From an uncultured Clostridia bacterium (lineage in GTDB: Bacteria > Bacillota > Clostridia > Tissierellales > Sedimentibacteraceae): a stretch of 64,000 nt of DNA. Below are positions 1 to 64,000 of the stretch, piece after piece; within the stretch, counting starts at the first letter, position 1; each line of letters opens with the position of its first letter. The notes beneath the pieces were generated by a model that worked only from the letters and a program-made list of their open reading frames with translations, searched no databases and had not been told where the DNA came from. The stretch covers positions 46,804 to 110,803 of the forward strand of contig CAYQYY010000007.1 in NCBI GenBank assembly GCA_964421845.1, in the 5' to 3' direction. Made by a program: the position numbers and the translations under genes.

Positions 1-295
1 TAGAGCACATAATAGCGATTGTGGTTATTTGTGAGCCGGAAAGATTAATTGCAGCTAACGCACCCAAAGCAGCATAAGTGCCGGAAAAATAACCTAATAT
101 CATTACAAGGGAAGCTTCACCGGGAAGTCCGAATATTGACATAATAGGTGCAAAAAGATCAGCTATATAATTTAATAATCCTGATATCGATAAAATATGC
201 ACACCTAAATATACCGGCACCAATATTTTCATTAAGTCAATAAGAGTAGTAATTCCGTTAGTCAAACCCCTTTTAAATGTATCGATAGTTACCAT
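1..295 (-). CDS. Polytopic membrane protein, N-terminal part only (nucleoside-recognition/Gate-domain-like); continues beyond window edge
   Basis: Reverse-strand ATG at 295 with AGGAGG RBS (rc of 304-309). My translation MVTIDTFKRGLTNGITTLIDLMKILVPVYLGVHILSISGLLNYIADLFAPIMSIFGLPGEASLVMILGYF... is open to position 1 and hydrophobic. Absent from the ORF track because no stop lies in the window. Confidence 0.45.
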   Translation of the reverse strand, partial: MVTIDTFKRGLTNGITTLIDLMKILVPVYLGVHILSISGLLNYIADLFAPIMSIFGLPGEASLVMILGYFSGTYAALGALAAINLSGSQITTIAIMCS

Positions 296-538
296 TTTTA
301 TATCCTCCTAATTCATAAAAAGAATTATAACACAGTCATTTTTTTAAAACAATATGTGTTTTGTTTTATGCTAATATATAAAATCGGAAGTATACCCTAA
401 AAGTTTTAAAAGGGATGAAAAATATTTACTTAGTAATAAGCTAAAAATAAAATGCTAAAAAAATATTTGTTATGATATAATTAAAAAGATAAATAAATTT
501 GAAAATTTTCAGGGCAAGTTTTCTTGTGGAGGTTATCA

Positions 539-1918
539 ATGAAAGAGTTTATATTTGATGAAGATGTCTACAAATTAATTATAGAGCAACTTGATATTGC
601 TGTTGTTACCGATAAGTATGGAAGATATGTCTATGTTACAAAATCATGGGAGAAATATTATGGAAAAAGTCTTGATGATGTAAAAGGTAAATATGTTAAA
701 GATGTATTTCCTACAACTAAAATTCAAGAAGCCCTTGAAACAGGAAAATCTATTGTCGGACATCCTGTACCTATTGTAAATAAAAAACAAGAACAAGGAT
801 TTTGTAATTATATTCCGATCATTAAAAATGGAGAAATAGTAGCAGGATTTATTTATGTTATTTTTAGAGACGAAAAAACAGCTGTAGATTTTTCAAGAAA
901 ATTAAATAATATGATGGAAGAATTAAAATATTACCAGCAAGAATTAAAGCAATTAAGGAAGGCAAAATACAGTATTGATGAAATTATCGGCGAAAGCCCG
1001 GCTGTGATGAACCTGAAAAAACAAATCCGGAGAGCAGCAAAGTCAACTTCAACAGTATTAATTGAAGGAGAAACAGGATCCGGAAAAGAACTTGTAGCTC
1101 ACTCAATTCATGATTTAAGTGAAAGATCATTAAAACCATTTATAAAAATAAATTGTGCAGCTATTCCATCAGAATTATTTGAGTCGGAATTGTTCGGGTA
1201 TGAATATGGAGCTTTTACCGGAGCAAAAAAGGATGGTAAAAAGGGCAAGTTTGAAATGGCTAGCAGTGGAAGTTTGTTTTTAGATGAAATAAATCAAATG
1301 TCGTTGGTGCTTCAACCTAAACTTTTAAGAGTTCTGCAGGAAAAAGAAATTGAAAAAATTGGGGGGAAAGAAAGCATTCCTGTTGATGTCAGGCTTATTG
1401 TTGCAACAAACACTTCTCTTGAGAAGATGGTTAATGAAAAAAAGTTTAGAAGTGACTTATTTTATAGATTAAATGTAATAAATATTAAAATACCTTCATT
1501 ACGACAACGAAAAGAAGATATTTCATTACTTGTAGATAGTATAATCCAAAAACTTAATTTTCAACTAGGATTAAATATTCAAGGTATAGACAACAAAGTA
1601 ATAGAAAAATTCAAAGAGTACGAATGGCCCGGTAATATTCGAGAGCTTCAAAATGTAGTTGAACGCGGAATGAATATTGCCTTGACAGGAATATTGGAAT
1701 GGAATCATTTTGAGGAATATTTTGAAAATAAACTATTGAGAAATAATAATAGTAGAATTAAAAAAGACCTTTTAATAAAACAGGCAAAAAAAAATTTAGA
1801 GAAGGAAATAGTAATTGAAGGTCTAAAGAAATATAATAATAAAGCTTTGTGCGCAAGAGAATTAGGTATATCAAGAACTTTGCTGTATAAGAAAATAAAA
1901 GAATATGACATAAATTAA
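539..1918 (+). CDS. Sigma-54-dependent transcriptional activator (PAS-like sensor, AAA+ RpoN-interaction domain, Fis-type HTH)
   Basis: Walker A GETGSGKE, GAFTGA loop (YEYGAFTGA), Walker B LFLDEI, C-terminal HTH ARELGISRTLLYKKIKEY. ATG at 539 follows a GTGGAGG RBS and is preferred over TTG at 524. Confidence 0.9.
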   Translation: MKEFIFDEDVYKLIIEQLDIAVVTDKYGRYVYVTKSWEKYYGKSLDDVKGKYVKDVFPTTKIQEALETGKSIVGHPVPIVNKKQEQGFCNYIPIIKNGEIVAGFIYVIFRDEKTAVDFSRKLNNMMEELKYYQQELKQLRKAKYSIDEIIGESPAVMNLKKQIRRAAKSTSTVLIEGETGSGKELVAHSIHDLSERSLKPFIKINCAAIPSELFESELFGYEYGAFTGAKKDGKKGKFEMASSGSLFLDEINQMSLVLQPKLLRVLQEKEIEKIGGKESIPVDVRLIVATNTSLEKMVNEKKFRSDLFYRLNVINIKIPSLRQRKEDISLLVDSIIQKLNFQLGLNIQGIDNKVIEKFKEYEWPGNIRELQNVVERGMNIALTGILEWNHFEEYFENKLLRNNNSRIKKDLLIKQAKKNLEKEIVIEGLKKYNNKALCARELGISRTLLYKKIKEYDIN

Positions 1919-1926
1919 GAATTTAA

Positions 1927-1966
1927 AAGTGTAAACTTTTGTTAACGTAAACAATAGTTTACACTT
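1927..1966. promoter_or_regulatory. Perfect 10-bp inverted repeat AAGTGTAAAC-N20-GTTTACACTT; candidate upstream activator site for the sigma-54 activator
   Basis: Read directly. Lies about 200 bp upstream of the -24/-12 promoter. The GTAAAC/GTTTAC half-site recurs at 1947 and in the hairpin at 2009-2040. Confidence 0.4.
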
Positions 1967-2008
1967 ATGCAAATAAGCTGTAACTACAAATTTACAGGGA
2001 AATAAAAA

Positions 2009-2046
2009 AACAATGTGTAAATAAAAGTTTACATATTGTTTTTTTA
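2009..2046 (+). terminator. Rho-independent terminator after the activator gene
   Basis: 13-bp stem AACAATGTGTAAA / TTTACATATTGTT (one G-U pair), 6-nt loop, then a T7 run. Confidence 0.7.
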
Positions 2047-2098
2047 TAAAAAGGGTCTGAATACTTAAACAATATCAGCTCCCTTTTTTATTTTAGCT

Positions 2099-2126
2099 AA
2101 AAAGTGTTAATATTTTAACACTTTTT
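2099..2126. promoter_or_regulatory. Perfect palindrome AAAAAGTGTTAA-TATT-TTAACACTTTTT between UAS and -24/-12 promoter (operator or bending site, or hairpin)
   Basis: Read directly; 12-bp arms. Position is about 40 bp upstream of the -24 element. Confidence 0.3.
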
Positions 2127-2163
2127 TTAATTACATACATTAATATTGTTATTAATTGAAAGT

Positions 2164-2179
2164 TGGCATGACTTTTGCT
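2164..2179 (+). promoter_or_regulatory. Sigma-54 (-24/-12) promoter TGGCAT-N5-TTGCT
   Basis: TGGCATgacttTTGCT matches consensus TGGCAC-N5-TTGCW with GG and GC 12 nt apart. It sits 68 nt upstream of the ATG at 2247, directly downstream of a sigma-54 activator gene. Confidence 0.85.
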
Positions 2180-2246
2180 CTTATAGAATATTGTAACGTG
2201 CGCGCATTACAAACTTAAGTAATTAAAACAAACCGGAGGAAAAGAA

Positions 2247-3017
2247 ATGAAAATTGTAGATTTAAGTATTGCCTTAGAAAGTGGGTTACCTAGTGATCCG
2301 CCGGATTATATTCCATACATTGATTATAAAAATCATAAAGATACTGCAAATGATATGTTAGAATATTTTGGGGATGCAACGTTGGATGATTTACCTGAAG
2401 GAAATGGATGGGCAGTTGAATTTATAAGGCTGTCAACTCATGGAGGAACACATATAGATGCTCCATATCATTTTTATCCGACTATGAATGGCGGAGAGAG
2501 AGCATGGACTATTGATGAAGTTCCATTAGAATGGTTCTATGGACAAGCGGTTGTTGTAGATTTCAGAGATAAACCTGATGGCTATAAAGTTGAACCTGTT
2601 GATTTTGAAAAATATTTTGAAAAAATCAATTATACATTGAAACCTAATGATATAGTATTAGTAAATACCGGAGCAAGTAAAAACTGGGGCAGTAAAAAAT
2701 ATTTATCGTCCGGTTGTGGAATGACAAAGGCTGCAACATTATGGCTTGTAAATCAAGGAGTCAATGTTGTAGGAACAGATGCGTGGAGTTGGGATAGACC
2801 ACTTCCATTAATAGCTAAAGACTTTAATGAAACGCATGATAAGGAAATTATTTGGGAAGGACATAGAGCAGGTGCAGAAAAGGCATACTGTCATATTGAA
2901 AAATTAACAAATTTAGAATCATTACCGATAACAGGAAGTAAGTTTTTTTGTTTTCCTGTAAAGATCAAAGGAGCTAGTGCCGGTTGGATACGTGCGGTTG
3001 CTTTTGTAGAAGAATAG
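2247..3017 (+). CDS. Cyclase-family metal-dependent hydrolase (kynurenine formamidase / isatin hydrolase-like)
   Basis: 256 aa. HGGTHIDAPYHF matches the HxGTHxDxPxH signature of the putative-cyclase family. GGAGG RBS. First gene of the sigma-54 operon. Confidence 0.8.
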   Translation: MKIVDLSIALESGLPSDPPDYIPYIDYKNHKDTANDMLEYFGDATLDDLPEGNGWAVEFIRLSTHGGTHIDAPYHFYPTMNGGERAWTIDEVPLEWFYGQAVVVDFRDKPDGYKVEPVDFEKYFEKINYTLKPNDIVLVNTGASKNWGSKKYLSSGCGMTKAATLWLVNQGVNVVGTDAWSWDRPLPLIAKDFNETHDKEIIWEGHRAGAEKAYCHIEKLTNLESLPITGSKFFCFPVKIKGASAGWIRAVAFVEE

Positions 3018-3092
3018 AAATAATTAAAAGGTATTATATAGGTTTATAGATTTTCCTTGAAAAATCTAAAAAAGCTAAAGGAGATGTAATAA

Positions 3093-5072
3093 ATGATTAA
3101 CGTTTATTTTAGTATTTATGCAATTATATTTGTTGCGCTATTAATTGGTGCCGGTTTTGTTGCAAAGAAGTGGGTATCTGACACGGATGATTATATAATA
3201 GCCGGTCGTGAAATAAGCTTTCCCATAAACACATTAGGTGTTGTTGCTATTGGTTTTGCAGGTACAAGTATAACTTTAGCACCCGGTTTTTCTATTCTTT
3301 ATGGTGTAAAAGGGGGAATTACATGGGGTGTAATTTATTCCTTAGCAGGTTTAATGGTATACGCCAATATATTTTCTAACTTTATCAGAAGAAGCGGTGC
3401 ACAAACACTTCCTGAATATTTTGAAACTCGATATAACGGTAAGGTAAGAGGATTAATAGCGGTTACTTCTGTAATAGGTATGTGCGGTATACTTGCTAAT
3501 AACGTAGTTTCATTGTCTTCTATTGTTTCCGGGTATACCGGATGGCCAATTCCTATAATTACCGGTGCTGCATTTTTAGTAATTTTAATTTTTGCAACTA
3601 TGAGTGGAATGTGGGCAACTACAATTACGGATTTTATTCAAGTAACAATCGGTACAATTGCCGTTCCTATATTTTTGTTTATCTTAATGACAAAATTTGG
3701 AGGATTTGAGTTTTTCCAAAGCTGGAAAGGCGGTGACTGGGTAAACGCAGGATTGGCAGGAGCATCTATGCCTGTTGCTACATTCAAGTATCCAAGTGCA
3801 TTAACTTTCATAATTCTTTTTGGTACTGCCTTAGTATGGGGAAATAATTATTATTGGATCAAGATGGCATCATGCAGAAATGAAAATGTTGCAAAGAAAT
3901 CATATACGGTAGGTTCAATATATTTAATTGTTGTATTTATGATACCTTTATCATTAATAGGGATATATGCCGGAACCGCAATGCCTGAAGTTTTCACTTT
4001 GGCAGGAGGCAAGGTAGCGCATACGGCTGCATATGGAGTTATAGCGCAGGCTATAACACCGGCTCTTGGTTCATTGTTTATAGTCGGAGCATGTGCTGCA
4101 GCTTTATCAACAGCATCAACTTCAGCTATGGGTGCTACTTCAACAGCCACTCGTGATATCTACAAGAGAATGATAAATAAAGATGCTTCTCCTGAAACTA
4201 CATTAAAAGCAAGCAAGATTACAATGGCACTTATAATTGGAGTTACTTGGATTATGACATTCTTCCCGGGAGGACCAACATATTTATTTGCATTCGCTAA
4301 TGCTTGGTTGACACCTCCGGCAGTACTTTTGCTATTAGGTGCGTTCTGGCCTAAATTTAATTCAAAGGGTGCTTTCTGGGGCGCTCTTTCAGGAATGTTT
4401 ACTATGGTTTTATTGACAATTACGGAGTTAACAAAGGTATTTGTTATAGGTCAGTGGACACATATGGCTATTGTAGGATTTTTAGTTTCTCTTATTGTAG
4501 GTGTCATTGTTTCACTCACAGCACCTTCAAACTACTATGGAGCTTCAGATTGGGAAATTAAAGCGACTAAAAATAACCGTAAAAAAGTGGAATTAGACGA
4601 TTTTGATATGAAAGTTCTTGCTATGATTAGAAATGGTCATCAATATTTAGCAGATATTAGCGATGGACTTAAGGTTGATGCTAAAATATCAAATTTATCA
4701 ATTGAAAAATTGGATCAAGGCGGCTATATAGAAAGAGCAGGATTGATAGGAAGCAAGTTCTTTACATTTAACATAACAGAAAAAGCTAATGAAGTGTTGC
4801 CGAAATTAGATAACACAGAGGCCAAAATGATAGCTGATTATCTAAATCCTAAGTATATTAAGTTCTTGGAAATGGCTGAAAGTAATCCGGATAGAATCGG
4901 TAAATTTGCAAAGGAATTCAATATGGCATCACTTCAAATGTCAAGCATGATTTCACACTTAACTCGTAGAGGATATATCGTTGAAAAAGGTATGTTCAAG
5001 AGACAAGTTAAAATAACTGAAAAAGGAAAATCAATGATACAAAAATATGCAATAAATGGAGGTATTGCTTAG
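3093..5072 (+). CDS. Sodium:solute symporter family transporter with about 170-aa C-terminal cytoplasmic tandem winged-helix extension
   Basis: 659 aa. About 13 hydrophobic segments over the first ~480 aa, typical of SSF/PutP-PanF-like carriers. C-terminus has two MarR-like wHTH units (LADISDGLKVDAKISNLSIEKLDQGGYIER and FAKEFNMASLQMSSMISHLTRRGYIVEKG). Confidence 0.75.
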   Translation: MINVYFSIYAIIFVALLIGAGFVAKKWVSDTDDYIIAGREISFPINTLGVVAIGFAGTSITLAPGFSILYGVKGGITWGVIYSLAGLMVYANIFSNFIRRSGAQTLPEYFETRYNGKVRGLIAVTSVIGMCGILANNVVSLSSIVSGYTGWPIPIITGAAFLVILIFATMSGMWATTITDFIQVTIGTIAVPIFLFILMTKFGGFEFFQSWKGGDWVNAGLAGASMPVATFKYPSALTFIILFGTALVWGNNYYWIKMASCRNENVAKKSYTVGSIYLIVVFMIPLSLIGIYAGTAMPEVFTLAGGKVAHTAAYGVIAQAITPALGSLFIVGACAAALSTASTSAMGATSTATRDIYKRMINKDASPETTLKASKITMALIIGVTWIMTFFPGGPTYLFAFANAWLTPPAVLLLLGAFWPKFNSKGAFWGALSGMFTMVLLTITELTKVFVIGQWTHMAIVGFLVSLIVGVIVSLTAPSNYYGASDWEIKATKNNRKKVELDDFDMKVLAMIRNGHQYLADISDGLKVDAKISNLSIEKLDQGGYIERAGLIGSKFFTFNITEKANEVLPKLDNTEAKMIADYLNPKYIKFLEMAESNPDRIGKFAKEFNMASLQMSSMISHLTRRGYIVEKGMFKRQVKITEKGKSMIQKYAINGGIA

Positions 5073-5890
5073 TGAGTAAGACTATAATAACAGTTGCCAC
5101 CACAGGTGCATGGCCTACGAAAGAACAAAGTCCGTATGTTCCGATGACTCCTCGTGAAATAGCAGATGATGTGTATGAATGTTATAAAGCAGGTGCCGCA
5201 ATAGCACATTTGCATATGAGAGATGATGAAGGCAATGGCACTATGGATGCAGCTAAATTTGAAGAAACTGTTAAATTAATCAGGGCAAAGTGTGATATAG
5301 TAATTAACTGCACAACATCCGGTGATTTGAATGCAACTGATGAAACAAGACAAGCCCACTTAAAATCAATCAGACCTGAAATGGCATCATATGATTGCGG
5401 ATCCATGAACTGGATGCACAACAGCTTATTTTTAAACCATCCTAAGTTTTTAGAGGAATTAGGATATACAATGCAAGAATACGGGGTTAAACCGGAAATA
5501 GAAATATTTGATGCAGGTATGGTTTACAATTCTTTATACTATCTAAAAAAGGGAGTTTTAAAAGCCCCGTTGCATTATCAATTTGTTCTTGGAGCAGCTG
5601 GCGGTACAGCAGCAACTGTAGAAAACTTGGTATATTTAAAGAGTTTGATACCCGAAGGTTCAACTTGGTCTGCTTTAGGTATAGGTAAAAATCATGTGCC
5701 GATTTTGTTAACAACAATAGCTATGGGTGGACATGTCAGAGTCGGATTAGAAGACAACCTGTACTATAATTCAGGAGTTTTAGCAACTAATGCTCAGTTA
5801 GTTACCCGCGCTGCAAATATAATAAAAGAAGCAGGCAATGAAATTGCAACACCGGATGATGCAAGACATATGTTAAATTTGTATAAGTAA
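5072..5890 (+). CDS. BKACE-family beta-keto acid cleavage enzyme (3-keto-5-aminohexanoate cleavage enzyme family, DUF849)
   Basis: 272 aa. N-terminus IITVATTGAWPTKEQSPYVPMTPREIADD...AGAAIAHLHMRD is characteristic of the family. GTG start overlaps the upstream TAG (TAGTG). Confidence 0.8.
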   Translation: MSKTIITVATTGAWPTKEQSPYVPMTPREIADDVYECYKAGAAIAHLHMRDDEGNGTMDAAKFEETVKLIRAKCDIVINCTTSGDLNATDETRQAHLKSIRPEMASYDCGSMNWMHNSLFLNHPKFLEELGYTMQEYGVKPEIEIFDAGMVYNSLYYLKKGVLKAPLHYQFVLGAAGGTAATVENLVYLKSLIPEGSTWSALGIGKNHVPILLTTIAMGGHVRVGLEDNLYYNSGVLATNAQLVTRAANIIKEAGNEIATPDDARHMLNLYK

Positions 5891-5902
5891 TATATTAGAG
5901 TA

Positions 5903-5926
5903 AGGGAGACTTGGTCTCCCTTTATT
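5903..5926 (+). terminator. Weak hairpin / partial terminator between BKACE and thiolase genes
   Basis: GGGAGAC-ttg-GTCTCCC followed by TTTATT. The T-run is poor, so read-through is likely. Confidence 0.3.
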
Positions 5927-5943
5927 AATAAGGAGGACAACAA

Positions 5944-7128
5944 ATGAATAACACGAAAGAAGTAGTAATAGTTGGAATGGCCAGGACGGCCATAGGAAAT
6001 TTTATGGGGAGTTTATCTGATCTTAGTGCGGTTGAACTTGGTATAACAGCTGCTAAAGAAGCTATGAAAAGGGCAAATATAAAACCTGAAAATATAGATG
6101 AAGTTACAACGGGGATGGTTTTTAAGACCGGCTTAAAAGCAAATCCGGCAAGACAAATTCAGTTAGGATTAGAAATACCCGTTTCATCGGCAGCAACCAC
6201 AATAGAGCAACAATGTGCGTCAGGTATGAGAGCTTTAGAAGTTGCATGTCAACAAATATTATTGGGAAAAACACAAGCGGCATTGGTTTGTGGTATTGAA
6301 AGCATGTCAAATGTACCATATTTAGCTCTGAATGTAAGAAAAGGATTAAGAATGGGAAGCACTGCATTAGAGGATGGATTATTATATGATGGTTTAATAG
6401 ACGTTTTTTCAGGCGTACATATGGGTATTACAGCAGAAAACATTGCAGAAGAATATCATATTAACAGAGAAGAGCAAGATGAGTATGCCTTATTAAGCCA
6501 TAAGCGTGCATTAAATGCAATTGCTGAAGGAAAGTTTACAGAGCAAATTGTTCCGGTTGAAATTAATACAAAAAAAGGCACAGTTGTTTTTGATACGGAC
6601 GAGCATCCCAGAGAAATTCATCGAGAACAATTATCAAAAATGAAACCTGCCTTTAAAAAAGATGGAACTGTTACTGCCGGTAATGCATCCAGTTTAAATG
6701 ACGGTGCAAGTGCAATGGTAATAATGTCAAGAGAGAGGGCGGAAGAATTAGGAATAAAACCACTTGCTAAAATACTTTCTACCGCTACAGTTGGAGTTGA
6801 ACCAAGAGTTATGGGTATAGGACCGGTCTATGCTATACCAAAAGCAGCAGAGTTTGCAGGAATTTCAACAGATGATATTGAGTATTATGAGTTAAATGAA
6901 GCTTTTGCAGCCCAAGTTTTAGCATGCATCAAAGAATTAAATATAAATATAAATAATGTTAATGCAAATGGTTCGGGAATATCATTAGGACATCCTGTAG
7001 GCAGTACCGGATTAAGGTTAATTATTGCAGCGTATTATGAATTGATAGAAAGAAATGAAAAAATTGGTTGCGGTTCTTTATGTGCAGGCGGTGGACCTGC
7101 TATGGCGGTTATTATAGAGAGGTTGTAG
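5944..7128 (+). CDS. Acetyl-CoA C-acetyltransferase (thiolase II)
   Basis: 394 aa. Active-site Cys context QQCASGMRA, C-terminal NGSGISLGHPVGSTG and CAGGGPAMA thiolase signatures. Confidence 0.9.
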   Translation: MNNTKEVVIVGMARTAIGNFMGSLSDLSAVELGITAAKEAMKRANIKPENIDEVTTGMVFKTGLKANPARQIQLGLEIPVSSAATTIEQQCASGMRALEVACQQILLGKTQAALVCGIESMSNVPYLALNVRKGLRMGSTALEDGLLYDGLIDVFSGVHMGITAENIAEEYHINREEQDEYALLSHKRALNAIAEGKFTEQIVPVEINTKKGTVVFDTDEHPREIHREQLSKMKPAFKKDGTVTAGNASSLNDGASAMVIMSRERAEELGIKPLAKILSTATVGVEPRVMGIGPVYAIPKAAEFAGISTDDIEYYELNEAFAAQVLACIKELNININNVNANGSGISLGHPVGSTGLRLIIAAYYELIERNEKIGCGSLCAGGGPAMAVIIERL

Positions 7129-7147
7129 TTATACTATTCTAATTTGT

Positions 7148-7176
7148 TTGACACCTAAGTTCAGGTTTGGTAAAAT
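7148..7176 (+). promoter_or_regulatory. SigA-type promoter TTGACA-N17-TAAAAT
   Basis: Read directly. Lies 37 nt upstream of the ATG at 7213. Confidence 0.6.
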
Positions 7177-7212
7177 TAATAATGCGCTAACAATGATAAC
7201 AAGGAGAATTTA

Positions 7213-8724
7213 ATGAACATAAAGAAAACATTCGCAATTATAGTTTTACTGTTAATAATGTCAATCAATTTTGTATTTGCAGAGGAAAATTCAACATTCT
7301 TAACTCCATATTCTTCTGAATACAACAAATATACTAACAATCCTTACGGGTATGAAATTGTTCTTTTGAATAATTTAAAATTAAATGAAGATATTGTAAA
7401 TGTAAAAAGCAGATTTGAATCTGAAAATGTAGTGGTTGATATATTATATGATAATTTTGAAAATTCTTTGGACAGTATAACAACATATATAAATTACGGA
7501 AATAAAGGAATTTCAAAAAATCCTGATTTTAAAATTACTAAGGAATTTAATCATAATTTTAAAGGTACCATAGGACACATTACATTGTTTGAAAGAAGAA
7601 AGTTAAAGGATAGTGAACCTGATCGTAACTATTACGCAATGATTACATTCCCAAGATCAAACAAAGAATTAATAACCGTTTTTATTAAATCCGCACATCC
7701 TGTATACATAGATTACATAATGCCAAGCTTTAAATTAATAAACAAAACAGGAACAATGAAAGAAGACACAGTTTTTAAACCGGTACAGAAAAACTTCGAT
7801 GAAAAAACCTTGGATTTTTTAAATAAATATTTCATCAATAATGAAAAAATTGATTTTGGAGTGTTTGAGCCATCATATCCAACTTATGACTATAAATTGA
7901 AGCAGCTTGAAGAAATGTTTGACTATGAATTTCCTGTTGTATTATTATATAATTCCTTTGCGCTGCCTTATAAAACTGATTATATGAACTTGGCAAAGGA
8001 GCAAGGGAAAGTTGTTGAATACGGCTTGTATACCACGGATATGATAAATGGCAAGGAAACTGATATAACCCTTGATATAATAGAAGGAAGATATGATGAT
8101 TATTTAGACCATTTAGCACAAAGCTTTAATGAATATGATCATCCCGTTTTGTTTAGGTTAAATAATGAGATGAATGGCGAATGGGTGTGGTATTCGTCAC
8201 ATAGGGTGGGTAAGGACACCGATTTATTCATTGAATGTTGGAAATACATTTACAACAAATTTAAAGAACATGAAGTCGATAATGTAATTTTTGTTTGGAA
8301 TCCTAACGAATTATCATTCCCCGGCTATGCATACAATCATTACTTAAACTATTACCCGGGCGATGAATACGTTGATATAGTTGGGCTTACATCATATAAC
8401 ACGGGGAACTATTACAACGGCGAAACCTGGAGAAGCTTTGCTGAAGCATATGATCATTTCTATTATGAATATATTAAGCGTTTCGAGCACCCAATGATGA
8501 TTACGGAATATTCATGTGCTTCGTTAGGAGGCAATAAGAGTGAATGGTTTGAGGATATGTTTAATAAAATTCTTCAATATGATAGAATCAAATTGGCAGT
8601 TTTATGGAACGGTCAAGATTACGATATGACTAAGACGGGAAAAACAGTATCAAGAAACTATCGTTTAGATTTAGAAGAAGATGTTATAGATGCTATACGA
8701 AAGGGATTTGAAAAATTCAAATAA
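7213..8724 (+). CDS. Secreted glycoside hydrolase family 26-like protein with about 270-aa N-terminal domain of unknown function
   Basis: Signal peptide MNIKKTFAIIVLLLIMSINFVFA. LFRLNNEMNGEWVWY resembles the GH26 HEMNGxWFWW acid/base motif. MMITEYS is a plausible nucleophile strand. Confidence 0.55.
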   Translation: MNIKKTFAIIVLLLIMSINFVFAEENSTFLTPYSSEYNKYTNNPYGYEIVLLNNLKLNEDIVNVKSRFESENVVVDILYDNFENSLDSITTYINYGNKGISKNPDFKITKEFNHNFKGTIGHITLFERRKLKDSEPDRNYYAMITFPRSNKELITVFIKSAHPVYIDYIMPSFKLINKTGTMKEDTVFKPVQKNFDEKTLDFLNKYFINNEKIDFGVFEPSYPTYDYKLKQLEEMFDYEFPVVLLYNSFALPYKTDYMNLAKEQGKVVEYGLYTTDMINGKETDITLDIIEGRYDDYLDHLAQSFNEYDHPVLFRLNNEMNGEWVWYSSHRVGKDTDLFIECWKYIYNKFKEHEVDNVIFVWNPNELSFPGYAYNHYLNYYPGDEYVDIVGLTSYNTGNYYNGETWRSFAEAYDHFYYEYIKRFEHPMMITEYSCASLGGNKSEWFEDMFNKILQYDRIKLAVLWNGQDYDMTKTGKTVSRNYRLDLEEDVIDAIRKGFEKFK

Positions 8725-8733
8725 GGGCTATTT

Positions 8734-9426
8734 ATGAATATATTAGTTTGTGATGATGATAAAGAAATAGTTGAGGCAATTGAAGTTTATTTAAAAAATG
8801 AAGGGTACAATATATTAAAGTGTTACTCAGGTTTAGAGGCCATCGATATGGTTAAATCTAATGATGTGCATTTAATTATTATGGATATAATGATGCCTGA
8901 AATGGACGGAATCAGGGCAACATCCAAAATCAGAGAAATTAAAAACATCCCTGTTATTATGTTGTCTGCAAAATCCGAAGAAACAGACATTGTATTCGGC
9001 CTTAATATGGGAGCGGATGACTATATTACAAAGCCGTTTAATCCTTTAGAACTGTTGGCAAGAGTAAAATCACAGCTTCGTAGATACACAACATTAGGCG
9101 GAGCGAATGGGGTGGAAATAAGCAACCTATATCAAACAGGCAGTTTATTTATAGACGACGAAAGAAAAATAGTTACAGTTGATGATGAATCTGTTAAATT
9201 AACACCTGTTGAATACAAAATATTGCTGATGCTTACTAAAAATAAAGGTAAAGTGTTTTCAATAGACGATATTTATGAAGAGGTTTGGAACGAGCCATCA
9301 TTTAATCCTGAAAATACTGTAGCAGTCCATATCAGAAGGATAAGAGAAAAAATTGAAATAGACCCGAAAAATCCAAGGTACCTGAAGGTGGTGTGGGGTG
9401 TTGGTTACAAAGTGGAAGATTTATAA
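8734..9426 (+). CDS. OmpR/PhoB-family response regulator
   Basis: Receiver domain (DDD...IMDIMMPEMDG...K) plus winged-helix output (VAVHIRRIREKIE...VWGVGYK). Confidence 0.9.
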   Translation: MNILVCDDDKEIVEAIEVYLKNEGYNILKCYSGLEAIDMVKSNDVHLIIMDIMMPEMDGIRATSKIREIKNIPVIMLSAKSEETDIVFGLNMGADDYITKPFNPLELLARVKSQLRRYTTLGGANGVEISNLYQTGSLFIDDERKIVTVDDESVKLTPVEYKILLMLTKNKGKVFSIDDIYEEVWNEPSFNPENTVAVHIRRIREKIEIDPKNPRYLKVVWGVGYKVEDL

Positions 9427-11503
9427 AAGAAAAAAAATAACCAAAACAGCTGCTTTTATATTGCTTATAATTTGTGTTATGACAGTTGCATCTTCCGGCT
9501 TAAACATATATCTTAATGTAGAAAACTATGAGAGCATTACAGTCAAAAACTACATGGAAAGCAACACACTAAGTAATGAACTGAGATATGTTGCAAACCG
9601 TTTAGAACATGTCTTAAGGGTTTATAAAAGCGAAGAATTTATACTTCGCGGAGGTACAGTTGAAGATTTAGATATAGAGGATAGCTGGCAGCTTACTAAT
9701 TTATACAATAATTATATTACTGAAAAGAGTTTTGAAAACAATCAAGAATCAAGGGATTTGTTTTGGAAGGAAAGAATAAAAGAAATAGAGGAAATAAAAA
9801 AAACAATTCTAAACTCTGATTTAACCGCTTACCATCAAATAATAGATGATTTGAACGAACCTAAGGGGTTAATTTATTATGCTACTGATGGAAAAAATGT
9901 GAGCACCAATACAGGAAACCCGGATAAAAATTATTATAAATTATTCAATGTATATATTTTAATAGATAACAAAGTAATTGACTTAGTTCCTGATAACGGA
10001 TATGGGAACTTTTCAGCTTCCTTGATGGAAACATACAAAAAGGTTGAAAGCAAAAGAGATAAAACTGCTATTTACGCAGCAATCACTGATGATGGACTAT
10101 TGCTTCGGGTTAACAAGTGGAATTCAGACAGACAATTATTAATTAAAAATACAGCTGCAATGGTTATTTTATTGTTTTTAATATTAACATGTTTTGTCTA
10201 TCTGACATCAGTTGCAGGTAGAACACCCGATAATGAAGAAGTCCATTTGTCCCATATAGACGAATTTTTTACAGACTTAAATTTAATGTTAATTACCGGC
10301 ATAGTTGCATTAGTAAAGCTTAATTTTGACAAAGTATTGGATCTGAGATTTGTAAATGTTAATATAATGAGATTTATAATGCTGTCTATAGCAGCAGTAA
10401 TAGTTTTTATTTTTTTAATATTGTTTTTCTCGTTAGCAAGACATTTTAAGAATGGAACATTAGTAAAACATTCACTGATATACTTGTTACTAAAAGAAGC
10501 AAAAAACAGCTTCGTGAAAATTGTTGCCGGCGGACCGCTAATGTTAAAATCAATCGGTGCAATTTTATTGTTAATAGGGATTTCAGCTTACAGCTTAAAT
10601 TATCCGCCACTTTTAATAATAATAACACTAATTGCCATCTACTACATATATAAAAAAGTCAAAAAATTTGAAACTATACAAGAAGGTTTGCGGATTGCTA
10701 AAGACGGTAATTATGATTATAAAATAAACTTGGACGGAACCGGTGAATTTAATAAGCTTTCAGAAGATATAAATGAAATGACCAGTGGCTTAAAAATAGC
10801 CGTACAAAATAAAGTAAAAAGCGAAAAATTAAAAACAGAATTGATAACCAATGTTTCTCACGATATAAAAACTCCGCTGACTTCAATAATTTCATATGTG
10901 GATTTATTAAAAAGAGAAGGGCTTTGCTCAGATAATGCTCCTAAATACTTAGAGGTATTGGACAGAAAATCAAAAAGATTAAAAACACTTACCGAGGATT
11001 TGTTTGAAGCGGCGAAGGCAACCAGCGGAAGCATTGAGCCGAAATTTGAAAAAGTTAATGTAAATGCATTGGTTTCACAGATTTTAGGAGAGTTAGACGA
11101 AAAAATACAAGAATCAAAATTGGTATTTAAGGTAACTGCTACAGGGGAAAAAATATATGTTAGAGCAGATGGCAGGTTACTAAGCAGAGTTATGGAAAAT
11201 CTGTTGTCAAATATTTTTAAATATGCCGTTAAAGGTTCAAGAGTTTATATAAATATTTCTGAAGCAGAAAAAGAAGTAAGGGTTAGTTTTAAAAATGTTT
11301 CGGCCTATGAGCTTAACATTTCCGCCGAAGAATTGATGGAAAGATTCAAAAGGGGTGACGAATCAAGGAGCTCAGAAGGCAGTGGCTTAGGTCTTGCAAT
11401 TGCAAAATCTTTAATGGAAATTCAAGAAGGTATATTAGAAATCAGCATAGACGGCGACTTGTTCAAGGCAGATGTGTTGTTAGAGAAATATGATAGTTTA
11501 TAA
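9398..11503 (+). CDS. Sensor histidine kinase with large N-terminal extracytoplasmic and multi-TM region, HAMP, HisKA, HATPase_c
   Basis: H-box VSHDIKTPLTSI, N-box LLSNIFKYA, G-boxes GSGLGLAIAKS. GTG at 9398 overlaps the regulator gene; TTG at 9401 is an alternative start. Confidence 0.85.
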   Translation: MLVTKWKIYKRKKITKTAAFILLIICVMTVASSGLNIYLNVENYESITVKNYMESNTLSNELRYVANRLEHVLRVYKSEEFILRGGTVEDLDIEDSWQLTNLYNNYITEKSFENNQESRDLFWKERIKEIEEIKKTILNSDLTAYHQIIDDLNEPKGLIYYATDGKNVSTNTGNPDKNYYKLFNVYILIDNKVIDLVPDNGYGNFSASLMETYKKVESKRDKTAIYAAITDDGLLLRVNKWNSDRQLLIKNTAAMVILLFLILTCFVYLTSVAGRTPDNEEVHLSHIDEFFTDLNLMLITGIVALVKLNFDKVLDLRFVNVNIMRFIMLSIAAVIVFIFLILFFSLARHFKNGTLVKHSLIYLLLKEAKNSFVKIVAGGPLMLKSIGAILLLIGISAYSLNYPPLLIIITLIAIYYIYKKVKKFETIQEGLRIAKDGNYDYKINLDGTGEFNKLSEDINEMTSGLKIAVQNKVKSEKLKTELITNVSHDIKTPLTSIISYVDLLKREGLCSDNAPKYLEVLDRKSKRLKTLTEDLFEAAKATSGSIEPKFEKVNVNALVSQILGELDEKIQESKLVFKVTATGEKIYVRADGRLLSRVMENLLSNIFKYAVKGSRVYINISEAEKEVRVSFKNVSAYELNISAEELMERFKRGDESRSSEGSGLGLAIAKSLMEIQEGILEISIDGDLFKADVLLEKYDSL

Positions 11504-11562
11504 TAAAATTTTTATAAATCATGAATAAAAAATAATAAATCGCTCATAATACTAAAAAAGAA

Positions 11563-11629
11563 AACAGCGTGTAACTTTTAAATATAACGTCCCCCTTTAT
11601 TTTAATCATACGCTTTTTTCTTTTTTTTA
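11563..11629 (+). repeat. attL core: 67-bp direct repeat identical to 28046-28112
   Basis: AACAGCGTGTAACTTTTAAATATAACGTCCCCCTTTATTTTAATCATACGCTTTTTTCTTTTTTTTA aligned base by base with the right copy; 67/67 identical. Confidence 0.9.
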
Positions 11630-11733
11630 TTTAAGCGTTGAAATTAGAATAAATATTGATAATTCAAAGGGTTGCAAAAATGAGAGTTTATAATAAAGTA
11701 GGAATACCAAAAAAGGAGACTATATTATAAACT

Positions 11734-12690
11734 ATGGCACGAATAAAAATGCAAGATAAGAAACTAAAAGACATTGAAATTTCAACTGCTTGGGAAGAAT
11801 ATGAAAAAGAATTAAAAGTTAGAGGTTTAAGCAAGTTTAGTATTATAACTAAAAATTCTATATTCAAGGATTTTAGTAAATTCTGTAATACTGAAGCTAC
11901 CAAAACAAATGAATTAAATGAAAAGTTAGTTAACAATTATATCTTATGGCTGATGGAACGAGGAAATAAAAACACTACAATTAATAGTAAGATGACTAAC
12001 TTTAAACCTTTTGTCAATTGGTGTATTGAAAAAGAATATTGTGAAGAATTTAAAATTAAATCAGTTAATGCTGGACAAACTATTAAATCCACTTATTCAG
12101 TTAGTGATTTAGAGAAAATATTAGAGAAACCTAACATAAAAAAATGTACATTTGCAGAGTATAGAAACTGGGTGCTTTGCAATTATTTCCTTGCAACAGG
12201 AAACAGGTTAAATTCAGTTGTCAACATAAAGATTAAGGATATTGATTTTAATAATAATTTGGTTAAATTATCTGAAACTAAAAATAAGAAAGAACAGATA
12301 ATACCAATAACAATTCAACTAAGTAATATTTTAAAGGAATATTTGACATATAGAAACGGTGAACCAAATGATTATTTATTTGTTAATATAGATGGATTAC
12401 CATTGAAAAGAACATCCTGTCAGCAAGCTTTAATTCATTATACAAAAAAACAACATGGAATAAACATTAGTTCAATTCATGCTTTTCGTAGGACATTCGC
12501 AACAATGTATATTCAAAATGGCGGTAACTTATTTGCATTACAACAACTACTTGGACATTCAAAATTAGAAACCACAAGAAAATACGTGGTATTAGCATTA
12601 AAAGATTTGCAAGATAACTATGAACTATATAATCCTTTGGACGTTTTGATAAACAAGAATAAAAAAGAAAGAATTAAATTAAAAAAATAA
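11734..12690 (+). CDS. int: Tyrosine recombinase / phage integrase
   Basis: 318 aa. Catalytic residues in the expected order: LATGNRLNS (Arg), HAFRRTFAT (His-x-x-Arg), LLGHSKLETTRKY (His...Tyr). Adjacent to attL. Confidence 0.9.
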   Translation: MARIKMQDKKLKDIEISTAWEEYEKELKVRGLSKFSIITKNSIFKDFSKFCNTEATKTNELNEKLVNNYILWLMERGNKNTTINSKMTNFKPFVNWCIEKEYCEEFKIKSVNAGQTIKSTYSVSDLEKILEKPNIKKCTFAEYRNWVLCNYFLATGNRLNSVVNIKIKDIDFNNNLVKLSETKNKKEQIIPITIQLSNILKEYLTYRNGEPNDYLFVNIDGLPLKRTSCQQALIHYTKKQHGINISSIHAFRRTFATMYIQNGGNLFALQQLLGHSKLETTRKYVVLALKDLQDNYELYNPLDVLINKNKKERIKLKK

Positions 12691-12761
12691 TGTATAAATA
12701 TTAAAATTATATTAAAATAAACATAGAATTAAATTAAAAAGAAATGGCTAAAAATAAACGC

Positions 12762-12790
12762 TTGACAAGTAATTTTCTACGTATTATAAT
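12762..12790 (+). promoter_or_regulatory. Consensus SigA promoter TTGACA-N17-TATAAT
   Basis: Read directly. Lies 30 nt upstream of the ATG at 12820. Confidence 0.65.
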
Positions 12791-12819
12791 GTGTATAAAT
12801 AATACATGGAGGTAATAAA

Positions 12820-13074
12820 ATGAAAGATTATTTATTTATACTATCAGAATCAAAAAAGGAAGTACAGGAAATCCAGCAGACTAATCCAATATACATTATA
12901 TACGATAACTACTTGCAGAAGTATTACGGTGAAACAGTTAAAGAGAACGAGGATTTTATACCTATGGACTTGGGAGATAAAATTATTATAGTATATTCGA
13001 TAGAGGATATAGATGAAGATTCTACTGAAAATATTTTTGATACAATGCAAGATATGTTATACATGAGGGCGTAA
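12820..13074 (+). CDS. Hypothetical acidic 84-aa protein
   Basis: GGAGG RBS, consensus promoter upstream and terminator downstream. No recognisable motif. Confidence 0.55.
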   Translation: MKDYLFILSESKKEVQEIQQTNPIYIIYDNYLQKYYGETVKENEDFIPMDLGDKIIIVYSIEDIDEDSTENIFDTMQDMLYMRA

Positions 13075-13088
13075 AAGCCCTTTTTTTT
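13067..13088 (+). terminator. Rho-independent terminator
   Basis: GGGC-gtaaaa-GCCC followed by T8. Overlaps the stop codon of the 84-aa ORF. Confidence 0.55.
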
Positions 13089-13147
13089 ATTGAAAATTCA
13101 ATTGTTACGAAAATATTAAAATATATTAAAATAATTTAATAAAACAC

Positions 13148-13176
13148 TTGACAACGTATTTGGGGTATGTTATACT
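13148..13176 (+). promoter_or_regulatory. SigA-type promoter TTGACA-N17-TATACT
   Basis: Read directly. It would give a leader of about 300 nt before the 966-aa ORF. Confidence 0.55.
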
Positions 13177-13478
13177 TATTGATGAGGGATTGTATATTTT
13201 TTTAAACAACAATATCCCTACATCATTTTGAGGAGGGAATTTATTTTTTTATTACTTTTATTCAGTTGGTTATATTTATCTCAATTTACATGATTATATC
13301 ACAACTGAATTAGTATGTCAACACTAAATTTTACATAAATGAAATAATTTTTAATTAGTAAGTAATACGATAAAATTCCTGTTTTATTAGGTTAGACAGA
13401 AAAACAAACGTTGGAATTTCAACACTTAAAATTTAACAAAATTATTGGAATTATATTAAAAAGAGGGGTAAGTAATAA

Positions 13479-16379
13479 ATGGCACAGTTACAAAATCAAA
13501 TACATATGTACAGTATAGATACAAGTTTTTTCTATACAACTAAAGAAACAAAATTATTGGAAGAAATAAAAAACCTTCAGAACATTAATAAAAAAGAGTT
13601 AAAACAGCCATATGAGAAAAAGAGAAAAGAAATAAAAAAGTTTAATGACAAATTAAAAGAGAGTGAAGTGTATTTAGAATATAGGGATGTACTTGACAAG
13701 CTAAAACAGTTATATAAATTGCGTAAAAGCTTTATTGAAAAAGGAATTAATAAAAAATCGCACGAATTGCATAATCAATTTTCAGAGAATGAAACAACAA
13801 TTAAGGAATTATATAATTATAAACAAGTATTAAAAATTGAAGTTGATAAAATAGAATTTTTAGATATAAAAGATACGGAAGAAAATAAAAAATATGAAAC
13901 TAACAAAAAGGAAATTGAAAAGTTAGAAATTAAATTAGAAAAAGAATTTAATAAAAATATTATAAGGAACATTACAAAAGAATTTACACCAGCTGATACA
14001 ATATCTAATTTTGAAAGTAGCTTGACAAGAACATTAAAAATTAAAACAAATGACACAACTGATAAATTGATTGTAATACGTGTTTATCACTATAATTTAT
14101 TTAAAAATTTAATTAAAAATGGTTTTAATCATAATAAAAAACATTACATATTCTTTACATCATCTTCTGGACAGCTTAAAGAAAAGAAAGCTATGTTTAT
14201 GGAAGAAAATGCTTTTAATGAACATAAAAACACAATCTATTGTGGCTTGACTAAAGATAAGATAAGCGAAAAGAAAGTAATAGTTAATAAGTATCTTTCA
14301 TATTTAGCGTTGACAGCTACAGCAAGTGAAAAATGGGAGAATTTTAATATTGATGAAGTTTTAATCGTTGATGATATGGAAAGTATTTTACCAAATACAG
14401 AAGTTAAATTTATTGATTATGATAATTATGATGAAAATGGTTTGTGGAAAGTTACAACAGAAAAGAAAGATATTAAGATTCCCGTTATGGATGGTGCTGG
14501 AATTTGTCTTGATTACACGGGTATTATCCGCCTTCCGTTTCTCAAAGGATTAGTTGTGCAGTTTTCATTCAAAGATTTTATTAAACAGAAAAGAATGGAA
14601 GAAAAAAGGGATGCAAGAAAAAAAGGTATTAAATTAACTGAAACTAAAATAGGTAAAGTTAAAGATATATGGAATAAAGAATATGACATAATTCAAGACA
14701 ATATTAGATATATATTCACAAAATCACAGTTTAAAATGTGGAAGTATTATGATAGTTGGGAAGAGTACAAGACAGCCTTCAAGGAATATAACTGTGAAGC
14801 ATCTAAATGTATTGAAGAAAGCAAACAATTTAAGAAAGCAAAATTTAGTTATCAAGCATTGCAATCACTATATGATTTATCGGATATTGAATTAAAGGAA
14901 ATTTTAAAAGATACCAATGAAACGATCGAAAATATAGGCAAAGATAGACAAACAATCTTAAAGACATTAGGTGCTACTGAATACAATGAAAAGAAAAATA
15001 ATTGGCAAGAAGCTTTAATGCTTTACCCAGAAATGCTGAATGACTTATATTCCAAAAGGATATTAAACGAAACTAAGGCAAGTATCATTAACAATTCAAG
15101 GTATGGAAAGTTTAAAGTTGATGGAACATACACTTTTATATTACCAGATGTATATGCTTTTGCTGAATGGTTATTCTGCCACAATGACAATCCAAAGGGG
15201 TTATTAAAAAATGGTGAAGTATCATGTAATCATTTTGCAGATAATCAAGAAGTATCATTAACCAGAAGTCCTCACTTAAATTTTAGTCATTGTGTAAATA
15301 AAAATGTAATAAATGATGATACAAAGAAATGGTTTAAAGCAAGTGGTGTTTATACAAGCATATTTTCAACTAATTCGCTTGTTATGGCTTATGATGTAGA
15401 TGGTGATGAAACATTAATAATATCAGAACCTACTATAATTAAATCAGCAAAAAGAATTAAGGAAAGACATAATTTTATTCCATTGTATTATGAAATGAAA
15501 AAAGGTAAACCAGCAAAGATAACAAATAAGAATTTATATAATTCAATGACTTCAGCATTTGGAAAAAGTGTTGGTGATACCTCAAACAATATAACTAAAA
15601 TATGGAATAAGGGTAATATTGATGAAGATGAAATAAAAGCTATGGATTATTTAACAATGTGGGCGAACTTCATCATAGATTTTACTAAAAGTCAATTTCT
15701 TCCTACTAAATCTGATGAAATGAGTAAGTTTTTAAGTCAATATACAAATAACAAATTACCTCACTTTATCAGATATATAAAAGATAAAAATAAAAACATT
15801 TATAAGATGAAAACCAGTGATAGAGAAGCAGCATTAGATGAAAAATATGCAATAACAAATAGTAGTGTTGTTAATAGGTTAGAAGAATTGGTATCTAATC
15901 CACCTAAAACATTTAAGGCTAAAAATTGTGGTAAATTTGATTATAAAATGCTTTTACATAATAAAAATATTGATACATCCACCAAACAAGCAAAGGCAAT
16001 TATAAGCAAGTTTAAATATCTAACTGGAAATAAAAAGTTTTACAGCAAGGAAGATGTAGAAGAAAAACATAAATATGCTAAAACATTTATAAAAGATGAA
16101 ACTTTAAAGATTAATAATAATGAAATTTATGTTGTTGATGTATTAGTTAAATATTATTATCACGATATAAAAAGCGATAACAAGAGAAGTTTGTGGGATA
16201 GTTTCGGGGATATTATATTGGAAAACATTAAGGAAAATATTCCAGCTAATACAATTCTCTGTGAAAAATGTGGGGAAAGAATTACTAAAACAAACAATAG
16301 AATAAAATATTGTCCTGAATGTGCAAAAGAAATTAATGCAGAAAAAACTAAAAACAATAAATATAAATTAGCAGTTTGA
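13479..16379 (+). CDS. YonO / cellular-RdRP-like two-barrel (double-psi beta-barrel) RNA polymerase candidate, with N-terminal Lys/Glu-rich coiled coil and C-terminal zinc ribbon
   Basis: 966 aa. MAYDVDGDE (D639-D643, nt 15393-15407) is preceded by TRSPHL (nt 15261-15275), about 40 aa upstream. MDGAGICL...IIRLPFLKG at residues 337-357. C-terminal CEKCGx13CPEC. GAGGGG RBS. Confidence 0.55.
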   Translation: MAQLQNQIHMYSIDTSFFYTTKETKLLEEIKNLQNINKKELKQPYEKKRKEIKKFNDKLKESEVYLEYRDVLDKLKQLYKLRKSFIEKGINKKSHELHNQFSENETTIKELYNYKQVLKIEVDKIEFLDIKDTEENKKYETNKKEIEKLEIKLEKEFNKNIIRNITKEFTPADTISNFESSLTRTLKIKTNDTTDKLIVIRVYHYNLFKNLIKNGFNHNKKHYIFFTSSSGQLKEKKAMFMEENAFNEHKNTIYCGLTKDKISEKKVIVNKYLSYLALTATASEKWENFNIDEVLIVDDMESILPNTEVKFIDYDNYDENGLWKVTTEKKDIKIPVMDGAGICLDYTGIIRLPFLKGLVVQFSFKDFIKQKRMEEKRDARKKGIKLTETKIGKVKDIWNKEYDIIQDNIRYIFTKSQFKMWKYYDSWEEYKTAFKEYNCEASKCIEESKQFKKAKFSYQALQSLYDLSDIELKEILKDTNETIENIGKDRQTILKTLGATEYNEKKNNWQEALMLYPEMLNDLYSKRILNETKASIINNSRYGKFKVDGTYTFILPDVYAFAEWLFCHNDNPKGLLKNGEVSCNHFADNQEVSLTRSPHLNFSHCVNKNVINDDTKKWFKASGVYTSIFSTNSLVMAYDVDGDETLIISEPTIIKSAKRIKERHNFIPLYYEMKKGKPAKITNKNLYNSMTSAFGKSVGDTSNNITKIWNKGNIDEDEIKAMDYLTMWANFIIDFTKSQFLPTKSDEMSKFLSQYTNNKLPHFIRYIKDKNKNIYKMKTSDREAALDEKYAITNSSVVNRLEELVSNPPKTFKAKNCGKFDYKMLLHNKNIDTSTKQAKAIISKFKYLTGNKKFYSKEDVEEKHKYAKTFIKDETLKINNNEIYVVDVLVKYYYHDIKSDNKRSLWDSFGDIILENIKENIPANTILCEKCGERITKTNNRIKYCPECAKEINAEKTKNNKYKLAV

Positions 16380-16728
16380 TTTAGAAAAATTTGTCTAATC
16401 AATGGATAAAGCGTAGAAAACACAGTGTTTGACAAAAAAGGTAAAAAAAGTTTTCCTTGGATAAATCGAACAAATCTTTTTGACAATCGAAAATTTAGTA
16501 TCACTATAGGGGAAGGAAAACAGTTTTCCTAAACATAGTATGAATTAATATACTTGCATTTTAAATGCTACATGAACAATATATTATGTTCCCCTATTTA
16601 ATCTTTAAACAATGCAGGGGAGAATGCCACTCCATGAGATATTAATTACTTCTCTCTTTGTGCAGAAGGTTTGACTTTCTGCCCTGTGTTGTTTAAAGAA
16701 AATAAATTAGATTAAAGGGGTATTGAAT

Positions 16729-16920
16729 ATGGAAGAAATAAAAATAATCAACTTAATACAAGCAAAAAGATATATTAAAAATGGTGTTTTTCCGATTAGA
16801 TTAGAAATTAGTAAATATATTACTAAACCAACAGATGATGATGATGTATTAGTATTTATATTTAACAAAGAAGATACAACAGAAGTTTGGGAAAAGTGGA
16901 AAAATAGAACTTTAGCATAA
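16729..16920 (+). CDS. Small hypothetical protein (DUF5659-like pattern)
   Basis: ATG at 16729 lies 8 nt after AAAGGGG and is preferred over TTG at 16723. 63 aa. Confidence 0.5.
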   Translation: MEEIKIINLIQAKRYIKNGVFPIRLEISKYITKPTDDDDVLVFIFNKEDTTEVWEKWKNRTLA

Positions 16921-16928
16921 TAATTAAT

Positions 16929-17028
16929 AATGTGAACATTTCACTATGTTAATAATCAAGGGTATGAACATTTCAGTATATAAGGGTATGAACAGTTCAG
17001 TATGTAAGGGTGTGAACAGTTCAGTATC
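16929..17028 (+). repeat. Iterons: three tandem 24-bp repeats AAGGGTRTGAACAKTTCAGTATRT plus one degenerate upstream copy; candidate replication origin
   Basis: TGAACA cores at 16933, 16965, 16989 and 17013; the last three are exactly 24 bp apart. Lies directly upstream of the initiator-like gene. Confidence 0.7.
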
Positions 17029-17030
17029 CT

Positions 17031-17066
17031 ACTATATTAATGTACTATATTAAATTACTATATTAA
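17031..17066 (+). repeat. Three 13-bp-spaced copies of ACTATATTAA (AT-rich unwinding or DnaA-like box region of the origin)
   Basis: Copies at 17031-40, 17044-53 and 17057-66, read directly. Confidence 0.5.
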
Positions 17067-17203
17067 TTATATTGAAATTCCTATTCAGAATTTGTGCATA
17101 AGTTTTAAAAGATAAAGTTCAAGGTCAAAACATTCCAATAAGATAAAGGAATTATTTATGTATTGTTAATATTATAAAATTAAAATTAGAGAGGTATTGA
17201 AGT

Positions 17204-18382
17204 ATGAAGAAAAGAGAATTAGTTTACAAAAGTAAGGGTTTATATTATGAGTTGGATAAAAAGGGAATGGTTACAACTGGTTTTGCACAAGCAGATAATA
17301 ACATTATGAAAGAATTATGTATTGATTTCCACCCTAATGTTGCTATTGTATATTTTATGTTAATTAGTCATAGACATGGTGATAAGAATAATATTGAAAA
17401 ATATAATCAATGTTTTCCTACACAAGATATGTTAAGTAAAGAAACTGGATTGCATAAAGATACTATTGTTAAGTGTATTAGAACATTAGTAGAAAATGAA
17501 TATGTATTACATAGACAAGGTAATAGTCAACTTGCTAATCAATATTATTTCCCACAAGAAGAATTTTATCAAGGTGAAGGTGATTACTTACTTGATATTG
17601 TTGAGGATATAATTGATGATGAAGTAGTTGAAGAAATTCCCACTAATGATGATAACTTACCTTTCTTATCTGGTGATATTTTAGATAATAACGAAAGTTT
17701 TACACCAAAGGTAAAATATGTTAATGAAATAGATAATGATGATATATTTGATGATATATTGCCACCAATTAATAGTTCTGATGGATATGTTAAAGTATTC
17801 TATGATAATATGGTTAAATATTATGATATAACAGATGAAACTTTGGCAAATAATAATTATATAGATAAGAAAGTCAATTCCCTTATTGGATATGTTAAAG
17901 AAGAATTAGTTAAAAATAATATATTAGATATTACTGCTGATAAAGTTGTTACAGATATACTAAAAGGCAATAGGAAGTCATTCACAATTTCTTTAGGTGG
18001 TGCAAGTATAACTAAGGATTTTAATAAGTGTACTTACATTATTAGTTGTATTCAAAGTAACTTTACAAAAAAGAAATTGCCAGCATTGATTAAGAAACAT
18101 AGCAAAGATAAAATAGTTGATAAAGTTGTTGCTGATGATAATTTGGCTGATAGCTTAAATGATTTTTATGCTGATGATGATATGTTTGATTACATGAAAA
18201 AAAATTCTATTAATTCTAATAAAAAGGTTGATTTATCAAACGAAAAATATAATGGTGATTGGAAGTTTGAAAAGCAAAATAATGTAATTACAATAAATAA
18301 AAATAAATTTCCTATTGCGGAAGATGAAGATTTCTTTTTTAATGATGATGCAAAAAAGCAATTTGAGGAATTATTTGGTTAA
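17204..18382 (+). CDS. Replication initiator / replisome organiser candidate (N-terminal winged HTH, acidic C-terminal half)
   Basis: 392 aa. wHTH FPTQDMLSKETGLHKDTIVKCIRTLVENEYVLH. Sits next to the iterons. No enzymatic motif seen. Confidence 0.5.
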   Translation: MKKRELVYKSKGLYYELDKKGMVTTGFAQADNNIMKELCIDFHPNVAIVYFMLISHRHGDKNNIEKYNQCFPTQDMLSKETGLHKDTIVKCIRTLVENEYVLHRQGNSQLANQYYFPQEEFYQGEGDYLLDIVEDIIDDEVVEEIPTNDDNLPFLSGDILDNNESFTPKVKYVNEIDNDDIFDDILPPINSSDGYVKVFYDNMVKYYDITDETLANNNYIDKKVNSLIGYVKEELVKNNILDITADKVVTDILKGNRKSFTISLGGASITKDFNKCTYIISCIQSNFTKKKLPALIKKHSKDKIVDKVVADDNLADSLNDFYADDDMFDYMKKNSINSNKKVDLSNEKYNGDWKFEKQNNVITINKNKFPIAEDEDFFFNDDAKKQFEELFG

Positions 18383-18451
18383 ATAACGTTTGCAATAATA
18401 TATAAATAGTAGTAAAATATTGGTAAAATATATTATATGGGGGTAGAAATA

Positions 18452-19021
18452 ATGAGTGATGGTCTTGCTTGGGCAATAATTATTTTAGTTCCAACAGCAT
18501 TTATATTAATAATTGTTTATGCAGTTAATAAATCAAGTAAAGATAAAATTATTGTTTCAGAAGCAAGTAAAAATTTATTTGCGACTTATGATAAGGTTAT
18601 TGTGCTTAGTGAAAACATAATAAATGGTATTTTTACTTATGTAGCATTTGATAATAAAAACAGAAAATTGATAATACAATTATACAATACTGCAATTAAG
18701 TATATTGACTATGATAAAATTGTTGGTGTTGAATTAATTGAAGATGGTTCAACAAGTTTAAGTTTTGGAAATATTATAGGTGGTAGTATTTTAGCTGGTG
18801 AAGCTGGTGCTATAATAGGTGGTATGAATAGAAAAGAAACAGTAAGTAATTTATCCATAAAAATTAGTTTAAATGATTTTAATACACCTTCTTATGAACT
18901 TATCATGTTTACTGGTGTAAAGGTTAAAAAAAGTGAAAAAGTTTATATTGAATCAATAAAACATTCAAATGAAATTATTGATACAATTAAATATATCATA
19001 AATAATAAACAAAAAATATAA
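18452..19021 (+). CDS. Membrane-anchored hypothetical protein (one N-terminal TM plus Gly-rich hydrophobic segment)
   Basis: ATG at 18452 follows a GGGGGTAG RBS. TM AWAIIILVPTAFILIIVYAV. GNIIGGSILAGEAGAIIGG segment. Confidence 0.55.
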   Translation: MSDGLAWAIIILVPTAFILIIVYAVNKSSKDKIIVSEASKNLFATYDKVIVLSENIINGIFTYVAFDNKNRKLIIQLYNTAIKYIDYDKIVGVELIEDGSTSLSFGNIIGGSILAGEAGAIIGGMNRKETVSNLSIKISLNDFNTPSYELIMFTGVKVKKSEKVYIESIKHSNEIIDTIKYIINNKQKI

Positions 19022-19041
19022 TTAAAGAGGGGTAGAAAAAT

Positions 19042-19281
19042 ATGTTTATTGAAGTAAAAAAAGGTGTTTTAATTAATGTAGATAACATAATAAGTTTTCA
19101 ATATTATAATGCAGATGATGATATTAATAAATTTACCATTGAAGCAATATTAAAAGATTGTGAAGGCATTATTAATGATGATTTGAATAAAAATCATAGA
19201 ACGGTATATATTGCAGAAAATATTGATAAAAAGAAATTTGAACAATTTTTAAAAGTTTTTGATGTTGTTAGTTTTAAATAA
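19042..19281 (+). CDS. Hypothetical 79-aa protein
   Basis: GAGGGG RBS. No motif recognised. Confidence 0.5.
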   Translation: MFIEVKKGVLINVDNIISFQYYNADDDINKFTIEAILKDCEGIINDDLNKNHRTVYIAENIDKKKFEQFLKVFDVVSFK

Positions 19282-19374
19282 AATTGTAATTTATTTATAA
19301 ACTTAAGTATTAAGACATTTCGCTAATAGGAGTGTCTTTTTTAATGCAAAAAATATAATAAAGGGGTAAGTAAT

Positions 19375-19668
19375 ATGTTTAAAAAATTAAGAATTAAATT
19401 ATTTAGAAAAAGTAAAAAGGAAATATATAAGGATATGCATTTTTTGTGTCTTGAAATATCAGATATTTTAGAAGAAATATCAGAGGACTTAGATGATTTG
19501 CATGAGTCAGTAAATGAAAGTTTGCGATTAACATTAATCGTTCAAGAACAATGTAATGAAATAATATCAAAAATGGAAAAGAACAACGACCGTAAAGTTG
19601 ACCGAACACTTGAAGAAATCGTTGATAATATTGAAAAGTTAGTAGGTAAAGAAAATGCAAGAGAATAG
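19375..19668 (+). CDS. Hypothetical 97-aa helical/acidic protein
   Basis: AAAGGGG RBS. Predicted coiled-coil composition. Confidence 0.5.
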   Translation: MFKKLRIKLFRKSKKEIYKDMHFLCLEISDILEEISEDLDDLHESVNESLRLTLIVQEQCNEIISKMEKNNDRKVDRTLEEIVDNIEKLVGKENARE

Positions 19669-19882
19669 AAGAATATATAGTTTGAATTTAATATCATATC
19701 TTACAAAACGAGGTGTATTATTAAATTTAGATGTTAATGCTGATGGTAAACTATTTGCTACTTGTAAAAATGACATTACTTATCTAATTGAAGAATATCG
19801 AAATGATAAAGAATTACAATCATTTTTACACAGCTATAAAATAATTAGAGATAAAATAAAAGAATTAAAAATACAACAATAG
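19655..19882 (+). CDS. Small hypothetical protein (DUF5659-like pattern)
   Basis: 75 aa. Overlaps the upstream ORF by 14 nt and is followed by a strong terminator. Confidence 0.45.
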   Translation: MQENRRIYSLNLISYLTKRGVLLNLDVNADGKLFATCKNDITYLIEEYRNDKELQSFLHSYKIIRDKIKELKIQQ

Positions 19883-19883
19883 G

Positions 19884-19912
19884 AGATACCGATAGTTTGG
19901 TATCTTCTTTTT
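19884..19912 (+). terminator. Rho-independent terminator
   Basis: AGATACC-gatagttt-GGTATCT followed by TCTTTTT. Confidence 0.7.
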
Positions 19913-19983
19913 AGTTAAATTAAAAGAAGATAAAAGATAATAACTAAAATTGCAAATACCAATTAAATTGGTTTGTGATTACA

Positions 19984-20556
19984 ATGCAATATGAATATAA
20001 GAGAGATGTTAATTGGAAAAAAGATTTAGCAATTGGAAGTAAACAAGAAAGTAAGTTTGAAATATTTATGAAATCATTTGGATATGTTGTTGAAGATGTT
20101 AGTAAAGTAAAAGAATATCAGCAGATTGATGTTGATTTTAAAGTTACTAATACAACAAAAGGTGTAACTAATTTATTTGAAGTTAAGCAAGATAAAACTT
20201 TGGCTAAACATGATTACGTTAGAAGAAGATTAATAATTGAGGACATATCAAGTGTTAAAGATAGATATGGCAATGTTGTTAATACAAATGGCTGGTATCG
20301 TAAATGTAAGTCTGATTATATAGTTATTGGAAATAATGACAGTAAGATGTATATGTACAAGTTAGCTGATGTTAGGGAATATATTGGTTTGTTTGCTGGT
20401 AATAAGGATAGAGTTATTTATTATCAGTTGGGTAATTCTATGATGTTTGGCTTGTATCAAAAGAAGTTTGATAGTTGGTTAATAGATAATAATAAGATTT
20501 GTAAGGTATTTTATTTGGATAGTAACAAATGTAGATGCAGAAAGGATGTGATATAG
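19984..20556 (+). CDS. PD-(D/E)xK nuclease-fold candidate
   Basis: QQIDVDFKV...(13 aa)...LFEVKQD fits the D...ExK restriction-endonuclease-like motif. Start is ambiguous (GTG 19975 or ATG 19984) and the RBS is weak. Confidence 0.4.
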   Translation: MQYEYKRDVNWKKDLAIGSKQESKFEIFMKSFGYVVEDVSKVKEYQQIDVDFKVTNTTKGVTNLFEVKQDKTLAKHDYVRRRLIIEDISSVKDRYGNVVNTNGWYRKCKSDYIVIGNNDSKMYMYKLADVREYIGLFAGNKDRVIYYQLGNSMMFGLYQKKFDSWLIDNNKICKVFYLDSNKCRCRKDVI

Positions 20557-20970
20557 ATGCCTAAATTAAGAGGTGCTGATGGAAAGTATAAACCAATCAC
20601 AGGGTTAAGTAATGAACAATCGCAAGCTATATTTATGTTAGTGTATGGTGATTATAAATATAATAAAGATATATATGAGGAATTAAACGTTCCTAAATCA
20701 ACATTTTACCATTGGTTTACGCAAGATTTATTTGTTGAGGAATTAACTAAAGCAAGAAATGCAAAGTTTAAAGAAATGAGTAATAAAGCATTGAAAAAGC
20801 TTGATGAACTATTGGATAGTCAAGATTCAAGAAGTGCTATAAGGGCTGTGGAGATGGTATTAAAAGAAAATAATCACTTGCGAGATAAATTAGACGTTGA
20901 TGTCAACACCACACAAGAAATAAAAATAACATTATTTGATAGTGAAAACGAAGAAGAAACAGAGGAATAA
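20557..20970 (+). CDS. terS: Terminase small subunit candidate
   Basis: 137 aa. HTH IYEELNVPKSTFYHWF and an acidic C-terminal tail. It is the last ORF before terL. Confidence 0.5.
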   Translation: MPKLRGADGKYKPITGLSNEQSQAIFMLVYGDYKYNKDIYEELNVPKSTFYHWFTQDLFVEELTKARNAKFKEMSNKALKKLDELLDSQDSRSAIRAVEMVLKENNHLRDKLDVDVNTTQEIKITLFDSENEEETEE

Positions 20971-21511
20971 CAGGTAAATTGGTTGAAAATGGGAATGTAT
21001 AAGGTTTGTATACTATTTGGACAAAATCATTAATTATGTCGCAAAATGAAGATTAGGTATCATAATCCATATTATAGTAAGTAAATAATTACATATAACA
21101 AGTATAATAAACGTTGATATTGCAAGGTTAATGATGATTATTCATTGTTTGCCTTGCTTTATTTATGGAAATGTATAAAATATTAGTGCTGATTTAAGCT
21201 AAAATAGCAAGTTTGAAATGTATATTGGTGTATATTTATTAGGATAAAAGCAAAGTTTTATTATAGGGGTTACCCCTTTATATTGAAAAGGTCGATTTAG
21301 TCATTGTAAAATAAGATACAGATATAAATTTAACCTTAACTAAAACTCACTACAAAACTTTTAAACAAACGCAATTATCCAAACGATTATTTACTCAACC
21401 AACAACTAAACTTAATAATTTACCCCTAAAACAAGCTAAAAAGGTAAGTAAAAGGGGTATCAGATACAGGCAGACATTGAAATATATGTTTGCTTTTTTA
21501 TATGTAAGTAG

Positions 21512-22747
21512 GTGAAGAAAATAAATATTAAAATAGATAAAAATGTATTTAATGAAGTATATCTTCCTTATATGTTTGATTATAAAACTCATAAAACGAT
21601 TGTTATGATGGGTGGTGCTGGAAGTGGTAAATCACACGCTTTGGCACAACTAATGGTGATAAAAGCACTTTCCAGCAAGAGAAAGATATTAATATTAAGA
21701 AAAATATCAGCAACATTAAAAGATTCTGTTTGGCAATTAATATTAGATACATTATCATTTTTTCAACTTTATGATGATTGTAAGATTAATAAAAGTGAAA
21801 TGAAGATAATTCTGCCTAATCAATCAATATTACTGTTTAAAGGTGTTGATGATGCTGGGGAACGCTTAAAAAGTATCACATCGCTGACGGACTGCTGGAT
21901 AGAAGAGGCAACAGAAATATCATTAGATGAGTTTACACAAATTAAATTAAGAATAAGGGCGAAAACGCCCAATAATCAGATATTTTTATCTTACAATCCA
22001 ATAGACCGTAACAACTGGGTTTACAATGCTTTCCACAATGAAGAAACAAGAGATAAGGTTGTTCACGTTGTAAAGACAACGTATAAAGACAACAAATTCT
22101 TGCCTGATGATTATATAGCTGAATTAGAAAACATGAGGGAAATTAACCCTTACTATTATCAAGTTTATGCTTTAGGTGAGTTTGGGACAACTTCCCTTAC
22201 AGTCTACAATAATTGGAAAGTTGAAAAGTTAGATATTCAAGAATTGTTAAAGCAGAATTTACAATTATGTTGTGGTCTTGATACAGGCTTTAACCACCCA
22301 TATGCGATAACAATATCTTTGGTGGACAAATCTAACAAGATAATTTATGTCATAGATGAGATGAGTAAACGAGGTATTACCAATGCTGATGCCTATAAAT
22401 GGATATGTGATAATGGGTATGGTGCAAATCAATTTATAGCTGATTCAGCATCTCCACGTGATATTGAAGAATTAAGACGTATGGGGTTAAGAATTAAAGG
22501 TGCAAAAAAAGGACACAACTCTGTAAAAAATGGAATCCAACGAATCTTAAATTACAAAGTAGTCATAGATGAATCAAATACTAACTTTATTGATGAAATT
22601 ATGGGATATGCTTGGAAGAAAGACAAAAATTCTAACTATACGGATGAAGTTAATGCTGTAAATGATGATAATTTAGACGCTTGGCGTTATTCGTTGGAAG
22701 GTGTATTAGATAGAAAGAAACCTAAGATACTTACAGTTAAATTGTAA
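21512..22747 (+). CDS. terL: Terminase large subunit (PBSX-type)
   Basis: 411 aa. Walker A MMGGAGSGKSHA, Walker B/coupling DCWIEEATE, C-terminal RNaseH-like nuclease part (GLDTGF...DSASP...DDNLDAWRY). GTG start. Confidence 0.85.
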   Translation: MKKINIKIDKNVFNEVYLPYMFDYKTHKTIVMMGGAGSGKSHALAQLMVIKALSSKRKILILRKISATLKDSVWQLILDTLSFFQLYDDCKINKSEMKIILPNQSILLFKGVDDAGERLKSITSLTDCWIEEATEISLDEFTQIKLRIRAKTPNNQIFLSYNPIDRNNWVYNAFHNEETRDKVVHVVKTTYKDNKFLPDDYIAELENMREINPYYYQVYALGEFGTTSLTVYNNWKVEKLDIQELLKQNLQLCCGLDTGFNHPYAITISLVDKSNKIIYVIDEMSKRGITNADAYKWICDNGYGANQFIADSASPRDIEELRRMGLRIKGAKKGHNSVKNGIQRILNYKVVIDESNTNFIDEIMGYAWKKDKNSNYTDEVNAVNDDNLDAWRYSLEGVLDRKKPKILTVKL

Positions 22748-22765
22748 TAACAAATAAAAAAGGAA

Positions 22766-24082
22766 GTGATTAAAATATTTTATATAGATAAAAATGTTGA
22801 ATTAACAACAGAACATATTAAAAAATATATTGAGATATTTAAAACTCAATACTTACCAAAATTAAAAACCAATAAAGCATATTATGATGCAAAAAATCCA
22901 CCGATTATGAATAGAGTAATGGCAGATCCAGACAAACCAAACAACAAGATTGCAGTTCCATATGTAAAATACGTTTCTACCCTGATTAATGGATTCTTTT
23001 TAGGTGGAAAAGCTATTAATTATACAATTCCAGATGAACAACTTGAAGCAATTATAAACGCAAATAAGGAAACTGAACAATCGCACAATATCGACATTGG
23101 TAAGAATTGTAGTATATACGGCGTTTCTTATGAATTATTGTACCTTAATAATAACAGACAATTAAAAATGACATTATTAAATTCAGAACAGGTAATACCT
23201 ATATATGATAATTCCATTGATGGTGATTTATTATATTGCATACGTTTTTGGGATGAAACTAACGTATTAGACAATAAAACAACAACAAATATTGAATTAT
23301 ACACAAATACTGATATAAAAATATTTAAGATGGAAAACAATTCAATATCTTTGGTGGAAGTTAAACAGCACTATTTTTTAACTTGTCCTGTAAATGTATT
23401 TAAAAATAATAATTCCTTAACTGGTGATTCAGAGTGTGTATTTAAGTTAATTGATGGTTTAGATGTCGCTTTGAGTGATACAGCAAATTTTAGACAAGAA
23501 TTAAATGATAGCTATCTTTGCATCTTCAATGGAAACTTGACAGATTCTGATTTAAGACTAATGAAATCAAATCGTATCTTCAGTATCGATAGTGACGAAA
23601 ATAATTCAGCGAGAATTGAATGGCTTAATAAGGATTCAAACGACACAGAGAACGAGAATTATAAAGACAGACTTGAAAATATGATTAAAAAGTTTTCATT
23701 TGTTGCCGATCTTGAAACTATTGCAACAAGTCATGTAAGTGCTGAATCAATTAAAAATGGCAGTTATGGAATTGAAGGAATTGTATCAGATAAAGAATCA
23801 TTTTTCAGACAAGCATTATTAAGACGTTTACAATTAATTTGTAATATTTATAATTTGTTCGGTAATGATTTTGATACTGAAAATGTTAAAATAACATTTA
23901 TTAGAAATATACCAAAAAATCTAAGTGCTATTGCCGACAACATAGCAAAATTAAAAGATACGGTTAGTACAAAGACACTTTTACAGCAAGTCCCGTTCGT
24001 AAATTCAGTATCAGATGAATTAAGGCAATTGGAAGAAGAAAAGAAACTTAATTACTACAATGAAAATACAAAAGATAATTAA
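22766..24082 (+). CDS. Portal protein (SPP1 gp6-like)
   Basis: 438 aa, immediately after terL. N-terminal KAYYDAKNPPIMNR resembles the SPP1-family YYxGxHxI region. Confidence 0.7.
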   Translation: MIKIFYIDKNVELTTEHIKKYIEIFKTQYLPKLKTNKAYYDAKNPPIMNRVMADPDKPNNKIAVPYVKYVSTLINGFFLGGKAINYTIPDEQLEAIINANKETEQSHNIDIGKNCSIYGVSYELLYLNNNRQLKMTLLNSEQVIPIYDNSIDGDLLYCIRFWDETNVLDNKTTTNIELYTNTDIKIFKMENNSISLVEVKQHYFLTCPVNVFKNNNSLTGDSECVFKLIDGLDVALSDTANFRQELNDSYLCIFNGNLTDSDLRLMKSNRIFSIDSDENNSARIEWLNKDSNDTENENYKDRLENMIKKFSFVADLETIATSHVSAESIKNGSYGIEGIVSDKESFFRQALLRRLQLICNIYNLFGNDFDTENVKITFIRNIPKNLSAIADNIAKLKDTVSTKTLLQQVPFVNSVSDELRQLEEEKKLNYYNENTKDN

Positions 24083-24248
24083 TCACCTTATTGGTGTTTT
24101 TTTATTGTCTTTTTTAAGTATTAGACGTTAAACAAATACTATAAAGGTATTGCTAATTTGCAATACTTAATAACTATCACTTACGAGGGATAGCCAATAA
24201 AAATTAGAAAAGGAATGTGCCACTTACGAGGGGTGCAAGGTATATAAA

Positions 24249-24794
24249 ATGGAAGATAATAAAGATAACATCAACGTTGATAATAAAGATAAAGATACTG
24301 ACACTATAACTATTTCTCAAGCTGATTTAGACAAGAAAATCCAACAAGCTATTTATGTGAATAGTCAAAATGAAAAGAAGAAGTATGAAAAGGAACTACA
24401 AAGACAAAAAAGTTTAATGGAAATGGATGAACAATCCCGTTTAATTGAGGAAAAGAAACAGCTTCAAGAACAATTAGCTGAAATTCAATTAACTAATTTA
24501 AAATATGAAACAGCAAAAGTTTTAAATAATAAGGGAATGAGTGCAGAGTTTGTAGATTTTGTAGTTGGTAATGATGCAGAAACAACACAAGCTAATATTG
24601 ATAAACTTGATAAATTGTTTAAAGCAGAAGTATTAAAAGAAGTAAGTAAAAGAGTTACTTCAACTGAAACAAAGAATAGCAATAATTCAAACAATAATGG
24701 AATTACAAAAGAACAATTTAGGAAAATGTCAATTGCTGAACAAACAAAATTGTTCAATTCTAATCCAGAGTTATATAAACAATTAACAAAATAA
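24249..24794 (+). CDS. Scaffolding protein (DUF4355-like coiled coil)
   Basis: 181 aa, Lys/Glu/Gln-rich helical protein, located between the portal and capsid genes. Confidence 0.6.
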   Translation: MEDNKDNINVDNKDKDTDTITISQADLDKKIQQAIYVNSQNEKKKYEKELQRQKSLMEMDEQSRLIEEKKQLQEQLAEIQLTNLKYETAKVLNNKGMSAEFVDFVVGNDAETTQANIDKLDKLFKAEVLKEVSKRVTSTETKNSNNSNNNGITKEQFRKMSIAEQTKLFNSNPELYKQLTK

Positions 24795-24803
24795 TAAATA
24801 CGG

Positions 24804-24845
24804 ACAGCTTGAAATGATATATAGCTGTTTTTTTAATGGAACAAA
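24804..24845 (+). terminator. Rho-independent terminator after scaffold gene
   Basis: ACAGCT-N23-AGCTGT followed by a T8 run. Confidence 0.6.
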
Positions 24846-24875
24846 TAAAAATTAAAAATAAGGATGGTACATAAA

Positions 24876-25661
24876 ATGGCACTATACGAAAATTTCATAT
24901 TAGAAAATAAGGTTAAAGGATTTTTAGATACTCAACTTAATATGGGACAATTTTACACTCACGACGATTCATTAACAGAGAATGCAGGATTAAAAAAAAT
25001 CGTAAATGTTTATGATGCAGTTGGTTCAGTAGAAACGCTGGCAGTTGGTGTTGGAAATGATGAAGCTAATGATGTAGCTGTTAGCTTTACACCTGTAGAA
25101 TATGAAGTAGCTACAACTCAAGGTCGTCTACCTTTGTTTGATGAAAATATTATGCAAGACCCTATGTCTTTAGATACAGGTTTATCAAAATTATCTGCTG
25201 AAATGGTAAATGAAATTAATTCAAAATTCATTACAGAATTAGGGAAAGCAACTTTAACTTCTGAATATCCAACTACAGGTATTACATTTGATGCAATTGT
25301 AGATGGACTTGCTAAAGTTGGGGAAAATGAAAGTGGATATTTCCTATTAATTAACGTAAATCAACGTGCACAGTTAAGAAAGAATTTAAAAGATTCTTTA
25401 CAGTATGTTGAAGCATTTGCAAGAACTGGATATATTGGTTCTGTTAGTGGTGTTAACGTTTACACTTCAAATGCAGTTCCAGCTGATACAGCTTATCTTG
25501 CTAATCCTGAAGCAGTAACAGTTTTCACAAAGAAAGCAGTTGAAGTAGAACCAGATAGAGATGCTAACACAAGAAAAACAACTTTTTATGTTAGAATGGT
25601 TAATGTAGTTGCAAATACTGATTTAGGTAAAGTAGTTAAATTGACAAAAGCAGTAGCATAA
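24876..25661 (+). CDS. Major capsid protein candidate
   Basis: 261 aa from ATG 24876 (AAGGATGG RBS), preferred over ATG 24864. Sits after the scaffold gene. Composition is typical of small HK97-fold capsid proteins. Fold not verified. Confidence 0.6.
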   Translation: MALYENFILENKVKGFLDTQLNMGQFYTHDDSLTENAGLKKIVNVYDAVGSVETLAVGVGNDEANDVAVSFTPVEYEVATTQGRLPLFDENIMQDPMSLDTGLSKLSAEMVNEINSKFITELGKATLTSEYPTTGITFDAIVDGLAKVGENESGYFLLINVNQRAQLRKNLKDSLQYVEAFARTGYIGSVSGVNVYTSNAVPADTAYLANPEAVTVFTKKAVEVEPDRDANTRKTTFYVRMVNVVANTDLGKVVKLTKAVA

Positions 25662-25668
25662 ATAATTT

Positions 25669-25699
25669 AGGGTGGGGTAATACTCACCCTTATTTTTTT
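25669..25699 (+). terminator. Rho-independent terminator after capsid gene
   Basis: AGGGTG-gggtaatact-CACCCT followed by TATTTTTTT. Confidence 0.7.
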
Positions 25700-25722
25700 A
25701 ATAAATAAGAGAGGTGAATAAA

Positions 25723-26016
25723 ATGACACCAACGGAAAATATTCAAACATTAACAGGTTTTACAGATACAGCTAAAATTGATGTATTAATTTTATTGACT
25801 AAAAAAGAAATAGAAACATACACCAAAAGAATATATGATACTTTGACAATGGATTCTCTATTAACTGAAATGGTAGTTTTCAAAGTGCAAAAATTAGGCA
25901 ATGAAGCAACTAAGTCGCTAACATATAATGATACAACTCAATCATTTTTGACTGATTATCCTACACCTATTTTAAGACAATTAAACGAGTTAAAAAAGAG
26001 GGTGCGTTTGTTATGA
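25723..26016 (+). CDS. Head-tail connector / DNA-packaging (gp6-like) protein candidate
   Basis: 97 aa from ATG 25723 (AGAGAGGTG RBS). A short helical protein directly after the capsid gene. Confidence 0.45.
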   Translation: MTPTENIQTLTGFTDTAKIDVLILLTKKEIETYTKRIYDTLTMDSLLTEMVVFKVQKLGNEATKSLTYNDTTQSFLTDYPTPILRQLNELKKRVRLL

Positions 26017-27608
26017 TTGGACACCAAATATTAGAAAACAAACTAATTAATCAATATAACAAAATGTATGATATATTCGCACAAAATAACGTCTTAAAAC
26101 TTAATTTAAGCAACGACAATGTTATTCAAGGGTTAATACAAGACGTAAAATCTGATAATGTTAATTCGACCTATAAAAAGGAGATTATAACACCTTATAA
26201 CACATTAAAGACTGGGGATTATATAACTCATACTTGTAATGGTAAAAGTATAAATTACATTTTAGAAAGTCAAATAGATACTGAAATAGGGTGCGATAAG
26301 GCATATCTTTTGGAATGTCCACTATCAATAAAGATTTTTGACTGGAATTATACAGATATACGAGAATATCCAATAGCATTAAAAAATAATAATGCAAGTT
26401 TAGGGGTTACTGAAGGTGTAATTTCAATTACAAATAATTCAAGTTTTGAAATAATAATGAAGTATGACATACATACCAGAAGTTTTGTCAAAAGTGATAA
26501 TTTAATAAATGGCATAGAACACGCTAAAATAACAAGGATACTATTAGATGGTTTAGCTTTTAGGGTTATAGGTGTTAATCACTTAATATCTAAAGGTTTA
26601 TTAGTAATATCTATTGAAACCACAAACATAACACCCGCCGATAATCTTGAATTAGGTGTTGCAGACTATACAACATATTACAGAGAACCTATTGATTATA
26701 ACGGTTTAATTGATGCTGAAATATTGAAATATGAACAAAATGCCACGATAACAAAAGATGTTTTAGCAAATATGGATATTTCAAATATTGTTAAGAAATT
26801 AAAGACAGGACAAACAGCTAATAATAATATTACTGTTAGTATATCAGCAGTTGGAGATAATGGACTATTAATTTTAAATGATGGTATAATTCGACTTAAA
26901 AATCAAATTTCTTTTGAGGATGATATAAATACAACAACAGTTACTTTATCATTCCTTTATGGTGGAATTACTAAAACTTTAACTGTAAATGTAACGATCG
27001 AAAAACAAGACAAAGTAATTACTGATGAAGATATAGTTGTCGCTGAAATGCCGAAGTATGAAACTACTGCTTTTATTGGTAAAGATGTTATTGCTGGTGA
27101 AGATATAACTTCATTAATTTTAAGGTTGAAAGCAGACCAGATAGCAAATCCAGAAGTTGATACTTATATTTCTTATGTAGATACTGACAATTTATTGACT
27201 TTAACTAATAGAGTAGTAACACTAACTAATGTAATTCCAGCGACAGCCACAGACAATGAAACCGTTGCAAATATCAGCTTTGTAAAGGGTGAAGCATTAA
27301 GGACAATTTCAGTATTTGTTACAATCGAAAAGCAAGATGATGTTGCCCCACCAGACTTGGTTATAACTGGCGAATATTTTGATATTTATAATGGAGATAC
27401 AAATGATTATAGCATTAATACAACTGACCCTGTTTATTGGAGTTTAAGAGGTGAAAATGCAAGTAAATTTACACTTAATACTAATGGAACAGCTAATACT
27501 TGTAGTGTTACTGCTGGAAGTCAAGTTAAACAAGGTGTAAATGTTACCCTTGTAGCCATTGTTAATGGATTTGAATATACAGTTGAGATAATTGGATTAA
27601 GTTTTTAA
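26013..27608 (+). CDS. Structural repeat protein (two ~95-aa tandem repeats plus C-terminal Ig-like domain); possible head fibre, adaptor or minimal tail
   Basis: 531 aa. Repeats both end in VTIEKQD (nt approx 26715-27011 and 27045-27338). The C-terminal ~85 aa look Big_2/Ig-like. ATG overlaps the upstream stop (ATGA). Confidence 0.5.
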   Translation: MIGHQILENKLINQYNKMYDIFAQNNVLKLNLSNDNVIQGLIQDVKSDNVNSTYKKEIITPYNTLKTGDYITHTCNGKSINYILESQIDTEIGCDKAYLLECPLSIKIFDWNYTDIREYPIALKNNNASLGVTEGVISITNNSSFEIIMKYDIHTRSFVKSDNLINGIEHAKITRILLDGLAFRVIGVNHLISKGLLVISIETTNITPADNLELGVADYTTYYREPIDYNGLIDAEILKYEQNATITKDVLANMDISNIVKKLKTGQTANNNITVSISAVGDNGLLILNDGIIRLKNQISFEDDINTTTVTLSFLYGGITKTLTVNVTIEKQDKVITDEDIVVAEMPKYETTAFIGKDVIAGEDITSLILRLKADQIANPEVDTYISYVDTDNLLTLTNRVVTLTNVIPATATDNETVANISFVKGEALRTISVFVTIEKQDDVAPPDLVITGEYFDIYNGDTNDYSINTTDPVYWSLRGENASKFTLNTNGTANTCSVTAGSQVKQGVNVTLVAIVNGFEYTVEIIGLSF

Positions 27609-27621
27609 GGGTGGTGAGTAG

Positions 27622-27873
27622 ATGGATTTTAATGCAATATTAAATACTTTTGGTTTTCCAATTTCTGTGGCTATTGCTTGTGGTTGGTTTATATATAAAA
27701 TGTATACTGATAGTACAAAGCAAAATCAAGAACGGGAAGAACGTAATTATAAAGTTTTAGAAAAATTTTCAGTATCAATTGATAAGTTCGCGGATATTCT
27801 TGATGGATACGAAAAAAAATTATCAACAATTGAAAATGATGTTAGGGAAATAAAGATTATTGTAAATAAATAG
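27622..27873 (+). CDS. BhlA/UviB-family holin-like protein
   Basis: 83 aa. Single N-terminal TM FGFPISVAIACGWFIY followed by a charged coiled coil (QEREERNYKVLEKFS...), the BhlA architecture. Confidence 0.55.
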   Translation: MDFNAILNTFGFPISVAIACGWFIYKMYTDSTKQNQEREERNYKVLEKFSVSIDKFADILDGYEKKLSTIENDVREIKIIVNK

Positions 27874-28045
27874 TTTACAAATATTAAACATAACAAATTT
27901 AAAAGGGATTGACATAGTTTTTATAATATAGTAAGCTAAAAATACCACTTATATTATAAACTCTTAAAATCCCTTTATTATAAACGTTAATTTGATAGTT
28001 AGAACACGCTAAATTTGAACGAAAAATCACATGGTAATTATTACT

Positions 28046-28112
28046 AACAGCGTGTAACTTTTAAATATAACGTCCCCCTTTATTTTAATCATACGCTTTT
28101 TTCTTTTTTTTA
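28046..28112 (+). repeat. attR core: 67-bp direct repeat identical to 11563-11629
   Basis: Base-by-base identity with attL. Sequence diverges immediately outside both ends. Confidence 0.9.
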
Positions 28113-28190
28113 ATTGCAATATTTTGCGAAAGATGTTATTATAAACACGGCAATAAAATATCATAAATTAACAGCTTTTAAGGGAGAAAC

Positions 28191-29444
28191 ATGGAAAGAA
28201 TAATTGTTAGAAAAAGCTTGGGGCTTAATGGAAATATAAGAGTTGATGGTTCAAAAAATTCGATCCTGCCGATATTAGCAGCAACATTGCTTACAGATGA
28301 AGAATGTATAATACATGATGTACCTTACTTGCAAGATGTGCAAGTTATGTGTAAGTTGCTTGAAGCATTGGGATCAAGGGTGGAAAAAGTTGGAGAAAAT
28401 ACGCTGAAAATATCAGCTAAAAATATAGTAACGTGTGAAGCACCATATGAATTAATCAGTAAAATGAGAGCATCTTTTTTAGTGATGGGACCTTTATTAG
28501 CAAGATGTAAGAATGCTAAAGTTTATATGCCCGGTGGGTGCGCTATCGGGACAAGACCCATTGATCTGCATCTAAAAGGTTTTAAGTATTTAGGTGCAGA
28601 AATAAAATCTGAGAGCGGATATGTTAATGCCATTACAAAAAAGTTAGTAGGTAATGATATTTATTTAGACTTTCCAAGTGTAGGGGCTACGGAAAACATT
28701 ATAATGGCTGCTGCACTCGCCGAAGGAGAAACTATTTTGGAAAATGCAGCTGAAGAGCCAGAAATAGTAGATTTGGCAAATTTCATTAACAGTATGGGCG
28801 GAAACATAATTGGTGCGGGAACCAAGACCATACGTATAAAGGGAGTTAAAAAACTTCAGAAAACGGAACATACAATTATCCCTGATAGAATAGAAGCAGG
28901 AACATTTATGGTTTTAGCTGCTGCTACCGGAGGAAATGTAACGATAGAAAATGTTGTTTCGAACCATCTACAGCCGGTTATTGCAAAACTCAGAGAAGCA
29001 GGAGCAACAGTTGAAGAATTTGATGATAAAATAAGAGTTGTATCAGAAGGCAATATTAAACCTTTAGATATTAAGACCCTTCCATATCCCGGTTTTCCAA
29101 CAGACATGCAGGCACAATTCATGGCTATGCTGTCGATTGCAGAAGGTACAAGCATTATACATGAAACTATCTTTGAAAACAGATTCATGCATGCAAGTGA
29201 ACTTTCAAGAATGGGAGCAGATGTAAAAATTGAAGGCAGCAGCGCAATATTAAAAGGTAGAAGCAAATTAAGCGGTGCTAAGGTTAAAGCTACCGATTTA
29301 AGAGCGGGAGCAGCACTTATAATTGAAGGGCTTATAGCTGACGGGGAAACAGAAATTTCAGATGTATATCATATTAAAAGAGGATATGCAAATATTATAG
29401 AAAAGCTTCAAAATATCGGAGCCGACATACATTATGAGGTGTAA
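28191..29444 (+). CDS. murA: UDP-N-acetylglucosamine 1-carboxyvinyltransferase
   Basis: 417 aa. N-terminus RVDGSKNSILPILAATLL, active-site loop PGGCAIGTRPIDLH and C-terminus RGYANIIEKL are classic MurA. Confidence 0.95.
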   Translation: MERIIVRKSLGLNGNIRVDGSKNSILPILAATLLTDEECIIHDVPYLQDVQVMCKLLEALGSRVEKVGENTLKISAKNIVTCEAPYELISKMRASFLVMGPLLARCKNAKVYMPGGCAIGTRPIDLHLKGFKYLGAEIKSESGYVNAITKKLVGNDIYLDFPSVGATENIIMAAALAEGETILENAAEEPEIVDLANFINSMGGNIIGAGTKTIRIKGVKKLQKTEHTIIPDRIEAGTFMVLAAATGGNVTIENVVSNHLQPVIAKLREAGATVEEFDDKIRVVSEGNIKPLDIKTLPYPGFPTDMQAQFMAMLSIAEGTSIIHETIFENRFMHASELSRMGADVKIEGSSAILKGRSKLSGAKVKATDLRAGAALIIEGLIADGETEISDVYHIKRGYANIIEKLQNIGADIHYEV

Positions 29445-29447
29445 CAT

Positions 29448-30311
29448 ATGTATTCAATACCGTTATACAGACCACCCAGCGAGGCAAGAAGTTTAATAAT
29501 TCAAGTTACTGAGGGGTGTTCTCACAATAAATGCAGATTTTGCTACATGTATAAATGCAAACAGTTCAGATTAAAAACTGACAAGGAAATAAAAGAACAT
29601 ATAAATGATTTAAAAGTATATTATAAAAATCCCGAAAGAATTTTTCTTGCTGATGGAAATGTTTTATGTTTAAAAACTGATAAGTTAATAGATTTATTAA
29701 CTTATGTTAAAGCTGAGTTCCCTGCAGTTCAAAGAATCAGCTCATATTCGGGTCCGTTGGATTTGATAAGAAAATCAGATGAAGAGTTAAAAGAAATCAG
29801 GGAAGCCGGCTTAGAGTTTTTATATCTTGGTGTAGAAAGCGGTTCAGACAAAGTTCTTTCTATGATGGAAAAGGGTGTTAATCAACATCAGATGATTGAA
29901 GCCGGGCAAAAAGCAGTAAGAGCCGGGTTTAAGCTTTCATGCATGATTATTTCGGGACTTGGCGGAGAAGAGTTTATGAGAGAGCATGCAACAGAATCCG
30001 CTAAGGTTATATCAGCTATAAATCCACATTATTTTTCATTGCTTAGATTAGTTGTTGAGGAAGAATCGGAGCTTGCCGAAGATGTGAAACAGGGAAAATT
30101 CAAACTGTTGTCACCACTGCAAATATTAGATGAAAATATAATTATGCTTGAGAACATGGAATTGACCGACTGCATATTCAGAGCAAACCATGTTTCAAAT
30201 TATTTGAATCAAGCCGGAGTATTAAATAGAGACAAAAATATGCTGATTGAACGATTGAAAAAATTCAGAGAAGGTAATAATTTTATTCCCATGGGCAATG
30301 ATCGGTTGTAG
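29448..30311 (+). CDS. Radical SAM protein
   Basis: CSHNKCRFCY is a CxxxCxxC cluster motif near the N-terminus. 287 aa. Confidence 0.8.
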   Translation: MYSIPLYRPPSEARSLIIQVTEGCSHNKCRFCYMYKCKQFRLKTDKEIKEHINDLKVYYKNPERIFLADGNVLCLKTDKLIDLLTYVKAEFPAVQRISSYSGPLDLIRKSDEELKEIREAGLEFLYLGVESGSDKVLSMMEKGVNQHQMIEAGQKAVRAGFKLSCMIISGLGGEEFMREHATESAKVISAINPHYFSLLRLVVEEESELAEDVKQGKFKLLSPLQILDENIIMLENMELTDCIFRANHVSNYLNQAGVLNRDKNMLIERLKKFREGNNFIPMGNDRL

Positions 30312-30312
30312 C

Positions 30313-30350
30313 AAATAAAAAGATGAGATTTTTCTCATCTTTTATTTTTT
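30313..30350. terminator. Bidirectional rho-independent terminator
   Basis: AGATGAGA-tttt-TCTCATCT flanked by an A-run upstream and a T-run downstream, between convergent genes. Confidence 0.75.
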
Positions 30351-30351
30351 C

Positions 30352-30963
30352 TTATATTGTCTCAAAAAAACTTATTCCTAACTTTATTCCATAATAAATT
30401 ATAATAGCACCGCAAATTATATTTATAATTTTTAATGCCTTTTCATTAAATGCCTTCTTAAATATACTTACTATTGTTCCAAGTGACATAAACCATGTCA
30501 ATGATGCCAAAGAAGAACCTATTATAAAGTATTTTGCCATATCTGCCGAAAGTGAAGCCCTGAATCCGCCAAAAAGCATAGTTCCGTCAATGAGTGCCTG
30601 AGGGTTTGCCCAGGTTACTAAAAAACATGATAATATAACTTGTGCGATTGTCTTTTTTGATTCTATTGAATCGTTTAACTTGGGGGTAGAGCGTATCAGC
30701 CCAATTCCAATCCAGATTATTGCAATGGACCCCAATCCTAAAAGCAGTATTTTTACAATCGGAACTGCTTCAATTAATGCCCCCATACCGAAAAAGCAGG
30801 CAAGAGCCAATGTAATATCAAAGAATATGGTTATAAGAGCAACCATGTATAACCTTGATTTTGATTGTGTCATTGCCGTGTTGATTACATACATATTTTG
30901 CATGCCTATGGGAGCAACATATGCAAAACCAATAGTAAATCCCTTAATAATTGTTTGAATCAT
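30352..30963 (-). CDS. LysE/ArgO-family amino acid exporter
   Basis: Start moved to the ATG at 30963 (GAGAGG RBS). N-terminus MIQTIIKGFTIGFAYVAPIGMQNMYVIN matches the LysE PIGxQN motif. Six hydrophobic segments. Confidence 0.8.
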   Translation of the reverse strand: MIQTIIKGFTIGFAYVAPIGMQNMYVINTAMTQSKSRLYMVALITIFFDITLALACFFGMGALIEAVPIVKILLLGLGSIAIIWIGIGLIRSTPKLNDSIESKKTIAQVILSCFLVTWANPQALIDGTMLFGGFRASLSADMAKYFIIGSSLASLTWFMSLGTIVSIFKKAFNEKALKIINIICGAIIIYYGIKLGISFFETI

Positions 30964-31156
30964 TCTGTACCTCTCTATATTAAATTTTTCGCCTGCATAT
31001 ATAATATTATGAAGACAAGCACTTGTCAATTAAATCACTAAAACATGCGTTGACACGCTACCAACAAATGCTATAATTAATTAATCGGAAAAAACAAGAA
31101 AACAAATCAGAAATTATTCGGGCTGCAAACATAGAAAGACGAAAAAAGGGGTATAT

Positions 31157-31873
31157 ATGAAACTTAGAATAGATAAAATGCTTTCCAATATGGGTATTGG
31201 TTCAAGAAAGCAAATTAAACAGGATGCTAAGCAAGGATATATTAGGATAAATGATGATATCATTAAGGACAGTTCAAAAATTATAGACACAGATACTGAC
31301 CAAGTAAAATATAAAGGTGAAATAATAAAATATGTTCAGCACATATATTTGATGATGAATAAACCAAGCGGTGTTGTCTCAGCCACTGAAGACAATTATG
31401 ACAAAACGGTTATAGATTTATTGGATGATGAATACAAAATATACAACCCGTTTCCTGTTGGACGTTTGGATAAGGACACAGAAGGTTTATTATTGATAAC
31501 AAATGATGGACAATTGGCTCATGACCTTCTTTCACCAAAGAAGCACGTAGATAAAACTTACTTTGTTGAAGTAGAGGAAGAAGTAACAGAAAAAGATGTA
31601 AAAGCTTTTGCGGAAGGAGTAATTTTAACCAATGAAAATTACAAAACTCTTCCTGCAAAACTTCAAATATTAGAGTCCGGTTATCCGTCAACATGTTTTG
31701 TAACTATAAAAGAAGGTAAATTTCATCAGGTTAAAAGAATGTTTAATGCTGTAAATAATGAAGTAATTTATCTAAAAAGATTATCAATGGGACATTTGAA
31801 ATTAGATGAAAACTTAAAGTTGGGAGAATACAGGCATTTGACAGAAGAAGAAATAGAGCTGTTGAATGTATAA
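31157..31873 (+). CDS. RsuA-family rRNA pseudouridine synthase (S4 domain plus catalytic domain)
   Basis: N-terminal S4 (RIDKMLSNMGIGSRKQ) and catalytic motif GRLDKDTEGLLL. Confidence 0.9.
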   Translation: MKLRIDKMLSNMGIGSRKQIKQDAKQGYIRINDDIIKDSSKIIDTDTDQVKYKGEIIKYVQHIYLMMNKPSGVVSATEDNYDKTVIDLLDDEYKIYNPFPVGRLDKDTEGLLLITNDGQLAHDLLSPKKHVDKTYFVEVEEEVTEKDVKAFAEGVILTNENYKTLPAKLQILESGYPSTCFVTIKEGKFHQVKRMFNAVNNEVIYLKRLSMGHLKLDENLKLGEYRHLTEEEIELLNV

Positions 31874-32039
31874 TAAAATTGAATCTGCCTCTTGGAATAT
31901 GAACCGACCCCCAAAAGTTAGACCCAAAATACTAACATATGGAGGTTGGTTTTATTTTGTTAAAATATGGTAATGATTTAAGATGGAAGTAGCAGAAACG
32001 TATAGTAATTTTGGAGAAGAAGGTTACTATACTAAAATA

Positions 32040-32061
32040 GTTCATATTCAGTTCATATATA
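32040..32061 (+). promoter_or_regulatory. 22-bp box GTTCATATTCAGTTCATATATA (direct repeat GTTCATAT at 11-bp spacing); candidate response-regulator site upstream of the RR-HK operon
   Basis: Identical 22-mer at 34285-34306. Flanks are also similar (AAAAT before, AGnTTATTnTAATTA after). Confidence 0.6.
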
Positions 32062-32221
32062 AAGCTTATTATAATTATAAAAAATATAAATATAAAATGA
32101 ATGGCTTAAATAGGTGTTAGAAGATATAATATCAACTATAAGAGATGTTACTGGTTAACAGACTAAATCCTATATATGCACTAATACATATTTAACAATA
32201 TTTCGCTTAGGAGATGAATTT

Positions 32222-32893
32222 ATGACTAATATCCTTATAGTAGATGATAATGAAAAGATTAGGAAATTAATTGAAATCTATTTGATTAGAGAAGGATTTA
32301 AGGTTTTTCATGGAGAAGATGGTGAGGCTGCCTTAAAAGTTCTTGATGAGGTAAAGATAGATTTGATCATAGCTGATATAATGATGCCTAATATGGATGG
32401 ATATGAATTGGTAGAGGAACTTAGAGCAGCGAATTATAATTTACCCATTCTTATGGTAACTGCAAAAAACACATTCCCTGATAAAAAGATGGGATTTGAA
32501 ATAGGTGCTGATGACTATATGACAAAACCTATAGATATGGATGAATTGGTTCTCAGGGTTAAAGCTTTACTTCGTCGCTCTAAGATTTCTACAGATAAAT
32601 ATATAAGTATAGGTGATATCATAATTGATTATGAATCCTTAGAAGTAAGAACATTAACAGATACCAAATCGCTTCCAAAGAAGGAATTCTATTTGCTTTA
32701 TAAATTACTTTCCTATCCTAATAGAATATTCACTCGTCAAGAGCTGATGGATGATATATGGGGATTTGACAGTGAAGCAGATGAAAGAACTGTAGATGTC
32801 CATATAAAGAGACTCAGGGAAAGATTTATAGATGTTGATGAGTTTGAGATTGTAACTATAAGGGGTTTAGGTTACAAGGGAGTGTACAAATAA
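32222..32893 (+). CDS. OmpR/PhoB-family response regulator
   Basis: Receiver domain (VDDN...IADIMMPNMDG...K) plus winged helix (TVDVHIKRLRERF...IRGLGYK). Confidence 0.9.
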   Translation: MTNILIVDDNEKIRKLIEIYLIREGFKVFHGEDGEAALKVLDEVKIDLIIADIMMPNMDGYELVEELRAANYNLPILMVTAKNTFPDKKMGFEIGADDYMTKPIDMDELVLRVKALLRRSKISTDKYISIGDIIIDYESLEVRTLTDTKSLPKKEFYLLYKLLSYPNRIFTRQELMDDIWGFDSEADERTVDVHIKRLRERFIDVDEFEIVTIRGLGYKGVYK

Positions 32894-34194
32894 TGAAAAA
32901 GTCTATCTATAGCCAATTAGTGATAAGCTTTATACTTGTTTTTATTATAAGTAATATATTGGCTTCAATACTTTCGTTTTTTAGCACAGAGGTAAATACC
33001 TTAGAACAATTGAGTCAACAATTAATTGAAAGTGTAGAAGTTGTAAAGGAAGAATATGAAAAAGAAAACATTTCAAAAGTAAGCATTGAAAAACTTTTTA
33101 AAGATAAATATATTAGTATAAGTTTTGTAGAAAACATAGAAGAATATGCTATTGGGAAAGAAAAGATGACATTATTGGAGACTGGAAAGACCTTAGCACT
33201 GCGCACAAATGAGCTTGGTAATACCGCTGTTTCCACTCCTATGGCTATAACTAAGACAGGGGATTATTATATAGTGGCTAAGCCAGAGTTTGAAAATTTG
33301 GGATATAGTGCCAGGGATGTCATAGTTTCTATAAATATTAAAGCTATCATTATCGGAAGTATGCTGTTTTTATTTGTAGGAAGATTAATGGTTAATCCAA
33401 TAAAAAAGTTAATTAAAGCAACCGAAAAGGTTGCAACAGGGGATTTTGATATAGAATTGGAAGATCATAGGACAGATGAAATGGGTAGGCTTATATCCAG
33501 TTTCAATACTATGGCTAAGGAATTAAAATCTATAGAAATTTTTAGAAGTGATTTTATATCTGACATTTCTCATGAGTTTAGAACACCATTAACTTCTATA
33601 GAGGGATATTCAAAACTTTTAAGAGATTGCAGTGAGGATGAAAGAAGGGAGTATGTAGATATAATTATAGAAGAAACTAAGAGATTATCTATACTAACTA
33701 CAAATATCCTTACATTAAATAAAATTGATAATCAGAATATACCTACTCTTGCGGAAGATTTTATTATGGACGAACAAATAAGGAAGGCAATTCTTTTGTT
33801 GGAGAATAAATGGGTTGATAAAGATATTGAATTAGAAATAGATTTAGAAAACATTCAATATCAAGGTAATTCAAGTTTAATGTTTCAAGTGTGGATAAAT
33901 TTAATCGATAATGCCATCAAGTTCTCTCCCAAAGGTGGGAAAATTGGAATAAAGCTATATGAAGAGCAGGGAAATATTATTTTTTCAATCAAAGACAATG
34001 GAGTTGGAATATCTAAAGAAGAACAGAAAAAGATATTTGAAAAGTTCTATAAAAGCGATAAATCAAGAAATTCAGATGGTAATGGTTTAGGTCTTTCTAT
34101 TGTCAAAAGAATTATAGAAATCCATAAAGGAAAATTAATAGTAGAATCAAATATAGGCATGGGAACAAATATTATGATAAAGTTACTTAAATAG
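32893..34194 (+). CDS. Sensor histidine kinase (2 TM, HAMP, HisKA, HATPase_c)
   Basis: H-box ISHEFRTPLTSI, N-box LIDNAIKFS, G-boxes DNGVGI and GNGLGLSIVK. ATG overlaps the regulator stop (TAATG). Confidence 0.9.
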   Translation: MKKSIYSQLVISFILVFIISNILASILSFFSTEVNTLEQLSQQLIESVEVVKEEYEKENISKVSIEKLFKDKYISISFVENIEEYAIGKEKMTLLETGKTLALRTNELGNTAVSTPMAITKTGDYYIVAKPEFENLGYSARDVIVSINIKAIIIGSMLFLFVGRLMVNPIKKLIKATEKVATGDFDIELEDHRTDEMGRLISSFNTMAKELKSIEIFRSDFISDISHEFRTPLTSIEGYSKLLRDCSEDERREYVDIIIEETKRLSILTTNILTLNKIDNQNIPTLAEDFIMDEQIRKAILLLENKWVDKDIELEIDLENIQYQGNSSLMFQVWINLIDNAIKFSPKGGKIGIKLYEEQGNIIFSIKDNGVGISKEEQKKIFEKFYKSDKSRNSDGNGLGLSIVKRIIEIHKGKLIVESNIGMGTNIMIKLLK

Positions 34195-34284
34195 ATTTGG
34201 ATAGTCAGTTATTATCTCGGGTTTATATTTTGCGGATACAGCTGTGAGGTTAGAAAGAAAATAAATTCTTGATATATTAAAATT

Positions 34285-34306
34285 GTTCATATTCAGTTCA
34301 TATATA
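34285..34306 (+). promoter_or_regulatory. Second copy of the 22-bp GTTCATATTCAGTTCATATATA box, 60 nt upstream of the membrane-protein gene
   Basis: Identical to 32040-32061. Positioned where a -35 element would be. Confidence 0.6.
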
Positions 34307-34365
34307 TAGTTTATTCTAATTAAGAATTAAGATTTAATATTATAAATTAAAAAAGGAGAATTATT

Positions 34366-35028
34366 ATGCAAGCAATTATTGAAACTTTATTCGATGTTTT
34401 ATATCTTTCAACTGTAATCATTATTGGAATAATAATGATTAAAAATAGTAATGGAAATAAGCAATATAAACTATTTGGAATTATGGCGGTTACACTGGGA
34501 CTAGGTGATGCATTCCATTTAGTGCCTAGGGCGTTAGCTCTTAACACAACAGGACTTGAAAACTTTACTGCCGCATTAGGCACCGGTAAATTTATCACCT
34601 CAATTACAATGACCATATTTTATATAATATTGTATTATGTTTGGCGTTTACGTTACAATATAAAGGGAAAGAATGGCTTAACTATTTCAGTATATTTATT
34701 TGCAATTATTAGGATTATACTTTGTTTTATGCCGCAAAATGCGTGGCTAAGCTCTACGCCACCATTATCATGGGGTATTTATCGTAACATTCCTTTTGCA
34801 GCAATGGGTATTCTTATTATTATCCTATTTTACCAAAGTGCCAAGAAAACAAATGATACACCTTTTAAGAATATGTGGTTGACAATTGTTCTTAGTTTTG
34901 CATTTTATATACCAGTAGTTTTATGGGCTGATATATATCCTCTTGTTGGAATGTTGATGATACCTAAAACCTTAGCTTATGTTTGGACTGTTTTAATTGG
35001 ATATTATGAGATGAAAAGGATTAAGTAG
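34366..35028 (+). CDS. Polytopic membrane protein of unknown function (about 7 TM)
   Basis: 220 aa with an AAGGAG RBS. Hydrophobic segments throughout. No motif recognised. Confidence 0.6.
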   Translation: MQAIIETLFDVLYLSTVIIIGIIMIKNSNGNKQYKLFGIMAVTLGLGDAFHLVPRALALNTTGLENFTAALGTGKFITSITMTIFYIILYYVWRLRYNIKGKNGLTISVYLFAIIRIILCFMPQNAWLSSTPPLSWGIYRNIPFAAMGILIIILFYQSAKKTNDTPFKNMWLTIVLSFAFYIPVVLWADIYPLVGMLMIPKTLAYVWTVLIGYYEMKRIK

Positions 35029-35077
35029 ATTAAATGAATTTTGTTAGTAATTCAGTATCCTACAATAATGTAAATAT

Positions 35078-35115
35078 AAAAAAACAGAGTAGAAATGATT
35101 TCTATATCTACTCTG
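35078..35115 (-). terminator. Rho-independent terminator of the tct operon (minus strand)
   Basis: CAGAGTAGA-N13-TCTACTCTG. The A7 run on the + strand gives the T-run on the minus strand. Confidence 0.7.
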
Positions 35116-35167
35116 AAAAAAAGTCTAATTTTCGGGGGTCACCTTAATATTGAAGGGTAGTTTTTCA

Positions 35168-36670
35168 CTAATTGGCAACTTTCACTTTATTTGCATTCTT
35201 TCTTTTTTTATAACTTCTGTAAAATGGATATGCGAATGATATTATTCCTAATACGATAAGCACAGCTGCTACAGGTCTTTGGAAAAATATCGCTGCTCCA
35301 TTGTTAGACATGACCAAAGATCTTCTGAATGATTGTTCACTAAGTGACCCAAGAACAGCTCCAATAACAATAGGTGCTGTAGGAATTTCGTATTTTTCAA
35401 ACAAATATCCTATGATACCGAAAACAAGAATCATCCATACGTCTAACATGTTGTTTCTTATTGCAAATCCACCAACAATGCAAAGTACTAATATTATAGG
35501 TCCCAATATGTTATATGGAATCCTAATAATCTGAGCAAAACCTTTAATGAATGGTTTTGCTATTAAAAGTATAAGTATGTTTGCAATTAAACATCCTATA
35601 AACAGAGCGTAAACTAATGGTCTGTGATCCATAAACATAAGCGGACCCGGAACAATACCATGGAGAATGAAAGCTCCCAACATTACTGCTGTTGTAGCAC
35701 TTCCCGGTATACCTAAGGCAATAAGAGGAATGATAGCTCCACATGCTGCAGCATTATTAGCTGTTTCAGGAGCAGCGACACCTTCCGGTATTCCGGTACC
35801 GTATAACTCCGGAGTTTTAGATACTCTGACAGCTTCACTGTATGAAACCATTGATGCAGTTGTTGCTCCTATACCGGGAAGAATTCCGATAACTGTTCCT
35901 AACACTGAAGAGCGTGCTATTATAGGTGATAATTTTTTGAATAGTTTAAAGTCGGGGAAAGTTGTTTTAATTTTACCAATATCCTTTTTAACACCTCCGG
36001 TATCCTGCTCAAATCTCCTGAAACCTTCTGATACCGCAAATAACCCTATCAGTATAGGTATAAAATCTATACCGCTCATTAATAAGCTTGTGCCGAATGT
36101 AAATCTTTCTGTACCTGTCATAGGGTCTATACCTATTGTCATAAGCACTAAGCCGATTAGTGATGATACTAATGATTTCAATTGATTATCTTCACCTAAT
36201 GATGAAATAACAGACAAAGCCATAACACAAAGTCCAAAATATTCTACAGGACCAAATTGCAGTGCGACCTTTGCCAGTTGTGGTGTTAATGTTATTAAAA
36301 ACAAGCTTCCGATAATTCCGCCTAATGCTGAACAAAATACAGAAACACCTAATGCTAATGCCGATTGACCTTTTAAAGTCATAGGATATCCATCTAATGT
36401 GGTAGCCACAGATTCTGGTGCACCGGGGGTTCTGAATAGTATAGCAGAAATTGATCCTCCGAATACTGCCGAGCAATATACAGTAATCAGTGAAAGAATT
36501 GCAGATGTTGGATCTAAAGTATATGTTAATGGAACCAACAGTACAACAAGCATCGTACCGCTTATTCCGGGTATTGCGCCTCCGGTAAATCCCAAAACTG
36601 TACCAAAAATTAAAATAAATATATTCATTGGTTGAAGCAAAATTGAAAAACCACTTATTATATCTGACAT
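35168..36670 (-). CDS. tctA: Tripartite tricarboxylate transporter large permease
   Basis: 500 aa polytopic protein. Gene order tctC-tctB-tctA. Gly-rich loops (GAIPGISGT, LPGIGATTAS) are typical of TctA. Confidence 0.85.
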   Translation of the reverse strand: MSDIISGFSILLQPMNIFILIFGTVLGFTGGAIPGISGTMLVVLLVPLTYTLDPTSAILSLITVYCSAVFGGSISAILFRTPGAPESVATTLDGYPMTLKGQSALALGVSVFCSALGGIIGSLFLITLTPQLAKVALQFGPVEYFGLCVMALSVISSLGEDNQLKSLVSSLIGLVLMTIGIDPMTGTERFTFGTSLLMSGIDFIPILIGLFAVSEGFRRFEQDTGGVKKDIGKIKTTFPDFKLFKKLSPIIARSSVLGTVIGILPGIGATTASMVSYSEAVRVSKTPELYGTGIPEGVAAPETANNAAACGAIIPLIALGIPGSATTAVMLGAFILHGIVPGPLMFMDHRPLVYALFIGCLIANILILLIAKPFIKGFAQIIRIPYNILGPIILVLCIVGGFAIRNNMLDVWMILVFGIIGYLFEKYEIPTAPIVIGAVLGSLSEQSFRRSLVMSNNGAAIFFQRPVAAVLIVLGIISFAYPFYRSYKKRKNANKVKVAN

Positions 36671-36681
36671 TTATTCACCTC

Positions 36682-37161
36682 CTAAATACCTAACATGCTG
36701 CCTATGGCTCTGAAAATTCCAATACCTCTTGGAAGAGGAACCATTAATAAATTTCCAAAAATAAATGTTATCAAATATCCGGAAAGCAAAGAAATTATTA
36801 CATTTGTTTTCAATTTTACCTTTAATATATACATCATAAAAATCAAATATATAACTGAAGAAATTAAAAAACCGATATACTTCATCAATATTATATACAA
36901 AGCTAATGAAACAATAGATATATAAAGATTCTGCGGATAAATAACATTTTCATCTTTTTCTTTCTTCAATTCACCGTTTTTATATTTCTTATAAGTAAAT
37001 GCAATTATAAAAAATTCTAATATAATTATAAGAGATAAAAGGATTTGAGGCCAGAATGCTGGCCCTCCTCCTGTATTAATATTCAAACCTTCAAATTGAA
37101 AGGTTAATGCTAATAAAATTGAAGATATTGCTAATATTACAATATGTACAATAAGCTCCAT
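36682..37161 (-). CDS. tctB: Tripartite tricarboxylate transporter small membrane subunit
   Basis: 159 aa, 4 TM, located between tctC and tctA. Confidence 0.7.
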   Translation of the reverse strand: MELIVHIVILAISSILLALTFQFEGLNINTGGGPAFWPQILLSLIIILEFFIIAFTYKKYKNGELKKEKDENVIYPQNLYISIVSLALYIILMKYIGFLISSVIYLIFMMYILKVKLKTNVIISLLSGYLITFIFGNLLMVPLPRGIGIFRAIGSMLGI

Positions 37162-37176
37162 ATTAAACCCCTTTCT

Positions 37177-38166
37177 TTATTTGATATAGCCAAGTTCCTT
37201 TAATATTTCCTTATATGCATTTATGTCTTCTTGTAAAAAAGCTGTAAATTCTTCGGAATCCATGTAACCTGGTCTTAGATCAAGCAAATTTGCTTTTTCA
37301 ATTTCCTTATATGATTCTGTATCTTTTGCTTGTTTGAAAATTTCTCTTAAATAATCAACTACATCTTTAGGAGTACCGGCTTTTACAAAGATTCCTCTCC
37401 AAATACCGTCTGTAACATTCCAGCCCTTATCCTTTGATATAGGTACATCCGGATACATTTCAATCTTTTGGTCTGTAAATGCAAGAAGAACTCTGATAGA
37501 ACCTGCATCAATTAAACTTTTTGTCGGTCCAAATTCTTCAAATTCTGCATCTATATGTCCGCCTAACAAAGCTGAACGCATATCTCCACCACTTTCAAAT
37601 GGTACATAATTAAGATCGATTCCTGCAGCTTTTTCAAATTTAGCTATAACAACTTCGTCAAATCCTGCTGCTCCTGTTCCACCTACAGTAATTTCACCCG
37701 GATGTTCTTTAGCATAAGCTATAAGATCTTCAATAGTTTTAAATTTACTGTTCTGTTCAACTTGGATAGAACCTGTATCATGTTGTACTCTTACTATTGG
37801 AATATATTGACTAAGGTCGTGAGGAGTTTTTCCTAATGCTACATTAATTGCATAATTTGAACCCTCTGCCCATATAGTATATCCGTCAGCAGGTTGATTA
37901 ACTACATAATCACCGCTTATAGCTCCTGAAGCACCACTCATATTAACTACATTAACTGATTGTCCCATTAAATCACCTGCCGGTTTAGCAATAGCCCTTG
38001 CGAAAACGTCAGTTCCACCGCCTGCGCCCCATCCGACTATCACTTGTATCGGACTTTTTGGATAATCAAATTCAGCTTCTTTACTATCTGTTTTGTTACT
38101 ACATCCTGAAACTATACTTCCTACCAACATAACTGCTAAAATAATACACAAATATTTTCTTTTCAT
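37177..38166 (-). CDS. tctC: Tripartite tricarboxylate transporter substrate-binding lipoprotein (Bug family)
   Basis: Lipobox LVGSIVSGC. GWGAGGGTDVFARA is a Bug/TctC signature. Confidence 0.85.
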   Translation of the reverse strand: MKRKYLCIILAVMLVGSIVSGCSNKTDSKEAEFDYPKSPIQVIVGWGAGGGTDVFARAIAKPAGDLMGQSVNVVNMSGASGAISGDYVVNQPADGYTIWAEGSNYAINVALGKTPHDLSQYIPIVRVQHDTGSIQVEQNSKFKTIEDLIAYAKEHPGEITVGGTGAAGFDEVVIAKFEKAAGIDLNYVPFESGGDMRSALLGGHIDAEFEEFGPTKSLIDAGSIRVLLAFTDQKIEMYPDVPISKDKGWNVTDGIWRGIFVKAGTPKDVVDYLREIFKQAKDTESYKEIEKANLLDLRPGYMDSEEFTAFLQEDINAYKEILKELGYIK

Positions 38167-38517
38167 AAAAACCCTCCAAGTTTTTTAGTTTTAATTTTGC
38201 ATCATTAATATCAAATTTGAAAATTGTATATCTATTTTATTGTTATTGTTCGCCTCCCTTTTAATTGATAAAGTAAAAGAAAATGTTTTCCATTGCTATG
38301 CAATTTTCTCTTTTTGAATAAACTTATATTATCAAATGTTCTTTTTGTAATCAATTTTAGTAACTTAATTAGCACAATTCCTGTTTTAATCTTAATTTAA
38401 ATAACAAAAATTACATAACTTTAATTACAAAAGTACCCATGAAAACGATTATTTGATATACTATAATTAAATTACACTTCGTGATACCGCTATTAAAATG
38501 CAGATGGGAGAATTAAT

Positions 38518-38901
38518 ATGAGAAATATAAGAACCATTATTATTGAAGACGATCCATTAGTATTATCAATTAATTGCAGATTTCTTGAAAAGGTGGGCGG
38601 ATTTGAAATAATTGATGCAGAAAATACCGGAAGAAGCGGAATTGATAAAATTAAAATGAATAATTACGATTTAATTTTATTGGATATGTATATACCGGAG
38701 TTGAATGGTTTAGAAGTGGCAAGAGAAATTAGAAAATGTAATATATCTACGGATATAATTATAATTACTGCAGCTGCGGATCCGGATTTAGTAGTTGAAT
38801 TTTTGAACCTTGGAGCTGTAGATTACATATTAAAACCATATAATTTCTCCATATTCTCTAAGTCAATGAACAGATATAAAAACTATTTTGCCCAAATGTG
38901 A
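38518..38901 (+). CDS. Stand-alone receiver domain (CitB/DcuR-type response regulator lacking the HTH output domain)
   Basis: 127 aa. Aligns by eye over its whole length with residues 1-125 of the 242-aa regulator at 43170 (IIEDDP.VL.IN.RF, LLD.Y.PE.NGL, IIITAA.D, DYI.KPY.F) and stops where the linker would begin. Confidence 0.75.
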   Translation: MRNIRTIIIEDDPLVLSINCRFLEKVGGFEIIDAENTGRSGIDKIKMNNYDLILLDMYIPELNGLEVAREIRKCNISTDIIIITAAADPDLVVEFLNLGAVDYILKPYNFSIFSKSMNRYKNYFAQM

Positions 38902-39010
38902 CGGTTACAAAATTTACTTATGTTACATTAATTCCGAAATATTGGAACTTTAAAAATTTTGTGTATAATGAAGCAAATCAAAATTTTTAAAAACACAAGG
39001 AGGAATTTAG

Positions 39011-39736
39011 ATGTATATTGATCAAGAAAAATGTGTACAATGTAAGGCCTGTATTCCATACTGCCCTATGAGAGCCATAGCTTATGACAACAATAAGGAT
39101 ACAGTTGAAATCGATTTTGATGAATGCGTAGAATGCGGTGTTTGTAAGTATGCAGGTGTATGCCCGACTGATGCTTTAACACAACAAGAAATGGAATATC
39201 CAAGAATTTTAAGAAGTCAGTTTTCCAATCCAATTGTTCCACATCCGGGAACAGGAGTTCCGGGAAGAGGAACTGAAGAGATGAAGACAAATGATGTAAC
39301 AGGAAGATTTAAAAGGGGAATGGTTGGCATTGCAATTGAAATGGGAAGACCGGGCACAGGAACAAGATTATATGATGTAGAAAAGGTTGCAATGGCATTA
39401 GCTAAAGAAGGTGTGCATTTCGAGCCATACAATCCTGTAACACAATTAATGGAAGATGTTAATACAGGAAAAATGAAAAAAGAAGTACTTAATGAAAAAA
39501 CGTTATCTGCAATTGTTGAATTTGATATTCCTCAAAGTAAATTAGCATCTGTATTTGAACGCCTGAAAACAGTAATACCTGAAATTGATACCGTATTTAG
39601 TTTAGACTTAGCATGCCGACTTAATGAAGATGGTTCAAATCCGGTTGTAAAAATTGCAGAAGAAGCAGGTTTTAAAGTATCTGTAAATGGAAAAATGAAT
39701 GTAGGTCTTGGCAGACCTTTAGCAAAGGAGGCATAA
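39011..39736 (+). CDS. 2x[4Fe-4S] ferredoxin-domain protein with about 180-aa C-terminal domain of unknown function
   Basis: CVQCKACIPYCP and CVECGVCKYAGVCP cluster motifs in the first 60 aa. Confidence 0.7.
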   Translation: MYIDQEKCVQCKACIPYCPMRAIAYDNNKDTVEIDFDECVECGVCKYAGVCPTDALTQQEMEYPRILRSQFSNPIVPHPGTGVPGRGTEEMKTNDVTGRFKRGMVGIAIEMGRPGTGTRLYDVEKVAMALAKEGVHFEPYNPVTQLMEDVNTGKMKKEVLNEKTLSAIVEFDIPQSKLASVFERLKTVIPEIDTVFSLDLACRLNEDGSNPVVKIAEEAGFKVSVNGKMNVGLGRPLAKEA

Positions 39737-39739
39737 CAA

Positions 39740-40381
39740 ATGACACATACTTTACATAGAAGCGGATCTTACGAAAGCTTATCAAATGATTATGTAATAT
39801 TTGCTATAGCGGCACAAACTGTTAATGCAAAAGGTATAGCACCTCAATTTAAAACATTTGCTGACATAGTATTAAAGTACAATCCTGTAAACTTTGGTGA
39901 TATGAAAACTGGAAATGTTTACGGTGTAGGAATAGATGAAATTAAAGAAGGTTACAAAGACAATTCTATAGTACATGCAGTATTCAAAGATCAAGAAACT
40001 TTAACAAAAGCATTGAAAGAAGTTAAAGATGCACACTTAGATTTATCCATAGTGCTTTCAGGTATAATTGAACATTCAAACCAATGCTGTTCAAAAGCTG
40101 ACATAACACCGCATACCGTAGAACACTCTTTGGGTATACACGGTAGATTAGATTACTTGCCGGATGAAAAAGTTCTTGAAGTAAGCACAATGTGCGGACA
40201 TGGTATGGTTGCTTTTCCATTAATAGAAGACTTAGCTGAAAAAGTTGCAAAAGGCAGATTAACACCTGAAAAAGCCGGTGAAAAATTAGCTAAACAATGT
40301 CACTGTGGTGTATTTAATACTAAACGCGCTGAAAAATTAGTTTCTGATATAGCAGAAGAACTAAAAGCAACTAATGCATAA
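39740..40381 (+). CDS. Conserved-looking hypothetical protein with C-terminal Cys/His motifs
   Basis: 213 aa. AAGGAGG RBS, 3 nt after the upstream stop. Contains NQCCSK, TMCGHGMV and QCHCGVF. Confidence 0.55.
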   Translation: MTHTLHRSGSYESLSNDYVIFAIAAQTVNAKGIAPQFKTFADIVLKYNPVNFGDMKTGNVYGVGIDEIKEGYKDNSIVHAVFKDQETLTKALKEVKDAHLDLSIVLSGIIEHSNQCCSKADITPHTVEHSLGIHGRLDYLPDEKVLEVSTMCGHGMVAFPLIEDLAEKVAKGRLTPEKAGEKLAKQCHCGVFNTKRAEKLVSDIAEELKATNA

Positions 40382-40416
40382 AGTGTTTAGAACATCTCTA
40401 TATATGGGAGGTAGTT

Positions 40417-41433
40417 TTGAAAACAAGGGCAGTTTTATTAAAGGATAAAGGCGAGCTCATAATAACGGAAAGAGAATTAGTTGTAGGTGATACTGATGTG
40501 CTGGTAAAGACAGAGTATGCATCTATTTGCGGCACAGACAAAAATATATATTTAGGCAGCGTTTCACAAGAACATTTTACGATGGAATTACATGGTAAAG
40601 GCAATCCTTTATATAATAACAGAGAAGTGCCAAAAATGCCCTTTTGGATAGGACATGAAGGCGGGGGAATTGTTGTTGAAGTTGGGAAAAAAGTGCATGA
40701 ATTTAAACCGGGTGATAGGGTAATGTCCTTTGGTTGGTCCGGCACATATGCAGATTATTTTGTTTCTCCTGTAAAAAACTTAGAAAAAGTTCCTGATGGT
40801 TTGGATATGAGAATTGCATCATTAGGCGAACCTATCGGATGTGCTATGTTTTCAGCGATGAATTCGGGGGTTAATTTAGGTGACACCGCTGTTGTTATGG
40901 GTACCGGATTTGCCGGATTGGTGATTATACAGGCATTAAAAAAGAAAGGTGCACATAAAGTAATAGCAGTTGATAAGTCGGATAAAAAGCTTGAAATTGC
41001 AAAAGAAACAGGTGCAGATATAACAATTAATGCAGATAGGGAAAATGTTATTTCAACAATTCTGACACATACAGATATGAAGGGAGCAGATTTAGTTGTT
41101 GAAGCTGCAGGGACAGAAGAATCTTTCAACAATGCAACTTCAATCTTGAAGCATAATGGTATTTTTGTACTATACAGTTATATTACTAAACCGATAACTG
41201 TAAATATTGGAAGATGGCATGATGATTCTTTTGAAATAAGGACAACTTGTTTGGTACATCATACAGAAAACGAAAGACAGGTATGGGTTCCTTGGGTTTT
41301 AAGACCTATTGTCCTAAGACAAATAAATATTGACAAACTAATCACTCATGAATTTAAATTAGAAGATGTAAAAGAGGCATTCAATGTTGTTTGTAACAAT
41401 CAAGAAGCCATTAAAGTAATGTTAAAACCATAA
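40417..41433 (+). CDS. Zinc-dependent medium-chain alcohol/polyol dehydrogenase
   Basis: GHEGGGIVVEVG zinc motif, structural Cys (SICGTD) and Rossmann GTGFAGL. TTG start after a GGGAGG RBS. Confidence 0.85.
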   Translation: MKTRAVLLKDKGELIITERELVVGDTDVLVKTEYASICGTDKNIYLGSVSQEHFTMELHGKGNPLYNNREVPKMPFWIGHEGGGIVVEVGKKVHEFKPGDRVMSFGWSGTYADYFVSPVKNLEKVPDGLDMRIASLGEPIGCAMFSAMNSGVNLGDTAVVMGTGFAGLVIIQALKKKGAHKVIAVDKSDKKLEIAKETGADITINADRENVISTILTHTDMKGADLVVEAAGTEESFNNATSILKHNGIFVLYSYITKPITVNIGRWHDDSFEIRTTCLVHHTENERQVWVPWVLRPIVLRQINIDKLITHEFKLEDVKEAFNVVCNNQEAIKVMLKP

Positions 41434-41461
41434 TACTTATATATTCATCTTCACTCACTTA

Positions 41462-41493
41462 AAGCTGGTAACAAAAGACTTTGTTACCAGCTT
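41462..41493 (+). terminator. Hairpin terminator after the dehydrogenase gene
   Basis: 14-bp perfect stem AAGCTGGTAACAAA / TTTGTTACCAGCTT with a 4-nt loop. The T-tract is weak. Confidence 0.55.
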
Positions 41494-41568
41494 ATTCATT
41501 AATGTTGTATTTTCAGTAATTTTGTGATATTATAGAGATAAACGTTTACTTACAGAAGAAGGTGTGAA

Positions 41569-43167
41569 ATGAAGAACTTTTTTTTCAACAAAACACTTGA
41601 GAGAAAAATTAGCTTTTTAGTGATAATTGTAACTTTTATTTCTCTTTTAACTATGGGATTTTTGACAGGAAATCTTATTAATGAAAATTCTAAAAATGAG
41701 TTGGGTAAAAGAGCTTTAGAGTTATCTAAGTTTATATCTACACTTGAAATTGTCAAAAGTGCATATAGAAGCGATAATCCAACAGAAATATTACAACCGA
41801 TTGCAGATTCTTTGCAAACTAAAGAGTTAGCTTCTTTTGTTGTGTTTATGGATATGGAAGGTATTAGATTAACACATCCTACACCAGAACTTGTTGGTCT
41901 TCGATTTACCGGCGGAGATGAGATAAATGCATTTAAAGGAAAATCTTACTATTCTGAAGCGGTAGGCATTTCAGGACCGTCAATAAGGGGATTCAGTCCC
42001 ATATATGACGAAAACAATATTCAAATCGGAGTAATTTCGGTTGGTATGTTTAAGGATAGCATTGATCTTTTGTTAAGACAAAATCTGAAATTAGTTTTTT
42101 ATGCTGTTCTTTTAGGTATGTTTGTAGGAATAATAGGCGCAAAGATACTTGCAAGAAACATAAAACAAACTATGTACGGGATGGAACCAAGAGATATAGC
42201 AGAGCTTTTGCAACAAAGAAATACAATTTTAGATTCGGTTAAAGAAGGAATAATTTTTACAGATAAAGAAGACAGAGTTGCTTTAATAAATTCAACCGCA
42301 AAAGGGATGCTGTCAATAGAAAGTGATGCCATCGGCAAGAAGGTCGATGAGGTTTTACCAACTACTCGTATGCATATTGTAAGACAAAATGGCATAAATG
42401 AATTTAACGCACAACAAAAGGTTAATGATGTTGTAATCATAACAAACCGTAAGATTGTAAGAGTTGATGATGAAATTATCGGTGTAGTGGCAACATTCAC
42501 AGAAAAGGGAGAAGTCCAAAGATTGGCAGAGGAGCTGACAAATACAAGAGAATATGCAAATGGCTTAAGAGCTAAATCTCATGAATTTAAGAACAAATTA
42601 CAAACAATACATGGTTTAATTGAACTTGAAGAATACGAAGAAGCAAAAAGAGTAATATCATCCACATCAATGAAGGAACAACAGATCATATCATTTTTGA
42701 ATGATAGGATAAAAGATCCTTCGACTGTCGGTTTTCTTTTAGGAAAATTTAAAGATACAGAGGAAAAGGGTATAACCTTAGAACTAAGCAAAGAATCATA
42801 TTTGAAAAAATTACCGCCGACATTTTCATCTGATGATATGGTCTTGATACTTGGAAACTTAATAAATAATTCAATCGATGCAATATTATCTTCACCTAAT
42901 AAATCAAAAGGAGTTATCACAATAAATATATCAGATTATGAAAATCACTTAATAATAACTGTACAGGATAATGGTCCCGGCTTATGTTTAGATAAAGATA
43001 AAATTTTAGAAAAAGGTGTTTCATCTAAAGAAGGAAACAGAGGTTTTGGGCTGTATTTGATAAACTATCAAGTAACAAATATATACGAAGGAACTTTTAC
43101 AATTGATAATTTGGAGAATAAATCAGGTACAATAGCAACTGTTACTATATCTAAGAAGGAGATTTAA
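41569..43167 (+). CDS. CitA/DcuS-family sensor histidine kinase
   Basis: 2 TM flanking an extracytoplasmic Cache/PAS-like domain, a cytoplasmic PAS, H-box KSHEFKNKLQTIHGL (SpoOB-like) and ATPase DNGPG...GFGLYL. Confidence 0.85.
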   Translation: MKNFFFNKTLERKISFLVIIVTFISLLTMGFLTGNLINENSKNELGKRALELSKFISTLEIVKSAYRSDNPTEILQPIADSLQTKELASFVVFMDMEGIRLTHPTPELVGLRFTGGDEINAFKGKSYYSEAVGISGPSIRGFSPIYDENNIQIGVISVGMFKDSIDLLLRQNLKLVFYAVLLGMFVGIIGAKILARNIKQTMYGMEPRDIAELLQQRNTILDSVKEGIIFTDKEDRVALINSTAKGMLSIESDAIGKKVDEVLPTTRMHIVRQNGINEFNAQQKVNDVVIITNRKIVRVDDEIIGVVATFTEKGEVQRLAEELTNTREYANGLRAKSHEFKNKLQTIHGLIELEEYEEAKRVISSTSMKEQQIISFLNDRIKDPSTVGFLLGKFKDTEEKGITLELSKESYLKKLPPTFSSDDMVLILGNLINNSIDAILSSPNKSKGVITINISDYENHLIITVQDNGPGLCLDKDKILEKGVSSKEGNRGFGLYLINYQVTNIYEGTFTIDNLENKSGTIATVTISKKEI

Positions 43168-43169
43168 GA

Positions 43170-43898
43170 ATGTATAAAGTTTTTATAGTGGAAGATGATC
43201 CGATGGTATTAAATATAAATAAAAGATTTACTGAAAAAATAGAATATTTTGAAGTTGTCGGTACTTCAAGAACCGGTAAGAAGGCACTTGAAGAAATTAT
43301 CGGAACGGAACCGGATTTAGTTCTTTTAGACGTTTATCTTCCTGAACAAAACGGGCTAAAGCTTTTACAAGAAATAAGATCCACTGAATTTTATCCCGAG
43401 GTTATAATGATTACTGCTGCCAATGATGCTGATACCGTAGAAAAAGCTTTTAAATTGGGCGTATTTGATTATATCGTTAAACCTTACAGCTTTTATAGAT
43501 TCAAACAATCTCTGATATCATTCTCTAATAAAATGGAAACAATAAAAAGAAAAAACAGTGAGCTGTCACAAAATGATATTGATAAAATCAATTTTTCAAT
43601 AAATACTAATGAACCATTGCAGTCAGTCGTCGCCAAAACTATTGAACCTCCTAAAGGTATAGATAAATTTACCTTGGACAGGATTAGGGAAGCAGTAGAA
43701 AACAGTCCGGTACCGGTATCAAGCAGTGACATGGCAGATGCTCTTTGTTTATCAAGGATTACTACAAGAAAATATCTTGAGTATTTAGCTGATGAGAAAA
43801 TTATAAGAGTGGATCTTAAATACGGAAGCTTCGGAAGACCAACCAGGTTATTCTTCAATCCCGATATTGTAGATTTCAATAAATTTAATGTTGATTGA
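43170..43898 (+). CDS. CitB/DcuR-family response regulator
   Basis: Receiver domain plus C-terminal HTH (SSSDMADALCLSRITTRKYLEYL). Confidence 0.85.
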   Translation: MYKVFIVEDDPMVLNINKRFTEKIEYFEVVGTSRTGKKALEEIIGTEPDLVLLDVYLPEQNGLKLLQEIRSTEFYPEVIMITAANDADTVEKAFKLGVFDYIVKPYSFYRFKQSLISFSNKMETIKRKNSELSQNDIDKINFSINTNEPLQSVVAKTIEPPKGIDKFTLDRIREAVENSPVPVSSSDMADALCLSRITTRKYLEYLADEKIIRVDLKYGSFGRPTRLFFNPDIVDFNKFNVD

Positions 43899-43945
43899 CA
43901 ATTAATTGTACATATCTTTCTTTACATAAATGGAGGACATATTTT

Positions 43946-44485
43946 ATGAAAGAACTTTTAGATATATATTTTACCTTTTTTAAAATAAGCTCTATTACCT
44001 TTGGTGGAGGTATGGCGATGCTGCCTATACTTCAAAAAGAATTGGTTGAAATTAAAAAATGGGTGACAGATGAGGAAATTATTGATTATTTTGCTCTAAG
44101 TCAAAGCATGCCGGGTATAATTGCTGTAAATGTTGCCTCATTTATCGGATTTAGAAAAAAGGGTCTATTAGGAGAAATAACAGCCGGCTTAGGAATTATT
44201 TCTCCATGTATTATTATAATTTTATCAATAGCACCATTTATAGAAAGCTTCAAAAAAATAGAAATTATTCAACATGCATTTGCCGGTATAACAATCGGAG
44301 TATCAGCACTTATTATCAGTGCTGTAGTAAACTTATGGAAAAAAAGCGTTGTTGATAAAATTTGTATTATACTATTTTTGATGACTTTTTTTATTATGAT
44401 ATTTTTTGATATTTCTCCGATAATATTGGTAATAGTAAGTGCGATGACAGGTATTATAGTAAAAAAGACGGGTATTAGCTTATGA
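43946..44485 (+). CDS. Chromate transporter (CHR) family half-protein
   Basis: ATG at 43946 follows a GGAGGA RBS. FGGGMAMLP motif. Confidence 0.8.
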   Translation: MKELLDIYFTFFKISSITFGGGMAMLPILQKELVEIKKWVTDEEIIDYFALSQSMPGIIAVNVASFIGFRKKGLLGEITAGLGIISPCIIIILSIAPFIESFKKIEIIQHAFAGITIGVSALIISAVVNLWKKSVVDKICIILFLMTFFIMIFFDISPIILVIVSAMTGIIVKKTGISL

Positions 44486-45054
44486 TAATTTTAAAACTGT
44501 TTTATGAATTTTTCTTAATCGGCTTATTTACTTTTGGCGGAGGTATGGCTACAATTCCATATTTAAAAGATTTAGCCGAAAGAACAAATTGGTTTAAAGT
44601 TTCATTTATTACGGATATGATTGCCATATCAGAATCAACGCCGGGCCCTATAGGTATTAATATGGCCACATTTGTCGGCTACAAGGTTGCAGGTGTATTG
44701 GGAGGATTAGTCGCCTCTGTTTCTGAAATAATTCCTTCTATTATTTTAGTAGCATTAGTTTCTAAATTTTTTAATAAATTTAACAATAATGAAAATATTA
44801 ATAACGGCTTTTATGGAATAAGACCTGCAGTAACTGCTTTAATTGCATCAGCAGGTTTAGAAGTTCTTTATATCTCAACGGTCAAATCAAATATTTTCTT
44901 AATTGATAATATTAACAGCTTGATTGAATATGTGGATTTTTTTGAAATTATAATGTTTTTTGTAATATTATATTTAATTTTAAAATATAAAAAGCATCCT
45001 GTTTTTTATATAGTACTCTCGGGTTTGGTTGGTATAATATTTAAGCTTACATAA
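44482..45054 (+). CDS. Chromate transporter (CHR) family half-protein, partner subunit
   Basis: FGGGMATIPY motif. ATGA start/stop overlap with the upstream half. Confidence 0.8.
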   Translation: MIILKLFYEFFLIGLFTFGGGMATIPYLKDLAERTNWFKVSFITDMIAISESTPGPIGINMATFVGYKVAGVLGGLVASVSEIIPSIILVALVSKFFNKFNNNENINNGFYGIRPAVTALIASAGLEVLYISTVKSNIFLIDNINSLIEYVDFFEIIMFFVILYLILKYKKHPVFYIVLSGLVGIIFKLT

Positions 45055-45092
45055 AAAGCGAAGAATCTATACAAGATTCTTCGCTTTTCTTA
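45053..45092. terminator. Bidirectional hairpin terminator (overlaps last codons of the minus-strand permease gene)
   Basis: 14-bp stem AAAAGCGAAGAATC / GATTCTTCGCTTTT. T-rich on both sides. Confidence 0.7.
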
Positions 45093-46980
45093 TTTGATAT
45101 AAAAGTGCAAGCAGTAGTATTGTAAAACCGATAATGTCAGTTGCAACGCCCGGATCGATGAGCATCAACCCACCTGCTAAGAAAACAGCTCTTTCAAATT
45201 TGTTTGCATGTGTGAGGAAGTAACCTTCCATGGCAGAACTTATTCCGATCATACCGATGATTGCTGTTATAACCATCAGAACAATTTTTAATGGTGTGGT
45301 ATCAATAAGCAGTATGGCAGGGTTTAAAACAAACATATACGGTATTATAAATGCCGCTATAGCAAGCTTACTTGCTTGTATTCCTGTCTTTAGCGGATTA
45401 CTCTTTGCAATTGCGCTTCCGGCAAAGGCAGCTAAGGCAACCGGTGGAGTTATATCAGCAATTATACCGAAGTAGAATGTGAACATGTGCGCTGCTAGCA
45501 CCGGAACTTCAAGTAACACTAATGCCGGAGCCGCGATGGTTGATGTTATAACATAGTTTGCGGTAGTGGGAGCGCCCATGCCTAATATTAAAGATGTAAT
45601 CATTGTGAAAAACAACGTTAATATTAACTTACCACCTGACAGTGTAACCAATCCATTACCTAATTTAAGCCCTAATCCGGTCAATGTAATAGTTCCGACT
45701 ATAATACCGGCACAAGCACAGGCAACAGAAACTCCAAGAGCATTTTTAGCGCCTTGTTCTAACGCTTCCAATATATTTTTTAAACTTAATCTTGTGGATT
45801 TTCTGAAATAGCTGGTTATAACCGCAAGCCCTAAACCGGACAGTGCAGCTTTAACAGGCGTGGAGCCCTCCATTAAGAAATAAACTATTCCTACTAACGG
45901 AATGAACAAATACCCCCTGTCAAGCATAACTTTTGAAAGTTTAGGCAGTTCATCCCTGCTCATGCCTCTCATACCTAATTTTTTAGCTTCAAGGTGCACA
46001 CTTATAAAGATACCGGTGAAATATAACAGAGCCGGTATTATTGCAGCTTTTGCAATTTGTGAATATGGTATGCCAATGAACTCTGCCATTAAGAATGCGG
46101 CAGCGCCCATGATAGGCGGCATTATTTGACCGCCGGTTGAGGCAGCTGCTTCTACTGCTGCAGCAAATTCCGGTTTATATCCTAAGCTTTTCATTAAAGG
46201 AATAGTAAAGCTTCCTGAACCAACTGTATTGGCAACAGAGCTGCCTGAAACAGTTCCTTCTAAAGCACTTGTTATTACTGCAACTTTAGCTGGTCCTCCC
46301 GCTGCAAAGCCGGCAACAGAGTTAGCTAAATCAATAAAAAACTCTCCGATTCCTGTTTTCTCCAAGAAAGAGCCAAGCATTATAAAAAGAAATATAAATG
46401 TTGCCGCAACCCCTAATGGAATACCTATGATACCTTCTGTAGTGTAATACATATGTCCTACAATTCTTGACAAAGAATAACCTCTGTGGTTTAAGAAGCC
46501 GGGCATGTAAGGACCAACAAATGCATAAACAAGAAAAACCGTTGCGATTATTGCAATGGGCAATCCAACAACTCTTCTTGCTCCTTCAAGAACCAAAATT
46601 ATTGCAACAATTCCTATTGCAATATCCATAGCGTTTTGATCACCTGCTCTTAAAAGAAGAGCTTCAAAGTTTAATGAAATGTACATTGCTACCGAAAAAC
46701 CGATTATTGCAAGCAAAACATCAATCAACCCGAATTTTTTCCTATCGGATTTTTTAGATGCAGGATACAATAAGTATACCAATGCAAAAATAAAAGCCAA
46801 ATGTATAGATCGCTGTATCTGGGCAGGTAATATTCCAAATATTGCGGTATAAAGCTGAAAAATTGCAAATATTATTGCAACTGCAGAAACAATTTTAGAT
46901 TGTATTCCGCTTAATCTCCTGTAAGATGATTCCTTGTCGTATTTGGCCATTATTTCATCAATATTTAAATTTTCATCCAT
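45067..46980 (-). CDS. TRAP transporter fused permease (TAXI-type, DctQ-DctM fusion)
   Basis: 637 aa polytopic protein. Gene order TAXI receptor - DUF1850 - fused permease. Confidence 0.85.
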   Translation of the reverse strand: MDENLNIDEIMAKYDKESSYRRLSGIQSKIVSAVAIIFAIFQLYTAIFGILPAQIQRSIHLAFIFALVYLLYPASKKSDRKKFGLIDVLLAIIGFSVAMYISLNFEALLLRAGDQNAMDIAIGIVAIILVLEGARRVVGLPIAIIATVFLVYAFVGPYMPGFLNHRGYSLSRIVGHMYYTTEGIIGIPLGVAATFIFLFIMLGSFLEKTGIGEFFIDLANSVAGFAAGGPAKVAVITSALEGTVSGSSVANTVGSGSFTIPLMKSLGYKPEFAAAVEAAASTGGQIMPPIMGAAAFLMAEFIGIPYSQIAKAAIIPALLYFTGIFISVHLEAKKLGMRGMSRDELPKLSKVMLDRGYLFIPLVGIVYFLMEGSTPVKAALSGLGLAVITSYFRKSTRLSLKNILEALEQGAKNALGVSVACACAGIIVGTITLTGLGLKLGNGLVTLSGGKLILTLFFTMITSLILGMGAPTTANYVITSTIAAPALVLLEVPVLAAHMFTFYFGIIADITPPVALAAFAGSAIAKSNPLKTGIQASKLAIAAFIIPYMFVLNPAILLIDTTPLKIVLMVITAIIGMIGISSAMEGYFLTHANKFERAVFLAGGLMLIDPGVATDIIGFTILLLALLYQIRKAKNLV

Positions 46981-47479
46981 GACCTTTATGCCTCCTTAAT
47001 ATATTAAATATTGAGCAACGTTTTATTTGAAACACGGCAGGTTGTTGGGGCTCAATAAATTTTTCTAATTTAATGCTGATGCTGTCAGTATGAAGAGTAT
47101 GATCTGCATAGGTTCCCACCATGTATGTAAATTCTTTTAATTCTCTGTCAATATCATTTATTTCAACCATACCCTCTTTAAAAGTCATATGAATATCGGG
47201 ATTATCACTGCCATCAGGCATTCCGGCGCCATATGAATAAAAGGTTGTTTTATAAACTATAAATTTATTACCATCAATCTTATAGAATTCATTAACAGGT
47301 GTTCTGTTTACCGAATGAAGGAAGCTTATGTGAAAATTTCTATAATCATCAAGACTTCCCATAAATACTGTTTCATTTGTGTTCCCGTTTGAAATGGTAA
47401 ATCGTTCTATTGAGGGAACAAACAAAAAGATTATTGCTGATAAAATAAAAAATGAGACAATGAATATTTTATTTTTCAT
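46973..47479 (-). CDS. DUF1850-domain protein (TAXI-TRAP associated)
   Basis: N-terminal TM then the HSVNRTPVNEFYKIDGNKFIVYKTTFYSYGAGMP pattern. Start moved to the ATG at 47479 (GGGAG RBS). Confidence 0.7.
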   Translation of the reverse strand: MKNKIFIVSFFILSAIIFLFVPSIERFTISNGNTNETVFMGSLDDYRNFHISFLHSVNRTPVNEFYKIDGNKFIVYKTTFYSYGAGMPDGSDNPDIHMTFKEGMVEINDIDRELKEFTYMVGTYADHTLHTDSISIKLEKFIEPQQPAVFQIKRCSIFNILRRHKGHG

Positions 47480-47566
47480 ACTGCTCCCATATCTAAACAA
47501 TAATTTTGAGGTGAAGTATTTTACATTAACAGTAAAAACTTCACGCTCAGAATTATAATTATTAAA

Positions 47567-48517
47567 TTATTTCAAAATTCCTTTTTCTTTAAAGTACTTT
47601 TCTGCACCAGGATGAAGAGGTATTGATATACCATTTAAAGCTTCCTCTAACTTAAGTTCTTTACCTTTTGCATGAGCAGTCGCTAATTCATTCTGGTTTT
47701 CAAACAAAGCTTTTGTAATATTATAAATTACATCGGTAGAAGCTTCTTTGTTTGTTGCCAATGTTGCTAATACAGCAGTAGTTTTAACATCTGCTGTTTG
47801 TCCGTTGTATGTGTTTGCAGGTATTGTATATTCTACAAAGAAAGGATATTTTTCAATCAATTTTCCTACTGCATCATCAGATAATGAAACCAATGAAACA
47901 GGATTCATAGCTGCAATGTCTTGAATTGATGAGTTAGGAATACCTGATGTTACGAAGAATGCATCGATATGTTTATCCTTGTAAGCATCTGCTGATTCAG
48001 CGAATGATAAATAACTTACTGTCATATCATCATATGTCATGCCGTAAGCTTCCAATATTTGTCTTGCATTAGCTTCAACGCCGCTTCCCGGAGCTCCAAC
48101 CGATACTTTTTTGCCTTTCAAATCTTCAATACTGTTTATGCCTTTAACAGCAACGATTTGAATAATTTCCGGGTATAATTTAGCTATACCTCTAAGGTTT
48201 TCAATCTTTGCATCTTTGAAAGCTTCTTTTCCGTTATAAGCATAGTCAAGCATATCGTTTTGAAGTATCGCAAGTTCTGCTTCGTTCTTTCCTAACAGTT
48301 TGCAGTTTTCAACAGATGCACCTGTTGCCTGCGCTGTTACATTCATGTTTTCAATTTTTGTGTTAAAAATGTTTGCCATAGCACCACCAAAAGGATAATA
48401 AGTTCCTGTGGTTCCGCCGGTAGCTAAAATAAGGTTTGTCTGCGGAGTTGAGCAAGCTGTCATAATAATTGTAGTTAATAAAATTATCACTAATAAAACT
48501 GAAAATCTTTTTTTCAT
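47567..48517 (-). CDS. TAXI-family TRAP transporter solute receptor lipoprotein
   Basis: Lipobox IMTAC. LATGGTTGTYYPFGGA is the TAXI (immunogenic protein) signature. Confidence 0.85.
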   Translation of the reverse strand: MKKRFSVLLVIILLTTIIMTACSTPQTNLILATGGTTGTYYPFGGAMANIFNTKIENMNVTAQATGASVENCKLLGKNEAELAILQNDMLDYAYNGKEAFKDAKIENLRGIAKLYPEIIQIVAVKGINSIEDLKGKKVSVGAPGSGVEANARQILEAYGMTYDDMTVSYLSFAESADAYKDKHIDAFFVTSGIPNSSIQDIAAMNPVSLVSLSDDAVGKLIEKYPFFVEYTIPANTYNGQTADVKTTAVLATLATNKEASTDVIYNITKALFENQNELATAHAKGKELKLEEALNGISIPLHPGAEKYFKEKGILK

Positions 48518-48726
48518 AAACTCCTCCTTTAATTTTATGTGTTATAATAAAAAGGACAAACATCCTTTTAAAACAAATATATGTTTTCTGAACACAAAAC
48601 ATTACAACATAATTTATATGCAAACGTTATATTTAAGGTATTATACCATTGCAGTTCATGCTTGTAAACAAGAAAATAAAGTATATTCTGTGTCATTCTG
48701 AACGCAGAGAAGAATCTCCGCTATAC

Positions 48727-50004
48727 TTAAAAATCTTCTACCATAATGATACTTGCAATTTGTGTTACGCTGTCAAAATTTTTGATTTCCTTCAATGCAT
48801 TATCAATGTTTTTCCTTTCAACATCATGAGTAATAAAAACTAACGGCGTCGTATTGTTGCCGTTTTTTTGTCTTTGAACAACAGAAGCTAAGGATATGTC
48901 ATTTTTACCGAAAACACTTGCAATTCTTGCCAATACTCCCGGCTTATCAATAACCTCAAAACGGATATAATATTTTTTATATGCTTTATTTACTATTTTA
49001 AATTTGTCGGATTTTATATTGTCCTTACCATCTATTCTTTTTTCATTTTTAACAATGGACATTATATCATTTAAAACGGCACTGCCTGTAGGGAGCGAAC
49101 CTGCACCCTTTCCATACAGCATTAACTCACCAACGGCATTACCTTTTAAAAACACTGCATTAAATTCATTTTTTACGGTTGATAACGGATGTCCTGAAGG
49201 TATGAATGCAGGATGCACCCTTAATTCAATTTCGTCATTTGTTTTAGTCGCAGAAGCCAAAAGTTTAATATTGTAACCTAATTCATTTGCGTAGCTTATG
49301 TCTTCTTTTGATATCTTTGTAATTCCTTCCTTTGGTATGTCATTGATATTAATTCTTTGTCCAAAGGCAATAGAAGACAATATAGCTATTTTATAAGCAG
49401 CATCATCTCCCTCCACATCGGAAGAAGGATCTTGCTCAGCAAAGCCCAATTTTTGCGCTTCCTTTACAGCTTGGTCATATTCCAGCCCGTTTTCAGTCAT
49501 TTGTGTAAGAATAAAATTAGTTGTGCCGTTAATAATTCCTGTTATTTGTTCAAATTCATTTGCTGAAAGATTTTCAGTAATTGTGTTAATTATAGGAATT
49601 CCACCTCCGACACTTGCTTCATACATTAGATTAACACCGTTTTTTACGGCTAATTCCTCTAATTCATCACCATGAGTTGCAATAAGTGCCTTATTAGCCG
49701 TTACGACATGCTTTTTATTATTTAAAGCTGCTTTTATGTAATCATAAGCGGGGTTTATACCTCCTATTAATTCAACAACGACTTGAATATCACTATTATT
49801 AATGATTTCATAAGCATCTGTTGTATAGGTATCTAAGGGCAAACTTACATTTCTTTTTTTGCTTACATCCTTTACAAGAACCTTACTTATAGATAATTGT
49901 TTGTTTAAAGTTCCGACTATTTTAGTATTGTTAAACTCAATTATATCTATAAGTCCTGATGCTACAGTTCCCATACCTAATATTCCTAATTTGATTATTT
50001 CCAT
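48727..50004 (-). CDS. hom: Homoserine dehydrogenase (with C-terminal ACT domain)
   Basis: Start at the ATG at 50004 (AAAGGAGGA RBS). NAD site GILGMGTVASG. Catalytic region ANKALIA...EASVGGGIPI. Confidence 0.9.
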   Translation of the reverse strand: MEIIKLGILGMGTVASGLIDIIEFNNTKIVGTLNKQLSISKVLVKDVSKKRNVSLPLDTYTTDAYEIINNSDIQVVVELIGGINPAYDYIKAALNNKKHVVTANKALIATHGDELEELAVKNGVNLMYEASVGGGIPIINTITENLSANEFEQITGIINGTTNFILTQMTENGLEYDQAVKEAQKLGFAEQDPSSDVEGDDAAYKIAILSSIAFGQRININDIPKEGITKISKEDISYANELGYNIKLLASATKTNDEIELRVHPAFIPSGHPLSTVKNEFNAVFLKGNAVGELMLYGKGAGSLPTGSAVLNDIMSIVKNEKRIDGKDNIKSDKFKIVNKAYKKYYIRFEVIDKPGVLARIASVFGKNDISLASVVQRQKNGNNTTPLVFITHDVERKNIDNALKEIKNFDSVTQIASIIMVEDF

Positions 50005-50102
50005 TTCGTCCTCCTTTAATGTTTTCATAATATGCACATGTGTTTTTAAAACAAACACTACAACAATATATCATAACTTTTCGTCAAGTTCAACAAATGT
50101 TT

Positions 50103-50137
50103 AAAAAAAATGCTGACAAATGTAAAATTGTCAGCAT
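50103..50137 (-). terminator. Rho-independent terminator of buk-ptb (minus strand)
   Basis: ATGCTGACA-N10-TGTCAGCAT. The A8 run on the + strand gives a T8 run on the minus strand. Confidence 0.8.
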
Positions 50138-50172
50138 TTCGAAATATAGGGTATTCAATTTGTGTTTTGATT

Positions 50173-51072
50173 CTAATCTAAAAGGAAACTTGAAAGCGCG
50201 ATTGATATTAATTTATCTTCAACCGAGTCTGAACGTGATGTCATAACTAACGGGACTGTTGTGCCGATTATCACTGAGCCAACTCGTTTGTGAGCATAAT
50301 ATGTTATTGCTTTATGTAGTACATTTCCCATACGAATATCAGAAACTAAGAGTATATCTGCATTACCTGCAACTTCACCCTTTACTCCTTTATGCATTGC
50401 TGATTCCACAGAAATTGCATTGTCAAGAGCAAAAGGACCATCTACTATACAACCCTTTATTTGGCCTCGGTCATTCATCTTACTTAATGTTGCTGCATCT
50501 ACAGTCTCGGGCATTGCCGGATTAACAACTTCTACTGCCGTTAAAACTGCAACCTTTGGGCATTCATAGCCAATCTTCTTTGCAAAATAAACTGCATTTT
50601 GAAGTATATCTTTTTTAGCATTAAGGTCCGGTGAAATATTCATTGCACAATCGGTTATAAAATTTAATCCGGTTCCGGAAATGTTATCTGTTACAGTTAT
50701 TTGAGATATCAGTTTATCTGAACGTAATCCCTTTTCTTTATCTAAAACCGCCCTCATAAAAGTTGCTGTTGCCAATAAACCTTTCATAGGCATATCAGCA
50801 ATACCTTTCCTTACTAACTCAACAACTTTTGCAGCACATAGAGCATCATTATCTGTGTCAATAATTTCTACATCTTTGAGATCATAGTTACCATCTTCAA
50901 TCATTTTAGTAATTGTTTCTTTGTTTCCGACAAAAATAAAATCTGCTATATTTTCCCTTCTTGCAATATCAGCAACCTGCAGTATATCATTGTCAGCCGC
51001 TTGAGCAACCGCTATTGTTTTTTTTGGACGATTAGCGACTATATGTAGTGCTTCATCTAATGATTTAATCAT
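50173..51072 (-). CDS. ptb: Phosphate butyryltransferase / phosphate acyltransferase
   Basis: Start at the ATG at 51072 (GGGAGGA RBS). PTA_PTB-family sequence, adjacent to butyrate kinase. Confidence 0.85.
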   Translation of the reverse strand: MIKSLDEALHIVANRPKKTIAVAQAADNDILQVADIARRENIADFIFVGNKETITKMIEDGNYDLKDVEIIDTDNDALCAAKVVELVRKGIADMPMKGLLATATFMRAVLDKEKGLRSDKLISQITVTDNISGTGLNFITDCAMNISPDLNAKKDILQNAVYFAKKIGYECPKVAVLTAVEVVNPAMPETVDAATLSKMNDRGQIKGCIVDGPFALDNAISVESAMHKGVKGEVAGNADILLVSDIRMGNVLHKAITYYAHKRVGSVIIGTTVPLVMTSRSDSVEDKLISIALSSFLLD

Positions 51073-51097
51073 AAAATTTTCCTCCCTTATGTTTTTT

Positions 51098-52177
51098 TTA
51101 TTCATAATGATGAATGGTCCATTTACCCTCTATTGCTAACAAAGCACCTTCAGCAAGTGATTCAATTTCATTTTCCCCGGGGAATAAATGGATTGGTGCA
51201 ATAAAGCTACACCATTTAGAAATTTCCTCTATTATATATTTTGAGTAAGCTAATCCTCCTGTAAAGCCGATGGCATCAACTTCACCTTTAAGAGTGACTG
51301 CTGCAGCCCCAATGCTTTTTGCTATTTGATAAATCATAGCATCATATACTTCTTTTGCGTTATTGTCTCCGTTGGATATCATTTGTTCGATATCTCTGCA
51401 TTCCGTAGTTCCTAACAGTTGATACAGTCCGCCTTTACCGTTAACCATTTTATACAACTGTTCATAAGTATATTTACCTGAATACGCATACTTTAGCACT
51501 TCACCGGCAGGTAAAGTTCCGGCTCTTTCAGGAGCCATAGGTCCATCGCCATCTAAGCCGTTGTTGACATCTTCAACCCTGCCCTTATGATGTGCAGCTA
51601 TGGACATGCCGCCTCCCATATGTACTATTATTGCATTCATATCATTGTAATTCTTGCCAAGCTCATTTGCTAATTTTCTTCCTACGGATTTTTGATTCAA
51701 AGCCTGGTAGAAACTTTTACGATAAACATCCTTCCACCCGGTATATCTCGATTGAGGTATGAATTCATCAATACAAGGTGCATCTACGGTTAAGGCAATT
51801 ATATTTAATTCTTTAGCTAAATCTAAAGCAATTGCACATCCTACGCCACATGGATGATTTCCATATTGTCTGCTTTTTGCATCATTTACCATAGCGTCAT
51901 TAATCCTGTAAGTTCCGCTGTTCATAGCTTTGACCGGTGCTCCTCTGGATACTATATAGTCAAAGTCTGATAGTTTGTAATTATATTGAGATACAAAGTC
52001 AGTGATAACCTTTTTTCTAAAATCATACTGATCCCAAATATCGTTTATTGTACGAAATACAGCATCCTTATCATGACGGATGGTATCTTGATGAAGACAT
52101 TCCATATTTTTATAAATTGCTACTTTAGTTGAGGTGCTGCCAAGATTCATAATCAATAATAAATTTTTCATAGACAT
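51098..52177 (-). CDS. buk: Butyrate (branched-chain acyl) kinase
   Basis: N-terminal ILIMNLGSTSTKVAIY, acetate/butyrate kinase family motifs (HMGGGMSIAAH). Confidence 0.9.
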   Translation of the reverse strand: MSMKNLLLIMNLGSTSTKVAIYKNMECLHQDTIRHDKDAVFRTINDIWDQYDFRKKVITDFVSQYNYKLSDFDYIVSRGAPVKAMNSGTYRINDAMVNDAKSRQYGNHPCGVGCAIALDLAKELNIIALTVDAPCIDEFIPQSRYTGWKDVYRKSFYQALNQKSVGRKLANELGKNYNDMNAIIVHMGGGMSIAAHHKGRVEDVNNGLDGDGPMAPERAGTLPAGEVLKYAYSGKYTYEQLYKMVNGKGGLYQLLGTTECRDIEQMISNGDNNAKEVYDAMIYQIAKSIGAAAVTLKGEVDAIGFTGGLAYSKYIIEEISKWCSFIAPIHLFPGENEIESLAEGALLAIEGKWTIHHYE

Positions 52178-52232
52178 GTTTTCTCCCTTCAGAGTTCAAT
52201 TTTAATCCACCTATAAATAATTTATTATAGTA

Positions 52233-52266
52233 CAAAAAACAAAACTGTGTTAATTAGCACAGTTTT
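52233..52266 (-). terminator. Rho-independent terminator after the Crp/Fnr gene (minus strand)
   Basis: AAAACTGTG-N8-CACAGTTTT with a T-run on the minus strand. Confidence 0.65.
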
Positions 52267-52305
52267 ATGAAAAAAAACATGTCATTATATAGATGCAGTA
52301 TTTGA

Positions 52306-53031
52306 TCAATCCAAATTGGAAAGGATATCTTCCAAAAGTGAGAGGTCGGGACAACAGATGGTTCTTTTGTTTTTACATATTAGTCCTTGATTTTTTAAAT
52401 TGTTGATGGCTTTGGTTATAGCTTCTCTGCGAGCACTGATCATGTCTCCGATTTCTTGGTCGGTAATTGTTAAATCTAAGATATAACCGTTACGACATGA
52501 ATTTTTCAGCTTGCATGAATTTTTTATACACATATTATTATCGGAACTTTTTGTACCGACAGTTAAGAATAGTGTAATTAACAGAGCTATTAATCTTTCT
52601 TCTATTTTTAAAAATGAAAGATATTCTACTTGATATGATAAAAGCCGAATTTTTCTGCTCATAGAATCAAAAACGTGAAATACAAGATCAGGGTTATCCT
52701 TCATCATATTGGTGAATTGCTCTTTATCTAAAGCAACCACGGTAGAATCCTTAAGTGCTTCGGCACATGAAAAACTTGGATATTCATCAAAAAATGCCGT
52801 TTCTCCAAAAAAAGAGCCCGGCTCATGAATTGCGAGCGTTTTTTCAGATCCATGAGAATTTGAAATACTGACCCTAACTCTACCCTCAGTTAAGAAGTAC
52901 AAGAAATCTCTCTTATCTTCTTGCTGAAAAATTAAGTTGCCTTTGCTGTAATAACGAATGTTTTTAGAATATTTCATAATTTTTTCTTGAATATTTTTGT
53001 CTTCGATAACCCAAAGCGACTTATTAAGCAT
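52306..53031 (-). CDS. Crp/Fnr-family transcriptional regulator
   Basis: cNMP-binding-type beta-roll (FFGETAFF) plus C-terminal HTH (IGDMISARREAITKAINNL). Confidence 0.8.
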   Translation of the reverse strand: MLNKSLWVIEDKNIQEKIMKYSKNIRYYSKGNLIFQQEDKRDFLYFLTEGRVRVSISNSHGSEKTLAIHEPGSFFGETAFFDEYPSFSCAEALKDSTVVALDKEQFTNMMKDNPDLVFHVFDSMSRKIRLLSYQVEYLSFLKIEERLIALLITLFLTVGTKSSDNNMCIKNSCKLKNSCRNGYILDLTITDQEIGDMISARREAITKAINNLKNQGLICKNKRTICCPDLSLLEDILSNLD

Positions 53032-53292
53032 TGAAATACCTCCAATTTAATACAAGTTGATACTTATTATAGAATATATAGTTCAAATTGTAAACATTAC
53101 TTGTTACCAAATTTGTATTTGGCCATCATGAACAATGCGAACTTCGTGATCTATCAATAAGTAGGGAGATTCTTCACTGCATTATCGACTAAAGTGGTTT
53201 TCATACCATTTTATATAAATAAACAATATTTTACAGTATTACAAAGTTTTACATTCAATAACTGTTAGAAAAGTAAAGGAGAGTGATTTATA

Positions 53293-53850
53293 ATGAAGGA
53301 AATCCGAATTCATGGAAGAGGTGGACAAGGAGCTGTTACGACATCTGAGATAATTGTCTATGCCGCAGTTCAAGATGGTAAATATGGTGCCTGTTTCCCT
53401 TATTTTGGATTTGAAAAAAAAGGCGGTCCGGTTAGTGCCTTTGTAAGAATTGATGATAAGAAAATCAGGGAAAAAAACCAAGTATACAACCCGGATTGTA
53501 TAATGGTGATTGATCCGACACTACTTAATAGTGTAGATGTATTTGTCGGTGCCAGAGAAAACGCTATACTGATTATTAACACCAAATCAATTGAAGGAAT
53601 TGAAATCCCGAAGAACATAACTAAAGTGGCTTATGTAGACGCAAATGCCGCATCAATGGAGATATTTGGCAGATTGTTACCGAATACCATTGTACTTGGT
53701 GCATTTATTAAAGCTACAAACTGGGTAAGCTTTGATAAGGTTAGTGAGAAAACTCAGGAGATCTGGGGACCTAAAAATCTTAAGGCATTAGAGTTTGGAT
53801 ATAACAATGTTGTTATAGAAGAAGTGAATGGAGGGATAATTCATGACTAA
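53293..53850 (+). CDS. 2-oxoacid:ferredoxin oxidoreductase gamma subunit
   Basis: N-terminal IRIHGRGGQGAVT signature. First of the gamma-delta-alpha-beta gene order. Confidence 0.85.
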   Translation: MKEIRIHGRGGQGAVTTSEIIVYAAVQDGKYGACFPYFGFEKKGGPVSAFVRIDDKKIREKNQVYNPDCIMVIDPTLLNSVDVFVGARENAILIINTKSIEGIEIPKNITKVAYVDANAASMEIFGRLLPNTIVLGAFIKATNWVSFDKVSEKTQEIWGPKNLKALEFGYNNVVIEEVNGGIIHD

Positions 53851-54103
53851 AACTGATTTTATATGTGCTGTAGGAAAGGAATTGAATATCATCAATACCG
53901 GCAGCTGGAAGGTTTACCCACCGGAAATACAGCAGGATAAATGCAAAAAATGCGGAATGTGTTTATTGTATTGTCCAACTAATTCTGTTAAGTTAATTGA
54001 TGGAAATTATCATATTGAATTAGAATTTTGTAAAGGATGTGGCGTATGTATCCATGAATGTCCTGCAAAAGCTATTGAATTTATTAAGGAGGAGCAGGAG
54101 TAG
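53843..54103 (+). CDS. 2-oxoacid:ferredoxin oxidoreductase delta subunit (2x[4Fe-4S])
   Basis: CKKCGMCLLYCP and CKGCGVCIHECP. Confidence 0.85.
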   Translation: MTKTDFICAVGKELNIINTGSWKVYPPEIQQDKCKKCGMCLLYCPTNSVKLIDGNYHIELEFCKGCGVCIHECPAKAIEFIKEEQE

Positions 54104-54105
54104 AA

Positions 54106-55293
54106 ATGAAAAATATTAAAGTTTTAGATGGAAACCATGCAGCAGCAATAGGTGCACTTCTTTCAAAACCGGAAGTGGTAGCTGCTTATCCGATAACACC
54201 TCAAACTCCGTTAGTACAACATTTTAGCCAATATGTTGCAGATGGAGTAATGGATTCAACAATCGTAGAGCCGGAATCAGAACATTCAGCTATGAGTGTA
54301 TTAACAGGTGCTTCCCTTGCCGGAGCAAGAACATTCACAGCTACTTCATCACAGGGTCTGGCATTAATGTATGAGCCATACTTTAGAGCATCTACAATGA
54401 GATTGCCCATAGTAATGAATATTGTAAACAGAGAAATGATATCTCCTCAATCAGTTTGGGGAGGACCTCAAGATTCTCTTACAGTTAGAGATGCCGGATG
54501 GATACAGATTTATGTTGAAGATAACCAAGAAATTTTAGATATGACTATTCAGGCATTTAAGATCGCTGAAAATAAGGATGTTTTATTGCCAATAAATATA
54601 TGTTACGATGGATTCTACTTATCACATATGACTGAAGGTGTAGAAGTTCCGTTACAGGAAGAAGTTAATGCATTTTTACCATCATATAAACCGACTCATG
54701 TGAAGCTTGATCCGGAAACTCCAATGGCTGTTGACCCGTTAACACCCGGAAACTATCTGCAATATTACAGAGAACTTCATATGACGGCTATGGATAATGC
54801 AAAAAGAGTTATAAAGGAAGTTAATGATGAATTTGCTGCAAAATTCGGCAGAGATTATTTTGGACTTGTTGAGCCATATAGAATGGAAGATGCCGAATAT
54901 GTTCTTGTAACATTAGGTTCTTTGACCGGATCTGCAAGAATAGCAGTTGATTTGGCAAGGGAGAAAGGTGTTAAATGCGGACTTATAAAAATAAGATCAC
55001 TCAGACCATTCCCGGTTGAAGAGGTAAAGGAATTCCTGAAAGATGCAAAGGCAATAGGAGTAATAGATCGTAACGTGAGCTTTGGCTGGCACACAGGAAT
55101 CGTTTATCAAGAAATAAAGTCAGCTATAAGCAGCTTAGAGCCAATTCCGACAGTACCATTCATAGGTGGCTTAGGCGGAGAAGATTTGACAACTGATCTG
55201 ATGGTTGAAGCTTTGGATAATGTTATCAAAGCAGGAGAAAGTAAGCAAATTGAAAATAAAGCCCACTGGCTAATTAACAGAAAGGGGAGATAA
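54106..55293 (+). CDS. 2-oxoacid:ferredoxin oxidoreductase alpha subunit
   Basis: 395 aa. GNHAAAIGA...AAYPITPQT is the N-terminal signature of POR/VOR alpha subunits. Confidence 0.85.
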   Translation: MKNIKVLDGNHAAAIGALLSKPEVVAAYPITPQTPLVQHFSQYVADGVMDSTIVEPESEHSAMSVLTGASLAGARTFTATSSQGLALMYEPYFRASTMRLPIVMNIVNREMISPQSVWGGPQDSLTVRDAGWIQIYVEDNQEILDMTIQAFKIAENKDVLLPINICYDGFYLSHMTEGVEVPLQEEVNAFLPSYKPTHVKLDPETPMAVDPLTPGNYLQYYRELHMTAMDNAKRVIKEVNDEFAAKFGRDYFGLVEPYRMEDAEYVLVTLGSLTGSARIAVDLAREKGVKCGLIKIRSLRPFPVEEVKEFLKDAKAIGVIDRNVSFGWHTGIVYQEIKSAISSLEPIPTVPFIGGLGGEDLTTDLMVEALDNVIKAGESKQIENKAHWLINRKGR

Positions 55294-55295
55294 AT

Positions 55296-56195
55296 ATGTC
55301 TATAGCAGAAAAAATGGCGTCATATGAAGATATGGTTGGTCCTGGCATAACTGCCTGTTTAGGATGTAATGTTGAGCTTTCAATGAGAACAGCACTACAA
55401 ATATTAGGACCTAATACAATAGTAGCAATTCCTCCGGGATGTATGGGAGGAGTACAGAGTGTAGGTTGGGCAGATAAAACCGGTATGAAAATTCCTGTTT
55501 TCTTTCCACTGCTTGACAATACTGCATCTATGCTTACAGGAATAAAGAAATATTATGAACGTATAGGCAGAGATGTGAATGCAGTTGCATTTGCAGGGGA
55601 CGGTGCATCTTTAGATGCCGGCTTCCAAGCATTATCAGGAGCTGCGGAAAGAGGAGACAATATAATATATATTTGTTATGATAATGAAGGTTATATGAAT
55701 ACCGGATTCCAAAGAAGCAGTTCCACATCTTTAGGATCATGGACATCAACTACTCCGGTAGGAACAAAAGGTCACGGTAAATCATCTCATAAAAAAGATA
55801 TGCCTTTGATAATGGCAGCCCATGGTATTCCTTATATGGCAACAGCATCACCGGCATATATGCCAGACTTAATAAAGAAAATAGAAAAAGCGAAAAATGT
55901 AAAGAATGGACTAGCATATATTCATATATATAACAGCTGTGCAACAGGTTGGGGATATGAATCCGAAAAGAGCATTGATATAGTCAGAAAAGGCGTTCAA
56001 TCAAGATTTATGCCGATTTATGAGTTCGAAAACGGAAAATATAAGTTAAGTATTGATGTCAAGAACCCGATTCCATTAAAGGATTATCTATATTCAATGA
56101 AAAAATTCAAACATGTCAGTGAAGAGCAAATAGCAGAATTACAGGAATATGTTGACGAGAAATGGGAAAACCTTAAAAAACTTTGTGCAGAATAA
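55296..56195 (+). CDS. 2-oxoacid:ferredoxin oxidoreductase beta subunit (TPP-binding)
   Basis: TPP motif GDGASLDAGFQALSGAAERGDNIIYICYDNEGYMNTG. Cys ligands CLGC near the N-terminus. Confidence 0.85.
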   Translation: MSIAEKMASYEDMVGPGITACLGCNVELSMRTALQILGPNTIVAIPPGCMGGVQSVGWADKTGMKIPVFFPLLDNTASMLTGIKKYYERIGRDVNAVAFAGDGASLDAGFQALSGAAERGDNIIYICYDNEGYMNTGFQRSSSTSLGSWTSTTPVGTKGHGKSSHKKDMPLIMAAHGIPYMATASPAYMPDLIKKIEKAKNVKNGLAYIHIYNSCATGWGYESEKSIDIVRKGVQSRFMPIYEFENGKYKLSIDVKNPIPLKDYLYSMKKFKHVSEEQIAELQEYVDEKWENLKKLCAE

Positions 56196-56217
56196 AGGAT
56201 AGAATGGGTGATAAAAT

Positions 56218-56730
56218 ATGAAAACAATTAATCGAGTAATTGATATTTGCATTGCGGCTCTTTCAGGAATAGCAGCACTATCATTGGCTTTCTTGCTGCT
56301 TGGAATATGTTATTCAACTTTTTCAAGATTTATATTTAACAAGCCGTTATCAAACTTAGTTGAGTATTCGACATACAGTTTGATATATATTACATTCTTA
56401 GGATCGCCTCAGATATTAAAAAATAAAGGGCATATAAATTTAGATATAGTAACAAATGCTTTACCGGCAAAAGTTAATAATATCTTGTCTATGATTGTTA
56501 ATGTTGTAGGTACTGTTATTTGTGCATGTATTTTTTATTTTGGATTATTAGTTGTAACTGATAACTATAATTTCAAAATTAAAGTAATGGATTCTATGGG
56601 AACACCAATGTGGCTACTCACAATTGTTATCCCAGTAGGTATGTTCTTTCTCACTATACAATACATAAGAAATTTCTTTAGCGATTATGATGAGTTTAAG
56701 AAATACAAAAATGTTAAAAAAGCAGTTTAA
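56218..56730 (+). CDS. dctQ: TRAP transporter small permease
   Basis: 170 aa, 4 TM, directly upstream of the large permease gene. Confidence 0.8.
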   Translation: MKTINRVIDICIAALSGIAALSLAFLLLGICYSTFSRFIFNKPLSNLVEYSTYSLIYITFLGSPQILKNKGHINLDIVTNALPAKVNNILSMIVNVVGTVICACIFYFGLLVVTDNYNFKIKVMDSMGTPMWLLTIVIPVGMFFLTIQYIRNFFSDYDEFKKYKNVKKAV

Positions 56731-56745
56731 GGAGAGGTGATTTTT

Positions 56746-58053
56746 GTGGAGTGGTATTTAGTATTATTATCAATTTTCTCAGTCCTTTTAGTTATAATGC
56801 TGACTGGATTACCTATAGCTTTCAGTTTTATTATGGTATCTTCCGCTATTATGTTTAATATGCAAGGTGCATTTGGAATTCGTCAGCTTGTATTGGGGAT
56901 GTATGACCAGGTGGCACAGTTTTCACTGACCCCTATACCGTTTTTTATGATAATGGGTGAAGTTTTTTATCAATCCGGATTAGTATCAAGAACTTTGGAC
57001 TCACTGGCCAAGTTCGTAAAAAAGGTCCCGGGAAGATTAAGTATCATTACTTTACTTGGTGGTGGTGTATTTGCTGCACTATCCGGTTCTGTTGTGGCAA
57101 ACACAGCAATGTTCGGTTCTCTTATGCTTCCTGAAATGTTGAAAAGAGGTTATTCAAAGAAAATAATAACCGGCTCAATAATGGCTTCAGGTGCTCTTGC
57201 TATGGTAATACCACCAAGTGCATTAGCAGTTTTGCTAGGAAGTATAGCAGGGATTTCAGTAGGTAAAATATTAATAGGTGCAATACTCCCCGGAGTATTA
57301 TTGATGGTTATATACATTGGTTACGTTATGGTGGTTTGTACTATTAATCCTGATTTGGCACCACAATATGAAGTGGAAGATTCTACTTTGAAGGAAATGC
57401 TAATCGGAGCATTAAAGGATATTGTACCTTTATTCTTTATATTCTTTGTGGTAATGGGGATAATATTCACAGGAATCGGTACACCAACAGAAGCAGCAGC
57501 AATTGGAGCATTAAGCTCTTACATTCTAACAATATTTTACGGAAAGTTTTCTTGGAAGTTAGTTTACAAAACAATGGTTGATTCATTAAAAGTAACAGCT
57601 ATGGTTTTAATTATAATAGCAGGGTCTGCCGGATTCAGCCAAATATTAGCAATGACAGGTGCAAGCAGAGAAGCTGTTGTAGCTATAATGGGAATGGCAG
57701 CATCTCCGTTTATAATAGTTAGTACAATGCTTTTAATTATCATAGCTCTTGGCTTCTTTATGGAACAAACAGCTATTATGATGATTACTTTACCTATTAT
57801 GATGCCGGTAATCATAAGCTTAGGTGTTGATCAAATTTGGTTTGCAGTTCTTTATCTGATATGCTTACAGATCGGTCAACTTACCCCGCCGGTTGGACTG
57901 GCACTGTTTACCATGAAGGGTGTTTCGCCTCCGGAAGTAACCATGCGTGATGTGTATGATGGAGCAATACCATTCGTTATTATGGATATTTTAGCGTTAC
58001 TGATAATGGCAATAATTCCACCAATTATTACTTGGTTGCCTAGCTTATATTAA
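56746..58053 (+). CDS. dctM: TRAP transporter large permease
   Basis: About 435 aa polytopic protein. GTG at 56746 lies 8 nt after GGAGAGG and is preferred over GTG at 56737. Confidence 0.85.
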   Translation: MEWYLVLLSIFSVLLVIMLTGLPIAFSFIMVSSAIMFNMQGAFGIRQLVLGMYDQVAQFSLTPIPFFMIMGEVFYQSGLVSRTLDSLAKFVKKVPGRLSIITLLGGGVFAALSGSVVANTAMFGSLMLPEMLKRGYSKKIITGSIMASGALAMVIPPSALAVLLGSIAGISVGKILIGAILPGVLLMVIYIGYVMVVCTINPDLAPQYEVEDSTLKEMLIGALKDIVPLFFIFFVVMGIIFTGIGTPTEAAAIGALSSYILTIFYGKFSWKLVYKTMVDSLKVTAMVLIIIAGSAGFSQILAMTGASREAVVAIMGMAASPFIIVSTMLLIIIALGFFMEQTAIMMITLPIMMPVIISLGVDQIWFAVLYLICLQIGQLTPPVGLALFTMKGVSPPEVTMRDVYDGAIPFVIMDILALLIMAIIPPIITWLPSLY

Positions 58054-58093
58054 TTAAAATTATATAAAAAAACAAAAACTTGGAGGAAAGAAA

Positions 58094-59086
58094 ATGTTTA
58101 AGAAAAGCTTGATATTTTTATTGATTGTCACATTAATGTTTGGTTTAATCGGGTGCGGAAAAAATGAACAAACCTCTTCCGGGGGAACGGATAATAAAGT
58201 AACTCTTGCAGTTACATCTGCGTGGGCTGAAGGCAATACTCTTCTATTCAATATGGACGATTTTGCAAAGAAAGTATCCGAAAAAACAAACGGTACAGTT
58301 GAAGTTGTATGGGGCGGAGGCCCGGAGACAATACCAACATACCAATTAGTTGAAGCTCTGAGAAATGGCGTAATTGATATTGCATGGACATCACATACTT
58401 ATAATGTTTCTCACGTTCCTGTAATGGAAGCAATGAAATTGACTGATGCAGAGAAGTTGAGAGAAACAGGCGGATTTGATTTTGTAAATAAACTATATAA
58501 AGAAAAATTAAATTCTCATTATATTGCAGCAACTACAAACGGGTTGACATATAATTTATATACAAAAGATGAAATTAAGAAAATCGAAGACTTCCAAGGT
58601 TTGACTATCAGAGCTACTCCTGCTTACCAAGCTTTCGTAGAAGGATTAGGTGCCGGTGTTGTAAACACTGCTCCCGGCGAAGCATATCAAGCATTAGAAC
58701 GTAATGTAATACAAGGTTACGGATGGCCAAGTGTTGGAGTTAAGGATTTTGGATGGCAAGAAGTATCTAAATATATAATCCAACCTGCTTTCTACAATGT
58801 TGACGTGTGTATTATGATGAGTGACAAAGCTTGGAACAAATTAAGTGAAAACCAGCAAAATGCTATTATGGAAGCAGGAAAAGAAGTTGAAGCTGCTTCA
58901 AATGAATACTATGTAAAAGCAATTGCTGATGAAAATGATGTATTAAAAGCAGCGGGCATGGAAGAACTTACTTTACCATCAGATGTTGCAGATGCCTTTT
59001 CTAAGTTAGCTTATGAAAAAGGATGGGAAAGTGCAATTAAAGCAGATTCGGAAAATGCTAAAAAATTACAAGAACTTTCAAAGTAA
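58094..59086 (+). CDS. dctP: TRAP transporter solute-binding lipoprotein (DctP family)
   Basis: Lipobox LIGC, 330 aa, follows dctQM. Confidence 0.8.
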   Translation: MFKKSLIFLLIVTLMFGLIGCGKNEQTSSGGTDNKVTLAVTSAWAEGNTLLFNMDDFAKKVSEKTNGTVEVVWGGGPETIPTYQLVEALRNGVIDIAWTSHTYNVSHVPVMEAMKLTDAEKLRETGGFDFVNKLYKEKLNSHYIAATTNGLTYNLYTKDEIKKIEDFQGLTIRATPAYQAFVEGLGAGVVNTAPGEAYQALERNVIQGYGWPSVGVKDFGWQEVSKYIIQPAFYNVDVCIMMSDKAWNKLSENQQNAIMEAGKEVEAASNEYYVKAIADENDVLKAAGMEELTLPSDVADAFSKLAYEKGWESAIKADSENAKKLQELSK

Positions 59087-59105
59087 TGAAAATTATAAAG
59101 TCTTT

Positions 59106-59139
59106 AAAAAAGGATAATATAGATATTATCCTTTTTTTA
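59106..59139 (+). terminator. Rho-independent terminator after the TRAP operon
   Basis: AAAAAAGGATAATAT / ATATTATCCTTTTTTT palindrome with a T7 run. Confidence 0.8.
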
Positions 59140-59238
59140 TAAGAAAAAATAATGTGAATATTATAGAACAATTTGGTTTGCTAAATTGAGTTATATTTCA
59201 TTAATATTTTTTTTCTTTTTAAATGGTAAATGATACAC

Positions 59239-59267
59239 TTGACAAAATAACTATCATATATTATAAT
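59239..59267 (+). promoter_or_regulatory. Perfect consensus SigA promoter TTGACA-N17-TATAAT
   Basis: Read directly. Lies about 240 nt upstream of the ATPase ATG. Confidence 0.7.
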
Positions 59268-59273
59268 ATTAAA

Positions 59274-59505
59274 ATCTCTTTGCACTGCATATAAATCTAC
59301 GGTACAAACTGAGCAGGCGATGAACAATTATGTTCGTGGGGCTGGGCTGGAAACAGCAACAGATTGAATTTTACACATCTGTGGGACAGTAAAATGTTTC
59401 ATGGGTGTGTTTTTTTATACTTATTTGAAACATAAAATTAGAAATTTGCAATGCCATAGAGCTATCTTAATAATGCTTAAAAAGCAAAACTGGAGGTAAC
59501 TTATT
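59274..59505 (+). promoter_or_regulatory. Long 5' leader with internal terminator: candidate riboswitch or attenuator controlling the P-type ATPase
   Basis: No ORF. GC-rich helices in an AT-rich background (GAACAattaTGTTC; CTGggCTGgaaaCAGcaaCAG). The terminator at 59373-59417 lies 90 nt before the ATG. Confidence 0.5.
59373..59417 (+). terminator. Leader (attenuator) terminator
   Basis: 11-bp stem ACACATCTGTG / CATGGGTGTGT (three G-U pairs), 16-nt loop, then T7. Confidence 0.55.
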
Positions 59506-62043
59506 ATGACAGAACAAAAAAATCAAAATTTAGAAGGCTTGACCAGTGAGCAAGCCAAAAAGTTGCAGGAACAGTTTGGAAAAAACGAACTGGCAACTGT
59601 AAAAAAACAAAGCTTTATTAGCAAGGCCATTCACATTGTTTTAGAGCCGATGTTTTTATTGTTAATTGTTGCATCTATCATCTATTTTATATTAGGTGAA
59701 CCACGAGATGGTGTAATTATGCTAATCTTTGTAATTGGTATCATCAGTATAGAAATAATTCAGGAATGGAAAACAGACAAAACATTAAATGCTCTCAAAG
59801 ACTTATCAGCTCCACACGTAACCGTCATACGAGATGCAAAAGAGCAGATAATTTTAAGTGAAGACTTAGTTCCGAATGATTTGATGATAATTAATGAAGG
59901 TGTGAAAATTCCAGCTGATGGCATTGTTGTCAAAGCAAATGACCTTTGTGTTGATGAATCATCGCTTACAGGTGAATCCATAGGAGTTTGGAAAGTGACT
60001 GTTGATAATGCTGATAAAAATAATACTGATTATTGGCGCAAGGATTACTGCTATGCAGGAACTCTCGTTACACAAGGAAGTGCTGCAATACTTGTTGATA
60101 AAATAGGTTCTAATACAGAGTATGGTAAAATAGGCATTAATGTAGCATCTGCTCCGGACAGACCAACACCGTTAGAAAAGCAAACAAACAGCATTGTGAA
60201 GACGTGTGCAATAATAGCAGGTGTTTTATTTATTCTTGTTACAGTTATAACTTATTTCAACATTCCCGATCATAAATTAACTGATAGAATTATTGAAAGT
60301 ATATTATCAGGAATAACATTAGCAATGGCAATGATACCAGAAGAATTTCCTGTTATTTTGACAGTGTTTTTATCAATGGGTGCATGGCGTCTTGCCAAAA
60401 AACAGTCTCTTGTTCACAAGCTTACTTCTGTGGAAACATTAGGTGCTGTATCAGTTCTTTGTGTAGATAAAACAGGTACGATTACAATGAACAAAATGGC
60501 AGTTCAGGATACTTGGGCAATAGACGATGATAATTATAAATTATGTGAAATTATGGGGCTTGGCTGTGAAACTGATGCATATGACCCAATGGAAAAGGCA
60601 ATGCTTTTACATTGTGAAAGCATTGGAATTTCAAAAGACCATTTATTTGGTGGAGAATTAATATCTGAATATGCATTTACAAATGAACTTAAAATGATGG
60701 GTCATGTTTGGCGACATGACGGAGGGATTGTCATTGCAGCAAAAGGTTCACCTGAAAATATATTGACCATATGTAAATTAACAGATGAACAAATAAAACA
60801 AATTGAAAATAAAATTAATGAAATGTCAAAGATAGGGTTAAGAGTAATAGCTGTCGGTACAATGAATCCAAAGAGTGATTCTGACATTCCTGATAACATT
60901 ACAGACTGTAATTTAACCTTCTTGGGTTTAATTGGTCTTGCTGATCCTCCAAGAGAATCTGTGAAAGAAGATATAAAGATGTGTAATAAAGCAGGAGTTC
61001 GTGTAGTAATGATTACCGGTGACAATGGAATCACAGCAAGTTCAATTGCAAAACAAATCGGAATGAAAAACAGCGATAAAATAATTACAGGTGATGAACT
61101 TAACAATATGAGCGATTCTGAGCTTGGAGAACGTGTCCATGATGTGAATATTTTTTCAAGAGTTTTGCCGGAACATAAAATGCGCATAGTAAAAGCATTT
61201 AAAGAAAATGGTGAAGTAGTTGCCATGACAGGTGATGGGGTTAATGATGCTCCGGCATTGAAATATGCTGACATAGGAATTGCTATGGGTAAGCGAGGCT
61301 CTGAGGTTGCAAGAGAAGCTGCTGATTTAATTTTGATGGATGATAACTTTTCAACAATCGTTCATACAATTGAAGATGGAAGAAGGATATATGACAATAT
61401 CAAAAAAGCTATAGGTTATGTATTTACTATTCATATTCCTATTGCTTTTGCATCACTGTTTGCTCCTCTTTTAAATATTAATCCTGCAAGTCTTTTATTG
61501 CTTCCTGTGCATGTTGTGCTTTTAGAGCTTATAATTGATCCGACTTGTTCAATTGTTTTAGAACGTCAGCCGGCTGAGAGTAATATAATGGATCGAAAAC
61601 CAAGAAACCCCAAGGAAAAAATTCTTACAGCCGGAGTATTGACTAAAAGCATTTTACAGGGGCTGGCTATTTTTATAGCTTCTTTCGGAACATATTATAT
61701 GTTTATTAATCAACAACCTGAAAATGCACAATTGGCAAGAACAATGGGACTTAGTATTATAATGATTGCTAATTTGTTTTTAGTTCAAGTAAACAGCTCA
61801 AATTATGATAATGCATTTAAATCAATGAAATATCTAATTAAAGATAAAGTTATGTGGGCTGTTATTATTGGTACTGTTGCAGGTCTTTTGTTAATGCTTT
61901 ACACACCTCTTAACAGAATTCTAAATCTTGCACCTTTATCATTATCACAGTTCTTTATAGCCATAGGTATTGCAGCTATATCAGTTCTGTGGTATGAAAT
62001 TGTAAAAATTTTTAGCAATATGAACTTAAGTAAAAATAGTTAG
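59506..62043 (+). CDS. P-type cation-transporting ATPase (P2-type, Ca2+/Mn2+-ATPase-like)
   Basis: 845 aa. TGES, phosphorylation site CVDKTGTITMN, MITGDN, hinge TGDGVNDAPALK. TM4 motif IPEEFP (not the CPC of heavy-metal pumps). Confidence 0.9.
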   Translation: MTEQKNQNLEGLTSEQAKKLQEQFGKNELATVKKQSFISKAIHIVLEPMFLLLIVASIIYFILGEPRDGVIMLIFVIGIISIEIIQEWKTDKTLNALKDLSAPHVTVIRDAKEQIILSEDLVPNDLMIINEGVKIPADGIVVKANDLCVDESSLTGESIGVWKVTVDNADKNNTDYWRKDYCYAGTLVTQGSAAILVDKIGSNTEYGKIGINVASAPDRPTPLEKQTNSIVKTCAIIAGVLFILVTVITYFNIPDHKLTDRIIESILSGITLAMAMIPEEFPVILTVFLSMGAWRLAKKQSLVHKLTSVETLGAVSVLCVDKTGTITMNKMAVQDTWAIDDDNYKLCEIMGLGCETDAYDPMEKAMLLHCESIGISKDHLFGGELISEYAFTNELKMMGHVWRHDGGIVIAAKGSPENILTICKLTDEQIKQIENKINEMSKIGLRVIAVGTMNPKSDSDIPDNITDCNLTFLGLIGLADPPRESVKEDIKMCNKAGVRVVMITGDNGITASSIAKQIGMKNSDKIITGDELNNMSDSELGERVHDVNIFSRVLPEHKMRIVKAFKENGEVVAMTGDGVNDAPALKYADIGIAMGKRGSEVAREAADLILMDDNFSTIVHTIEDGRRIYDNIKKAIGYVFTIHIPIAFASLFAPLLNINPASLLLLPVHVVLLELIIDPTCSIVLERQPAESNIMDRKPRNPKEKILTAGVLTKSILQGLAIFIASFGTYYMFINQQPENAQLARTMGLSIIMIANLFLVQVNSSNYDNAFKSMKYLIKDKVMWAVIIGTVAGLLLMLYTPLNRILNLAPLSLSQFFIAIGIAAISVLWYEIVKIFSNMNLSKNS

Positions 62044-62108
62044 TATGTTAACAATATAATAAATAATTCATTCATAAAAATAATAAAGTTTTTAATTATA
62101 AAATAAAC

Positions 62109-62152
62109 AGCAGCAATTTTCTTTTCAATTCGAAAATTGCTGCTATTTATTT
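62109..62152 (+). terminator. Rho-independent terminator after the ATPase gene
   Basis: 13-bp stem AGCAGCAATTTTC / GAAAATTGCTGCT followed by ATTTATTT. Confidence 0.75.
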
Positions 62153-62534
62153 GGGCTTTCAAATTCCATGTCTGTCGGAATCACCTCTTTCGTCAACATC
62201 CATCTATATAATCAACTGTTATTATCTAATTCTTACACATCTATTTTTTCATCTGATACATCTTTGACTGCAACTTTGAGCTTTCTTAATTTTTATATTG
62301 AAATGCTCCCGTATAATACTTATGCAGCGTGTCCTCATATTACTTATAGATTTTGTGTTGCTGTAAGATTTAGTTAACTTAAGTTGTATTAATAATATAC
62401 CCATGGTTTTTAACTTTAAACATAAAAAAATAATTTGTAATACAACAAAAATAATGATATTCTACATATATGTCATCATGAGCGATAGCGAAAGATGCCC
62501 TAACCCTATTCTATAATTAAGGAAGGAAAATAGT

Positions 62535-63260
62535 ATGGAAGTAATTATTAAAAATAATTATCAAGAAGTAAGCGTTGCAGCAGCAGAATACTTATTAAAC
62601 ACAGTAAAAAACAAACCTAATGCAGTGTTAGGTCTACCGACAGGCAGCTCACCCATAGGAATGTACGAAATAGTTGTTGATGAATATAAAAAAGGAAAAG
62701 TATCATTTGAAAATGTAAAAACATTTAATTTAGATGAATATATGGGATTAGACAGAAACAATGATCAAAGCTACTATTATTTCATGAATGCTAACCTGTA
62801 CTCACATGTTAATTTAAAACCCGAACATATAAACATACCAAACGGTATGGCGGAAGATATAAACTTAGAATCAATCAGATATGAAAACAAATTAAAAGCA
62901 GAAGGTCCTATGGACATAATGTTTTTAGGAATAGGCAACAACGGACATATCGGCTTCAATGAGCCGGATGAGTGCTTTGAACCATTAACTCATGAAGTTG
63001 AATTGACACAAGATACCATAGAAGTCAATGCAAGATTCTTTGAAAAATTAGAAGACGTTCCAACAACAGCTGTAACAATGGGCGTTAAAACAATTCTTTC
63101 AGCTAAAAAAATAGTTTTAATTGCAACAGGTGCTAAAAAAGCAGATGCAATAGCTAAAACAGTTAACGGCAAAATAACTCCTCAGGTACCGGCATCAATA
63201 TTACAAATGCACGATGATGTAACAATTATTATAGATAAAGAAGCAGCAAGCAAATTATAA
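62535..63260 (+). CDS. nagB: Glucosamine-6-phosphate deaminase
   Basis: 241 aa. LGLPTGSSP, FNLDEY and GIGNNGHIGFNEP are classic NagB motifs. Confidence 0.95.
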   Translation: MEVIIKNNYQEVSVAAAEYLLNTVKNKPNAVLGLPTGSSPIGMYEIVVDEYKKGKVSFENVKTFNLDEYMGLDRNNDQSYYYFMNANLYSHVNLKPEHINIPNGMAEDINLESIRYENKLKAEGPMDIMFLGIGNNGHIGFNEPDECFEPLTHEVELTQDTIEVNARFFEKLEDVPTTAVTMGVKTILSAKKIVLIATGAKKADAIAKTVNGKITPQVPASILQMHDDVTIIIDKEAASKL

Positions 63261-63269
63261 AATAAAACA

Positions 63270-63324
63270 TTGGGGTCTTGTACCAAATTGGCAAGAGAAT
63301 TTGGCTTAGACCCCAAACTTTTTG
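63270..63324 (+). terminator. Compound hairpin terminator after nagB
   Basis: Outer stem TTGGGGTCT / AGACCCCAA, inner stem CCAAATT / AATTTGG, then ACTTTTTG. Confidence 0.65.
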
Positions 63325-63369
63325 TCGAATTTGCCGAAATATATAGCAGCAGATATAGGGGGCGTATAT

Positions 63370-64000
63370 ATGTATAAGATTTTAATAAATTTAATGGGAA
63401 ATATTAAAGAAAAAGATAGTAAGATATTATGGTTTATCTTTATTGGCTTTCAAATCGTTATAATGACTTTTTTTGTATATATCACAGGTGGAGCATCCTC
63501 AATTGTTCAGATGTTGTATATTCCGATATTAATAACAGTAATAAAATTCGGTATAAAATATGGCAACATAGTGGCAATCATTTCAGGTTTAGCTGTAGGA
63601 CCTTTCATGCCCTATGCAGCTACAAATGCCAATCAACCGGTCATAATGTGGATTTTTAGAATTGTTATGTCGTTAGTAATTGTTTATATTGTTGGCAAAT
63701 TATCAGAACAGGTAAATAAATTTAACGAATTGGAAAAAAATAAAGCTTATACTGATATTGTAACCGGCTACAATAATTCAAACAAGTTTAAAGTTGATTT
63801 AAATGATCTCATTAACAGTAAAAAGTATTCGAGCATTATGTTAATAATATTCAACTTTGAAAATATGGAAATGATTAAACAATATGTTGATTTTGAAATC
63901 AGTATAAAAACATTTATCAAATTACATGAAATAGCAAAAGATATTTTTAATAATACAACTGTTTATACAGTATCAGAAAGCAAAATAGCTGTAATGATAC
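63370..64000 (+). CDS. Membrane-anchored GGDEF-domain (diguanylate cyclase-like) protein, N-terminal part only
   Basis: ATG at 63370 lies 8 nt after GGGGG. My translation is open to the window end. It has 3-4 TM segments, then YTDIVTGYNNSNKF, which resembles the D-x-LTGL-x-NR-x-F start of GGDEF domains. It replaces the out-of-frame track ORF 63429..63659. Confidence 0.55.
   Translation, partial: MYKILINLMGNIKEKDSKILWFIFIGFQIVIMTFFVYITGGASSIVQMLYIPILITVIKFGIKYGNIVAIISGLAVGPFMPYAATNANQPVIMWIFRIVMSLVIVYIVGKLSEQVNKFNELEKNKAYTDIVTGYNNSNKFKVDLNDLINSKKYSSIMLIIFNFENMEMIKQYVDFEISIKTFIKLHEIAKDIFNNTTVYTVSESKIAVMI

Follow-up and report, generated by a model that had tools for sequence, protein, structure and literature searches.

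How can an integrated element of 16,550 bp, which carries a head and packaging module but none of the genes for a tail, be propagated? The question is raised by a locus of Sedimentibacter, which we analysed within a window of 64 kb (the whole stretch of DNA considered here). A sequence-only reading had proposed a capsid-forming satellite that borrows tails and has a replication and transcription module foreign to PICIs, or alternatively a tiny podovirus whose entire tail is one 531-aa protein. The assignment of a YonO-type polymerase, that of a stopper protein and the finding of sibling elements support the first proposal, and we consider that the element is probably an integrated, capsid-forming, tail-stealing phage satellite to which a YonO-type polymerase has been added.

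A histidine kinase gene and murA flank the element, whose ends are, as first noticed, perfect 67-bp direct repeats (69/70 matches when 70 nt are compared). These ends recur in independent assemblies: attL adjoins a 92%-identical integrase in a contig from IMG/VR, and another contig breaks inside attR. The GC content of 0.269, against 0.329 and 0.334 in the flanks, bears out the AT-richness claimed for the element, as does the coding strand the claim of a single-strand array, every ORF with family support being on the + strand. All ORFs are intact (18/18), and profile searches recovered the proposed gene order from the integrase to the holin-like ORF (Table 1). The non-coding share had been underestimated at about 2 kb and amounts to 2,687 nt (16%). 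The proposed search for related sequences yielded at least ten siblings but no empty attB, and the search for a circular junction found none.

Table 1. Coordinates of the features of the element, numbered along the window.
Feature	Position	Strand	Evidence and remarks
attL, left copy of the 67-bp repeat	11563..11629		same attL in independent contig L017
Tyrosine integrase, 318 aa	11734..12690	+	PF00589 1.3e-30, phrog_1 8e-41
84-aa ORF	12820..13074	+	perfect sigma70-like promoter 12762-12790 upstream; terminator 13065-13082 at end
Control region, 404 nt, 5' of polymerase gene	13075..13478		promoters and palindromes; no plausible small ORF
Predicted YonO-type single-subunit two-barrel RNA polymerase, 966 aa	13479..16379	+	phrog_8308 8.5e-200
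65-aa ORF	16723..16920	+	kept in siblings; phrog_31036
Iteron-type origin	16958..17084		24-bp x 2.9 copies (16958-17027), then 13-bp x 2.9 repeats to 17084
Replication initiator, 392 aa, HTH_36/DnaD_N-like	17204..18382	+	PF13730 6.8e-8; phrog_678/270 'replication initiation'
194-aa membrane protein	18437..19021	+	N-terminal TM segment; PF27000 PH_gly_zipper in siblings
Three small ORFs, 79, 97 and 75 aa	19042..19882	+	97- and 75-aa ORFs kept in all siblings
193-aa ORF	19975..20556	+	directly upstream of terS in every sibling; invariant D52-x-D54 ... E69-x-K71
Small terminase subunit, TerS, 137 aa	20557..20970	+	PF13022 1.8e-13; phrog_7344 8.6e-13
Conserved non-coding terS-terL region	20971..21511		Rfam search: no family
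Large terminase subunit, TerL, 411 aa	21512..22747	+	Walker A GGAGSGKS; PF04466 (Terminase_3) 1.2e-55; PF17288 9e-15
SPP1-type portal, 438 aa	22766..24082	+	PF05133 9.8e-81
Scaffolding protein (DUF4355), 181 aa	24249..24794	+	PF14265 3.2e-19; phrog_172
Major capsid protein, 265 aa	24864..25661	+	phrog_544 4.1e-22; PF25209 Phage_capsid_4 in siblings
Head-tail adaptor, 100 aa	25714..26016	+	phrog_132 2e-9
Predicted head-closure (stopper) protein, 531 aa	26013..27608	+	AF2 models, Foldseek, remote homologues, hhalign
83-aa single-TM, coiled-coil, BhlA/UviB-like (holin-like) protein	27622..27873	+	phrog_9829 1.6e-8; phrog_2429 1.5e-5
attR, right copy of the 67-bp repeat	28046..28112		78 nt upstream of murA; contig L022 breaks within

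Judged by sequence, the head set is complete, with portal, scaffold, capsid, adaptor and a predicted head-closure protein. Profile matches back the genes proposed for packaging and the head, from TerS and TerL with its GGAGSGKS motif to the gp6-like connector, and the same holds for the iterons and their wHTH initiator. The alignment suggests that the 193-aa ORF is a PD-(D/E)XK-like nuclease candidate, with no sequence support from Pfam, PHROG or PDB. In agreement with the earlier description, Pfam and PHROG searches of the element gave no profile match for a tape measure, tube, sheath, baseplate, endolysin or cI/Cro pair. The ORFs left unassigned, seven small proteins of about 790 aa together, could not make up a tail set, and no lysin match was seen among them. 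As for the proposed BhlA-like holin, a small protein with one hydrophobic segment (residues 6-24) is indeed encoded, and its gene comes last here as in all the siblings, but its kinship to BhlA/UviB-type proteins stands at a PHROG match of only 1.5e-5. Since the element encodes its own heads but no tail or lysin genes, tails and lysin are probably borrowed from a helper phage.

The giant polymerase-like ORF is, from its alignment, a full-length homologue of YonO, the single-subunit two-barrel RNA polymerase of SPbeta (36% identity over 98% of its length, E 3e-157). The residues D639-x-D641-G-D643 and the RSPHL motif are invariant in the alignment, so that the catalytic DxDGD is intact. Identity rises to 47-55% with the YonO proteins of clostridial SPbeta-like phages, against 36% for that of Bacillus SPbeta, and in other siblings the place of this gene is taken by that of another, divergent two-barrel polymerase. 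The control region preceding the gene contains a sigma70-like promoter on the + strand (13148-13176), a perfect antisense promoter on the - strand (13321-13293) and two TTGAAATTTCAA-type palindromes (13090-13101 and 13408-13427); the AAACGTTGAAATTTCAAC palindrome is common to the element and an SPbeta-like phage, and lies beside YonO in both.

What would this polymerase transcribe? Terminator-like sites are enriched in the element (15 found, 3.4 expected), and one directly follows the capsid gene (25669-25690). In the terS-terL region, a 5' block (20971-21337) contains the AATGTATA motif three times and a long hairpin with covariation and a T-run (about 21113-21166), whereas a 3' block (21338-21511) is made up of a leader rich in CA, a CCCCT/AGGGG hairpin and an intrinsic terminator. 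This terminator (21468-21495 plus T6) stops about 10 nt short of the terL start and shows compensatory changes. The lack of a flap domain, a point taken up in PMC5467207, suggests that YonO-type enzymes may ignore such terminators. Most likely, the polymerase serves the terL-to-holin operon, from which the conserved intrinsic terminator would bar ordinary transcription coming from upstream; the late genes of the helper may be a further target. The terS-terL region does not co-vary with the polymerase type and persists in a sibling devoid of any polymerase, and no counterpart to it was detected in the SPbeta-like loci compared; being kept regardless of the polymerase, it is not obviously a polymerase-specific promoter. 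This retention would fit the action of a helper or host factor at the region. On such a reading, a helper factor would switch on the late operon of the same satellite, leaving the polymerase another main task, either priming or activating the iteron origin in place of the pri-rep primase of PICIs, or transcribing early genes while the helper shuts off host transcription. Indeed, the gene sits between the integrase and the origin and initiator, as pri-rep does in PICIs, and the element lacks a primase. DnaD-like initiators, however, normally recruit host primosome proteins (DnaD/DnaB-type loading), and a dedicated primase is not required with such an initiator. Furthermore, SPbeta YonO, the one characterised member of the family, is specific for the late structural and lysis genes (PMC5467207), and we hold another main role to be doubtful.

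The 531-aa protein begins with a double beta-barrel (about residues 1-225), continues with two cadherin/Ig-like repeats and ends in an Ig-like domain. The best viral structure matches of the AF2 model of the N-domain (pLDDT 82) in Foldseek are 'head closure knob' proteins (TM 0.6-0.67), and a single barrel was matched by the neck protein of Chi, by XkdH, by a portal-vertex chain of the lambda virion, by a chain of a stopper-terminator complex and by SPP1 gp16. Comparison with SPbeta YomX by hhalign gave a probability of 84% (E 7e-6), and a homologue, P0030, is located between the head genes and YomW/YomV/YomU-tube in a clostridial SPbeta-like prophage. The stopper fold, the relation to YomX and a relative placed just before tail genes lead us to assign the protein, on predicted structure and remote homology, as a head-closure connector and not a tail. 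For this ORF, the structural check that had been proposed thus returned a stopper and not a tail. The fold, the Ig-like domains and the homology to a protein in the YomX position led us to reject the 531-aa protein as the whole tail of a tiny podovirus, which removes the basis of the alternative first offered.

A broader form of that idea, an autonomous minimal virus in which adaptor and 531-aa protein form a stubby podovirus-like tail or plug, the Ig-like repeats bind the receptor, and the holin-like protein and host autolysins release the particles, draws on the size of the protein, far above that of an ordinary stopper, on its three exposed terminal Ig-like domains, typical of adhesins, on the very name of its top structural matches, and on a polymerase, replication, packaging and holin-like gene set that looks self-sufficient. 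But the N-domain fold fits stopper and neck proteins of long-tailed phages and not a nozzle, knob or tailspike, the Ig-bearing homologue in the SPbeta-like prophage precedes tail-completion, tube and tape-measure genes, and profile searches of the element found no DNA-ejection, cell-wall-piercing or lysin function. We therefore regard a minimal virus as quite unlikely.

The siblings share one gene order, occupy three integration sites and in no case carry a tail or lysin gene. The sole sibling covered at both ends measures 16.55 kb, against 16.48 kb here. Modules are exchanged among them: TerL is either 37% or 73-82% identical, the capsid protein 35% or 60-72%, and the initiator module can be replaced by a helicase or other genes. 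A defective prophage remnant or a domesticated GTA-like head module that has lost its mobility, as the missing tail and lysis genes, the lack of a recognised repressor and the failure to find an empty site or circular form might suggest, is improbable in view of the perfect att repeats, the intact integrase and other ORFs, the free exchange of modules and a tail-less architecture that recurs at three sites, at the same size in the one sibling covered at both ends, which argues against decay.

Returning to the satellite, which phage would help it? There is no helper in the 64-kb window. An SPbeta-like phage is most likely the helper: outside the siblings, phages of this kind have the closest relatives of the polymerase, of the stopper domain and of two smaller proteins. 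Of these two, the 84-aa ORF is 40% identical to an 86-aa ORF that lies upstream of YonO in such a phage (contig L015), and the 194-aa membrane protein shares 43% identity with a gene product of the SPbeta-like prophage L013. The clostridial SPbeta-like phages have a GC content of 0.26-0.28, matching that of the element. The head genes are not SPbeta-like, so tail compatibility would depend on the stopper alone. A helper-linked signal would cause the host RNA polymerase to start at the sigma70-like promoter (13148) of the polymerase gene, a promoter flanked by two palindromic operator-like sites of a kind also present beside YonO in an SPbeta-like phage. The element would then excise through its 67-bp att sites and replicate from the iterons, and TerS and TerL would fill small capsids, built from the 265-aa capsid protein, with DNA of roughly unit length. 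The adaptor and the YomX-like stopper would close the heads, the latter serving as the docking surface for pre-assembled tails of the helper siphovirus, which would supply the lysin as well.

The mode of action would thus resemble that of cf-PICIs such as EcCIEDL933, yet the element departs from several of their defining features. As the SatelliteFinder cf-PICI model is outlined in PMC10085698, the likeness lies in the terminal integrase followed by a unidirectional gene array, the absence of tail genes, a size fitting a small capsid and a family spread over several chromosomal sites. By the same outline, the element differs in lacking an AlpA/MerR/Stl regulator, a primase-replicase, a prohead protease (it has a scaffold instead) and an HNH nuclease, in its holin-like gene, which the model forbids, in its YonO-type RNA polymerase, in its Sedimentibacter host, outside the host families named there, and in its probable helper, an SPbeta-like phage of roughly 130 kb as against a temperate phage of roughly 40 kb. 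It resembles SPbeta itself (Spbetavirus; PMC5467207) in having a homologue of YonO whose catalytic motifs are the same, a neck protein related to YomX, a small membrane protein of the BhlA type and a long non-coding leader before the structural operon (about 1.2 kb from the P_YonO primer site to yonK in SPbeta, 0.54-0.94 kb here). However, SPbeta is a complete siphovirus of 134 kb, the leaders have no sequence similarity, and Terminase_3, the SPP1 portal, DUF4355 and Phage_capsid_4 are unrelated to YonG/F/E/D/B. The Streptomyces satellites Mulch and Flayer and other recent capsid-encoding satellites are likewise small and integrative, encoding encapsidation genes of their own and relying on a helper to complete the virion; in the passages of PMC10690885 that describe them, key replication genes are absent, unlike the origin and initiator found here, and no polymerase is mentioned. 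P4-like satellites and PLEs are also integrative, have replication functions of their own and exploit virion proteins of the helper. Rather than encoding a capsid, portal or terminase large subunit themselves, P4 and PLE remodel the capsids of the helper. In profile searches, no gene of the element matched their hallmark families.

In conclusion, possession of its own YonO-type RNA polymerase sets this element apart from any described phage satellite, and the mosaicism of its siblings, as seen in their sequences, indicates an actively recombining and transferring family.

The element is bounded by two identical 67-nt direct repeats lying 16,483 nt apart, and the 16,550 nt that they bracket have a GC content of 0.269, as against 0.329 and 0.334 in the flanks, so that the perfect repeats around AT-rich DNA described in the sequence-only reading stand. 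These repeats are not an assembly artefact of the window, since they recur in independent assemblies: the IMG/VR contig L017 carries an identical attL adjoining a 92%-identical integrase gene, and contig L022 breaks inside attR. The element's neighbours are a sensor histidine kinase gene (ending at 11503) on one side and murA (starting at 28191) on the other. The MurA protein shares 91-92% identity with Sedimentibacter sp. and S. hydroxybenzoicus proteins, and the host is therefore a Sedimentibacter. No tRNA gene was found in the window. Non-coding DNA is substantial, as had been noted, but at 2,687 nt it somewhat exceeds the estimate of about 2 kb. The search for an empty attB yielded only contigs with an identical MurA that break inside att or have another upstream neighbour, and a response-regulator look-up for the empty site returned no record. 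Contigs of 16.9-17.6 kb were considered as free circular genomes, but assembly breaks explain them more simply, because each has an end at the att repeat or close to it, or contains flanking DNA.

The gene list drawn up from the sequence was borne out by Pfam and PHROG scans, which recovered a tyrosine integrase (PF00589, 1.3e-30), an HTH_36/DnaD_N initiator, TerS, a Terminase_3 TerL, an SPP1-type portal, a DUF4355 scaffold, an HK97-type capsid and, as a phrog_132 match, the head-tail adaptor. Iterons (24-bp x 2.9 and 13-bp x 2.9) lie upstream of the initiator gene. The last gene product, of 83 aa, has one N-terminal hydrophobic or transmembrane segment and a weak BhlA/UviB-type match (phrog_2429, 1.5e-5), such matches being weak to moderate overall. 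Among the element ORFs the same scans gave no match to a tail tube, sheath, tape measure, baseplate, fibre, endolysin or cI/Cro repressor, and the absence of a tail, an endolysin and a cI/Cro pair had already been read from the sequence. The only HTH matches in Pfam and PHROGs are those of the Rep initiator and TerS, with none beside the integrase, and no small ORF was found in the control region upstream of the polymerase gene. The head module has no close cultured relative, since no match to the element as a whole came up among 50,697 phage records searched at the nucleotide level, the capsid has a single weak phage match and the portal is about 30% identical to portals of ~48-kb Firmicute phages.

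The 531-aa protein encoded after the adaptor is central to the question of a tail. At a cut-off of 65% identity it has only 28 close homologues; all those whose context was examined sit in sibling elements. An exhaustive profile (HMM) search also retrieved remote relatives of its first ~225 residues. One of these, P0030, bears the Pfam domain YomX_N and is located in an SPbeta-like prophage, where head genes precede it and YomW, YomV, YomU (tube) and, further on, a tape-measure gene follow it; another bears YomX_C. In hhalign, the deeper profile of the N-domain aligned to the SPbeta neck protein YomX with a probability of 84% and an E of 7e-6, and the shallow family profile failed to align. 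Likewise, a first model built on a shallow alignment left the N-domain unusable, with cadherin/Ig matches only, and the deeper alignment fixed this: AlphaFold2 then predicted a confident double beta-barrel (pLDDT 82, pTM 0.77). The predicted viral structures closest to it are 'head closure knob' proteins (TM 0.6-0.67, E 1e-8 to 1e-10), and among solved structures its single barrels match the phage Chi neck, PBSX XkdH, a lambda virion portal-vertex chain, a chain of a stopper-terminator complex and SPP1 gp16. Residues 230-531 are predicted to fold into three Ig/cadherin-like domains. The stopper class (SPP1 gp16, lambda FII, XkdH) is characterized by a small beta-barrel encoded directly after the adaptor and ahead of the tail-completion genes; in the element the fold matches and the gene follows the adaptor, and it is the homologue P0030 that has YomW/YomV/YomU-tube behind it. 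Because of the YomX homology, the context of P0030 and these fold matches, the 531-aa protein is, as modelled, a stopper (head-closure) protein whose collar is decorated, and not a tail. In siphovirus connectors the stopper is the last head component and the docking surface for pre-assembled long tails.

The alternative of a very small temperate podovirus, with the 531-aa protein as its whole tail, has thereby lost its basis, the structural check having returned a connector fold; neither a tail hub or nozzle, nor a fibre or spike, nor an endolysin was found by Pfam, PHROGs or fold search. The preferred reading, a capsid-forming and tail-borrowing satellite, is supported by the element's own head and packaging genes and by the lack of tail and lysin genes. 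It would presumably depend on a helper. A cf-PICI is induced by a helper phage and travels in capsids of its own to which helper tails are attached. With cf-PICIs (PMC10085698), the likeness lies in the small size, the own capsid, terminase, portal, adaptor and connector, and the lack of a tail; of the SatelliteFinder core set for cf-PICIs, the element has the integrase, its own TerS, TerL, portal and capsid, and the adaptor and connector. That set also includes an AlpA/MerR/Stl regulator beside the integrase, a primase-replicase (pri-rep), a protease or head decoration protein and an HNH nuclease, which the element lacks, and the model forbids tail genes and a holin, where the element has no tail gene and a weakly matched holin-like gene. 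In place of pri-rep we find the initiator and its iterons, and in place of a prohead serine protease or head decoration protein, the scaffold. Instead of an HNH nuclease, a 193-aa ORF with a D..ExK motif precedes terS; its assignment as a PD-(D/E)XK nuclease was not retained, as the motif has neither profile nor PDB support. Unlike cf-PICIs, the element adds an RNA polymerase, and its replication and transcription module (initiator, iterons and YonO-type polymerase) differs, as first suspected, from what is known of described PICIs.

This polymerase, initially recognized as a giant polymerase-like ORF, is a full-length YonO homologue. The 966-aa protein matches phrog_8308 at 8.5e-200 and shares 36% identity with the YonO of Bacillus phage SPbeta in an alignment that spans 98% of the query (E 3e-157). 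The catalytic aspartates D639, D641 and D643 (DVDGD), together with G642, and R596-S-P-H-L, which holds the R-x-P motif of the two-barrel site, are invariant in an alignment of six homologues, SPbeta YonO and four metagenomic proteins among them. A PDB sequence search gave no match. YonO is an experimentally characterised single-chain relative of the multi-subunit RNA polymerases that transcribes the SPbeta late operon, and it is the only enzyme of its type for which DNA-dependent RNA synthesis and late-gene transcription have been shown (PMC5467207). Clostridial YonO homologues, from the satellite and from phages alike, carry a K/E-rich, coiled-coil-like N-terminal insertion of ~115 residues that is missing from SPbeta YonO. 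In three siblings (L001, L016 and L025) the same slot is occupied by another two-barrel polymerase of 894-908 aa, 23% identical to that of the window, which matches Pfam RdRP above threshold (43 bits) and has the motifs DFDAD (ADFDADG) and RNP (SRNP).

Several genes tie the element to SPbeta-like phages. The closest non-sibling relatives of the polymerase, 47-55% identical, are found in SPbeta-like phage contigs from anaerobic digesters, one of which (L014, 134 kb, with a 47%-identical YonO) carries YonO and an HU-like gene, then YonG_N, TerL and portal. The 84-aa ORF showed no similarity to SPbeta YonP; phage contig L015 has a relative of it (40% identity) ~2.5 kb upstream of YonO, and a gene product of prophage L013 shares 43% identity with the 194-aa membrane protein. 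At 0.26-0.28, the GC content of the clostridial SPbeta-like contigs equals that of the satellites and is below that of the host chromosome. By tblastn, SPbeta-like loci match the window only in the polymerase, the integrase (weakly, 22% identity), orf84, orf194 and the N-domain of the 531-aa protein. The element is not an SPbeta-like remnant, because its Terminase_3/SPP1_portal/DUF4355/Phage_capsid_4 head is unrelated to the YonG/YonF/YonE/YonD/YonB-type packaging and head genes, of which it has none. Contig L014 encodes ParA/CbiA-type and actin-like (ALP_N) partition proteins and, judging by these genes, may be maintained as a phage-plasmid; in L015 an IS605 OrfB/TnpB (Cas12f-like) gene separates the orf84 homologue from YonO.

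The search for sibling elements was successful: metagenome, MAG and IMG/VR loci share one gene order, namely integrase, two-barrel polymerase, small ORF, variable replication module, small ORFs, a conserved ~190-aa ORF, TerS, a non-coding region of 0.54-0.94 kb, TerL, portal, scaffold, capsid, adaptor, ~530-aa protein, 83-aa protein and element end. Siblings have a ResIII helicase or unrelated genes instead of the initiator. A scan of genome collections yielded one sibling only. The sibling of Firmicutes bacterium UBA5227, the only one with both ends in the data, has direct repeats 16,552 nt apart and so nearly equals the element in size. Among siblings, identity is either 37% or 73-82% for TerL, 35% or 60-72% for the capsid, and 41% or 95-98% for TerS. 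At least three sites are occupied: upstream of murA, beside a spo0A 3' fragment and a NUDIX gene, and upstream of spoVAC. Since the neighbours are a Spo0A_C fragment or spoVAC-spoVAD-spoVAE, some siblings may insert at the 3' end of sporulation genes. That the siblings keep one gene order and intact genes, occupy several sites and are mosaic speaks for an active mobile family rather than a decaying prophage. In L002 and L003 the 83-aa gene is followed by an ORF that could be right-end cargo or host flank.

Positions of the features discussed, in the window and in related loci
Locus	Feature	Position	Strand	Remarks
Window	attL	11563-11629
Window	Second, degenerate palindrome copy	13090
Window	Sigma70-like promoter	13148-13176	+	TTGACA-17-TATACT
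Window	Perfect antisense promoter	13321-13293	-	TTGACA-17-TATAAT with TG
Window	N-terminal insertion of the polymerase	13581-13928		Residues ~35-150
Window	terS-terL non-coding region	20971-21511
Window	attR	28046-28112
Window	NiCo (nickel/cobalt) riboswitch	59299-59391	+	77.6 bits, gathering score 37; unrelated to the element
L025	Second-lineage polymerase gene	3045-5726
L004/L005	Spo0A_C fragment	12064-12231		55 aa; then NUDIX and xerD-like genes
L007	Just upstream of spoVAC-spoVAD-spoVAE operon	12154 onward
L002	ORF after the 83-aa gene	12282-12956		224-225 aa; no Pfam match
L003	ORF after the 83-aa gene	11985-12662		224-225 aa; no Pfam match
L014	Partition genes	2198-5415
L015	IS605 OrfB/TnpB gene	7488-8699
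L017/L027	Slot lacking the polymerase gene	1323-4330		One contig, IMG/VR UViG_3300011715_000006

How is the polymerase gene itself controlled? A palindrome, AAACGTTGAAATTTCAAC, lies ~50 nt upstream of it in the element and in two siblings (L011 and L021), and in phage contig L015 it occurs on either side of YonO. Together with the degenerate copy it flanks both promoter-like sites, and these palindromes may be operator-like sites for a regulator not encoded by the element. The two promoter-like sites converge, with predicted transcripts overlapping by ~100 nt and a hairpin-rich leader of 300 nt following them, which suggests antisense or transcription-interference control. In L017, whose integrase and attL are as in the element, the polymerase slot is taken up by ~2.6 kb of non-coding, repetitive DNA in which the ORFs of all frames stay at or below 72 codons and Rfam gave no match. 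Its degenerate repeats of ~100 bp each contain a TTGAAATTTCAA palindrome (7 copies, at most 1 mismatch), and three TTATATTAGGGAGA units are present in addition. This array could be a set of promoters or operators, a decoy, or a set of small RNAs.

The region between terS and terL is conserved better across siblings than the flanking genes, and contains no ORF and no Rfam match, even with relaxed thresholds; Rfam gave no match elsewhere in the element or its siblings either. Its 5' block holds three same-strand AATGTATA motifs, out of eleven in the 64-kb window, and a long hairpin with a T-run showing compensatory changes, which suggests a packaging site and a terminator of the upstream operon. 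The 3' block consists of an unstructured CA-rich leader, a CCCCT/AGGGG hairpin and an intrinsic terminator whose stem covaries (two pairs) and whose T-run ends ~10 nt before the terL start. Transcripts reaching terL must therefore pass a terminator, and terminator-like sites are frequent in the element (15 against 3.4 expected). In SPbeta, a long non-coding leader separates the YonO promoter from the late genes (PMC5467207). Because of this terminator and the SPbeta-like leader arrangement, we propose by analogy that the element's polymerase would drive the terL-to-holin operon. Against this role, changes in the region do not follow polymerase type, and the polymerase-less sibling has kept it. 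Furthermore, a short-word BLAST for a late promoter or leader common to satellite and SPbeta-like phages gave chance-level matches only, the SPbeta P_YonO region, located via a published primer site, has no similarity to the satellite leader, and a covariance model of the 3' leader block found no counterpart in the SPbeta-like loci searched (best match E 0.57). The proposal is weakened by this lack of co-variation and of a counterpart; alternatively, the region may be a control site on which the helper or the host acts.

A bolder possibility, which we consider rather unlikely, is transcriptional piracy, in which the satellite polymerase would act on a resident SPbeta-like prophage, recognising its YonO-dependent late promoter and activating its tail and lysis genes. 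These genes would then be switched on by the satellite's own schedule, and tails would be obtained without the helper entering, or gaining from, a lytic cycle. In this scheme the polymerase-less sibling, with its palindrome arrays, would act either as a second-order parasite or as a decoy for that transcription system.

To our knowledge, P4-like satellites, PICIs, cf-PICIs, PLEs and PICMIs all use host or helper polymerases and manipulate helper regulators, and we know of no described satellite family with an RNA polymerase; our literature search found no paper linking satellites with a YonO-type enzyme. If true, a satellite with its own RNA polymerase would represent a new regulatory strategy for satellites. 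The YonO-type enzymes, seen as possible relics of a single-subunit ancestor of the cellular RNA polymerases (PMC5467207), would gain a second natural context. With so compact a genome (16.5 kb) and so few candidate promoters, how the enzyme recognises promoters and behaves at terminators could be tested directly. The helper would probably be SPbeta-like, the candidates being phages of ~130 kb, and capsid-forming satellites would be extended to the anaerobic Tissierellia of digesters and bioreactors.

Follow-up and report, generated by a model that had tools for sequence, protein, structure and literature searches.

Enzymes of the YonO type are, to our knowledge, the simplest relatives that cellular RNA polymerases are known to have. 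YonO of the Bacillus prophage SPbeta is encoded in a 134-kb genome and serves a target operon of ~35 kb. The enzyme has been characterised as a DNA-dependent RNA polymerase that ignores pause signals, its Asp triad is catalytically essential, and it reads a single operon of 37 SPbeta late genes, all of which are silenced when YonO is deleted (PMC5467207). For YonO-type enzymes, neither the promoters nor possible specificity factors have been defined so far (PMC5467207).

Here we describe a YonO-type gene in a much smaller carrier, an integrative island of 16,483 bp lying within the window, that is, the whole 64-kb stretch of DNA analysed. In our best reading, the polymerase gene has long belonged to the core of a family of integrative islands, ~16 kb in size, that occur in anaerobic Bacillota and have capsid and packaging genes of their own and no tail genes. 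We consider it probable, with appreciable room for doubt, that in these capsid-forming islands the enzyme transcribes the island's own late module.

Identity and fold of the polymerase

The open reading frame at 13479-16379 had been read, from its letters and translation, as a polymerase of the YonO/cellular RdRP type. It is present with an ATG start, and the strings quoted for it lie at the residues given: TRSPHLNFSHC occupies residues 595-605, LVMAYDVDGDETLI residues 634-647 with DVDGD at 639-643, MDGAGICLDYTGIIRLPFLKG residues 337-357 and KSVGDTSNNITKIW residues 696-709, 53 aa past the acidic loop. Using tblastn we obtained 36% identity to SPbeta YonO at 98% coverage (residues 4-949, E 3e-157) and 43% identity to Clostridium phage D-1873. 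Across 120 homologues including SPbeta YonO, residues D338, G339, G341, R351, K356, G357, R596 and P598 are invariant, and D639, D641, G642, D643 and the four cysteines of the C-terminal C928-x2-C931-x13-C945-x2-C948 ribbon are likewise unchanged in 120/120. For QDE-1, eight residues have been listed as universal among two-barrel polymerases (PMC2919709); the invariant residues correspond to these, and all eight are found in the island polymerase. Spacing is also similar, with 43 residues from the second-barrel Arg to the first Asp compared with 45 in QDE-1, and with 5 from Arg to Lys in the first barrel of both enzymes (QDE-1 D709, R738, K743). The alignment thus bears out the five positions singled out beforehand (D639, D641, D643, R596 and K356) and the predicted zinc ribbon, and it shows that the first-barrel DGxG and R...KG strings, about which the sequence-only reading had been hesitant, are real.

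The AlphaFold2 model of the polymerase (pLDDT 92.9, pTM 0.83) has the overall fold of a single-chain two-barrel polymerase. Its top 21 PDB matches in Foldseek are all RDR2 or QDE-1, with E-values from 7.7e-15 to 4.8e-9, and the next match has E 0.8, so that the only significant PDB matches are these cellular RdRPs. In BFVD, the two best matches carry the annotation of a phage RNA-dependent RNA polymerase (E 6e-31 and 3e-26). The N-terminal ~150 aa contain 28-42% K+E per 50-aa block and the model places four long helices at 21-157; the Lys/Glu-rich arm is therefore helical as proposed but ends at about residue 157 rather than 190.

Profile searches, also suggested beforehand, gave a divided answer. 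The YonO-family profile PHROG 8308 matches the polymerase over its full length (E 8.5e-200), but the Pfam RdRP model PF05183 gave no match at E <= 1. As 27 of 47 aligned family members do match PF05183 (best 4.6e-18), the Pfam link of the island enzyme is transitive. PDB sequence searches with the single polymerase and with the family profile returned nothing relevant; only the fold, or the transitive route via Pfam, reveals the relation to QDE-1 and RDR2.

This relation bears on the template. An RNA-dependent enzyme like RDR2 or QDE-1, which might amplify an RNA that has a regulatory role or interferes with a helper phage, would agree with the best structural matches, which are RNA-dependent, and with several database entries that label relatives 'RNA-dependent RNA polymerase'. 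Such database names derive from the Pfam label and not from experiments, and SPbeta YonO, 36% identical over its full length, was characterised as DNA-dependent (PMC5467207). We therefore regard RNA-dependent activity as extremely improbable and, by analogy with YonO, expect the island polymerase to be DNA-dependent.

Taken together, the YonO homology, the invariant residues, the model matches and the Pfam RdRP matches of family members identify the product of 13479-16379, by sequence and predicted structure, as a new member of a known family of two-barrel RNA polymerases. We found 250 YonO-family loci among species-representative genomes and the family is common in Bacillota, whereas island-type carriers account for only 2 of 80 species-representative YonO loci. 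The earlier statement that such a polymerase is unusual on an island therefore holds for the carrier but overlooked how common the enzyme is.

Gene content and relatives of the island

The 70-nt direct repeats, spaced 16,483 bp apart, delimit the 16.5-kb island that had been proposed, and the four iterons directly upstream of the Rep gene agree with the proposed neighbouring origin (Table 1).

Table 1 Features of the island and its polymerase (positions in the window).
Feature	Position	Strand	Remarks
attL, left 70-nt repeat	11563..11632	.	69/70 identical to 28046-28115
Tyrosine integrase	11734..12690	+	Pfam Phage_integrase 1.3e-30; PHROG 1 integrase 8e-41
orf84, small acidic protein	12820..13074	+	variable slot between integrase and polymerase; perfect TTGACA-17-TATAAT promoter upstream (12762-12790); terminator-like hairpin 13065-13082
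Conserved control region of polymerase gene	13075..13478	.	promoters, hairpin, palindromic boxes
Polymerase gene, 966 aa, ATG start	13479..16379	+	YonO-family single-subunit two-barrel RNA polymerase (by sequence and model)
Polymerase parts			helical K/E-rich arm ~20-157; first barrel D338/R351/K356; second barrel R596-S-P598 and D639-V-D641-G-D643; Cys4 zinc ribbon 928-948
orf65, small protein	16723..16920	+	travels with polymerase gene in related islands; PHROG 31036 (unknown function)
Candidate replication origin	16932..17067	.	four iterons GTGAACAKTTCASTAT (16932-17029; three in 24-nt tandem array), three 13-nt repeats, AT-rich DNA
Replication initiator (Rep)	17204..18382	+	HTH_36 / DnaD_N-like N-terminus; Pfam HTH_36 6.8e-8; PHROG replication initiation O-like
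Five small genes, function unknown	18437..20556	+	orf194 (membrane/PH_gly_zipper), orf79, orf97, orf75, orf193
Small terminase subunit (TerS)	20557..20970	+	Pfam HTH_Tnp_1_2 1.8e-13; PHROG terminase small subunit 8.6e-13
TerS-TerL conserved non-coding leader	20971..21511	+	540 nt
Large terminase subunit (TerL)	21512..22747	+	Terminase_3 type; Pfam 1.2e-55
Portal protein	22766..24082	+	SPP1 gp6 type; Pfam 9.8e-81
Head scaffolding protein	24249..24794	+	Pfam DUF4355 3.2e-19; PHROG 172
Major capsid protein	24864..25661	+	PHROG 544 major head protein 4.1e-22; precomputed Phage_capsid_4; strong terminator-like hairpin after (25669-25690)
Head-tail adaptor	25714..26016	+	PHROG 132 head-tail adaptor 2e-9
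orf531, island-specific	26013..27608	+	tandem Ig/cadherin-like beta-sandwich domains; model pLDDT 80; 28-member family
orf83, holin-like candidate	27622..27873	+	N-terminal transmembrane helix and charged tail, BhlA/UviB-like; weak PHROG 2429 match 1.5e-5; hydropathy
attR, right 70-nt repeat	28046..28115	.	69/70 identical to attL

The island combines integrase, Rep, both terminase subunits, portal, scaffold, capsid and adaptor, and no tail or lysin gene was found among its ORFs (Pfam, PHROG; fold search for orf531), which is why we describe it as capsid-forming and satellite-like. The product of orf531 has no Pfam, PHROG or PADLOC match and is not recognisable as a tail component by Pfam, PHROG or fold search; the Foldseek matches of its model, to cadherin repeats and S-layer Sap, suggest that it is probably a surface fibre, a decoration or an adhesin. 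A link to the SPbeta late protein YomX, raised by a weak precomputed YomX_N tag on orf531 relatives, was not supported, as hhalign of the family against YomX gave 0.1% probability and local Pfam gave no match. PADLOC, run on the unknown ORFs and the polymerase, detected no defence system apart from one marginal match of orf97 to a cyclase model (E 8.6e-4), and Rfam found no RNA family on the island even at E <= 1.

The same architecture is found in L004, L005, L007, L009, L088, L098 and L099 with polymerase identities of 47-96%, and overall the polymerase is kept in the same slot in at least 8 related islands, at identities down to about 47%. The island polymerases form one clade in a neighbour-joining tree that is rough and carries no support values; the sister clade in this tree, 43-55% identical to the window protein, includes enzymes of the large SPbeta-like phages L002 and L003. 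Homologues of orf65 accompany the gene in L005 (92%) and L007 (88%), and genes of 61-63 aa occupy the same place in L004, L098 and L099. The metagenome-assembled genomes that hold relatives are labelled Sedimentibacter sp., Firmicutes bacterium UBA5227 and Bacilli bacterium.

These relatives also bear on whether the element is a satellite at all. It could be a very small autonomous temperate phage, or a prophage in decay, whose polymerase is just the usual late enzyme of a phage: the start codon of orf531 overlaps the stop codon of the preceding adaptor gene and orf531 could encode a fibre, orf83 is a holin-like candidate, the integrase of L098 is split, and IMG/VR lists relatives as viral contigs. 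We consider this very doubtful. Tail tube, tape measure, baseplate, tail knob and endolysin were not found by Pfam, PHROG or fold search, and decay is at odds with a 16-kb gene set that recurs undamaged in no fewer than 10 samples. The att repeats are near-perfect and, in L005 and L099, the right end is joined to the integrase in a circular-type junction.

The left arm varies between islands at the same chromosomal site. In the sister island L089/L095 the slot is occupied by a two-barrel polymerase that is only distantly related (hhalign 97%, E 4e-11) and is paired with a helicase and not with this Rep. In the variant L090/L096 there is no polymerase: the L090 slot contains repeats and small ORFs including an HTH_3 protein, and a degraded gene was considered there but tblastn with both polymerase types found nothing. 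Polymerase and replication module are swapped together between variants.

This joint exchange would suit a polymerase that serves replication, either by making primers or by transcriptional activation of the iteron origin, as T7 RNA polymerase does at the primary origin of T7. The gene lies ~550 bp upstream of the iterons and Rep, and islands of this type encode an HTH_36 initiator only, with no primase or helicase. The reading is nevertheless quite unlikely. A primase is likewise missing from the variant that lacks the polymerase, where priming by the host is therefore enough, the polymerase of the sister island is found with a helicase instead of this Rep, and the only studied homologue is a late-gene transcriptase. 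We favour transcription of the capsid module over priming at the iterons, by analogy with SPbeta YonO (PMC5467207).

Control region, leader and terminators

The control region upstream of the polymerase gene has 78% nucleotide identity across four islands, and its promoters are invariant. A sigma-70-type promoter faces the polymerase gene (13148-13176, TTGACA-17-TATACT with TG) and a perfect promoter on the minus strand converges on it (13321-13293). Palindromic boxes TTGRAAWTTCAA lie at 13090-13101 and 13411-13422; boxes of this type have 5 matches, 4 of them (3 sites) in the left arm of the island, compared with 0.46 expected in the whole window.

In line with the terminators noted beforehand for the capsid module, the island has 14 terminator-like hairpins, compared with 3.3 +/- 2.1 in shuffles. 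They include hairpins 3' of orf79 (19312-19338) and orf75 (19881-19908). The TerS-TerL leader, which exceeds its flanking genes in conservation, contains one hairpin with a T-run at ~21127-21171 and a terminator-like one at 21468-21495, directly before the TerL ribosome-binding site, that is maintained through compensatory changes. For comparison, the SPbeta annotation has 8 same-strand stem-loops inside the YonO-transcribed cluster.

Two further elements lie in the leader, the invariant 21-mer TGTATATTTATTAGGATAAAA (21229-21249) and GGGGTTACCCC (21265-21277). We rejected the 21-mer as a polymerase-specific promoter since it is single-copy and the leader that contains it is also present in the polymerase-less variant. 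Expression of the capsid arm presumably does not depend, then, on a polymerase encoded by the island. The SPbeta P_YonO primer-extension region was located at ~6282-6520 of locus L001 and holds a twice-repeated box, CATTTATGARGGT, that loosely resembles the 21-mer. As a shared YonO promoter this box was also rejected, being neither enriched nor positioned downstream of YonO genes at 83 loci (61 plus-strand and 54 minus-strand matches). Our searches yielded no promoter for the island polymerase and no promoter motif common to island and phage loci, and an nhmmer profile of the leader found it only in this island family, with no counterpart in SPbeta-type loci.

The leader also concerns a possible action on a helper. 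P4 delta trans-activates the late genes of P2, and the island polymerase might similarly read the late operon of a helper phage or prophage (tails, lysis) instead of, or in addition to, its own. The island would have to obtain tails and lysin elsewhere, the sister-clade enzymes include those of L002 and L003, whose late operons such polymerases drive, and a 40% homologue of orf84 lies upstream of the adjoining YonO gene in the phage-type locus L002. Retention of the leader in the polymerase-less variant would also fit a polymerase supplied in trans. On the other side, the best phage matches of the portal are ~48-kb Clostridium siphophages (30% identity) and not SPbeta-like phages, the adaptor has no relative among 50,697 phage records, no helper prophage lies elsewhere in the 64-kb window, and neither the promoter search nor the YomX_N hint ties island to phage. 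We judge a helper target unlikely. Transcription of the island's own packaging and capsid operon is the most likely role, reasoning from what YonO does for the SPbeta late genes.

Proposed mechanism and comparison with known systems

In the mechanism we propose, the left arm of the integrated island would be silenced through the control region by its convergent promoters together with the palindromic TTGAAATTTCAA boxes. Upon induction the host enzyme would read the polymerase gene from the sigma-70-type promoter, and the island polymerase would transcribe the late module comprising TerL, portal, scaffold, capsid, adaptor, orf531 and orf83. This module would be shielded from host polymerase by conserved intrinsic terminators, both intergenic ones and those of the TerS-TerL leader, Rep and the iterons would amplify the excised circle, and the DNA would be packaged in island-made heads, with tails coming from elsewhere. 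The DNA-dependent activity, the target genes, the read-through of terminators, the induction logic and the dependence on a helper are what we infer here.

No satellite with its own RNA polymerase was described in the literature searched. It is conceivable, and we put it forward tentatively, that these islands are the first family of phage satellites to have one, a terminator-insensitive YonO-type enzyme giving autonomous late transcription and possibly also reading the tail and lysis operon of a helper. If so, satellites can capture a basic information-processing enzyme and not regulators alone, and the list of satellite-owned functions would extend from capsids and terminases to transcription. 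Among natural systems that unite a single-subunit two-barrel polymerase with its promoter and target operon, the 16.5-kb element would be the most compact, and the left-arm swaps at one chromosomal site (YonO-type, distant two-barrel or none) would amount to a natural experiment on the dispensability of transcriptional autonomy. With so small an island, few candidate promoters, orf65 and the conserved leader, promoter recognition, terminator read-through and minimal requirements are directly testable.

Compared with YonO of SPbeta (Forrest et al. 2017, PMC5467207), the island enzyme shares the eight catalytic and NTP-binding residues and the C-terminal Cys4 ribbon, and in both cases a temperate mobile element from Bacillota carries the gene, with a structural module studded with hairpins downstream. 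It is ~130 aa longer, mostly through the N-terminal helical arm, and where YonO is carried by a phage of 134 kb, its own carrier is an island of 16.5 kb that has no tail genes. Unlike the SPbeta late module, in which an HU gene (yonN), a long leader and late genes follow the polymerase gene, the island has no HU gene and no YonJ/YonG/TerL(6N)/YonD/YonB-type genes; its structural genes are of the SPP1-portal/Terminase_3 type. SPbeta-type genes occur at the phage-type loci L002 and L003, and an HU neighbour at no fewer than 27 of 64 other loci. With QDE-1 and RDR2 the polymerase shares the DxDGD loop, the R-x-P strand and the first-barrel D/R/K, with Foldseek E-values down to 8e-15 over ~850-980 columns, but at ~10-12% sequence identity; those are eukaryotic silencing enzymes with other accessory domains, and the template of the island polymerase is expected to be DNA, as for YonO.

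As a mobile element, the island most resembles a cf-PICI, a capsid-forming satellite: it is small, att-bounded and integrase-bearing, itself encodes both terminase subunits, the portal, the capsid and the head-tail adaptor, and has no tail genes. An accessory-gene slot lies near the integrase and, in the relative L095, cargo adjoins attR. It differs in that Pfam and PHROG searches gave no regulator of the AlpA/Stl/MerR type, no primase-replicase, no HNH nuclease and no prohead protease. A scaffold takes the place of the protease, the initiator is of the HTH_36 type and comes with iterons, and there is a 966-aa RNA polymerase. Set against the absence of holins in cf-PICI, orf83 has one N-terminal transmembrane helix and its weak BhlA/UviB-like PHROG match, with no endolysin. 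The island is probably an independent origin of the cf-PICI lifestyle. Finally, the control of P2 late genes by P4 delta and epsilon offers an analogy of function only, a satellite governing late transcription rather than awaiting the programme of its helper: the P4 proteins are small activators or antirepressors that work on host RNA polymerase and have no homology to the island enzyme, whereas the island would supply the polymerase itself.

Fold and family of the island polymerase

The island polymerase is encoded by an uninterrupted ORF, and the motif strings quoted for it in the sequence-only reading are all present in its translation at the residue numbers given there (see table). Lys and Glu make up 28-42% of the N-terminal ~150 residues, which form four long helices in an AlphaFold2 model. 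A Pfam search with the enzyme returned nothing beyond sub-threshold zinc-ribbon matches, and PHROG 8308 (function 'unknown') covers it end to end (E 8.5e-200). Using tblastn against 50,697 phage records, we found yonO of SPbeta/SPBc2 to be 36% identical to polymerase residues 4-949 (E 3e-157), with further matches in Clostridium phage D-1873 (43%) and Psychrobacillus phage Perkons; in several of the matched records the gene is labelled DNA-directed RNA polymerase. In many SPbeta-like phages (phi3T, SPR, Goe11/Goe14, SPbetaL4-L7, BUCT083) yonO was matched as two pieces ~1.3 kb apart, annotated as yonO_1, hypothetical and yonO_2, with a GIY-YIG nuclease in BUCT083. An intron or a homing-endonuclease-type insertion seems to split the gene in these phages.

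The AlphaFold2 model, based on a 71-sequence alignment, reached a pLDDT of 92.9 and a pTM of 0.83. All 21 significant Foldseek matches in the PDB are to the cellular RdRPs RDR2 or QDE-1 (E 7.7e-15 to 4.8e-9 over ~730-980 aligned columns), the next match having an E-value of 0.8, and the two best-matching viral predicted structures are annotated as phage 'RNA dependent RNA polymerases'. HMMER searches of PDB sequences with the enzyme or its family gave no match. Despite this silent sequence search, the structural matches, together with hits to the Pfam RdRP family PF05183 in 27 of 47 family members (best 4.6e-18), bear out the two-barrel YonO/RdRP fold proposed from sequence; no other fold was found, and the Asp and Gly residues of the DVDGD loop are invariant in 120/120 sequences.

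The alignment used for these counts comprises the window protein, SPbeta YonO and 118 database relatives (n=120). Invariant throughout are D338, G339, G341, R351, K356, G357, R596, P598, L600, D639, D641, G642, D643, G699, N703 and Cys 928, 931 and 948, while the fourth zinc-ribbon cysteine, C945, is kept in 119/120. Ruprich-Robert and Thuriaux (PMC2919709) list eight residues common to all two-barrel polymerases, which in QDE-1 are D709, R738, K743, R962, P964 and D1007/1009/1011; their island counterparts are D338, R351, K356, R596, P598 and D639/641/643. The R-K (5) and R-P (2) spacings equal those of QDE-1, and the distance from R to the first Asp is nearly the same (43 in the island enzyme versus 45).

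YonO is the sole member of the family that has been studied (Forrest et al., PMC5467207). It is a processive DNA-dependent RNA polymerase with an essential Asp triad and does not respond to pause signals; in SPbeta it reads 37 late genes as a single operon, the start site lying 5' of yonK (PMC5467207). RNA-templated activity of the island enzyme is disfavoured, as this biochemistry speaks against it. According to the positions of the published P_YonO primers, YonO initiates ~1.2 kb ahead of yonK. The SPbeta yonN-yonK intergenic region consists of 1.7 kb of relatively G+C-rich non-coding DNA, where the box CATTTATGARGGT occurs twice and may be part of the YonO promoter or of a leader RNA.

The family comprises at least 239 clusters at E <= 1e-5, and 250 loci were confirmed among species-representative genomes, mostly of Paenibacillus, Bacillus relatives, Lachnospiraceae and Oscillospiraceae. 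The phage-type loci L002 and L003, with polymerases 51-55% identical to the island enzyme, lie in large SPbeta-like phage genomes, where HU, YonJ, YonG, a Terminase_6N-type TerL, YonD and YonB come after the polymerase gene. HU is a neighbour at no fewer than 27 of the 64 representative YonO loci with sufficient downstream sequence, and SPbeta-type late genes are detectable at 22. Given the size of the family and these phage-type contexts, the island protein as such adds one member to an already known family.

Features of the island and of the loci compared with it (window positions unless a locus is named)
Feature	Position	Remark
Polymerase ORF	13479..16379 (+)	ATG start; 966 aa
TRSPHLNFSHC	polymerase residues 595-605	
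DVDGD	polymerase residues 639-643	
MDGAGICLDYTGIIRLPFLKG	polymerase residues 337-357	
KSVGDTSNNITKIW	polymerase residues 696-709	
CxxC pairs	polymerase residues 928 and 945	13 residues separating the pairs
Direct repeat (attL, attR)	11563-11632 and 28046-28115	70 nt; 69/70 identical
orf83	27622-27873	
Control region	13075-13478	convergent promoters and boxes
Sigma-70-type promoter	13148-13176	invariant; faces polymerase gene
Convergent promoter	13321-13293 (minus strand)	invariant
Palindromic boxes TTGRAAWTTCAA / TTGAAATTTCAA	11774-11785, 13090-13101, 13411-13422	first in integrase 5' region
Palindromic sites, L090 left arm	407, 1663, 1854, 2188	polymerase-less variant
TerS-TerL leader	20971-21511	
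Leader hairpins	about 21127-21171, 21265-21277, 21468-21495	
Post-capsid hairpin	25669-25690	
Leader in related islands	L004 12905-13610; L007 ~7586-8210; L009 ~9132-9878	also L088-L094
Divergent polymerase	L089 1-2028	also L095 (JGI 3300011906)
Polymerase slot without polymerase	L090 1324-4329	also L096 (JGI 3300011715)
Cargo adjoining attR	L095 12171-14544	
Split integrase	L098 8066-8997	139- and 126-aa ORFs
yonN-yonK intergenic region	L001 6022-7702	SPbeta
Box CATTTATGARGGT	L001 6253 and 6410	SPbeta
NiCo riboswitch	59299-59391	77.6 bits, E 2.6e-16
P-type cation ATPase gene	59506-62043	

A tail-less island and its relatives

A direct repeat bounds the 16,483-bp segment that holds the polymerase gene, with a two-component system on one side and a host block of EPSP_synthase-family (MurA-type), radical-SAM, LysE and pseudouridine synthase genes on the other. 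Within the segment G+C content falls to 23-29% and every gene lies on the plus strand, in the order tyrosine integrase, orf84, polymerase, orf65, an iteron/AT-rich origin, an HTH_36/DnaD_N-like initiator, five small ORFs, TerS, a 540-nt non-coding leader, TerL (Terminase_3), SPP1-type portal, scaffold, major capsid protein, head-tail adaptor, orf531 and orf83. The product of orf531 belongs to a small island-specific family and is modeled as tandem Ig/cadherin-like beta-sandwiches. That of orf83 has one transmembrane helix, a charged tail and a weak match to BhlA/UviB-type proteins (holin-like or bacteriocin peptides); the search of the island genes found no endolysin accompanying it. No island gene matched tail, baseplate, tape-measure, endolysin or defence profiles. 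A minimal phage or phage remnant is disfavoured, since tail and lysin are missing and the architecture is intact and recurrent.

In the att core, a GCGTGT...ACGC hairpin precedes a long T-run, so the island inserts at what resembles the terminator downstream of the histidine-kinase gene and regenerates it. Elsewhere in the window, a NiCo (nickel/cobalt) riboswitch directly precedes the gene of a P-type cation ATPase, which is host regulation of an ordinary kind, unconnected with the island.

The island architecture, including a polymerase gene between integrase and initiator, recurs in related islands from several samples: L004 (bioreactor metagenome; polymerase 96% identical to the window enzyme), L088 (80%), L007 (Bacilli MAG; 73%), L005 (66%), L009 (Firmicutes bacterium UBA5227; 53%), L099 (50%) and L098 (48%). 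In a rough NJ tree the island enzymes group as a single clade, whose sister clade holds the large-phage enzymes. Only L007 and L009 represent the island type among 80 species-representative YonO loci. In L005 and L099, the latter a 15.8-kb circularly permuted contig, the last island genes run directly into the att core and integrase with no host DNA between, as an excised circle, concatemer or tandem copy would give. L098 is integrated and intact except for a split integrase and may be an immobilised copy. Judged from these sequences, the island belongs to a recurrent mobile family that has the polymerase among its stable genes.

Two variant islands at the host site of the window share the capsid arm and differ on the left side. 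In the sister island L089/L095 the slot is taken by a two-barrel polymerase that is very divergent (23% identity by tblastn; hhalign 97%, E 4e-11), with an ISRNP strand and the loop DFDADG, in which Ala replaces the usual Gly; a DEAD/ResIII helicase accompanies it and replaces the HTH_36 initiator. Adjoining attR, L095 also holds an 83-aa ORF, an AAA_15/AAA_21 ATPase (447 aa) and a 222-aa partner, whose position and appearance are typical of anti-phage defence pairs in satellites. The variant L090/L096 has no polymerase; its left side has a small HTH_3 protein, repeats and the DEAD/ResIII helicase, and the polymerase slot is ~3 kb of A-rich DNA with ~100-nt internal repeats and no ORF >=60 aa, only small genes (a 58-aa HTH_3 protein, a 56-aa ORF). 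This variant bears on the suggestion that the polymerase primes or activates the adjacent origin: the gene lies beside the origin and the island has no primase, but host priming is evidently enough where the polymerase is absent.

Control region, leader and late transcription

Four islands with polymerases only 53-96% identical share 78% identity in the 400 bp preceding the polymerase gene. This stretch holds convergent, perfect sigma-70-type promoters ~100 bp apart, flanked by palindromic boxes. These boxes match five times in the window, four of the matches (three sites) falling in the island left arm, versus 0.46 expected, and the left arm of the polymerase-less L090 has four sites. From their arrangement the boxes look like a shared operator for a putative repressor. 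The conserved promoters and enriched boxes suggest that the enzyme is probably made by the host polymerase under shared repressor-type control.

The non-coding leader between TerS and TerL (540-750 nt) is more conserved than either gene: TerL identity is only 34-73% across lineages, yet long leader blocks are invariant, and the 21-mer TGTATATTTATTAGGATAAAA is identical in 10 lineages. It holds several hairpin and T-run elements, a variable central insert and UCAACCAAC, predicted to pair with the TerL Shine-Dalgarno region. On visual inspection of the alignment, the first hairpin shows apparent compensatory inner-stem changes between lineages; in the last, directly before the TerL ribosome-binding site, double changes keep two pairs in 8/9 lineages. 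The leader could be a late promoter with attenuator, a pac site, or both.

The island is enriched four-fold in terminator-like sites (14 versus 3.3), and these lie 3' of orf84, orf79, orf75 and the capsid gene. A terminator-tolerant island polymerase would then unlock a terminator-guarded capsid operon. By analogy this model is coherent: in the SPbeta record, the gene cluster read by YonO as one transcription unit has eight annotated same-strand stem-loops, and YonO is insensitive to pause signals. Counting against its simple form, the leader is unchanged in the polymerase-less variant, and no promoter motif was found in common between the island and SPbeta or other YonO loci. The most interesting alternative is that the island polymerase trans-activates the late operon of a helper. 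This would fit an island without tails whose enzyme is kin to large-phage polymerases; however, the structural module is akin to ordinary Clostridium siphophages, and a search for the helper identified none.

Comparison with known satellites

Published work on YonO deals with SPbeta-like phages, further large phages and sporadic chromosomal copies. In the full-text literature, as far as our incomplete coverage extends, we found nothing joining YonO with satellites, or 'phage satellite' with 'two-barrel'. What appears to be new here is that a capsid-forming island lacking tail genes encodes a two-barrel RNA polymerase and conserves it among its core genes. The enzyme class is unsurprising in Bacillota mobile DNA, but its ownership by a satellite-type element is unexpected, and the compact island lends itself to asking how YonO recognises promoters and behaves at terminators. 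Because the regulator, primase-replicase, HNH and protease markers of the capsid-forming satellites termed cf-PICIs (PMC10085698) are absent from the island, we do not treat it as a demonstrated member. Its gene set is nevertheless that of a capsid-forming satellite as defined there, and in lifestyle we regard the island as cf-PICI-like.
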